Source of the DNA: Haplodiscus bocki | Lineage: Eukaryota | Assembly (NCBI GenBank): GCA_965655095.1 | Contig: OZ296648.1 | Span: forward strand, 73,470,001-73,534,000 | Direction of reading: 5' to 3' | Length of the DNA stretch: 64,000 nucleotides | In this document: in pieces, positions 1-64,000 of the stretch | How positions within the stretch are numbered: position 1 is the stretch's first letter | Layout of the letters: the number at the start of each line of letters is the position of its first letter | Notes under the pieces: generated by a model | What the model saw: the letters and a program-made list of their open reading frames with translations, nothing else | What the model was told of the DNA's origin: nothing | Database searches by the model: none | Position numbers and translations under genes: made by a program

Positions 1-329
1 AACAGAAAATTAAAATTTCTCAAAACGTTGAAAATTGCGTCTTTTCTGAAAAAAAGATGGGTTTTTCGAAAAAATATTGATTTTCTTCCCAAAATACTGA
101 AGGTGGCAAGTTTGCTGTAGAATTCGTTTCACACGGTTTTTTTTAAAATTGTCTGCTGCCCCACTTTTGTGGTTTTTGCAAAAAAAACTAGGAAACTTTG
201 AACGTTTGAAAAGTGGATGCTATGATGAAGAAAAAGTGTTTATTCGAAAAAAAGTTTTCATTTTCAAGGCATTTCTTACAAAAATGGGAAGCTGCAAAAG
301 GTGCCAGTGGTAGCCGGCCGTCTTTTTGT
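1..329 (+). mobile_element. 3' part of Helitron-like non-autonomous module (copy 0, cut by window edge)
   Basis: Same sequence as ~2950-3278. Ends GCCAGTGGTAGCCGGC-CGTCTTTTTGT, an imperfect hairpin followed by a T-rich ..TTGT end. Confidence 0.45.
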
Positions 330-2556
330 ATTTACAGTAGACGTCATTTGGCTAAAATTCTTATCCTGTAGTTAATGTTCTCACGACACAAAGTAATTAA
401 AATCTGTTTTACCAATTCTGTCATAACTTGTATAACCTATTCTTTCCTATTCCTGATTTTGCTGGAATATTTTCATTACCCTTGTAAAACACAGTTCCCT
501 TCGATCGTGTAAGTCGTTTGATATTTCGTTTTAAATTGCTTTCACCGCATTCGAATACAATCACCTTTTTTTTCTAGTATAACAATTTCAATAGGTAATT
601 GTAATTTCCCACTTCCCATTTTGCTAATATTTTTTCGAATATTGATAGCAATGCCACTGAATCTGTTCCTGTTTTAGGTTGTGCCGTTAGTGATTGGGAT
701 TCAAAAGTTTGAAACTCTTTAGTGTTTTCTCACATCTGATTTTAATACTTGCTGCCTGCTGTTTTGTCAACTCCACATTTGATATGATTTTTTTGTAGAA
801 AAAAATTATCTGTGGAGTTTTGTCATTAGTATTAAAATCATAAGTTTTTTTCCGATACCTGCAATCGAAAAAATGTTGAAATTTTTTCGCAAAATCACAA
901 TTGACATTGGTGTGGATAGACCGACCGGTCTTTGGGGGGTCTTCTCTCTTTGGGGTTATTTTTCTGAAAGGGACTCTGCACGTTTACATCATTTCTATAT
1001 TTTTAATGGGGCAATCTCAATTCCCCAGCTCTTTTCAGGTTTGCCTTTGGGCTCATTTAAGGTTACTCTTTTCTGTGCACAAAAAATTACTCTGTTTTAC
1101 TGTATAAAGTTGTGGATTGATTTTGAGTCTGTGTTGTTTCTTCTGGTAGCTGAATCTCTAGTGAAAGGTGAAAACAGTTATTCAAACTAAGTGTGATTTT
1201 GTTATTTGAGTCTTTTTCCTCATTAGGAGTTTCTTTTTTTATCTTAAAAATTTCATCGGTTAAGTTTGCTAGATTTTTCGTTTATTTCAAATACTAATTT
1301 TCATTTTGTTCAGCTTCGACATGTGTCAAAATTCCAACTTTCTTATTTACCAATTTCAAGTCTGCAATTGACTCTTCTTTGGGTGTTTTCGCAGTAGATG
1401 AATTATCTAGAATTTTTGAACAAAAGTTGAGTCTTTTTCCTTTACATTTTTCTTTTTGATACGAAATCTTTTCCTCAAAAAAAACATCACTTTCCTTAAT
1501 TTTTTTAAATTAGACATCAAAAAAACTACGAAAGACCAATGTTTAAAAAATTTGTGTAATTCAAAAAAATCACACCTAAAACGAAAACCTGGATTTTGAA
1601 CACAGCCTGAATCTTTGAGATATGGAAAAAATTATTTTTTTAATGCTGAAAATTGACCACACTTTACACAGTTTTCTACACACACGGTATTCGATTTTAT
1701 GGTTGTTGATGATCTTACGTGGAAATCGTTAGTGAGTTTTTTATTTTATTTGGTACACTTTTGGGCCTTTCGGTAGCCTAGACAATAGTGGTTAACAACA
1801 GCAACCCAATCCATTTTACTCCCAGCCTCTTTTCTTCTTTTTTTTCTATGCTTTCACGTGTTTTTACTCAAACTCCTCCGTTTCCGGCAAAATATAACCT
1901 TGTTTTTTTTTCAATTTTTCAAGAATAACGATTGTTAGCGACTTGCTTCCATGCTGTTAATAGCCTGCATTTGTCCCTTGCCAAACTCCTTTCTTTTTTT
2001 TGTTACAATACTAAACACACACAGATTTCAGCCAAAATCGAAACGATGTCAGCAACCAACCAAAAATGATCATGAGAACCATAAAAAATCGTCAGCCAAA
2101 AGAGTTTAGTATCAAAATCAAAACAACGGAAAGCCACCCGAGGTCTCCCGATGGGTCGAGGTGCTTTCTCGGACTGAGCAGCAAGTCGGATCTTTTTTGC
2201 CTGTCATAAATCATTGCGGAATTTCATTTGATAAGCTGACTCTTTTACTAGTAATATCGCAAAAGAGTACACTTCCAAGGTAAACTAAAAGCTCCTCTTC
2301 GCCGCTTTTAGAGCAAAAATTACTGGAGAGTGCATATGTTGAAGTGAAAAGTAGTCAAGTTCCACTGTATTGTTCCTTGTATTCGTTTCTTGTCGAAAGG
2401 ATTATAAAGAAGAAGTCATCTGTCAAACCTTGACCAATGAGTACCAACATTGCCAAAAGTTCGAGTGCATTTCTGTTACGTTCATTCAATTTCCTGTTGT
2501 TTTCAGCATCCATGTCAAATGTTGCAAAAGTTTTCTACATCCGCGAAGTCTTCCCA

Positions 2557-3278
2557 TTATTGCCAAATTGGCCAAAGTCGCCAGCAGGGCCTAAATGGCC
2601 GAAATTTCCAAAAAGACCAGAACCACCAAAATGACCAAAACTACTAAATGGGCAGAATAGCCATAATTGCAAAAGTATCCAAAATTGCCAAAACTACCAA
2701 AGTGACCAGAACCGCCCGAATGTTTAAAATTGCCAGAATTGCCAAATTGGCCAGAATGGACAAAATCGCGAAAATGGCCGAATTCGCAAAAATAGCCTGA
2801 ATCGTCAGAGTGGCCAAACTTGCCGAAGTGGCCAAAATAGCCAAAATGGCAAGAATGGCCGAAAGTTGCCAAAAATGCCAAAGTTACCGTAGAAAGCCAA
2901 AATTCATGATAAAATTGCCAAAAAAGTCCAATTTGACAAATTTGCCGAAACAGAAAAAGCAAAGATCTCAAAACGTTGAAAATTGCGTCTTTCCTGAAAA
3001 ATAGATGGGTTTTTCGAAAAAATTTTGATTTTTTTCCCAGAATCCTGAAGGTGGCAAGTTTGCTGTAGAATTCGTTTCAAACGGTTTTTTTAAAATTGTC
3101 TGCTGACCCTCTTTTGTGGTTTTCGCAAAAAAAAACTAGCATACTTTGAACTTTTGAAAAATGGATGCTATGATGATGAAAACGTGTTTATTCAAAAAAA
3201 AAGTTTTCATTTTTAAGGCATTTCTTACAAATTTGGGAAGCTGCAAAAGATGCCAGTGGTAGCCGGCCGTCTTCTTGT
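2557..3278 (+). mobile_element. Helitron-like non-autonomous module (copy 1)
   Basis: Present after CATCCGCGAAGTCTTCCCA in units 1-3 but absent at the equivalent site (~11285) of the last unit. Contains a 9-bp minisatellite and ends with imperfect hairpin GCCAG-TGGTAG-CCGGC just before CTTCTTGT. The repeat is certain; the Helitron class is inferred. Confidence 0.5.
2560..2950 (+). repeat. Degenerate 9-bp-period minisatellite (TTGCCAAAA/TGGCCAAAA); also at ~5402-5790 and ~8403-8790
   Basis: Iterated ttgccaaaa/tggccaaaa/tggccgaaa. Produces the low-complexity 'FGHFGK' and 'AKIAK' ORF-track entries. Confidence 0.9.
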
Positions 3279-5398
3279 ACTTACAGTAGACGTCATTTGA
3301 CTAAAGTTTTTATCCTGTAGTTAATGTTCTCGCGACACAAAGTAATTAAATTCTATTTCACCAATTTTGTCATATCGTATAAAACCTATTCTTTCTTTTT
3401 TCTGATTTAGCTGAAATATTTTCATTACCCTTGTAAAACACAGTTCCCTTCGGTCGTTTAAGTCCTATGATGATTTCGTTTTAGTTTGCTTTCACCGTTT
3501 TGGAATACAATCACCGCATGCCTGCTGTTTTGTCAACTCCACATTTGATAAGATTTTTTTATTAATAAAGATATCTGTCGAGTTTTAACATTAGTATTAA
3601 AATCTTAAGTTTTTTCCGATACCTGAAATCGAAAAAAAGTTGAAATTTTTTCGCAAAGTAAAATCAAATTTGACATTGGTGTGGATAGACCGACCGGTCT
3701 TTGGGGGGTCTTCTCTTTTTGATGTTACTTTTCCTAAATGGACTCTGCACGTTTCATTTCTATTTTTTTTGTAATTCGGCAATCTCACTTCCCCAGCTTT
3801 TTTCAGGTTTGCCTTTGGGCTAATTTAAGGTTACTCTTCTTTTTGCACAAAAAATTAATCTTTCTTTTACTGTATAAAGTTGTGGATTGATTTTGAGTCT
3901 GTGTTGTTTCTTCTGGTAGCTGAATCTCTAGTGAAAAGTGAAAACAGTTATTCAAACTAAGTGTGACTTTGTTATTTGAGTCAATTTTCTCTTTAGGAGT
4001 TTCTTCTTATATCTTAAATTTTCCATCGATTAAGTTCGTTTGATTTTTCGTTTCTTTTCAAATACTCATTTTCAGTTTGTTTAGCTCCGACATGTGTCAA
4101 AGTTCCAACTTTTTTATTTACCAATTTCAAATCTGCAATTGACTCTTCTTTGAGTGCTTCCTCAGTAGATGAATTATCTAGAAGTTTTGAACAAAAGTTG
4201 AGTCTTTTTCCATTACATTTTTCTCTTTGTTACGAAATATTTTCTTCAAAAGAAGACATCAAAAAACTACAAAACACCAATGTTTGAAAAATTTCATAAT
4301 TCAAAAAAACCACACCTTAAGCGAAAACCGGGATTTCGAACACAGCCTGAATCTTTCAGGTATGGAAAAAAAATTTTAATGCTTAAAAGTGATCACACTT
4401 TACACAGTTTTTTACACACACGGTGTTCCATTTTATGGTTGCTGATGATCTCACGTGGAAATCCATAGTGAGTTTTTTATTTTACTTGGTACACTTTTGG
4501 GCCTTTCGGTAGCTTTGACATTAGTGGTTAACAACAGCAACCCAATCCATTTTACTCCCAACCTCCTTTCTCCTTTTCTTTTTCTATGCTTTTACGTGTT
4601 TTTACTCAAATTCCTCCCTTTTCGGCAAAATATAACCTTGTTTTTTTTCAATTTTTTCAGGAAAAGATTGTTAGCGACTTGCTTCCATTCTGTTAATAGC
4701 CTACAATTGTCCCTTGCCGAAATCCTTTCTTTTTTTGATACACCACTGAACACACTCAGATTTCAGCCAAAATCGAAACGATGCAGCAACCAAGCAAAAA
4801 TGACCATGAGAACCATAAAAAATCGTCAGCCAAAAGACTTTAGTATCAAAATCAAAACCACGGAAAACCACCCGACGTTTCCCGATGGGTCGAGGTGCTT
4901 TCTCGGACTGAGCATCAAGTCGGATCTTTTTTGCCTGAATAACGATTGTTAGCGACTTGCTTCCATGCTGTTAATAGCCTGCATTTGTCCCTTGCCAAAC
5001 TCCTTTCTTTTTATTGTTACAATACTAAACACACTCAGATTTCAGCCAAAATGATTGCGGAATTTCATTTGATAAGCTGACTCTTTTACTAGTAATATTG
5101 CAAATGAATACACTTCCAAAGTAAACCAAAAGCTCCTCTTCACCGTTTTTAGAGCAAAAGTTACCGGAGAGTGCATATGTTGAAGTGAAAAGTAGTCAAG
5201 TTCCACTGTATTGTTCCTTGTATTCGTTTTTTGTCGAAAGGATTATAAAGAAGAAGTCATCTATCAAACCTTGACCAATGAGTACCAACATTGCCAAAAG
5301 TTCAAGTGCAGTTTCTGATACGTTCATTCAATTTCATGCTAATTTCAGCATCCATGTCAGAATTTGCAAAAGTTTTCTACATCCGCGAAGTCTTCCCA

Positions 5399-6097
5399 TT
5401 TTTGCCAAACTGGCCAAAATCGCCAGCAGGGCCTAAATGGCCGAAATTTCCAAAAAGACCAGTACCACCAAAATGACCAAAACTACTAAATGGGCAGAAT
5501 GGCCAAAATTGCAAAAATATCCAAAATTTCCAAACCTGCCAAAGTGACCAGAACGGCCCGAATGTTTAAAATTGCCAAAATTGCCAAATTGGCCAGAATG
5601 GACAAAATCGCCAAATTGGCCGAATTCGCAAAAATAGCCTGAATTGTCAGAGTGGCCAAACTTGCCGAAGTGGCCAAAATTGCCAAAATGGAAAGAATGG
5701 CCGAAAGTTGCCAAAAATGCCAAAGTTACCGTAGAAAGCCAAAATTCATGGTAAAATTGTTAAAATAGTCCAATTTGACAAAATTGCCAAAACAGAAAAA
5801 GCAAAAGACCTCAAAACGTTGAAAATTGCGTCTTTTCTGAAAAATAGATGGGTTTTTCGAAAAAATTTTGATTTTTTCCCCAAAATCCTGAAGGTGGCAA
5901 GTTTGCTGTAGAATTCGTTTCAAATGGTTTTTTTTTAAATTGTCTGCTGCCCCACTTTTGTGGTTTTTGCAAAAAAACTAGGAAACTTTGAACGTTTGAA
6001 AAAGCGTTTATTCGAAAAAAAGTTTTCATTTTTGTGGCATTTCTTACAGAATTGGGAAGCTGCAAAAGATGCCAGTGGTAGCCGGCCGTCTTCTTGT
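5399..6097 (+). mobile_element. Helitron-like non-autonomous module (copy 2)
   Basis: Homologous to 2557-3278; hairpin at 6071-6086, end CTTCTTGT at 6097. Confidence 0.5.
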
Positions 6098-8399
6098 GTT
6101 TACAGTAGACGTCATTTGACTAAAGTTTTTATCCTGTAGTTAATGTTCTCACGACACAAAGTAATTAAATTCATTTTACCAATTCTGTCATAACTTATAT
6201 AACCTATTCTTTCTTATTTCTGATTTAACTGAACTATATTCATTACCCTTGTAAAACACAGTTCCCTTCGGTCGTGTAAGTCCTATGATGATTTCGTTTT
6301 AGTTTGCTTTCACTGCATTCGAATACAATCACCTTTCTTTTATAGTATAACAATTTCAAAAGGTAATTGTATTTTCGCACTTCCCATTTTGCTAATACTT
6401 TTTCGAATATTGATAGCAATGCCACTGAATCTCTTCCTGTTTTAGGTTGTGCCATTAATGTTTGGGATTCAAAAGTTTGAAACTCTTTAGTGTTTTCTCT
6501 CTTCTGATTTTAATACTTGCTGCCTGCTGTCTTGTCAACTCCACATTTGATATGATTTTTTTGTAAATAAAAACATCTGTGGAGTTTTGTTATTAGGTTT
6601 AAAATCATGAGTTTTTTTCGATACCTGAAATAAAAAGAGTTATGAATTTTTTTCGCAAAGTAAAATCACATTTGACATTGGTGTGGATAGACCGACCGGT
6701 CTTTGGGGGGTCTTCTCTTTTCGGTGTTACTTTTCCTAAATGGACTCTGCACGTTTCATTTCTATTTATTTTAATTCGGCAATCTCACTTCCCCAGCTCT
6801 TTTCAGGTTTGCATTTGGGCTCACTTAAGGTTACTCTTTTTCCTGCACAAAAAATTAATCTTTGTTTTCCTGTATAAGTTTTTAGATTGATTCTGTGTCT
6901 GTGTTGTTTCTTCTAGTAGCTGAATCTCTAGTAAAAGGTGAAAACAGTTATTCAAACTAAGTGTGACTTTGTTATTTGAGTCTTTTTTCTCATTAGGAGT
7001 TTCTTTTTATATCTTAAATTTTTCATCGATTAAGTTTGCTAGATTTTTCGTTTATTTCAAATACTAATTTTCATTTTGTTCAGCTTCGACATGTGTCAAA
7101 ATTCCAACTTTCTTATTTACCAATTTCAAGTCTGCAATTGACTCTTCTTTGAGTGCTTCCTCAGTAGATGAATTATCTAGAAGTTTTGAACAAAAGTTGA
7201 GTCTTTTTCCATTACATTTTTCTCTTTGTTACGAAATATTTTCTTCAAAAGAAGACATCAAAAAACTACAAAACACCAATGTTTGAAAAATTTCATAATT
7301 CAAAAAAACCACACCTTAAGCGAAAACCGGGATTTCGAACACAGCCTGAATCTTTCAGGTATGGAAAAAAAAAATTTTAATGCTTAAAAGTGATCACACT
7401 TTACACAGTTTTTTACACACACGGTGTTCCATTTTATGGTTGCTGATGATCTCACGTGGAAATCCATAGTGAGTTTTTTATTTTACTTGGTACACTTTTG
7501 GGCCTTTCGGTAGCTTTGACATTAGTGGTTAACAACAGCAACCCAATCCATTTTACTCCCAACCTCCTTTCTCCTTTTCTTTTTCTATGCTTTTACGTGT
7601 TTTTACTCAAATTCCTCCCTTTTCGGCAAAATATAACCTTGTTTTTTTTCAATTTTTTCAGGAAAAGATTGTTAGCGACTTGCTTCCATTCTGTTAATAG
7701 CCTACAATTGTCCCTTGCCGAAATCCTTTCTTTTTTTGATACAGTACTAAACACACTCAGATTTCAGCCAAAATCGAAACGATGCAGCAACCAAGCAAAA
7801 ATGACCATGAGAACCATAAAAAATCGTCAGCCAAAAGACTTTAGTATCAAAATCAAAACCACGGAAAACCACCCGACGTTTCCCGATGGGTCGAGGTGCT
7901 TTCTCGGACTGAGCATCAAGTCGGATCTTTTTTGCCTGAATAACGATTGTTAGCGACTTGCTTCCATGCTGTTAATAGCCTGCATTTGTCCCTTGCCAAA
8001 CTCCTTTCTTTTTATTGTTACAATACTAAACACACTCAGATTTCAGCCAAAATGATTGCGGAATTTCATTTGATAAGCTGACTCTTTTACTAGTAATATT
8101 GCAAATGAATACACTTCCAAAGTAAACCAAAAGCTCCTCTTCACCGTTTTTAGAGCAAAAGTTACCGGAGAGTGCATATGTTGAAGTGAAAAGTAGTCAA
8201 GTTCCACTGTATTGTTCCTTGTATTCGTTTTTTGTCGAAAGGATTATAAAGAAGAAGTCATCTATCAAACCTTGACCAATGAGTACCAACATTGCCAAAA
8301 GTTCAAGTGCAGTTTCTGATACGTTCATTCAATTTCATGCTAATTTCAGCATCCATGTCAGAATTTGCAAAAGTTTTCTACATCCGCGAAGTCTTCCCA

Positions 8400-9097
8400 T
8401 TTTTGCCAAACTGGCCAAAATCGCCAGCAGGGCCTAAATGGCCGAAATTTCCAAAAAGACCAGTACCACCAAAATGACCAAAACTACTAAATGGGCAGAA
8501 TGGCCAAAATTGCAAAAATATCCAAAATTTCCAAACCTGCCAAAGTGACCAGAACGGCCCGAATGTTTAAAATTGCCAAAATTGCCAAATTGGCCAGAAT
8601 GGACAAAATCGCCAAATTGGCCGAATTCGCAAAAATAGCCTGAATTGTCAGAGTGGCCAAACTTGCCGAAGTGGCCAAAATTGCCAAAATGGAAAGAATG
8701 GCCGAAAGTTGCCAAAAATGCCAAAGTTACCGTAGAAAGCCAAAATTCATGGTAAAATTGTTAAAATAGTCCAATTTGACAAAATTGCCAAAACAGAAAA
8801 AGCAAAAGACCTCAAAACGTTGAAAATTGCGTCTTTTCTGAAAAATAGATGGGTTTTTCGAAAAAATTTTGATTTTTTCCCCAAAATCCTGAAGGTGGCA
8901 AGTTTGCTGTAGAATTCGTTTCAAATGGTTTTTTTTAAATTGTCTGCTGCCCCACTTTTGTGGTTTTTGCAAAAAAACTAGGAAACTTTGAACGTTTGAA
9001 AAAGCGTTTATTCGAAAAAAAGTTTTCATTTTTGTGGCATTTCTTACAGAATTGGGAAGCTGCAAAAGATGCCAGTGGTAGCCGGCCGTCTTCTTGT
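8400..9097 (+). mobile_element. Helitron-like non-autonomous module (copy 3)
   Basis: Nearly identical to 5399-6097; hairpin at 9071-9086. Confidence 0.5.
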
Positions 9098-10949
9098 GTT
9101 TACAGTAGACGTCATTTGACTAAAGTTTTTATCCTGTAGTTAATGTTCTCACGACACAAAGTAATTAAATTCATTTTACCAATTCTGTCATAACTTATAT
9201 AACCTATTCTTTCTTATTTCTGATTTAACTGAACTATATTCATTACCCTTGTAAAACACAGTTCCCTTCGGTCGTGTAAGTCCTATGATGATTTCGTTTT
9301 AGTTTGCTTTCACTGCATTCGAATACAATCACCTTTCTTTTATAGTATAACAATTTCAAAAGGTAATTGTATTTTCGCACTTCCCATTTTGCTAATACTT
9401 TTTCGAATATTGATAGCAATGCCACTGAATCTCTTCCTGTTTTAGGTTGTGCCATTAATGTTTGGGATTCAAAAGTTTGAAACTCTTTAGTGTTTTCTCT
9501 CTTCTGATTTTAATACTTGCTGCCTGCTGTCTTGTCAACTCCACATTTGATATGATTTTTTTGTAAATAAAAACATCTGTGGAGTTTTGTTATTAGGTTT
9601 AAAATCATGAGTTTTTTTCGATACCTGAAATAAAAAGAGTTATGAATTTTTTTCGCAAAGTAAAATCACATTTGACATTGGTGTGGATAGACCGACCGGT
9701 CTTTGGGGGGTCTTCTCTTTTCGGTGTTACTTTTCCTAAATGGACTCTGCACGTTTCATTTCTATTTATTTTAATTCGGCAATCTCACTTCCCCAGCTCT
9801 TTTCAGGTTTGCATTTGGGCTCACTTAAGGTTACTCTTTTTCCTGCACAAAAAATTAATCTTTGTTTTCCTGTATAAGTTTTTAGATTGATTCTGTGTCT
9901 GTGTTGTTTCTTCTAGTAGCTGAATCTCTAGTAAAAGGTGAAAACAGTTATTCAAACTAAGTGTGACTTTGTTATTTGAGTCTTTTTTCTCATTAGGAGT
10001 TTCTTTTTATATCTTAAATTTTTCATCGATTAAGTTCGTTAGATTTTTCGTTTCTTTTCAAATATTCATTTTCAGTTTGTTTAGCTCCAACATGTGTCAA
10101 AGTTCCAACTTTTTTATTTACCAATTTCAAGTCTGCAATTGACTCTTCTTTGAGTGTTTCCGCAGTAGATGAATTATCGAGAAGTTTTGAACAAAAGTTG
10201 AGTCTTTTTCCATTACATTTTTCTTTTTGATACGAAGTCTTTTCTTCAAAAAAAGACATCAAAAAACTACGAAATACCAATGTTTGAAAGATTTTCAAAA
10301 TTCAAAAAACCACACCTAAAACGAAAACCTGGATTTCGAACACAGCCTGAATCTTTCAGATATGGAAATAAATATTTTATTATTGCTGAAAATTGACCAC
10401 ACTTTACACAGTTTTTAACACACACGGTATTCGATTCTATGGTTGTTGATGATCTTACGTGGAAATCGATAGTGACTTTTTTAATTTACTTGGCACACTT
10501 TTGGGCCTTTCGGTAGCCTTGACATTAGTGGTTAACAACAGCATCCCAATCCATTTAACTCCCACCCTCCTTTCTTTTTTTTTCTATGCTTTTACGTGTT
10601 TTTACTCAAATTCCTCACTTTTCGGCAAAATATAACCTTGTTTTTTTTTCAATTTTTTCAGGAAAAGATTGTTAGCGACTTGCTTCCATGCTGTTAATAG
10701 CCTACATTTGTCCCTTGCCAAACTCCTTTCTTTTTCTTGTTACAATACAAAACACACTCAGATTTCAGCCAAAATCGAAACGATGTCAGCAACCAACCAA
10801 AAATGGTCATTAGAACCATAAAAAATTGTCAACCAAAAGACTTTAGTATCAAAACAACGGAAAACCACCCGACGTCTCCCGCTGGGTTGAGGTGCCTTCT
10901 CGGACTGAGCATCAAGTCGGATCTTCTTTGTCTGTCATAGATCATTGCG

Positions 10950-11427
10950 GAATTTCATTTGATAAGCTGACCCTTTACTAGTAATATCGCAAATGAGTAC
11001 ACTTCCAAAGTAAACTAAAAGCTCTTCCTCACCGCTTTTAGCGCAAAAATTACTGGAGAGTGCATATGTTGAAATGAAAAACAGTCAATTTCTACTGTAT
11101 TCTTCTTATATTCGGTTTTCTTCGAAAGGATTATAGAGAAGAAATCATCTACGAAACCTTGACCAATGAGTACCAACATTACCAAAAGTTCAAGTGCAGT
11201 TTCTGTTGGGTTCATTCTATTTTCTGTTGTTTTCAGAATCCATCTCAAAATTTGCAGTACAGTTTTCTACATCCGCGAATTCTTCGCAGTCAAATCAGAG
11301 AATCAATTAAAAGAATTCAGTGGGGAATTTCCTCTCACCAAAATCTGCGAAGTTGCTGCTGCTGAGTCAGTCCTTCCATTGTCATTGGTGAAAAGGTTGA
11401 TGTAGATGAAGCAGTTAAAGCCGCCAT
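10950..11427 (-). pseudogene. Decayed intronless ORF of unknown family; its 5'-truncated part is carried in every 3-kb unit
   Basis: From ATG at 11427 (minus): MAALTASSTSTFSPMTMEGLTQQQQLRRFW*EE, frameshift, PLNSFN*FSDLTAKNSRM*KTVLQI, then ORF-track entry 11015..11248 (RWILKTTENRMNPTETALELLVMLVLIGQGFVDDFF...KAVRKSF). Protein-like composition broken by point stops and one frameshift. Confidence 0.45.
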
Positions 11428-11777
11428 CCGAAACCGCAACGGTGTTACGTGGAATATACGCAACGGCGTTTTTTATCAGCCAAAAGGCCTCAGGGAATTT
11501 TTTTATCCCCTCGGAAGAATGTGGACGTAACGATTAGGTTTTTGCAAGTGTCGGAAAACTCGACCGACCAATGTCAGCTTAGCTTCGAAAAGCAGTCAAA
11601 GGTCGTCTCGAGACTGAGAGAAAAATGGGAAAGAGTAGTAAGAGTGTGAGCTGATCAGGTGGGGGGTGTAGGACCCTATGTACCTATGACTTAAGATAAG
11701 CTATAGCGAGCCGAGAGGAGCCGAGAGCCGAGAAGGCTCTTCCAACCTAGCCTAGAGCTCCCGGGTGACGTGATACC

Positions 11778-11920
11778 CGATTCCGATTGGCTGACGAGAG
11801 CCGAGGGTTCTCGGGTGCACGATTCTGATTGGCTGCCGAGAGCCGAGGTTTCTCGGGTGCTCGATTCTGGTTGGTTGCCGAGAGCCGAGGGTTCTCGGGT
11901 GCTCGATTCTGATTGGCTGC
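11778..11920. repeat. GC-rich 42-bp tandem repeat (~3.4 copies) with CCAAT motif on the minus strand and an internal inverted repeat
   Basis: Units start at 11778, 11820, 11862 and 11904: CGATTCTGATTGGCTGCCGAGAGCCGAGGGTTCTCGGGTGCT. GAGCCGAG short repeats flank it at ~11708-11732 and ~11958-11980. Confidence 0.92.
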
Positions 11921-12139
11921 GGGGACGAGTCCTGTCGGTTCAGTGTATCAAGATAAGGAGCCGAGAGCCGAAAGCCGAGTCAATGTATTAAGATAGGTAA
12001 TGCATGTATAAAGGTAGGCAGTGCATGTATTAAATTAGGGAGCCGAAAGCCGAGTGAAGGTATTAAGATAGGTAATGCATGTAATTAGATAGGGGATGCA
12101 TGTATTAAGATAGCCAATAGCATTCGGTAATGTATAGGT

Positions 12140-24399: not shown

Positions 24400-25950
24400 A
24401 TAGGAAATCCTCAATTGTCTCTTCAGTTTCCTGTTCTTTCCTCGTTACCACAATAAAGTCAGTTTTGTGGCTTTATTTTCTGAATTTATTTTCGACAAGC
24501 GAAAAAGTAATCGAACCAAAATCTTTCTCTTCTGCCGCAGCAGTGTTGTGTCCAGTATCTTGGCTTGCAGTAGTGACAGTAATTCTGCTTCGGAAGATCC
24601 TCGGATATCGATATCGCAATTTCTGGCGCATTATGCTTCCCGCAGAACAGTTTTCTCAATGCCGTTACATCGACGAACTTCGAGGTTTGTTCTATGAGCA
24701 GTATACGGTATCTTCATGGTCCTTCTGTGGCACTGCATCTCGAAAGATGTCACTTTTGAATTCATGCAGATTGTCAACGCTCTAGTCTCAGAGCCATATC
24801 TCAAATTGTGCAAGGTAAAACATTTCAATAGTTTCAATTTCATAGAAACACGCAAGTCTCCTCTTCGGAGCTCTTTTTTTCGGAAAAAACTTTACAAACC
24901 CTTTGAAATTCGAGCGGCTTTTTCACTATAGTCGGAGCAGTCTGCTTAGAAGTTTACCCCGAGGTTTTTGAGAAGAGAATTCCTGCCCTTATATTCCATT
25001 CACTGATATGTTCAGTTTTTTGTCCGGGCCTGGGAAAATGACTTTCAGGCTTTTTGTTTTCTTGACATTGATCTCAATATTGAAATTTGCTTCGAGATCG
25101 CACAATTCGGTCCTAAGTGTCTTGCAATTTTTCCGGTAAGTTTGAAGTCAGGACAATATCATCAGCATACATAACACGGTTGAATTTTAGACCGTCGGTA
25201 TTCATTGTTTTCGAGGCGTGGTTTTCGTAGGTACTATATAGGACTGGTGACAACACACAACAACCTTATCTCACTCCTCCATGTTTTTTTAACACCGCTA
25301 GGGGTCGTCTCTCATCGTGACTATTTGATTCAAATAAATAGACTTGATCATTCTTGGGCAACTTTCAGAAACGCCTCGGTTCTCAAATATCTCAAAAATT
25401 GGCATGATGCACTTGGTTTAAGGCTTTGGTGAAATCGACTAAGGAGATCGATATTGTCACCTGTTGATGAAGCTGGTCATTATAGTTTTTAGAACGGATA
25501 TTGCATCTAATGTTCCTTTGTTTGGCATGAACCCAAAAAAATTTTGGTCAAAAAGCGTTTAACAATGCCCAATTTGCAAAAGCGTTTTAAATGACCTGAT
25601 ACCGATTTGGTACCTCCTGAATTCCGCAGAATTCGCATATTGACCGCCGCGAAATACCTTACGCTTATTGGCAAAATATTTTGATTATCCACTAAGAAAG
25701 ATGTTTTCTGGGACGGGACAAGCATCGGTTTTCTTCATGAAGGGCCAATTTGACTGGAGGAAAATGCTGAAATTGGTCAAAATAAATTATGTAAAATAGA
25801 CGAAACGGCCACCAAAAGGTACTCCAAAGGTTTTTCATGGAGATAATTCAAAGCAGTTTTCAGATTTTGCTCAGTTTCATGAACGCTTGTTCATCTATAT
25901 CAATTTTTTGGTCAGTATGAAGTGTTAATGTCCAGAGATGATTATTTGTT
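24400..25950 (-). mobile_element. Decayed RTE-clade non-LTR retrotransposon (RT and C-terminal region)
   Basis: Minus strand VMYADDIV at 25175-25152; GVR*GC (GVRQGC motif) near 25280-25260; C-terminal KLKLLKC...LRYGSETRALT...VTSFEMQCHRRTMKIPYTAHRTNLEV (ORF 24631..24855), typical of RTE. Many stops and frameshifts; ends approximate. Confidence 0.88.
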
Positions 25951-27739
25951 TTTCCGCCATTTCGCATATCCGCCGTGATATGGCTTGTAGGGAGTTTTGG
26001 AGCTAAATCGAGCGTCCACAATACTGAAAAATTTAAAAAAAATAGTGGAAAATGTGCAAAAGTGGGGAGGATATAAAACTTTATTTATTGGTCACTTTTC
26101 ATCAAATGAAATCTTCTGTTATCAAAGTTCTAAGAATCTATTCTTCTTGCTGCTTTTTTCTCAAGCTTTTAGTTGACGAGATTTTGAGCTTCAAAAACGC
26201 TTAGTTTTGCTCAGGAGTTCATTTAATTATAATCAGTACTGTAGTTCTTATATTTAGAACTATCGGTTATTTTAATCAACGCGTTCTGATTTGTGATAAT
26301 ATCAGTTGTTTAAGGACTCGTTATGATTTAAAAACTCTGTCGTGAGAAAATTTATGTTTACACCTGCTTGTCAGAACAAATGGTTCCAAAATGCCAGAAA
26401 ATACTATATTCGAGAGCAGAACACACTCCGTTTGTTTGCAAATCTCGTATCGTTCGTTTAGTTCCACCTTCAAGAAGTAGCATCGATGTTTGAGTCTCGC
26501 CAGGAGGCTATTTTTACCCGTCCTCAATTTTTTCGACTACCCTTATTACCATTTTGCTGTGGATTAACGAGGAACTACTGCATGAATAGGATGGCTCCTC
26601 TGAAACTTAGTGCCTAACTAATTTCGGGTTAAAATCAACATAACTTTCCTTAGTGCCATACGGTTCCTGTTAAGTTAAAACTACTGTTTAATCATGAAAA
26701 TGTCGGTGCCATATGAATGAAATTTGCAATCGTTTCCTATTTTTTTGCAAGAATTTTGAAGTTTTGGAAGAATATATTTCGTCCGAAGTTGAGTTTATGC
26801 ACGCCAACATTCAGCAGCTGCAACGTTCATGCAAACTAGAGAGATCAGAGTATCAATATGTGAATAATAATTTTCCCGATGTTTTGGAAAGCCCAAGAGA
26901 ACCCGGAAAGTTAGCTAGAGTTCAAATTTCAATTGCCTATTGTCGAATCATCTTGAACATTTGACGTGTAGGAATTTGATCATATTTTGAATTGTTTGTG
27001 AGTCTCAAATTTGCAGCCTGGAACCAGCGCAAACTAGCTATTAAATTTCAATGCAATGAAATTTTGATTTTTGTTTGGGCTGTTGGAAGTGTGGAGTATT
27101 TTTGTTGCCAGAGACTTTTTGGAGTTACTACTTTTCCTCATTGGGCTGCAATTAGCCTAGGTTGCAAGGATACACTGCAGGAACTGCTCATTTCAGAAGA
27201 AAAGATTAAATATGAAATGTTGATCTAACGATAGTTTTGTTTGCTGTCGTTCCTTACTATCCATTTTGCCGTTTTACGAGCGGTTCCAGGATTAAATGGT
27301 TCCTGTTTTTGTTACTAAAACATAGTCGCTGCAAACCAGAACAAGCTGGTAATAATCTTGAGGCCACTTGGGAAGTTCGCATCCCGATAAATTTTTCGGA
27401 TGTCAGATTAGGTGTTAAGTAAACACATGCCATGATCTTCACGCATCAGCCCGACGCTGAGACTGCAAAGGTCGCTTGAGAAAAAAAATTCAGGTGGAAT
27501 TAACAAAAGTATTTTGTCTGGCGTACCAGGGCCAGTATCGAAGGTATGCTTGTGCCTGAGAGAAAACTGTTTTTCATAAATGTCAGTTGTTCATCAAAAC
27601 CCTGACTTTTAGTTAGTCAGGTACATACTGATCTACAATGAGTGGTCTAGAAGTCACATATGAAATCGAGCGACAGGCTTCGCCCTCTCCTCAAGCTACC
27701 GGAAGGAAAAGGCGGAAAAAAGTTTTAGGAGGAATAGCT

Positions 27740-29000
27740 AGGAAGCGAAACCCGGCGAGTCGGTCGAACATTCTGTAAGTTGTCTGCAGAAAAGACGCTC
27801 GGCTGAGTGTCCTTTACTGGGTTGGTTGCTGTCGATCTTTTTGGCGCTCAGATTTCATTGGGTGTCAAATCCCATAGGATTCAGACCACGCCACAAAGTC
27901 GAAGACGGATTAATCTTTGGTCCATTTTGCTTGCTCACGAAGCCATGGAATATACTCCGTCATCAGTATTCTCTAAAAGGGATTGATAGCCTTTTGCACT
28001 TGCTTCCATGACTGGAATGACTGTCGATTTGGATTATCCTGGTAGCAAGTTGGCATGGGGTTGATGGAAAAGGAATTGAATAGGTGTTAATGGTTTTTCG
28101 TTCTCAGGCTGATCTACGTGTAGCGACCTCGAGTTGAGGCCATCAGTTGCATTTGCTGAAATAATCGGGGGTCCCCGACTGAGAGTGCGGAATGATGATC
28201 GTTCTTTCGGTTGTCTGAATTATACGCTCCTTGTGAACACAGAGTGGCGTAGAGCGAGGCTTGTGTTTCCATCTCATTTCGGAAGCTTGAGGTATTTTGC
28301 GAAATGATTGTTTCTGTGGAGTTGCTTCTGAAACTCACGGCGAGCCCCAACAAAGTTTGTTATTGTCAGAGTGGAGGCCATGCTGGCCTATGTTAGCGAT
28401 AGATCGACGAAAACGGCTGTTCGTCAATGAAGGGTAATATTCCATGGGACAAGGTTTTTCACTAGACTATTCAAAATGAATTCGCAGTACTTCTCAGATT
28501 TCATACCATTCACAAGGTGAAAAGGACCGAATAGGTCCATGCCAGTTTTTTCAAACGGGTATGGTGACTTTATTGTTGGAAGGTGAATGCGAGGCAGAGG
28601 TCCGATCTTTGGCTGGCTATTTCAGCTTCAAAACGGTAGTCTATAAAACTACTCATAGCATTGATTGGGCGCAATGCTGTACAAACCCAAGATCTTGAAC
28701 CATTGGGTCGTGTATGCCTTGTTGGTCAAGTGCGGCAACATTTCGTGGTAATGCCACAGGAAAAGTATTTTGTTTGGCTCCGGTGAATCAAGTACGAGTT
28801 GTCACCGTCAGAAGGCGTTTCCGATGTGAACATCAGAGTGGAAAAGTTCATCGTTGTAGAGGAATTGTCAGAACGGCTGGTGTTTGTCTCGTGGAGATAT
28901 TCTAATCGTTGCAGATCCTTTATGCGGCGTAGCGGGTGTTAAAATAGTCTCAAAGGACAAATTCTGCGTTGTTTCATCGAAGTCGCAGGCGTTTCGACCT
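27740..29000 (-). mobile_element. Decayed BEL/Pao LTR retrotransposon integrase and C-terminal (DUF5641-type) region
   Basis: Minus-strand motifs in the expected order: PFEKTGMDLFGPF (~28558-28520), HSDN then TNFVGARREFQKQ (~28373-28322), LNSRSLHVDQPENEKPLTPIQFL (~28138-28070), EYIPWLREQAKWTK (~27957-27916). LTRs not identified. Confidence 0.9.
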
Positions 29001-30716
29001 CGTACATTTTTTCGGAGATAGAGATTGTATCAGACCTATGGTGCCGTGATCGGTCGGATTGGTGATTTGGGTTAACCGTCAAAACCCTGACTTCAAAAAT
29101 CAACCAGCCACGTATTTATATACAGTTACTAGTGGTTTGAAAGTGAGATTATTGACACATTTTACCTAACTTTTGTCCTTACTTTATCGTCAGCTTGCGA
29201 CATTGCGGGACAATAAGAATACAATTTTAATACCGCAATTATCTGAATGTTGTTGTGGCTACATTGTGGTCACTGCAACAAACCATATTGTCCCTTGAAG
29301 TATTGAGTTTGTTTGCAGTGTGACCTTCACACTTGTTAGCTACCCGCCAGCCGAATTACTTTGACAGCCGAAAAGATATCAAGACATGAAATAAGAAAGC
29401 GATCAGAATAAATGTTCAATGCAAATAGTATTCTTGAGCATTAGTATCCTGACCCTAAAACATGGCGCTGCCCTTTGGTGGTAGTTCACCATGACTTGAA
29501 AACACTCTTAGAATAGTTCTCGAACTTTGGATTGCCTGAGAAGTGACAAAAACACAAATGTTGTTTGTTCTATTGACCTCCCTTCGAATGTTTTAATCCT
29601 TGTAATGTTCTAATTCTTCATCAATCCAGACTTAATGATGATGTTAGTTGGAATTCATCATTCGCCGCAGACACTGATGAAGTTCAATAAATCGTGTACC
29701 TTCTAGTTCGTGCTGTGTTTGGTCGTAGACATAGACTCTATAAAAGCTTCCAGACGTCTTTGCTTCGTAGAGCGAAAGCGCTCAGGACAACCGTCGATCA
29801 TTTCAGTTATGCCAACCAACTATACCATCTATCTACAAAGTCATTGGGTCAGTTACGGGCAACGCTCGTCTGAGCGACAGCCTGATGTTGCAGTCAAAAT
29901 AATTAGTTCTTGTGTGACCTAACCCGGCATCCTACATTGCTTGTTTAGAGTTCTCGATTTTGTGCATCAGACTACTTTGCCTTGAGATGTCGAGATGTCC
30001 GGTATCTATAATTTGCATGTATTTGAATCGCAATGATAGCAGAGTTTTCTGAAATTATGGACGAAGCTTTTGACATTCTCTGACTTTGTATGCGAAGTTA
30101 CTTTCTGGCCATGTGAAACTCTTCTGAGTAACTGAAGAATTGATGCTGAATGCACATAGGAAAGTCAATTCCCTCCACCTCTCTGGGGAAAGAATCTTGT
30201 TACATTGGTTTTCTTCTGCTGTTCAAATGTAGTGAATATTTGAGGATTTGAGCCAGTTATCTTATTTTGAGGAAAAGTCATGGAATATTCAAGTTTGCCT
30301 TACCACGCCTGAAATTAGATACAGCTGTAACGGATTTTCGTTCGATTCAATTAATAGAAGCAGACAATGGAGTATCTGATTTCAAAAAGAAAAAATTGAA
30401 CGTATGCAGCACTGAGAAGGCTACTTTCGATTTCAGGAATCTAGTTTAAATATTTGACCTCTAATGTTCAAAATTGCCCGAGAACGGCAAAGAGTATTTA
30501 AAAAAGTCCTGGCGTTCAGTGCAATATTTCATTGACTGTGGACATCGATCGTACAACGACATAATACATCTAGAATCTTGGTCTGATGGTGCATTGATAT
30601 CAGCATGCTGAAGTCAGTGTACAGTAAAATATAGTTAAAAAAATAATAGGTTGTTGAATTTATTCTTTGTTGTTGTAGAAAATAACTTAAATGTTCTTTG
30701 AAAAAGAAATGAACAA

Positions 30717-30754
30717 GCCGGCGTGGCTCAGAGTTTAAGTCGTTCGGTTTGTTC
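30717..30754 (+). other. tRNA-like 5' fragment (A-box-like; possible SINE head)
   Basis: GCCGGCGTGGCTCAGAGTTTAAGTCGTTCGGTTTGTT resembles a tRNA acceptor/D-arm half; no B box follows. Confidence 0.3.
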
Positions 30755-33700
30755 TCAAATGCTCAAGGAGTACGTACCTCTTTGGTATTTGCCTTTCAAG
30801 AAATTGCTACAAGTATGTGCAGAGTGTGGTATCAACAATTCTTCCTAGAAAGCTTGGTTCAAATATCGAAAAAGTGTTGACACAAATTTTCATTTTGCAA
30901 AATACATTTTTAACGTATTTTTACTTTTTTTTGTAAATTCTCAGATACTTGGAATTTTTGTATATTATCGCTCATTTTGGCAGCAATTCCAAATTTTTAC
31001 CAAAAACTTTATAACGTTTTCAGAAGTAACCGATAACATTGAACGGTAAGCTCCTTTAATCTGAAAAAATGTTTCAAAATTGTTATGTGTTTTTGTGTAT
31101 TTTTTGCCAAGTCTCCAAAAAAGTCGCACTGTTTTGAAAAATTGTCATCTTTATTATGGGAAATTTGAAACTTGTGAACTTGATTTATTTCTTGGTATAA
31201 TTTACGAAATTAACGAAAAGCGCCGACTACGAAAAGTTGGTTGTTAACTTGAAATTCTTTTGTCCGTTCATGTTTATCAAAAACCCACTCTTGTCATCTC
31301 ATTTTTTTTCAGATGGCTGCGAAGTGTTGACTCTTCTACAAATTCAATTTTAATATTTTCGAGTTGTCTGTCTAGTGAAAAAAATCGAAAGCACCAGAAG
31401 GCAAAGTTTTTTGGTTATGATTTTTTTTTGGTGAAAATAGCCAAGAAAAATTGTGTTATGTGTAAAAATTATCGATACCAGAAACTCAGAAACACAATTT
31501 TTCGACAATGTGCAGCAAAAAAATCGTGATGTCCCCTCTAACGTTTGCCCACATTTTCAGTCAAGACAAATGGAGACTGCCGACTTTGAGCTGTTTCGGC
31601 TTCTTTGGTATTTCAGCACCGGTTTACTGGTAATGTTTGATGTTAATTTCTAAAGCAACTAAAACATTTGTCTCGAATAACAAAAGTGTCCTCCTTAGCA
31701 AGAAATGTCAAATTTGTGCCTGAAAGTTTAATTTTGAGCACCATTTTATGAATTAAACTAAAGCTGCAACTAAAAAATAGAAGTTTCGGGTTTTGAAGAT
31801 CTTTTAAAATTTCTAATTAAGACTGATTTTTCGAAATTCTGCATTTTTTTCGTCTGAGCTTACAAAATGAATCAAAAATTTCATATGGCACGGCATGGGG
31901 TACTATGCCGTATACAGTGTAAAACCGTATTTTAGACATCGTTTGAAAACCAGTATATGGCAAATACCGAATTCTCCATCAGTATCGACAAGAAGAGAAG
32001 GTGCAAAAATTTTTGGGAACAAATTTTGGTATATGCAAAGGGGGTATCATGGAAAATCTGGCTACTTAAAACTCGAAGTTTCGTGGCCATTTCCAAGGGA
32101 AGATGCGACTACCCGTTTCTAATTCTTTGATCTTTCTCCCGGGAAGGCATAAAGATGCCACAGATGCCTATAATAAAATTTCGAATTTTGTCAAAGATTC
32201 ACCGGAATTGTCCGGTATTTCTTGAAACAGCCGACTAAACGCCCCTAAAGCTTCAATAAGTTTTCATATTGAGGTGGTCGAGCCGAATGAAACATTTAAA
32301 TATGCTCATAAAGCAATAGTATGAATTGAATTCTTCGGATAGTTTTGGACTGCGCCGCCTGTAAAGCAGAAGAAATTTAAGGGGGCTATTTTTTTAAAAA
32401 ATCGTGGCTTTTCGAACAGAAATTTTGGTTAATCATGCATTTTCTGGTAAAAAAAATTATGTGGAAGTTTTTTTGTGGAAAAATTGAAAAGTTATTGGAG
32501 GGAGTCTTTGGTACAATAGATACTGCCGGTGAAAATGATTAGTTCCAAAGTTTTTGGGATATGCCTTCACCGAAAAAGTTTGGTAGAGGTTATCATGAAA
32601 TAGTTTGGACCTAAGGTCCAATTTTTTTGTAAACAAAAAGTACGGGGCTCTGAGTGACTTACTAGGGATTAAAGTTTGAAAAATTTATACAGAAACTGTA
32701 TTTTGAATTTGAACTGTTCGTCGGGTACTCAGTGAGGGAAAAGGCACTGTAATAATCGGGCACTTATGAAAAAGTGCTGACAGAAAAAAAATAAGTTTTT
32801 TCACTGAGCGAACAATATTAAAAGCTTGAAAGCTAATATTGCTATAATTTCATTCAACAAGGACTGAACGAACATTTTTGTTCTTCAAGTCTCTGCCCTG
32901 TGGAAACCAATCATGTATTAGTAGTCTTGAGACTACTAAATACTAAACGGTTTTTTGTCAAAACACCTAAATGAAGCCAGCTTTAAGGTTACTCCCCGGT
33001 AAAAATAACCATGTACATTAAGATTGCATTGTATGTAAAGTTGTGCAATCTTTCAAATGCGATTATGCTTGCAGTCGTGTTTTGGTCATGGTATTTATTT
33101 TTTAGTGGGCACTTAAAAAAAGTGCTCAACTATTACAGTGGCGTTTGTTTTCACCGCTTAAAACTACGGAGTGTTCAAAGTGTTCGGGCACCCATCAGTT
33201 TGAGGCCCAGGACTTTAGACGGGGAACATGAAAACATTTGTTCAATGTACACAATACCACCTTTACGTGCATCAAGAATTTTTACCTTTTCGAGAAAAAC
33301 TATAATTATGACAATTTCTCAAAGAAACTACTCCCTGGATAATTTCTGCCCAAGGGGCGGAGCCACTTGGGGCCGCTCCCGGCTTCTTTTATATCCAGGT
33401 AAACTTTCCAAGCAGTCGATTCCAGCCTTTTATTACAGAGCTTGCAACTGATTTTTTCCGTAAAAGTTCGCGCCTTTCCTTTTGAGGAAAAACAGTTTTT
33501 CTGCTTCCGTAAGAATGAAAAGATGGAGGTAGCGACTCCAATCGCAGTTGCTTGAAGGGTGCTCGAATAATCTCGATTACCTAAGATTCAAATATTCTCT
33601 AGATTTCTTTCAGGAAAATATACTTGAGATTGTCTTGAGAATTTTTAATTTTGAGAAAAATGTTCGCAAAATTTGGCGTTGAGCATGTTCAAAGGTTTCT

Positions 33701-34157
33701 GACAACGCTGATTAGCGCTTCAGCGAATAAGTGAGACGGAAACATTTCATTAATGATTGAAATTAGCGGTATCATTTTATTAGCGGTTTTCTGGATCCTA
33801 TGAGTGCTAACAACGATGAAAATGGCAGCCGTCCGATTTCTCATTAAGTTTGGACATCAATTCCAACAAGAAACACAGTCGCACTGCGATATTTTTTGTC
33901 AAAGATGTGTAGAAATGAATGATTGAACATGTAACAAGTGGTTTTCGATAGAGACCTTGTCGGAGGAATTCAAGCCTCTATTTTCTTGTTTGATTCTTTA
34001 ATTTGTAAATATTTTCCGTCGAAAAAAATTTCGAAAGGAAAATATTCAATTCAGTAGTCGGTGTCTTTTTTCTATTTCTTGAAACTGCCCATGACGTGCA
34101 GACTTCGTGTCTGCAGAGTCGTTGGTGTCTTGCATAATACATTGTCGGATGTCGCCG

Positions 34158-34210
34158 CGGCTGCGAATCCGTAGGTTGAGTGTTTGAATCCCGCTGTCCA
34201 CCATATTTTT
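34158..34210 (+). other. tRNA-like 3' fragment (B-box-like, CCA, T-run)
   Basis: CGGCTGCGAATCCGTAGGTTGAGTGTTTGAATCCCGCTGTCCACCATATTTTTT; GTTTGAATCCC approximates GTTCGAATCCC. Confidence 0.35.
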
Positions 34211-34492
34211 TGCATATTTTTAGATACTCGTTAACACATTCTTATTTTATAAAAGCAAAAAGGATTTTTTTTCGACAAAATTTGGGGTTTTCAATAAAAG
34301 ACCTCCCCCCCCCCAAAAAAAAATAATTCGGTTTGCAACATAACTGCTGCTACAAATAGTTTTTCTCCAGAATTTTTTTCAAAAATATGGGAACTTTTTT
34401 TCGATTTTCCCAAAAATCCGAGAAAAGTTTAAAGTTGATAGATCTGTTGGAAAATTCAACTATAAATGTCAGTAATTGAATTTTTTTCAACT

Positions 34493-37400
34493 TTTTGATA
34501 TTAGTCTCTTTTTCCATTATCCGAGTTTCTCCGCGGCCAAAAATACTACTTTAGTTTGAAATTGCATCTGCTGGAACATATCGTTCTGTGATTCTCACAT
34601 TGAGGAAATGGGTAGAACCGTAACTAGTATTGAAATTCCTAGAATTTGCAACTTACTTTTCTCCGAAAAAACCAGGTTCAATTCTTCCATCTAGGTCTCA
34701 ATCGAAAGCGTTCTACTTGTACAAGCGTATGCCATATAAAAATCTTTGCTTTTCTTCCTTGCGTCAGAATCTTGATATACCGGTAATGCGAAAAAAGTGC
34801 CATTTTTTTTGAAAACCTCGGTTATCGAATATTTTATTTCTCCCTAAATACCTGCTCGGTTCAATCTATCAAAATTTCATTAGATAGCTTTCAACTTGTG
34901 CCAAATCATTCCCCAGAAAACTGTTGATTCGTTCCTTGAATCAGTAACTTGATAGTCCAAATATTCCCAAAAGTGATTATTTATTTTGATACATGGTCGC
35001 TTTTCGATCTCATGTTTCTTGGTAACTACAGATTCGATTTGGTACATGGAAGTCGCACTCGAGAACTGTACCTTGGTCGATGAGTATTCAATAGAAAAAT
35101 ATTTTCCTTTTGATCCTTGCATTGGAATCTTGATAGTCCGGAAATTCTAAAGAGTTCTATTAATATTGATACATTTCGATATACGAACTCCCGTTTGGCC
35201 ATAACTACAAGTTTGATTTTTTCCGTCGAGATCTCAATCAAGCATTTTAAACTGGTGGGGAGGATTAATCTCAGATATAAAATAATCCAAGCCTTGGTTC
35301 AGGCTTCTGATAGCCCGACGCTTCCAAAATAAGATAATAATCATGATTCATCCCGAGATGTAATATTTTTTCTTTATTTACAGGCCTGATTTGTTCCATC
35401 AAAGTCTCAATTAACAGCTGAAACCTTGTGAAGGAGTATTCTATTGATGAACAAGTCGTTTTGTTCCCTGATTCGGAACGCTGATTGTCCAGTAATTGCA
35501 AAAATTGCTGTTTTTATTGATATCTCCATATTCAAACTCATCTTTAAACGTGAGTAAAAGCATGATTTCTTCCACCATGGTCTCTATCTTAAACATCACA
35601 CTTGTCATGTCGGATTTGTTTGCTAAATCATTCACTCGGAGCCTCGATCCGAATCCTGATAGTCTGAAAATTGCAAAAAAAATTGTTTTGAATATTGACT
35701 CATGTTATTCAATTTCAATTTTCTTCGTAACTCTAAGTTTGATTTCTTCCATCGAGGTCTAAATCAAGCGCCTTGCACTTCTGGACGTTGATCGGGTGGA
35801 AAGGTTGTCCACTCTGACTCTTCCATCAAATCGTGATTGTCCGAAACTTCCAAAAAGTGCTTATAGTAACGAATTATCTTGATATTCTAACTCATATTTG
35901 TCTGTAACTACAGTTTGATATTAGTCTCTTTTTCCATTATCCGAGTTTCTCCGCGGCCAAAAAAACTATTTTAGTTTGAAATTGCATCTGCTGGAACATA
36001 TCGTTCTGTGATTCTCACATGGAGGAAATGCTTGGAACCGGAACTAGTTTTGAAATTCCTAGAAATTGCAACTTACTTTTCTCCGAAAAAACCAGCTTCA
36101 ATTCTTTCATGTAGGTCTCAATCGAAAGCCTTCTACTTGTACAAGCGTATGCCATATAAAAATCTTTGCTTTTCTTCCTTGCGTCAGAATCTTGATATAC
36201 CGGTAATGCGAAAAAAGTGCCATTTTTTTTGAAAACCTCGGTTATCGAATATTTTATTTCTCCCTAAATACCTGCTCGGTTCAATCTATCAAAATTTCAT
36301 TAGATAGCTTTCAACTTGTGCCAAATCATTCCCCAGAAAACTGTTGATTCGTTCCTTGAATCAGTAACTTGATAGTCCAAATATTCCCAAAAGTGATTAT
36401 TTATTTTGATACATGGTCGCTTTTCGATCTCATGTTTCTTGGTAACTACAGATTCGATTTGGTACATGGAAGTCGCACTCGAGAACTGTACCTTGGTAGA
36501 TGGGTATTCAATAGAAAAATATTTTCCTTTTGATCCTTGAATTGGAATCTTGATAGTCCGGAAATTCTAAAGAGTTCTATTAATATTGATACATTTCGAT
36601 ATACGAACTCCCGTTTGGCCATAACTACAAGTTTGATTTTTTCCGTCGAGATCTCAATCAAGCATTTTAAACTGGTGGGGAGGATTAATTTCAGATATAA
36701 AATAATCCAAGCCTTGGTTCAGGCTTCTGATAGCCCGACGCTTCCAAAATAAGATAATAATCATGATTCATCCCGAGATGTAATATTTTTTCTTTATTTA
36801 CAGGCCTGATTTGTTCCATCAAAGTCTCAATTAACAGCTGAAACCTTGTGAAGGAGTATTCTATTGATGAACAAGTCGTTTTGTTCCCTGATTCGGAACG
36901 CTGATTGTCCAGTAATTGCAAAAATTGCTGTTTTTATTGATATCTCCATATTCAAACTCATCTTTAAACGTGAGTAAAAGCATGATTTCTTCCACCATGG
37001 TCTCTATCTTAAACATCACACTTGTCATGTCGGATTTGTTTGCTAAATCATTCACTCGGAGCCTCGATCCGAATCCTGATAGTCTGAAAATTGCAAAAAA
37101 AATTGTTTTGAATATTGACTCATGTTATTCAATTTCAATTTTCTTCGTAACTCTAAGTTTGATTTCTTCCATCGAGGTCTAAATCAAGCGCCTTGCACTT
37201 CTGGACGTTGATCGGGTGGAAAGGTTGTCCACTCTGACTCTTCCATCAAATCGTGATTGTCCGAAACTTCCAAAAAGTGCTTATAGTAACGAATTATCTT
37301 GATATTCTAACTCATATTTGTCTGTAACTACAGTTTGATATTAGTCTCTTTTTCCATTATCCGAGTTTCTCCGCGGCCAAAAAAACTATTTTAGTTTGAA

Positions 37401-40400
37401 ATTGCATCTGCTGGAACATATCGTTCTGTGATTCTCACATGGAGGAAATGCTTGGAACCGGAACTAGTTTTGAAATTCCTAGAAATTGCAACTTACTTTT
37501 CTCCGAAAAAACCAGCTTCAATTCTTTCATGTAGGTCTCAATCGAAAGCCTTGTACTTGTACCAGCGTATGTCATATAAAAATCTTTGCTTTTCTTCCTT
37601 GCGTCCGAATCCTGATATACCGGTAATGCGAAAAAAGTGCCATTTTTTTTGAAAACCTCGGTTATCGATTATTTTATTTCTCCCTAAATACCTGCTCGGT
37701 TCAATCTATCAAAATTTCATTAGATAGCTTTCAACTTGTGCCAAATCATTCCCCAGAAAACTGTTGATTCGTTCCTTGCATCAGAAACTTGATAGTCCAA
37801 TCTTTCCCAAAAGTGTTCATTTATTTTGATACATGGTCGCTTTTCGATCTCATGTTTCTTGGTAACTACAGATTCGATTTGGTACATGGAAGTCGCATTC
37901 GAGAACTGTACCTTGGTAGATGAGTATTCAATAGAAAAATATTTTCCTTTTGATCCCTGCATTGGAATCTTGATAGTCCGGAAATTCTAAAGAGTTCTAT
38001 TAATATTGATTCATTTCGATATACGAACTCCCGTTTGGCCATAACTACGAGTTTGATTTTTTCCGTCGAGATCTCAATCAAGCATTTTAAACTGGTGGGG
38101 AGGATTAGTTTCAGATATAAAATAATCCAAGCCTTGGTTCAGGCTTCTGATAGTCCGAAGCTTCCAAAATAAGTTAATAATCTTGATTCATCCCGAGATA
38201 TAATATTTTTTTTATTTGCAGGCCTGATTTTTTCCATCAAAGTCTCAATGAACAGCTGAAACCCTGTGAAGGAGTATTCTATTGAAGAACAAGTCGTTCT
38301 GTTCCCTGATTCGGAACGCTGATTGTCCAGTAATTGCAAAACTTGCTGTTTTTATTGTTACATCTTCATATTCAAACTCATCTTTAAACGTGAGTAAAAG
38401 CTTGATTTCTTCCACCGTGGTCTCTATCTTAAACATGACACTTGTCATGTCGGATTTGTTTGCTAAATCATTCACTCGGAGCCTTGATCCGAATCCTGAT
38501 AGTCTGAAAATTGCAAAAAAAAATTGTTTTTAATATTGACTCATGTTATTCAAATTCAATTTTCTTCTTAACTTTAAGTTTGATTTCTTCCATCGAGGTC
38601 TAAATCAAGCGCCTTGCACTTCTGGAGGTTGATCCGGTTGAAAGGTTGTCCACTTTGACTTTTCCATCAAATCGTGATTGTCCGAAACTTCCAAAAAGTG
38701 CTTATAGTAACGAATTATCTTGATATTCTAACTCATATTTGTCTGTAACTACAGTTTGATATTAGTCTCTTTTTCCATTATCCGAGTTTCTCCGCGGCCA
38801 AAAAAATCTATTTTAGTTTGAAATTGCATCTGCTGGAACATATCGTTCTGTGATTCTCACATCGAGGAAATGCTTGGAACCGGAACTAGTTTTGAAATTC
38901 CTAGAAATTGCAACTTACTTTTCTCCGAAAAAACCAGGTTCAATTCTTTCATGTAGGTCTCAATCGAAAGCCTTCTACTTGTACAAGCGTATGCCATATA
39001 AAAATCTTTGCTTTTCTTCCTTGCGTCAGAATCTTGATATACCGGTAATGCGAAAACAGTGCCATTTTTTTTGAAAACCTCGGTTATCGAATATTTTATT
39101 TCTCCCTAAATACCTGCTCGGTTCAATCTATCAAAATTTCATTAGATAGCTTTCAACTTGTGCCAAATCATTCCCCAGAAAACTGTTGATTCGTTCCTTG
39201 AATCAGTAACTTGATAGTCCAAATTTTCCCAAAAGTGTATTTATTTTGATACATGGTCGCTTTTCGATCTCATGTTTCTTGGTAACTACAGATTCGATTT
39301 GGTACATGGAAGTCGCACTCGAGAACTGTACCTTGGCAGATGAGTATTCAATAGAAAAATATTTTCCGTTTGATCCTTGCATTGGAATCTTGATAGTCCG
39401 GAAATTCTAAAGAGTTCTATTAATATTGATACATTTCGATATACGAACTCCCGTTTGGCCATAACTACAAGTTTGATTTTTTCCGTCGAGATCTCAATCA
39501 AGCATTTTAAACTGGTGGGGAGGATTAATTTCAGATATAAAATAATCCAAGCCTTGGTTCACGCTTCTGATAGTCCGACGCTTCCAAAATAAGTTAATAA
39601 TCATGATTCATCCCGAGATGTAATATTTTTTCTTTATTTACAGGCCTGATTTGTTCCATCAAAGTCTCAATTAACAGCTGAAACCTTGTGAAGGAGTATT
39701 CTATTGAAGAACAAGTCGTTCTGTTCCCTGATTCGGAACGCTGATTGTTCAGTAGTTGCAAAACTTGCTGTTTTTATTGATACATCTCCATATTCAAACT
39801 CATCTTTAAACGTGAGTAAAAGCTTGATTTCTTCCACCATGGTCTCTATCTTAAACATGACACTTGTCATGTCGGATTTGTTTGTTAAATCATTCACTCG
39901 GAGCTTTGATCCGAATCCTGATAGTCTGAAAATTGCAAAAAAAAAATTGTTTTTAATATTGACTCATGTTATTCAAGTTCAATTTTCTTCTTAACTTTAA
40001 GTTTGATTTCTTCCATCGAGGTCTAAATCAAGCGCCTTGCACTTCTAGAGTTTAATCCGGTTGAAACCTTGTCCACTTTGACTCTTGCATCAAATCGTCA
40101 TTGTCCGAAACTTCCGAAAAGTGCTTATAATAACGAATTATCTTGCCATTCTAACTCATGTTTCTCTGTAACTAGTTTGATATTAGTCTCTTTTTGCATT
40201 ATCCGAGTTTTTCCGCGGCCAAAAAATACTATTTTAGTTTGAAATTGCATCTGCTGGAGCATATCCTTCTATGATTCTAACATTGAGGAAATGCTTAGAA
40301 GCGGAACTAGTATTGAAATTCCTAGAATTTGCAACTTACTTTTCTCCGAAAAAACCAGGTTCAATTCTTTCATCTAGGTCTCAATCGAAAGCCTTCTACC

Positions 40401-43400
40401 TGTACAAACGTATGCCATGTAAAAATCTTTGCTTTCTTCCTTGCGTCAGAATCCTGATATACCGGTAATGCGAAAAAAGTGCCATATTTTTTTGAAAACC
40501 TCGATTATCGAATGTTTTATTTCTCCCTAAATACCTCGGTTTGCTGTATCAAGTTTTCAATAGATAGCTTTCAAACTGTGCCAAATCATTCCCCAGGAAA
40601 CTGTTGATTCGTTCCTTGCATCAGAAACTTGATAGTCCAAATTTTCCCAAAAGTGTATTTATTTTGATACATCGTCGCTTTTCGATCTCATGTTTCTTGG
40701 TAACTACAGATTCGATTTGGTACATGGAAGTCGCACTGGAGAACTGTACCTTGGTAGATGAGTATTCAATAGAAAAATATTTTCCTTATGATCCTTGCAT
40801 GGGAATCTTGATAGTCCGGAAATTCTAAAGAGTTCTATTAATATTGATACATTTCGATATACGAACTCCCGTTTGGCCATAACTACAAGTTTGATTTTTT
40901 CCGTCGAGATCTCAATCAAGCATCTTAAACTGGTGGGGAGGATTGGTTTCAGATATAAAATAATCCAAGCCTTGGTTCAGGCTTCTTATAGTCCGAAGCT
41001 TCCAAAATAAGTTAATAATCATGTTTCATCCCGAGATGTAATATTTTTTCTTTATTTATAGTCCTGATTTGTTCCATCAAAGTCTCAATTGACAGCTGAA
41101 ACCTTGTGAAGGAGTATTCTATTGAAGAACAAGTCGTTCTGTTCCCTGATTCGGAACGCTGATTGTCCAGTAATTGCAAAACTTGCTGTTTTTATTGATA
41201 TATCTCCATATTCAAACTCATCTTTAAACGTGAGTAAAAGCTTGATTTCTTCCACCATGGTCTCTATCTTAAACATAACACTTGTCATGTCGGATTGCTT
41301 TGGTAAATCATTCACTCGGAGCTGTGATCCGAATCGTGATAGTCTGAAAATTGCAAACATAAATAATATTGACTTTGAAATAAAATAATAATGTTTTTAA
41401 TATTGACTCATGTTATTCAAATTCATTTTTCTTCGTAACTTTAAGTTTGATTTCTTCCATCGAGGTCTAAATCAAGCGCCTTGCACTTCTGGAGGTTGAT
41501 CCGGTTGAAAGATTGTCCACTTTGACTCTTGCATCAAATCGTCATTGTCCGAAACTTCCGAAAAGTGCTTATAATAACGAATTATCTTGCCATTCTAACT
41601 CATGTTTCTCTGTAACTAGTTTGATATTAGTCTCTTTTTGCATTATCCGAGTTTCTCCGCGGCCAAAAAATACTATTTTAGTTTGAAATTGCATCTGCTG
41701 GAACATATCCTTCTATGATTCTAACATTGAGGAAATGCTTAGAACCGGAACTAGTATTGAAATTCCTAGAATTTGCAACTTACATTTCTCCGAAAAAACC
41801 AGGTTCAATTCTTTCATCTAGGTCTCAATCGAAAGCCTTCTACCTGTACAAACGTATGCCATGTAAAAATCTTTGCTTTCTTCCTTGCGTCAGAATCCTG
41901 ATATACCGGTAATGCGAAAAAAGTGCCATATTTTTTTGAAAACCTCGATTATCGATTGTTTTATTTCTCCCTAAATACCTACTCGGTTTGCTGTATCAAG
42001 TTTTCAATAGATAGCTTTCAACTTGTGCCAAATCATTCCCCAGGAAACTGTTGATTCGTTCCTTGCATCAGAAACTTGATAGTCCAAATTTTCCCAAAAG
42101 TGTATTTATTTTGATACATCGTCGCTTTTCGATCTCATGTTTCTTGGTAACTACAGATTCGATTTGGTACATGGAAGTCGCACTGGAGAACTGTACCTTG
42201 GTAGATGAGTATTCAATAGAAAAATATTTTCCTTTTGATCCTTGCATGGGAATCTTGATAGTCCGGAAATTCTAAAGAGTTCTATTAATATTGATACATT
42301 TCGATATACGAACTCCCGTTTGGCCATAACTACAAGTTTGATTTTTTCCGTCGAGATCTCAATCAAGCATTTTAAACTGGTGGGGAGGATTGGTTTCAGA
42401 TATAAAATAATCCAAGCCTTGGTTCAGGCTTCTTATAGTCCGAAGCTTCCAAAATAAGTTAATTATCATGATTCATCCCGAGATGTAATATTTTTTCTTT
42501 ATTTATAGTCCTGATTTGTTGCATCAAAGTCTCAATTAACAGCTGAAACCTTGTGAAGGAGTATTCTATTGAAGAACAAGTCGTTCTCTTCCCTGATTCG
42601 GAACGCTGATTGTCCAGTAATTGCAAAACTTGCTGTTTTTATTGATATATCTCCATATTCAAACTCATCTTTAAACGTGAGTAAAAGCTTGATTTCTTCC
42701 ACCATGGTCTCTATCTTAAACATAACACTTGTCATGTCGGATTGCTTTGGTAAATCATTCACTCGGAGCTGTGATCCGAATCGTGATAGTCTGAAAATTG
42801 CAAACATAAATAATATTGACTTTGAAATAAAATAATAATGTTTTTAATATTGACTCATGTTATTCAAATTCATTTTTCTTCGTAACTTTAAGTTTGATTT
42901 CTTCCATCGAGGTCTAAATCAAGCGCCTTGCACTTCTGGAGGTTGATCCGGTTGAAAGATTGTCCACTTTGACTCTTGCATCAAATCGTCATTGTCCGAA
43001 ACTTCCGAAAAGTGCTTATAATAACGAATTATCTTGCCATTCTAACTCATGTTTCTCTGTAACTAGTTTGATATTAGTCTCTTTTTGCATTATCCGAGTT
43101 TCTCCGCGGCCAAAAAATACTATTTTAGTTTGAAATTGCATCTGCTGGAACATATCCTTCTATGATTCTAACATTGAGGAAATGCTTAGAACCGCAACTA
43201 GTATTGAAATTCCTAGAATTTGCAACTTACATTTCTCCGAAAAAACCAGGTTCAATTCTTTCATCTAGGTCTCAATCGAAAGCCTTCTACCTGTACAAAC
43301 GTATGCCATGTAAAAATCTTTGCTTTCTTCCTTGCGTCGGAATCCTGATATACCGGTAATGCGAAAAAAGTGCCATATTTTTTTGAAAACCTCGATTATC

Positions 43401-46400
43401 GATTGTTTTATTTCTCCCTAAATACCTACTCGGTTTGCTGTATCAAGTTTTCAATAGATAGCTTTCAACTTGTGCCAAATCATTCCCCAGGAAACTGTTG
43501 ATTCGTTCCTTGCATCAGAAACTTGATAGTCCAAATTTTCCCAAAAGTGTATTTATTTTGATACATCGTCGCTTTTCGATCTCATGTTTCTTGGTAACTA
43601 CAGATTCGATTTGGTACATGGAAGTCGCACTGGAGAACTGTACCTTGGTAGATGAGTATTCAATAGAAAAATATTTTCCTTTTGATCCTTGCATGGGAAT
43701 CTTGATAGTCCGGAAATTCTAAAGAGTTCTATTAATATTGATACATTTCGATATACGAACTCCCGTTTGGCCATAACTACAAGTTTGATTTTTTCCGTCG
43801 AGATCTCAATCAAGCATTTTAAACTGGTGGGGAGGATTGGTTTCAGATATAAAATAATCCAAGCCTTGGTTCAGGCTTTTTATAGTCCGAAGCTTCCAAA
43901 ATAAGTTAATAATCATGATTCATCCCGAGATGTAATATTTTTTCTTTATTTATAGTCCTGATTTGTTCCATCAAAGTCTCAATTAACAGCTGAAACCTTG
44001 TGAAGGAGTATTCTATTGAAGAACAAGTCGTTCTGTTCCCTGATTCGGAACGCTGATTGTCCAGTAATTGCAAAACTTGCTGTTTTTATTGATATATCTC
44101 CATATTCAAACTCATCTTTAAACGTGAGTAAAAGCTTGATTTCTTCCACCATGATCTCTATCTTAAACATAACACTTGTCATGTCGGATTGCTTTGGTAA
44201 ATCATTCACTCGGAGCTGTGATCCGAATCGTGATAGTCTGAAAATTGCAAACATAAATAATATTGACTTTGAAATAAAATAATAATGTTTTTAATATTGA
44301 CTCATGTTATTCAAATTCATTTTTCTTCGTAACTTTAAGTTTGATTTCTTCCATCGAGGTCTAAATCAAGCGCCTTGCACTTCTGGAGGTTGATCCGGTC
44401 GAAAAATTGTCCACATTGTGTCTTCCATCAAATCGTGATTGTCCGAAACTTCCAAAAAGTGCTTATAGTAACGAATTATCTTGATATTCTAACTCATGTT
44501 TCTCTGTAACTAGTTTGATATTAGTCTCTTCTTGCATTATCCGAGTTTCTCCGCGGCCAAAAAATACTTTTTTAGTTTGAAATTGCATCTGCTGGAACAT
44601 ATCGTTCTATGATTCTTATATGAGGAAATGCTTAGAACCGGAACTAGTATTGAAATTCCTGGAATTTGCAACTTACTTTTCTCCGAAAAAACCAGGTTCA
44701 ATTCTTTCATCTAGTTCTCAATCGAAAGCCTTCTACCTGTACAAGCGTATGCCATGTAAAAATCTTTGCTTTCTTCCTTGCGTCAGAATCCTGATATACC
44801 GGTAATGCGAAAAAAGTGCCATTTTTTTTTGAAAACCTCGGTTATCGAATATTTTATTTCTCCCTAAATACCTGCTCGGTTCAATCTATCAAAATTTTAA
44901 TAGATAGCTTTCAACTTGTGCCAAATCATTCCCCAGAAAACTGTTGATTCGTTCCTTGCATCAGAAACTTGATAGTCCAAATATTCCCAAAAGTGATTAT
45001 TTATTTTGATACATGGTCGCTTTTCGATCTAATGTTTCTTGGTAACTACAGATTCGATTTGGTACATGGAAGTCGCACTCGAGAACTGTACCTTGGTAGA
45101 TGAGTATTCAATAGAAAAATATTTTCCTTTTGATCCTTGCATTGGAATCTTGATAGTCCGGAAATTCTAAAGAGTTCTATTAATATTGATACATTTCGAT
45201 ATACGAACTCCCGTTTGGCCATAACTACAAGTTTGATTTTTTCCGTCGAGATCTCAATCAAGCATTTTAAACTGGTGGGGAGGATTGGTTTCAGATATAA
45301 AATAATCCAAGCCTTGGTTCAGGCTTCTTATAGTCCGAAGCTTCCAAAATAAGTTAATAATCATGATTCATCCCGAGATGTAATATTTTTTCTTTATTTA
45401 TAGTCCTGATTTGTTCCATCAAAGTCTCAATTAACAGCTGAAACCTTGTGAAGGAGTATTCTATTGAAGAACAAGTGGTTCTGTTCCCTGATTCGGAACG
45501 CTGATTGTCCAGTAATTGCAAAACTTGCTGTTTTTATTGATATATCTCCATATTCAAACTCATCTTTAAACTGAGTAAAAGCTTGATTTCTTCCACCATG
45601 GTCTCTATCTTAAACATCACACTTGTCATGTCGGATTGGTTTGGTAAATCATTCACTCGGAGCTTTGATCCGAATCGTGATAGTCTGAAAATTGCAAACA
45701 TAAATAATATTGACTTTGAAATAAAATAATAATGTTTTTAATATTGACTCATGTTATTCAAATTCATTTTTCTTCGTAACTTTAAGTTTGATTTCTTCCG
45801 TCGAGGTCTAAATCAAGCGCCTTGCACTTCTAGAGTTTGATCCGGTTGAAAGGTTGTCCACTTTGACTCTTGCATCAAATCGTCATTGTCCGAAACTTCC
45901 GAAAAGTGCTTCTAATAACGAATTATCTTGCCATTCTAACTCATGTTTCTCTGTAATTAGTTTGATATTAGTCTCTTTTTGCATTATCCGAGTTTCTCCG
46001 CGGCCAAAGAATACTATTTTACTTTGAAATTGCATCTGCTGGAACATATCGTTCTATGATTCTAACATTGAGGAAATGCTTAGAACCGGAACTAGTATTG
46101 AAATTCCTAGAATTTGCAACTTACTTTTCTCCGAAAAAACCAGGTTCAATTCTTCCATCTAGGTCTCAATCGAAAGCCTTCTACTTGTACAAGCGTATGC
46201 TATATAAAAATCTTTGCTTCTCCTCCTTGCGTCAGAATCCTGATATACCGGTAATGCGAAAAAAGTGCCATATTTTTTTGAAAACCTCGATTATCGAATG
46301 TTTTATTTCTCCCTAAATACCTACTCGGTTCGATGTATCAAGTTTTCAATAGATAGCTTTCAACTTGTGCCAAATCATTCTCCAGGAAACTGTTGATTCG

Positions 46401-49400
46401 CTCCTTGCATCAGAAACTTGATAGTCCAAATATTCCCAAAAGTGATTATTTATTTTGATACATGGTCGCTTTTCGATTTAATGTTTCTTGGTAACTACAG
46501 ATTCGATTTGGTACATGGAAGTCGAACTCGAGAACTGTACCTTGGTAGATGAGTATTCAATAGAAAAATATTTTCCTTTTGATCCCTGCATTGGAATCTT
46601 GATAGTCCGGAAATTCTAAAGAGTTCTATTAATATTGATTCATTTCGATATACGAACTCCCGTTTGGCCATAACTACGAGTTTGATTTTTTCCGTCGAGA
46701 TCTCAATCAAGCATTTTAAACTGGTGGGGAGGATTAATCTCAGATATAAAATAATCCAAGCCTTGGTTCAGGCTTCTGATAGCCCGACGCTTCCAAAATA
46801 AGATAATAATCATGATTCATCCCGAGATGTAATATTTTTTCTTTATTTATAGTCCTGATTTGTTCCATCAAAGTCTCAATTAACAGCTGAAACCTTGTGA
46901 AGGAGTATTCTATTGAAGAACAAGTGGTTCTGTTCCCTGATTCGGAACGCTGATTGTCCAGTAATTGCAAAACTTGCTGTTTTTATTGATATATCTCCAT
47001 ATTCAAACTCATCTTTAAACTGAGTAAAAGCTTGATTTCTTCCACCATGGTCTCTATCTTAAACATCACACTTGTCATGTCGGATTGGTTTGGTAAATCA
47101 TTCACTTGGAGCTTTGATCCGAATCGTGATAGTCTGAAAATTGCAAACATAAATAATATTGACTTTGAAATAAAATAATAATGTTTTTAATATTGACTCA
47201 TGTTATTCAAATTCATTTTTCTTCGTAACTTTAAGTTTGATTTCTTCCGTCGAGGTCTAAATCAAGCGCCTTGCACTTCTAGAGTTTGATCCGGTTGAAA
47301 GGTTGTCCACTTTGACTCTTGCATCAAATCGCCATTGTCCGAAACTTCCGAAAAGTGCTTCTAATAACGAATTATCTTGCCATTCTAACTCATGTTTCTC
47401 TGTAATTAGTTTGATATTAGTCTCTTTTTGCATTATCCGAGTTTCTCCGCGGCCAAAGAATACTATTTTACTTTGAAATTGCATCTGCTGGAACATATCG
47501 TTCTATGATTCTAACATTGAGGAAATGCTTAGAACCGGAACTAGTATTGAAATTCCTAGAATTTGCAACTTACTTTTCTCCGAAAAAACCAGGTTCAATT
47601 CTTCCATCTAGGTCTCAATCGAAAGCCTTCTACTTGTACAAGCGTATGCTATATAAAAATCTTTGCTTCTCCTCCTTGCGTCAGAATCCTGATATACCGG
47701 TAATGCGAAAAAAGTGCCATATTTTTTTGAAAACCTCGATTATCGAATGTTTTATTTCTCCCTAAATACCTACTCGGTTCGATGTATCAAGTTTTCAATA
47801 GATAGCTTTCAACTTGTGCCAAATCATTCTCCAGGAAACTGTTGATTCGCTCCTTGCATCAGAAACTTGATAGTCCAAATATTCCCAAAAGTGATTATTT
47901 ATTTTGATACATGGTCGCTTTTCGATTTAATGTTTCTTGGTAACTACAGATTCGATTTGGTACATGGAAGTCGAACTCGAGAACTGTACCTTGGTAGATG
48001 AGTATTCAATAGAAAAATATTTTCCTTTTGATCCTTGCATTGGAATCTTGATAGTCCGGAAATTCTAAAGAGTTCTATTAATATTGATACATTTCGATAT
48101 ACGAACTCCCGTTTGGCCATAACTACAAGTTTGATTTTTTCCGTCGAGATCTCAATCAAGCATTTTAAACTGGTGGGGAGGATTGGTTTCAGACATAAAA
48201 TAATCCAAGCCTTGGTTCAGGCTTCTTATAGTCCGAAGCTTCCAAAATAAGTTAATAATCATGATTCATCCCGAGATGTAATATTTTTTCTTTATTTACA
48301 GTCCTGATTTGTTCCATCAAAGTCTCAATTAACAGCTGAAACCTTGTGAAGGAGTATTCTATTGAAGAACAAGTGGTTCTGTTCCCTGATTCGGAACGCT
48401 GATTGTCCAGTAATTGCAAAACTTGCTGTTTTTATTGATATATCTCCATATTCAAACTCATCTTTAAACGTGAGTAAAAGCTTGATTTCTTCCACCATGG
48501 TCTCTATCTTAAACATCACACTTGTCATGTCGGATTGGTTTGGTAAATCATTCACTCGGAGCTTTGATCCGAATCGTGATAGTCTGAAAATTGCAAACAT
48601 AAATAATATTGACTTTGAAATAAAATAATAATGTTTTTAATATTGACTCATGTTTTTCAAATTCATTTTTCTTCGTAACTTTAAGTTTGATTTCTTCCGT
48701 CGAGGTCTAAATCAAGCGCCTTGCACTTCTGGAGGTTGATCCGGTTGAAAGATTGTCCACTTTGACTCTTGCATCAAATCGTCATTGTCCGAAACTTCCG
48801 AAAAGTGCTTATAATAACGAATTATCTTGCCATTCTAACTCATGTTTCTCTGTAACTAGTTTGATATTAGTCTCTTTCTGCATTATCCGAGTTTCTCCGC
48901 GGCCAAAAAATACTATTTTAGTTTGAAATTGCATCTGCTGGAACATATCCTTCTATGATTCTAACATTGAGGAAATGCTTAGAACCGGAACTAGTATTGA
49001 AATTCCTAGAATTTGCAACTTACTTTTCTCCGAAAAAACCAGGTTCCATGCTTTCATCTAGGTCTCAATCGAAAGCCTTCTACTTGTACAAGCGTATGCT
49101 ATATAAAAATCTTTGCTTCTCCTCCTTGCGTCAGAATCCTGATATACCGGTAATGCGAAAAAAGTGCCATATTTTTTTGAAAACCTCGATTATCGAATGT
49201 TTTATTTCTCCCTAAATACCTACTCGGTTCGATGTATCAAGTTTTCAATAGATAGCTTTCAACTTATGCCAAATCATTCCCCAGGAAACTGTTGATTCGT
49301 TCCTTGCATCAGAAACTTGATAGTCCAAATTTTCCCAAAAGTGTATTTTCTTTGATACATGGTCGCTTTTCGATCTCATGTTTCTTGGTAACTACAGATT

Positions 49401-52400
49401 CGATTTGGTACTTGGAAGTCGCGCTAGAGAACTGTACCTCGGTAGATGAGTATTCAATAGAGAAATCTTTTCCTTTTGATCCTTGCATTGGAATCTTGAT
49501 AGGGCGGAAATTCTAAAGAGTTCTTTAATATTGAAACATTTCGATATTCGAACTCCCGTTTGGCCATAGCTACAAGTTTGATTTTTTCCTTCGAGATCTC
49601 AATCGAGCATTTTACACTGGTGGGGCGGATTAGTTTCGGAAATAAAATAATCCAAGCCTTGGTTCAGGCTTCTTATAGTCCGAAGCTTCCAAAATAAGTT
49701 ATTAATCATGATTCATCCCGAGATGTAATTTTTTTTCTCTATTTACAGGCTTGATTTGTTCCATCAAAGTCTCAATTAACAGCTGAAACCCTGTAAAGGA
49801 GTATTCTGTTGAAAAACAAGTCGTTTTGTTCCCTGATTCGGAACGCTGATTGTCCAGTAATTGCAAAACTTGCTGTTTTTATTGATATATCTCCATATTC
49901 AAACTCATCTTTAAACGTGAGTAAAAGCTTGATTGCTTCCACCATGGTCTCTATCTTAAACATCACTTTTGTCATGTCGGATTTGTTTGCTAAATCACTC
50001 ACTCGGAGACTTGATCCGAATCCTGATAGTCTGAAAATTGCAAAAAAAAAATTGTTTTCAATATTGACTCATGTTATTCAAAGTCAATTTTCTTCGTAAC
50101 TTTTGTTTTGATTTCTTCCATCGAGGTCTAAATCAAGCGCCTTGCACTTGTGGAGGTTGATCCGGTTGAAAGATTGTCCACTTTGACTCTTGCATCAAAT
50201 CGTGATTGTCCGAAACTTCCAAAAAATGCTTATAGTAACGAATTATCTTGATATTCTAACTCATGTTTCTCTGTATTTACAGCTCGATATTGGTCTCTTT
50301 TTCCATTATCCGAGTTTCTCCGCGGCCAGAAAATACTATTTTAGTTTGAAATTGCATCTGCTGCAAAATATCGTTCTGTGATTCTCACATTGAGGAAATG
50401 CTTACAACCGGAATTAGTATTGAAATTCAAAGAATTTGCAACTTACTTTTCTCCGAAAAAACCAGGTTCCATGCTTTCATCTAGGTCTCAATCGAAAGCC
50501 TTCTACTTGTACAAGCGTATGCTATATAAAAATCTTTGCTTCTCCTCCTTGCGTCAGAATCCTGATATACCGGTAATGCGAAAAAAGTGCCATATTTTTT
50601 TGAAAACCTCGTTTATCGAATGTTTTATTTCTCCCTAAATACCTACTCGGTTCGATGTATCAAGTTTTCAATAGATAGCTTTCAACTTATGCCAAATCAT
50701 TCCCCAGGAAACTGTTGATTCGTTCCTTGCATCAGAAACTTGATAGTCCAAATTTTCCCAAAAGTGTATTTTCTTTGATACATGGTCGCTTTTCGATCTC
50801 ATGTTTCTTGGTAACTACAGATTCGATTTGGTACTTGGAAGTCGCGCTAGAGAACTGTACCTCGGTAGATGAGTATTCAATAGAGAAATCTTTTCCTTTT
50901 GATCCTTGCATTGGAATCTTGATAGGGCGGAAATTCTAAAGAGTTCTTTAATATTGAAACATTTCGATATTCGAACTCCCGTTTGGCCATAGCTACAAGT
51001 TTGATTTTTTCCTTCGAGATCTCAATCGAGCATTTTACACTGGTGGGGCGGATTAGTTTCGGAAATAAAATAATCCAAGCCTTGGTTCAGGCTTCTTATA
51101 GTCCGAAGCTTCCAAAATAAGTTATTAATCATGATTCATCCCGAGATGTAATTTTTTTTCTCTATTTACAGGCTTGATTTGTTCCATCAAAGTCTCAATT
51201 AACAGCTGAAACCTTGTAAAGGAGTATTCTGTTGAAAAACAAGTCGTTTTGTTCCCTGATTCGGAACGCTGATTGTCCAGTAATTGCAAAACTTGCTGTT
51301 TTTATTGATATATCTCCATATTCAAACTCATCTTTAAACGTGAGTAAAAGCTTGATTGCTTCCACCATGGTCTCTATCTTAAACATCACTTTTGTCATGT
51401 CGGATTTGTTTGCTAAATCATTCACTCGGAGACTTGATCCGAATCCTGATAGTCTGAAAATTGCAAAAAAAATTGTTTTCAATATTGACTCATGTTATTC
51501 AAAGTCAATTTTCTTCGTAACTTTTGTTTTGATTTCTTCCATCGAGGTCTAAATCAAGCGCCTTGCACTTGTGGAGGTTGATCCGGTTGAAAGATTGTCC
51601 ACTTTGACTCTTGCATCAAATCGTGATTGTCCGAAACTTCCAAAAAATGCTTATAGTAACGAATTATCTTGATATTCTAACTCATGTTTCTCTGTATTTA
51701 CAGTTCGATATTGGTCTCTTTTTCCATTATCCGAGTTTCTCCGCGGACAGAAAATACTATTTTAGTTTGAAATTGCATCTGCTGCAAAATATCGTTCTGT
51801 GATTCTCACATTGAGGAAATGCTTACAACCGGAATTAGTATTGAAATTCAAAGAATTTGCAACTTACTTTTCTCCGAAAAAACCAGGTTCCATGCTTTCA
51901 TCTAGATCTCAATCGAAAGCCTTCTACTTGTACAAGCGTATGCCATATAATAATCTTTGCTTTTCTTCCTTGCGTCAGAATCCTGATACACCGGTGATGC
52001 GAAAATAGTGCCATATTTTTTTGAAAACCTCGATTATCGAATTATTTATTTCTCCCTAAATACCTACTCGGTTCGGTCTGTCAAGTGTTCAATAGATAGC
52101 TTTCAACTTGTGCCAAATAGTTCCCCAGGAAACTGTTGATTCGTTCCTTGCATCAGAAACTTGATAGTCCAAATTTTCCCAAAAGTGTTTATTTATTTTG
52201 ATACATGGTCCCTTTTCGACCTCATGTTTCTTGGTAACTACAGATTCGATTTGGTACATGGAAGTCGCACTCGAGAACTGTACCTTGGTAGATGAGTATG
52301 CAATAGAAAAATGTTTTCCTTTTGATCCTTGCATTGGAATCTTGATAGTCCGGAAATTCTAAAGAGTTCTTTTAATATTGATACATTTCGATATTCGAAC

Positions 52401-55400
52401 TCCCGTTTGGCCATAGCTACAAGTTTGATTTTTTCCTTCGAGATCTCAATCGAGCATTTTACACTGGTGGGGCGGATTAGTTTCGGAAATAAAATAATCC
52501 AAGCCTTGGTTCAGGCTTCTTATAGTCCGAAGCTTCCAAAATAAGTTATTAATCATGATTCATCCCGAGATGTAATTTTTTTTCTCTATTTACAGGCTTG
52601 ATTTGTTCCATCAAAGTCTCAATTAACAGCTGAAACCTTGTAAAGGAGTATTCTGTTGAAAAACAAGTCGTTTTGTTCCCTGATTCGGAACGCTGATTGT
52701 CCAGTAATTGCAAAACTTGCTGTTTTTATTGATATATCTCCATATTCAAACTCATCTTTAAACGTGAGTAAAAGCTTGATTGCTTCCACCATGGTCTCTA
52801 TCTTAAACATCACTTTTGTCATGTCGGATTTGTTTGCTAAATCATTCACTCGGAGACTTGATCCGAATCCTGATAGTCTGAAAATTGCAAAAAAAAATTG
52901 TTTTCAATATTGACTCATGTTATTCAAAGTCAATTTTCTTCGTAACTTTTGTTTTGATTTCTTCCATCGAGGTCTAAATCAAGCGCCTTGCACTTGTGGA
53001 GGTTGATCCGGTTGAAAGATTGTCCACTTTGACTCTTGCATCAAATCGTGATTGTCCGAAACTTCCAAAAAATGCTTATAGTAACGAATTATCTTGATAT
53101 TCTAACTCATGTTTCTCTGTATTTACAGTTCGATATTGGTCTCTTTTTCCATTATCCGAGTTTCTCCGCGGCCAGAAAATGCTATTTTAGTTTGAAATTG
53201 CATCTGCTGCAAAATATCGTTCTGTGATTCTCACATTGAGGAAATGCTTACAACCGGAATTAGTATTGAAATTCAAAGAATTTGCAACTTACTTTTCTCC
53301 GAAAAAACCAGGTTCCATGCTTTCATCTAGGTCTCAATCGAAAGCCTTCTACTTGTACAAGCGTATGCCATATAATAATCTTTGCTTTTCTTCCTTGCGT
53401 CAGAATCCTGATACACCGGTGATGCGAAAATAGTGCCATATTTTTTTGAAAACCTCGATTATCGAATTATTTATTTCTCCCTAAATACCTACTCGGTTCG
53501 GTCTGTCAAGTTTTCAATAGATAGCTTTCAACTTGTGCCAAATAGTTCCCCAGGAAACTGTTGATTCGTTCCTTGCATCAGAAACTTGATAGTCCAAATT
53601 TTCCCAAAAGTGTTCATTTATTTTGATACATTGTCGCTTTTCGATCTCGTGTCTCTTGGTAACTACAGATTCGATTTGGTACATGGAAGTCGCACTCGAG
53701 AACTGTACCTTGGTAGATGAGTATGCAATAGAAAAATGTTTTCCTTTTGATCCTTGCATTGGAATCTTGATAGTCCGGAAATTCTAAAGAGTTCTTTTAA
53801 TATTGATACATTTCGATATTCGAACTCCCGTTTGGCCATAGCTACAAGTTTGATTTTTTCCTTCGAGATCTCAATCGAGCATTTTACACTGGTGGGGCGG
53901 ATTAGTTTCGGAAATAAAATAATCCAAGCCTTGGTTCAGGCTTCTTATAGTCCGAAGCTTCCAAAATAAGTTATTAATCATGATTCATCCCGAGATGTAA
54001 TTTTTTTTCTCTATTTACAGGCTTGATTAGTTCCATCAAAGTCTCAATTAACAGCTGAAACCTTGTAAAGGAGTATTCTGTTGAAAAACAAGTCGTTTTG
54101 TTCCCTGATTCGGAACGCTGATTGTCCAGTAATTGCAAAACTTGCTGTTTTTATTGATATATCTCCATATTCAAACTCATCTTTAAACGTGAGTAAAAGC
54201 TTGATTGCTTCCACCATGGTCTCTATCTTAAACATCACTTTTGTCATGTCGGATTTGTTTGCTAAATCATTCACTCGGAGACTTGATCCGAATCCTGATA
54301 GTCTGAAAATTGCAAAAAAAATTGTTTTCAATATTGACTCATGTTATTCAAAGTCAATTTTCTTCGTAACTTTTGTTTTGATTTCTTCCATCGAGGTCTA
54401 AATCAAGCGCCTTGCACTTGTGGAGGTTGATCCGGTTGAAAGATTGTCCACTTTGACTCTTGCATCAAATCGTGATTGTCCGAAACTTCCAAAAAATGCT
54501 TATAGTAACGAATTATCTTGATATTCTAACTCATGTTTCTCTGTATTTACAGTTCGATATTGGTCTCTTTTTCCATTATCCGAGTTTCTCCGCGGCCAGA
54601 AAATACTATTTTAGTTTGAAATTGCATCTGCTGCAAAATATCGTTCTGTGATTCTCACATTGAGGAAATGCTTACAACCGGAATTAGTATTGAAATTCAA
54701 AGAATTTGCAACTTACTTTTCTCCGAAAAAACCAGGTTCCATGCTTTCATCTAGGTCTCAATCGAAAGCCTTCTACTTGTACAAGCGTATGCTATATAAA
54801 AATCTTTGCTTCTCCTCCTTGCGTCAGAATCCTGATATACCGGTAATGCGAAAAAAGTGCCATATTTTTTTGAAAACCTCGATTATCGAATGTTTTATTT
54901 CTCCCTAAATACCTACTCGGTTCGATGTATCAAGTTTTCAATAGATAGCTTTCAACTTATGCCAAATCATTCCCCAGGAAACTGTTGATTCGTTCCTTGC
55001 ATCAGAAACTTGATAGTCCAAATTTTCCCAAAAGTGTATTTTCTTTGATACATGGTCGCTTTTCGATCTCATGTTTCTTGGTAACTACAGATTCGATTTG
55101 GTACTTGGAAGTCGCGCTAGAGAACTGTACCTCGGTAGATGAGTATTCAATAGAGAAATCTTTTCCTTTTGATCCTTGCATTGGAATCTTGATAGGGCGG
55201 AAATTCTAAAGAGTTCTTTAATATTGAAACATTTCGATATTCGAACTCCCGTTTGGCCATAGCTACAAGTTTGATTTTTTCCTTCGAGATCTCAATCGAG
55301 CATTTTACACTGGTGGGGCGGATTAGTATCAGAAATAAAATAATCCAAGCCTTGGTTCAGGCTTCTGATAGTCCGAAGCTTCCAAATTAAGTTAATAAAC

Positions 55401-58400
55401 ATGATTCATCCCGAGATATATATTTTTTGTCTATTTACAGGCTTGATTTGTTCCATCAAAGTCTCAATTAACAGCTGAAACCTTGTAAAGGAGTTTTCTG
55501 TTGAAAAACAAGTCGTTTTGTTCCCTGATTCGGAATGCTGATTGTCCAGTAATTGCAAAACTTGCTGTTTTTATTGATTTATCTCCATATTCAAACTCAT
55601 CTTTAAACGTGAGTAAAAGCTTGATTGCTTCCACCGTGGTCTCTGTCTTAAACATCACTTTTGTCATGTCGGTTTTGTTTGCTAAATCATTCACTCGGAG
55701 ACTTGATCCGAATCCTGATAGTCCGAAAATTGCAAAAAAAATTGTTTTCAATATTGACTCATGTTATTCAAAGTCAATACTCTTCGTAACTTTTGTTTTG
55801 ATTTCTTCCATCGAGGTCTAAATCAAGCGCCTTGCACTTGTGGAGGTTGATCCGGTTGAAAGATTGTCCACTTTGACTCTTGCATCAAATCGTGATTGTC
55901 CGAAACTTCCAAAAAATGCTTATAGTAACGAATTATCTTGATATTCTAACTCATGTTTCTCTGTATTTACAGTTCGATATTGGTCTCTTTTTCCATTATC
56001 CGAGTTTCTCCGCGGCCAGAAAATACTATTTTAGTTTGAAATTGCATCTGCTGCAAAATATCGTTCTGTTATTCTCACATTGAGGAAATGCTTACAACCG
56101 GAACTAGTATTGAAATTCAAAGAATTTGCAACTTACTTTTCTCCGAAAAAACCAGGTTCCATGCTTTCATCTAGGTCTCAATCGAAAGCCTTCTACTTGT
56201 ACAAGCGTATGCCATATAATAATCTTTGCTTTTCTTCCTTGCGTCAGAATCCTGATACACCGGTGATGCGAAAAAAGTGCCATATTTTTTTGAAAACCTC
56301 GATTATCGAATGTTTTATTTCTCCCTAAATACCTACTCGGTTCGATGTATCAAGTTTTCAATAGATAGCTATCAACTTGTGCCAAACAATTCCCCAGGAA
56401 ACTGTTGATTCGTTTTTCGCATCAGAAACTTGATAGTCCAAATTTTCCCAAAAGTGTTTATTTATTTTGATACATGGTCGCTTTTCGACCTCATGTTTCT
56501 TAGTAACTACAGATTCGATTTGGTACATGGAAGTCGCACTCGAGAACTGTACCTTGGTAGATGAGTATTCAATAGAAAAATATTTTCCGTTTGATCCTTG
56601 CATTGGAATCTTGATAGTCCGGAAATTCTAAAGAGTTCTATTAATATTGATACATTTCGATATACGAACTCCCGTTTGGCCATAACTACAGGTTTGATTT
56701 TTTCCGTCGAGATCTCAATCAAGCATTTTAAACTGGTGGGGCGGATTAATTTCAGATATAAAATAATCCAAGCCTTGGTTCAGGCTTCTGATAGTCCGAA
56801 GCTTCCAAATTAAGTTAATAAACATGATTCATCCCGAGATGTAATTTTTTTTTCTCTATTTACAGGCTTGATTTGTTCCATCAAAACCTCAATTAACAGC
56901 TGAAACCTTGTAAAGGAGTGTTCTGTTGAAAAACAAGTCGTTTTGTTCCCTGATTCGGAATGCTGATTGTCCAGTAATTGCAAAACTTGCTGTTTTTATT
57001 GATTTATCTCCATATTCAAACTCATCTTTAAACGTGAGTAAAAGCTTGATTGCTTCCACCATGGTCTCTGTCTTAAACATCACACTTGTCATGTCGAATT
57101 TGTTTGCTAAATCATTCACTCGGAGCCTTGATCCGAATCCTGATAGTCTGAAAATTGCAAAAAAAAATTTTTAATATTGACTCATGTTATTCAAAGTCAA
57201 TTTTCTTCGTAACTTTTAGTTTGATTTCTTCCATCGAGGTCTAAATCAAGCGCCTTGCACTTGTGGAGGTTGATCCGGTTGACCGATTGTCCACTTTGAC
57301 TCTTGCATCAAATCGTGATTGTCCGAATTTTCCAAAAAGTGCTTATAGTAACGAATTATCTTGATATTCTAACTCATGTTTCTCTGTGTTTACAGTTTGA
57401 TATTAGTCTCTTTTTCCATTATCCGAGTTTCTCCGCGGTCAAAAAATACTATTTCAGTTTGAAATTGCATCTGCTGGGAAATATCGTTCTGTGATTCTCA
57501 CATTGAGGAAATGCTTAGAACCGGAACTAGTATTGAAATTCAAAGAATTTGCAACTTACTTTTCTCCGAAAAAACCAGGTTCCATGCTTTCATCTAGGTC
57601 TCAATCGAAAGCCTTCTACTTGTACAAGCGTATGCCATATAATAATCTTTGCTTTTCTTCCTTGCGTCAGAATCCTGATACACCGGTGATGCGAAAAAAG
57701 TGCCATATTTTTTTGAAAACCTCGATTATCGAATGTTTTATTTCTCCCTAAATACCTACTCGGTTCGATGTATCAAGTTTTCAATAGATAGCTATCAACT
57801 TGTGCCAAACAATTCCCCAGGAAACTGTTGATTCGTTTTTCGCATCAGAAACTTGATAGTCCAAATTTTCCCAAAAGTGTTTATTTATTTTGATACATGG
57901 TCGCTTTTCGACCTCATGTTTCTTAGTAACTACAGATTCGATTTGGTACATGGAAGTCGCACTCGAGAACTGTACCTTGGTAGATGAGTATTCAATAGAA
58001 AAATATTTTCCGTTTGATCCTTGCATTGGAATCTTGATAGTCCGGAAATTCTAAAGAGTTCTATTAATATTGATACATTTCGATATACGAACTCCCGTTT
58101 GGCCATAACTACAAGTTTGATTTTTTCCGTCGAGATCTCAATCAAGCATTTTAAACTGGTGGGGCGGATTAATTTCAGATATAAAATAATCCAAGCCTTG
58201 GTTCAGGCTTCTGATAGTCCGAAGCTTCCAAATTAAGTTAATAAACATGATTCATCCCGAGATGTAATTTTTTTTTCTCTATTTACAGGCTTGATTTGTT
58301 CCATCAAAACCTCAATTAACAGCTGAAACCTTGTAAAGGAGTGTTCTGTTGAAAAACAAGTCGTTTTGTTCCCTGATTCGGAATGCTGATTGTCCAGTAA

Positions 58401-61400
58401 TTGCAAAACTTGCTGTTTTTATTGATTTATCTCCATATTCAAACTCATCTTTAAACGTGAGTAAAAGCTTGATTGCTTCCACCATGGTCTCTGTCTTAAA
58501 CATCACACTTGTCATGTCGAATTTGTTTGCTAAATCATTCACTCGGAGCCTTGATCCGAATCCTGATAGTCTGAAAATTGCAAAAAAAAATTGTTTTTAA
58601 TATTGACTCATGTTATTCAAAGTCAATTTTCTTCGTAACTTTTAGTTTGATTTCTTCCATCGAGGTCTAAATCAAGCGCCTTGCACTTGTGGAGGTTGAT
58701 CCGGTTGACCGATTGTCCACTTTGACTCTTGCATCAAATCGTGATTGTCCGAATTTTCCAAAAAGTGCTTATAGTAACGAATTATCTTGATATTCTAACT
58801 CATGTTTCTCTGTGTTTACAGTTTGATATTAGTCTCTTTTTCCATTATCCGAGTTTCTCCGCGGTCAAAAAATACTATTTCAGTTTGAAATTGCATCTGC
58901 TGGGAAATATCGTTCTGTGATTCTCACATTGAGGAAATGCTTAGAACCGGAACTAGTATTGAAATTCCTAGAATTTGCAACTTACTTTTCTCCGAAAAAA
59001 CCAGGTTCCGTTCTTTCATCTAGGTCTCAATCGAAAACCTTCTACTTGTACAAGCGTATGCCATATAAAAATCTTTGCTTTTCTTCCTTGCGTCAGAATC
59101 CTGATATACCGGTGATGCGAAAAAAGTGCCATATTTTTTTGAAAACCTCGATTATCGAATTATTTATTTCTCCCTAAATACCTACTCGGTTCGATCTATC
59201 AAGTTTTCAATAGATAGCTTTCAACTTGTGCTAAAAAATTCCCCAGGAAACTGTTTATTCGTTCCTTGCATCAGAAACTTGATAGTCCAAATTTTCCCAA
59301 AAGTGTTTATTTATTTTGATACATGGTCGCTTTTCGACCTCATGTTTCTTGGTAACTAAAGATTCGATTTGCTACATGGAAGTCGCACTCGAGAACTGTA
59401 CCTTGGTAGATGAGTATGCAATAGAAAAATGTTTTCCTTTTGATCCTTGCATTGGAATCTTGATTGTCCGGATATTCTAAAGAGTTCTATTAATATTGAT
59501 ACATTTCGATATTCGAACTCCCGTTTCGCCATAAATACAAGTTTGATTTTTCCGTCGGGATCTCAATCGAGCCTTTTACACTGGTGGGGGCGGATTAGTA
59601 TCAGAAATAAAATAATCCAAGCCTTGGTTCAGGCTTCTGATAGTCCGAAGCTTCCAAAATAAGTTAATAATCATGATTCATCCCTAGATGTAGTTTTTTT
59701 CTCTATTTACAGGCTTGATTTGTTCCATCAAAGTCTCAATTAACAGCTGAAACCTTGTAAAGGAGTATTCAGTTGAAAAACAAGTCGTTTTGTTCCCTGA
59801 TTCGGAACGCTGATTGTCCAGTAATTGCAAAACTTGCTGTTTTTATTGATATATCTCCATATTCAAACTCATCTTTAAACGTGAGTAAAAGCTTGATTTC
59901 TTCCACCATGGTCTCTATCTTAAATATCACACTTGTCATGTCGGATTTGTTTGCTAAATCATTCATTCGGAGCCTTGATCCGAATCCTCATAGTCTGAAA
60001 ATTGCAAAAACAAATTGTTTTTAATATTGACTCATCAAAGTCAATTTTCTTCGTTACTTTTAGTTTGATTTCTTCCATCGAGGTCTAAATCAAGCGCCTT
60101 GCACTTGTGGAGATTGATCCGGTTGAACGATTGTCCACTTTGACTCTTGCATCAAATCGTGATTGTCCGAAACTTCCAAAAAGTGCTTATAATAACGAAT
60201 TATCTTGATATTCCAACTCATATTTCTCTGTAACTGCAGTTTGATATTAGTCTCTTTTTCCATTATCCGAGTTTCTCCGCGGCCAAAAAATACTGTTTCA
60301 GTTTGAAATTGCATCTGCTGGAACATATCGTTCTGTGATTCTCACATTGAGGAAATGCTTAGAACCGGAACTAGTATTGAAATTCCTAGAATTTGCAACT
60401 TACTTTTCTCCGAAAAAAACAGGTTCCATTCTTTCATCTAGGTGTCAATCGAAAGCCTTCTACTTGTACAAGCGTATGCCATATAAAAATCTTTGCTTTT
60501 CTTCCTTGCGTCAGAATCCTGATATACCGGTGATGCGAAAAAAGTGCCATATTTTTTTGAAAACCTCGATTATCGAATATTTCATTTCTCCCTAAATACC
60601 TTCTCGGTTCGATTTATCAAGTTTTCAATAGATAGCTTTCAACTTGTGCCAATTCATTCCCCAGGAAACTGTTGATTCGTTCCTTGCATCAGAAACTTGA
60701 TAGTCCAAATTTTCCCAAAAGTGTTCATTTATTTTGATACATTGTCGCTTTTCGATCTCGTGTTTCTTGGTAACTACAGATTCGATTTGGTACATGGAAG
60801 TCGCACTCGAGAACTGTACCTTGGTAGATGAGTATTCAATATAAAAATGTTTTCCTTTTGATCCTTGCATTGGTATCTTGATAGTCCGGAATTTCTAAAG
60901 AGTTCTATTAATATTGATACATTTCGATATTCGAACTCCCGTTTGGCCATAACTACAAGTTTGATTTTTTCCCTCGAGATCTCAATCAAGCATTTTAAAC
61001 TGGTGGGGGCGGATTAGTATCAGAAATAAAATAATCCAAGCCTTGGTTCAGGCTTCTGATAGTCCGAAGCTTCCAAAATAAGTTAATAATCATGATTCAT
61101 CCCGAGATGTATTTTTTTTTGTCTATTTACAGGCTTGATTTGTTCCATCAAAGTCTCAATTAACAGCTGAAACCTTTTAAAGGAGAATTCTATTGAAGAA
61201 CAAGTCGTTTTAATCCCTGAATCGGAATGCTGATTGTCCAGTAATTTCAAAACTTGCTGTTTTTAATGATTTGTCTCCATATTCGAACTCATCTTTAAAC
61301 GTAAGTAAAAGCTAGATTGCTTCCACCATGGTCTCTTTCTTAAACATCACTTTTGTCATGTCGGATTTGTTTGCTAAATCATTCACTCGGAGCCTTGATC

Positions 61401-64000
61401 CGAATCCTGATAGTCTGAAAATTGCAAAAAAAAATTGTTTTCAATATTGACTCATGTTATTCAAATTCAAGTTTCTTCGTAACTTTAAGTTTGATTTCTT
61501 CCTTCGAGGTCTAAATCAAGCGCCTTGCACTTCTGGAGGTTGATCCGGTCGAAAAATTGTCCACATTGTGTCTTCCATCAAATCGTGATTGTCCGAAACT
61601 TCCAAAAAGTGCTTATAGTAACGAATTATCTTGATATTCTAACTCATTTTTGTCTGTAACTACAGTTTGATATTAGTCTCTTTTTCCATTATCCGAGTTT
61701 CTCCGCGGCCAAAAAATACTATTTTAGTTTCAAATTGCATCTGCCGGAACACATCGTTCTGTGATTCTCACATTGAGGAAATGCTTAGAACCGGAACTAG
61801 TTTTGAGTTTCCTAGATTTTGCAACTTACTTTTCTCCGAAAAAACCATGTTCAATTCTTTCATCTAGGTCTCAATCGAAAGCCTTCTACCTGTACAAGCG
61901 TATGCCATGTAAAAATCTTTGCTTTCTTCCTTGCGTCAGAATCCTGATATACCGGTAATGTGAAAAAAGTGCCATATTTTTTTTGAAAACCTCGATTATC
62001 GAATATTTTATTTCCCTAAATACCTGCTCGGTTCGATCTATCAAGTTTTCAATAGATAGCTTTCAACTTGTGCCAAATAGTTCCCCAGGAAACTGTTGAT
62101 TCGTTCCTTGCATCAGAAACTTGATAGTCCAAATTTTCCCAAAAGTGTTTATTTATTTTGATACATGGTCCCTTTTCGACCTCATGTTTCTTGGTAACTA
62201 CAGATTCGATTTGGTACATGGAAGTCGCACTCGAGAACTGTACCTTGGTAGATGAGTATGCAATAGAAAAATGTTTTCCTTTTGTTCCTTGCATTGGTAT
62301 CTTGATAGTCCGGAAATTCTAAAGAGTTCTATTAATTTTGATACATTTCGATATTCGAACTCACGTTTGGCCATAACTACAAGTTTGATTTTTTCCGTTG
62401 AGATCTCAATCGAGCATTTTACACTGGTGGGGCGGATTAGTTTCGGAAATAAAATAATCCAAGCCTTGGTTCAGGCTTTTGATAGTCCGAAGCTTCCAAA
62501 ATAAGTTATTAATCATGATTCATCCCGAGATGTAATTTTTTTTCTCTATTTACAGGCTTGATTTGTTCCATCAAAATCTCAATTAACAGCTGAAAACTTG
62601 TAAAGGAGTATTCTTTTGATGAACAAGTCGTTTTGTTCCCTGATTCGGAATGCTGATTGTCCAGTAATTTCAAAACTTGCTGTTTTTAATGATTTGTCTC
62701 CATATTCGAACTCATCTTTAAACGTAAGTAAAAGCTAGATTGCTTCCACCATGGTCTCTTTCTTAAACATCACTTTTGTCATGTCGGATTTGTTTGCTAA
62801 ATCATTCACTCGGAGCCTTGATCCGAATCCTGATAGTCTGAAAATTGCAAAAAAAAATTGTTTTCAATATTGACTCATGTTATTCAAATTCAAGTTTCTT
62901 CGTAACTTTAAGTTTGATTTCTTCCTTCGAGGTCTAAATCAAGCGCCTTGCACTTCTGGAGGTTGATCCGGTCGAAAAATTGTCCACATTGTGTCTTCCA
63001 TCAAATCGTGATTGTCCGAAACTTCCAAAAAGTGCTTATAGTAACGAATTATCTTGATATTCTAACTCATTTTTGTCTGTAACTACAGTTTGATATTAGT
63101 CTCTTTTTCCATTATCCGAGTTTCTCCGCGGCCAAAAAATACTATTTTAGTTTCAAATTGCATCTGCTGGAACACATCGTTCTGTGATTCTCACATTGAG
63201 GAAATGCTTAGAACCGGAACTAGTTTTGAGTTTCCTAGATTTTGCAACTTACTTTTCTCCGAAAAAACCATGTTCAATTCTTTCATCTAGGTCTCAATCG
63301 AAAGCCTTCTACCTGTACAAGCGTATGCCATGTAAAAATCTTTGCTTTCTTCCTTGCGTCAGAATCCTGATATACCGGTAATGTGAAAAAAGTGCCATAT
63401 TTTTTTGAAAACCTCGATTATCGAATATTTTATTTCCCTAAATACCTGCTCGGTTCGATCTATCAAGTTTTCAATAGCTTTCAACTTGTGCCAATTCATT
63501 CCCCAGTGAACTGTTGATTCGTTCCTTGCATCAGAAACTTGATAGTCCAAATTTTCCCAAAAGTGTTTATTTATTTTGATACATGGTCGCTTTTCGACCT
63601 CATGTTTCTTAGTAACTACAGATTCGATTTGGTACATGGAAGTCGCACTCGAGAACTGTACCTTGGTAGATGAGTATGCAATAGAAAAATGTTTTCCTTT
63701 TGTTCCTTGCATTGGTATCTTGATAGTCCGGAAATTCTAAAGAGTTCTATTAATTTTGATACATTTCGATATTCGAACTCACGTTTGGCCATAACTACAA
63801 GTTTGATTTTTTCCGTTGAGATCTCAATCGAGCATTTTACACTGGTGGGGCGGATTAGTTTCGGAAATAAAATAATCCAAGCCTTGGTTCAGGCTTTTGA
63901 TAGTCCGAAGCTTCCAAAATAAGTTATTAATCATGATTCATCCCGAGATGTAATTTTTTTTCTCTATTTACAGGCTTGATTTGTTCCATCAAAATCTCAA
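34493..64000. repeat. Satellite array: 20 complete + 1 partial units of ~1417-1450 bp, each an 8-mer HOR of a ~177-bp monomer
   Basis: Unit marker (TTTGATATTAGTCTC or variant) at about 34494, 35914, 37334, 38755, 40176, 41620, 43067, 44514, 45961, 47410, 48860, 50284, 51705, 53130, 54554, 55974, 57397, 58823, 60240, 61666 and 63089. Runs off the right edge. Confidence 0.98.

What the first reader, a model, noticed from the sequence alone, without database searches (positions are those of the whole stretch)
34493..64000. Hidden alpha-satellite-like architecture: the 1.42-kb unit is an octameric higher-order repeat of a ~177-bp monomer
Seen: two independent motif series recur inside one unit. 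Motif B (AGTTTGATTTCTTCCATCGAGGTCT-like) cores lie at 35036, 35215, 35388, 35564, 35741, 35917, 36099, 36278 and 36456, with spacings 179, 173, 176, 177, 176, 182, 179 and 178 that sum to 1420. Motif A (CTTGATAGTCC..AA.TT.C.AAA-like) lies at 34771, 34948, 35129, 35306, 35480, 35655, 35832 and 36191; the eighth copy is degenerate (gap 359, about 2x179). Monomers are strongly diverged from each other while HOR copies are highly similar. Established: this two-level organisation with nucleosome-sized monomers characterises primate alpha satellite (171 bp), and Arabidopsis CEN178 has a similar monomer length. Inference: candidate centromeric or pericentromeric HOR satellite in an invertebrate genome. 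I do not recognise the family.
Basis: partly seen in the sequence, partly recalled or inferred. Interest (0 to 1): 0.85.

Follow-up and report, generated by a model that had tools for sequence, protein, structure and literature searches.

The report
Eight-slot higher-order satellite repeat, coral
This stretch is non-coding satellite DNA whose 1.42-kb repeat is built from eight old, strongly diverged ~177-bp pieces, the layout known from human centromere DNA; it is a well-known kind of repeat, and nothing here shows that it acts as a centromere.

Summary
Observation confirmed, with one correction. From 34494 to the window end lies a head-to-tail array of 20.6 copies of a 1.42-kb unit (1418-1449 bp). 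Copies are 92-99% alike, and neighbours are the most alike.

Each unit has eight ~177-bp slots. Seven are demonstrably related monomers, 47-64% alike. Each is found by a model built from the other slots at 37-86 bits, against 7 bits or less for shuffles. The sixth slot (35917-36098, holding the SacII site) is monomer-like only in its last ~50 nt. Its middle resembles the flank just left of the array. All 159 monomers fall into eight positional clades.

I found no ORF, Pfam, Rfam or tRNA match, no Helitron-type hairpin and no CENP-B box.

A 1.4-kb contig from a Cyphastrea coral metagenome carries eight monomers of the same family in a three-monomer period. The family is therefore wider than this array, and the host is probably a stony coral.

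This is a regimented higher-order-repeat satellite, a known kind that a 2026 preprint calls common across eukaryotes. The scan has already reported similar ~172-175-bp arrays on two other pieces of this genome (s1-381257, s1-381258). A centromere role is untested, because no positional or CENP-A data were available.

The parts
34494..64000 (+). Tandem array of the 1.42-kb higher-order unit. It holds 3 slots (m6-m8), then 20 full eight-slot units, then about 2 slots, and is cut by the window end.
   Evidence: blastn of one unit against the window. TRF gives period 1420, 20.6 copies, 96%.
35036..36455 (+). Reference unit with eight slots: m1 35036-35214, m2 35215-35387, m3 35388-35563, m4 35564-35740, m5 35741-35916, m6 35917-36098, m7 36099-36277, m8 36278-36455.
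   Evidence: Alignment and identities, leave-one-out HMM, shuffle z-scores, eight positional clades.
35917..36098 (+). Odd slot m6 (182 bp, holds CCGCGG). It is not recognisable as a monomer except for its last ~50 nt.
   Evidence: 5 bits in leave-one-out, within the range of shuffles. z is -1 to 3.6. In-register local matches of positions 128-182 to m5 and m7. It sits on a long branch in the tree.
35113..35152 (+). It recurs at this position in the seven recognisable slots (m1-m5, m7, m8); slot m6 was left out of the alignment and lacks motif A.
   Evidence: Alignment of 7 window classes with 8 monomers of L005. Column-permutation test P = 0.0006.
41355..41381 (+). 27-nt insert in slot m4. 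It looks like a local imperfect duplication. It is present in six adjoining units only, starting at 41355, 42802, 44249, 45696, 47145 and 48595.
   Evidence: Unit alignment, exact positions, unit lengths of 1447-1449 for units 5-10.
34288..34417 (+). Flank stretch that resembles the middle of slot m6 (m6 positions 15-150), on the same strand and about 220 nt upstream of the first m6.
   Evidence: Local score 50 against 680 real-sequence control windows with mean 23.5 and maximum 42. blastn E 0.006, 64% over 75 nt. Contigs at 34261-34403 have single-copy depth.
33900..33985 (-). Inverted stretch that resembles a monomer junction plus motif B. It lies in a zone of very high contig depth.
   Evidence: blastn E 0.001 (87 nt, 65.5%) and E 0.003 (58 nt, 72%). 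nhmmer E 0.014.

Best explanation
This is a non-coding satellite array with a regimented higher-order repeat (HOR).

Likely history (inferred): an old tandem family of ~177-bp monomers diverged until neighbouring copies were only about half alike. A block of eight slots was then re-amplified as one 1.42-kb unit. It has since been kept similar by unequal exchange or gene conversion in the 1.42-kb register, acting mostly between nearby units.

Shown here: the two-level identity, the positional clades, the decay of identity with distance, and an indel that has spread to six adjoining units.

Inferred: the recombination mechanism itself. Also inferred is that the array acts, if at all, as packaged heterochromatin rather than through a product.

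The host is most likely a stony coral. The monomer family is larger than this array: a Cyphastrea-sample contig carries it in a different, three-monomer arrangement.

My odds for location: centromeric or pericentromeric about 0.25-0.3; other heterochromatin (interstitial or subtelomeric) for the rest.
For: - Units are 92-99% alike and monomers 47-64% alike.
- Seven slots are found by leave-one-out HMM at 37-86 bits, against 7 or less for shuffles.
- All 159 monomers fall into eight clades by position, 7 changes where shuffles need about 111.
- All 20 full units have the same eight slots.
- Identity falls from 97.1% at lag 1 to about 93% at lag 8 or more, in blocks.
- A 27-nt insert is shared by six adjoining units.
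- There is no ORF over 100 aa and no Pfam, Rfam or tRNA match.
- Independent short-read contigs of 4 runs (one study) hold the satellite in thousands of pieces. Most are 90-95% like this stretch, at summed depths far above the single-copy flank.
- L005, from the Cyphastrea sp. 2 metagenome, has eight monomers of the family in a period of three.
- A preprint on 325 species reports regimented HORs of 100-200-bp monomers as common in plants and animals (10.64898/2026.09.17.752431).
Against: - Slot 6 cannot be shown to be a monomer.
- The array's left edge falls on the m5|m6 boundary within about 3 nt. A pure unequal-exchange history does not predict this.
- There is no layer of diverged monomers at the left edge, only two weak relic-like matches.
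- Only one end of the array was seen.
- No variant units with a different whole number of monomers occur in the window.
Confidence: 0.85

Rival explanations
1. The array is the functional centromere satellite of its chromosome. On this reading the ~175-bp family carries CENP-A nucleosomes, each chromosome has its own HOR, and the conserved 40-nt block is a protein-binding box.
For: - The monomer is nucleosome-sized and the HOR is regimented.
- The family has different HORs in other places.
- One block of the monomer is conserved in both the window and L005.
- The window is gene-poor and repeat-rich.
- Satellite centromeres with HORs are frequent in animals.
Against: - No positional, CENP-A, FISH or Hi-C data are available.
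- There is no CENP-B box core, no 10-bp WW phasing and no strong dyad symmetry.
- Earlier scan notes list many other large satellites in this genome.
- By a rough reading of contig depth, copies at 90% likeness or more amount to only some hundreds of kb or less. The tool warns that this depth is no copy number.
Confidence: 0.25
2. The unit is a mobile-element derivative amplified in tandem, for example a Helitron-type element as at cnidarian subtelomeres. The seven monomers would be its internal repeats and slot 6 its fused ends.
For: - Helitron-derived tandem repeats fill the subtelomeres of Hydractinia, and similar sequences lie at Nematostella subtelomeres (PMC11934779).
- Slot 6 is unlike the other slots and the array begins exactly with it.
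- A high-copy dispersed sequence next to the array shares about 60-87 nt with the monomer.
- A first-stage note flags a possible Helitron in 1-11430 of this window.
Against: - No G+C-rich hairpin of 6 nt or more stands on either strand of the unit, so there is no hairpin-plus-CTRR end.
- There are no terminal inverted repeats and no coding remnant.
- Slot 6 has monomer length and a monomer-like tail in register.
- L005 has eight monomers in a row with no slot-6-like piece.
Confidence: 0.1
3. The 177-bp periodicity is a chance or compositional effect, or the array is an assembly artefact.
For: TRF does not report a 177-bp period. Monomer identity is low.
Against: The signal exceeds all shuffles within a single unit. 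Leave-one-out E-values reach 6e-26. An independent contig from another sample is detected by the same model. Contigs of independent runs hold the satellite.
Confidence: 0.02

Closest known systems
Primate alpha satellite higher-order repeats (171-bp monomer)
   Same: - Head-to-tail monomers of about nucleosome length.
- Monomers within a unit are far more diverged than units are from each other.
- Monomers group by position.
- The periodicity is strict, and homogenisation is local.
- Widely quoted figures for alpha satellite are 50-70% between monomers and 95-100% between units (my own knowledge). Here they are 47-64% and 92-99%.
   Different: - No sequence relation was tested or expected.
- There is no CENP-B box core.
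- One slot is unrecognisable.
- No diverged monomeric layer is seen at the one visible edge.
- Centromere function is unknown.
Regimented satellite HORs reported across plants and animals (bioRxiv 10.64898/2026.09.17.752431), including clustered satellite arrays in the cnidarian written there as Ricordia florida
   Same: Monomer in the 100-200-bp class, regimented HOR, higher similarity between nearby repeats.
   Different: That work defines HOR blocks from monomers at least 96% alike and places its arrays at inferred centromeres. Here the monomer layer is too diverged for TRF to detect, and the position is unknown. I could not compare sequences.
Arabidopsis CEN178
   Same: The monomer length is nearly the same (178 bp), and it is a tandem satellite with higher-order structure.
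   Different: CEN178 HORs are heterogeneous in spacing and its monomers are much more alike (my own knowledge). Here the period is strict and the monomers are about half alike.
Helitron-derived subtelomeric tandem repeats of cnidarians (Hydractinia 372-bp unit plus ~150-bp minisatellite; PMC11934779)
   Same: Large tandem arrays in a cnidarian genome with a minisatellite of similar size class.
   Different: No Helitron end features or coding remnants occur in this unit. No telomere repeat occurs in the window.
L005, contig Ga0126343_10199126 from the Cyphastrea sp. 2 metagenome
   Same: Same monomer family. Eight tandem ~175-bp monomers are detected by the window's model at 16-102 bits, and the conserved blocks are the same.
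   Different: Its monomers follow a period of three (73-77% within a class) and show no one-to-one match to m1-m8. Best identity to the window is about 70%.

Membership tests
Higher-order-repeat (HOR) satellite | Head-to-tail monomers of one length class that are demonstrably related | tested here: met
   Seven of eight slots are met: 37-86 bits in leave-one-out and z 4-18. Slot 6 is not shown to be related (5 bits).
Higher-order-repeat (HOR) satellite | Units much more alike than the monomers inside a unit | tested here: met
   92-99% between units against 47-64% between monomers.
Higher-order-repeat (HOR) satellite | Monomers group by position in the unit, not by neighbourhood | tested here: met
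   Eight groups, each one side of a branch with support 94-100.
Higher-order-repeat (HOR) satellite | Strict periodicity in whole monomers along the array | tested here: met
   20 of 20 full units have the same eight slots. 144 monomers are detected with 20 gaps of about 350-360 nt at slot 6.
Higher-order-repeat (HOR) satellite | Variant units that differ by whole monomers (register-shifted exchange) | tested here: inconclusive
   None occur in the window. A recurrent contig joint runs from the end of m3 to the start of m7 with 23 other letters between, but the contigs are short and may come from other arrays.
Functional centromeric satellite | Occupied by CENP-A/CenH3 nucleosomes | not testable with these tools
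   No chromatin data. No RNA or ChIP runs were offered.
Functional centromeric satellite | Lies at the primary constriction, one main array or cluster per chromosome | not testable with these tools
   The position of the window in its chromosome is unknown. Earlier notes place similar arrays on other pieces.
Primate alpha satellite (as a sequence family) | CENP-B box core (TTCG....A..CGGG) in a share of the monomers | tested here: not met
   0 matches in the window.
Helitron-derived tandem repeat | 3' G+C-rich hairpin followed by CTRR; rolling-circle gene remnants | tested here: not met
   No perfect G+C-rich stem of 6 nt or more on either strand. No Pfam match in the ORF pieces.
Tandem gene array (protein or RNA) | Conserved reading frame or a known RNA family in each unit | tested here: not met
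   Longest ORFs are under 100 aa and differ between units. Rfam and ARAGORN find nothing.

The most novel reading that the evidence does not exclude
The ~175-bp family is the centromere satellite of a stony coral, with a different higher-order repeat on each chromosome. Examples would be eight slots here, 8-17 on other pieces according to earlier notes, and a period of three in the Cyphastrea contig. The 40-nt block conserved across these lineages would be the docking site of a centromere protein. If so, this would to my knowledge be the first sequence-level description of scleractinian centromeres. It would also be an independent origin of the alpha-satellite-like system in an early-branching animal.
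Probability: 0.2. Interest if true: 0.6.

Novelty: new member of a known kind. Interest (0 to 1): 0.35.

Why it matters
If the family marks centromeres, it would give coral genomics a handle on chromosome architecture: FISH probes, assembly validation and karyotype evolution. It would also add an early-branching animal to the cases where regimented higher-order repeats arose independently.

As it stands it is a clean, well-supported example of a known satellite architecture. Its monomer layer is too diverged for standard tandem-repeat finders, so such arrays are likely to be annotated as 1.4-kb 'macrosatellites' and their monomer family missed.

The odd slot and its match to the flank may record how this unit was first assembled.

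Tried and rejected
- **Coding origin.** 177 = 59 codons, but slot lengths of 173-182 break any frame. No ORF reaches 100 aa, and there is no Pfam match at E up to 0.1 except one sub-threshold chance hit.
- **RNA genes.** Rfam at gathering thresholds and ARAGORN found nothing.
- **Helitron ends.** No hairpin was found. Inverted repeats in the unit are weak and A+T-rich.
- **Relation to the 175-bp x3 tandem repeat at 22475-22989.** No match to the monomer model.
- **Diverged monomeric layer left of the array.** None was found at E under 0.01.
- **Nucleosome-positioning signal.** WW power at 9.5-11 bp is no higher than in shuffles.
- **CpG decay.** CpG observed/expected is 1.0, and CpG sites are not more variable than others.
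- **A four-unit super-period suggested by the lag-5693 peak.** The identity matrix shows blocks, not a clean super-repeat.
- **Older three-monomer period inside the unit.** The identity matrix gives no such signal.
- **Metagenome scan.** 24 of the 25 loci were chance matches. One of them, L009, is a contig of a human-gut metagenome. It gave no match and I did not use it further. I take none of the contigs for human DNA.
- **Earlier findings by sequence.** Blank.
- **Papers on coral satellites with higher-order repeats or centromeres.** None was found in the held library.
- **Organism name.** The runs are coded.
Full report
**What is there.** TRF at default settings reports nothing between 34493 and 64000, because its period limit is 500. 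Base-by-base autocorrelation of that stretch shows strong peaks at 1420, 1423 and 1447. It also shows a separate peak at 178, 9.7 sd above background, with echoes near 357 and 536. blastn of one unit against the window places the array start at 34494. It lists 20 full copies plus partial ones at each end, all on the + strand. TRF with a period limit of 2000 gives period 1420, 20.6 copies and 96% matches over 34494-64000. Even at relaxed scoring it reports no 177-bp period. The window has no N.

**The 177-bp layer is real.**
- To avoid counting the same thing 20 times, I tested one unit alone. Circular autocorrelation peaks at 177, 358, 536 and 709. The 177 and 536 peaks exceed the highest value seen at any lag in 300 shuffles.
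- In a leave-one-out test, a profile built from seven slots finds the eighth at 37-86 bits (E 4e-11 to 6e-26) for m1-m5, m7 and m8. 500 shuffles of each slot never pass 7 bits.
- Pairwise global scores among these seven are 4-18 sd above dinucleotide shuffles.
CCGCGG occurs exactly once per unit.

**The correction: slot 6.** Slot m6 (35917-36098) scores 5 bits in leave-one-out, within the range of shuffles. Its z-scores are -1 to 3.6 against the other slots and 0 to 3 against the monomers of the outside relative. Only its last ~50 nt align, in register, with the tails of m5 and m7. The unit is therefore seven provable monomers plus one monomer-length slot that is either decayed beyond recognition or partly replaced.

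**Two levels.**
- Units are 92-99% alike. Monomers within a unit are 47-64% alike, and 34-41% for m6.
- A maximum-likelihood tree of all 159 monomers puts each of the eight positions on one side of a single branch, with support 94-100. That needs 7 changes, where shuffled labels need about 111.
- All 20 full units carry the same eight slots.
- Mean identity between units falls from 97.1% for neighbours to about 93% at eight or more units apart. The matrix shows blocks: units 1-3, 4-10, 11-15, 16-17 and 19-20.
- A 27-nt insert in m4, apparently a local imperfect duplication, is present in exactly six adjoining units.
- These are the expected marks of homogenisation by exchange between nearby units. 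The mechanism itself is inferred, not shown.

**What it is not.**
- No ORF in the array reaches 100 aa. ORF pieces give no Pfam match.
- Rfam and ARAGORN find nothing in the window.
- No G+C-rich hairpin stands on either strand of the unit, so there is no Helitron-type end. Inverted repeats are weak.
- There is no CENP-B box core and no 10-bp WW periodicity above shuffles.
- CpG is not depleted.

**Relatives and host.**
- A two-motif pattern taken from the monomer was scanned over the metagenome collection and returned 25 loci. The monomer profile shows that 24 are chance and one is real.
- The real one is L005, contig Ga0126343_10199126, 1413 nt. It carries eight tandem ~175-nt monomers at 16-102 bits.
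- A preprint names Ga0126343 as the metagenome of Cyphastrea sp. 2, a stony coral (10.1101/391565). This supports the earlier scan note that calls this genome a coral. I did not otherwise verify the organism, because the runs that hold the satellite are coded.
- L005's monomers follow a period of three, with classes k1/k4/k7, k2/k5/k8 and k3/k6 at 73-77%. They do not pair off with m1-m8. Best identity to the window is about 70%. The monomer family is thus older and wider than this eight-slot unit and forms different higher-order units in different places.
- Aligning the seven window classes with L005's eight monomers shows one 40-column block (monomer positions 78-117, around motif A) that is more conserved than column order would give by chance, P = 0.0006. 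This may reflect constraint, for example a binding site. That is a hypothesis only.

**Abundance.** Contigs of four public runs, all from one study, were laid on 33001-38000. They cover the satellite in thousands of short pieces. Most are 90-95% like this stretch, at summed depths tens of times that of the single-copy flank, which is about 26 in run X2. The tool warns that this is no copy number. I read it only as 'multi-copy, with many variants'. No holder is on record as RNA, so transcription is untested.

**The left edge.**
- The array begins at the m5|m6 boundary within about 3 nt. There is no layer of diverged monomers outside it.
- The middle of m6 (positions 15-150) has its best match in the whole 34.5-kb flank right beside the array, on the same strand, at 34288-34417. 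The local score is 50, against a maximum of 42 in 680 real-sequence control windows, and blastn gives E 0.006. Contigs there have single-copy depth.
- An inverted stretch at 33900-33985 resembles a monomer junction plus motif B, at E 0.001-0.014. It lies in a zone of very high contig depth, that is, a dispersed repeat.
- I cannot tell whether these are relics of an older array edge or whether slot 6 was captured from the flank when the unit was first formed. Either way the edge is not a simple arbitrary break, and this is the one feature that keeps a defined-end (element-like) origin alive.

**Comparison with what is known.**
- The layout meets the defining features of a higher-order-repeat satellite, as in primate alpha satellite. 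It is not a sequence relative of that family.
- A 2026 preprint on 325 species states that 100-200-bp satellites with regimented HORs are common across plants and animals. It includes a cnidarian with clustered arrays.
- In cnidarians, large tandem arrays can also be Helitron-derived and subtelomeric (PMC11934779). I found no support for that here.
- The library search found no paper on coral satellites with higher-order repeats.
- Earlier notes of this scan describe similar ~172-175-bp HOR satellites on two other pieces of the same genome (s1-381257, s1-381258). I could not compare sequences with them.

**Verdict.** The architecture claim is supported, with the caveat about slot 6. The centromere claim is open. 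It is a new member of a known kind and of moderate interest.

Noticed in passing
window 1-11288: A second, unrelated tandem array: about 3.8 copies of a ~3.0-kb unit, 88-96% alike. It contains 9-nt GCCAAAATG-type microsatellite runs at 5404-5724 and 8405-8725. The 165-aa ORF in it has no Pfam match. A first-stage note reads it as a possible Helitron capture.
   Followed up: partly
window 33836-34336: Zone of very high summed contig depth, up to about 1e5 against about 26 for single copy, with many loose ends at 34010-34142. It is a very abundant short dispersed element. 34150-34203 looks like a tRNA 3' part ending in CCA, but ARAGORN calls no tRNA.
   Followed up: partly
window 22475-22989: Three copies of a 175-nt tandem repeat, 93% alike. 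It has the same length class as the satellite monomer but does not match the monomer model.
   Followed up: yes
window 34494-64000: CpG observed/expected is 1.0, and CpG positions are not more variable between units than other positions (16% against 22%). There is no sign of methylation-driven decay in this satellite.
   Followed up: yes
window 34261-34403: Two contig forms at single-copy depth in each run, 143 nt with 0 differences and 134 nt with 5 differences and 9 gaps. They span the C-run/A-run at 34301-34325 and are probably two alleles.
   Followed up: no
window 35545/36965 to 34684: A recurrent contig joint seen in all four runs links the end of an m3-like monomer to the start of an m7-like one, with 23 other letters between that resemble a monomer tail. 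It is probably a related array with a different slot order elsewhere in the genome.
   Followed up: no
window 11778-17109: A cluster of short minisatellites with periods of 21-75 nt. It adds to the repeat-rich, gene-poor character of the flank.
   Followed up: no
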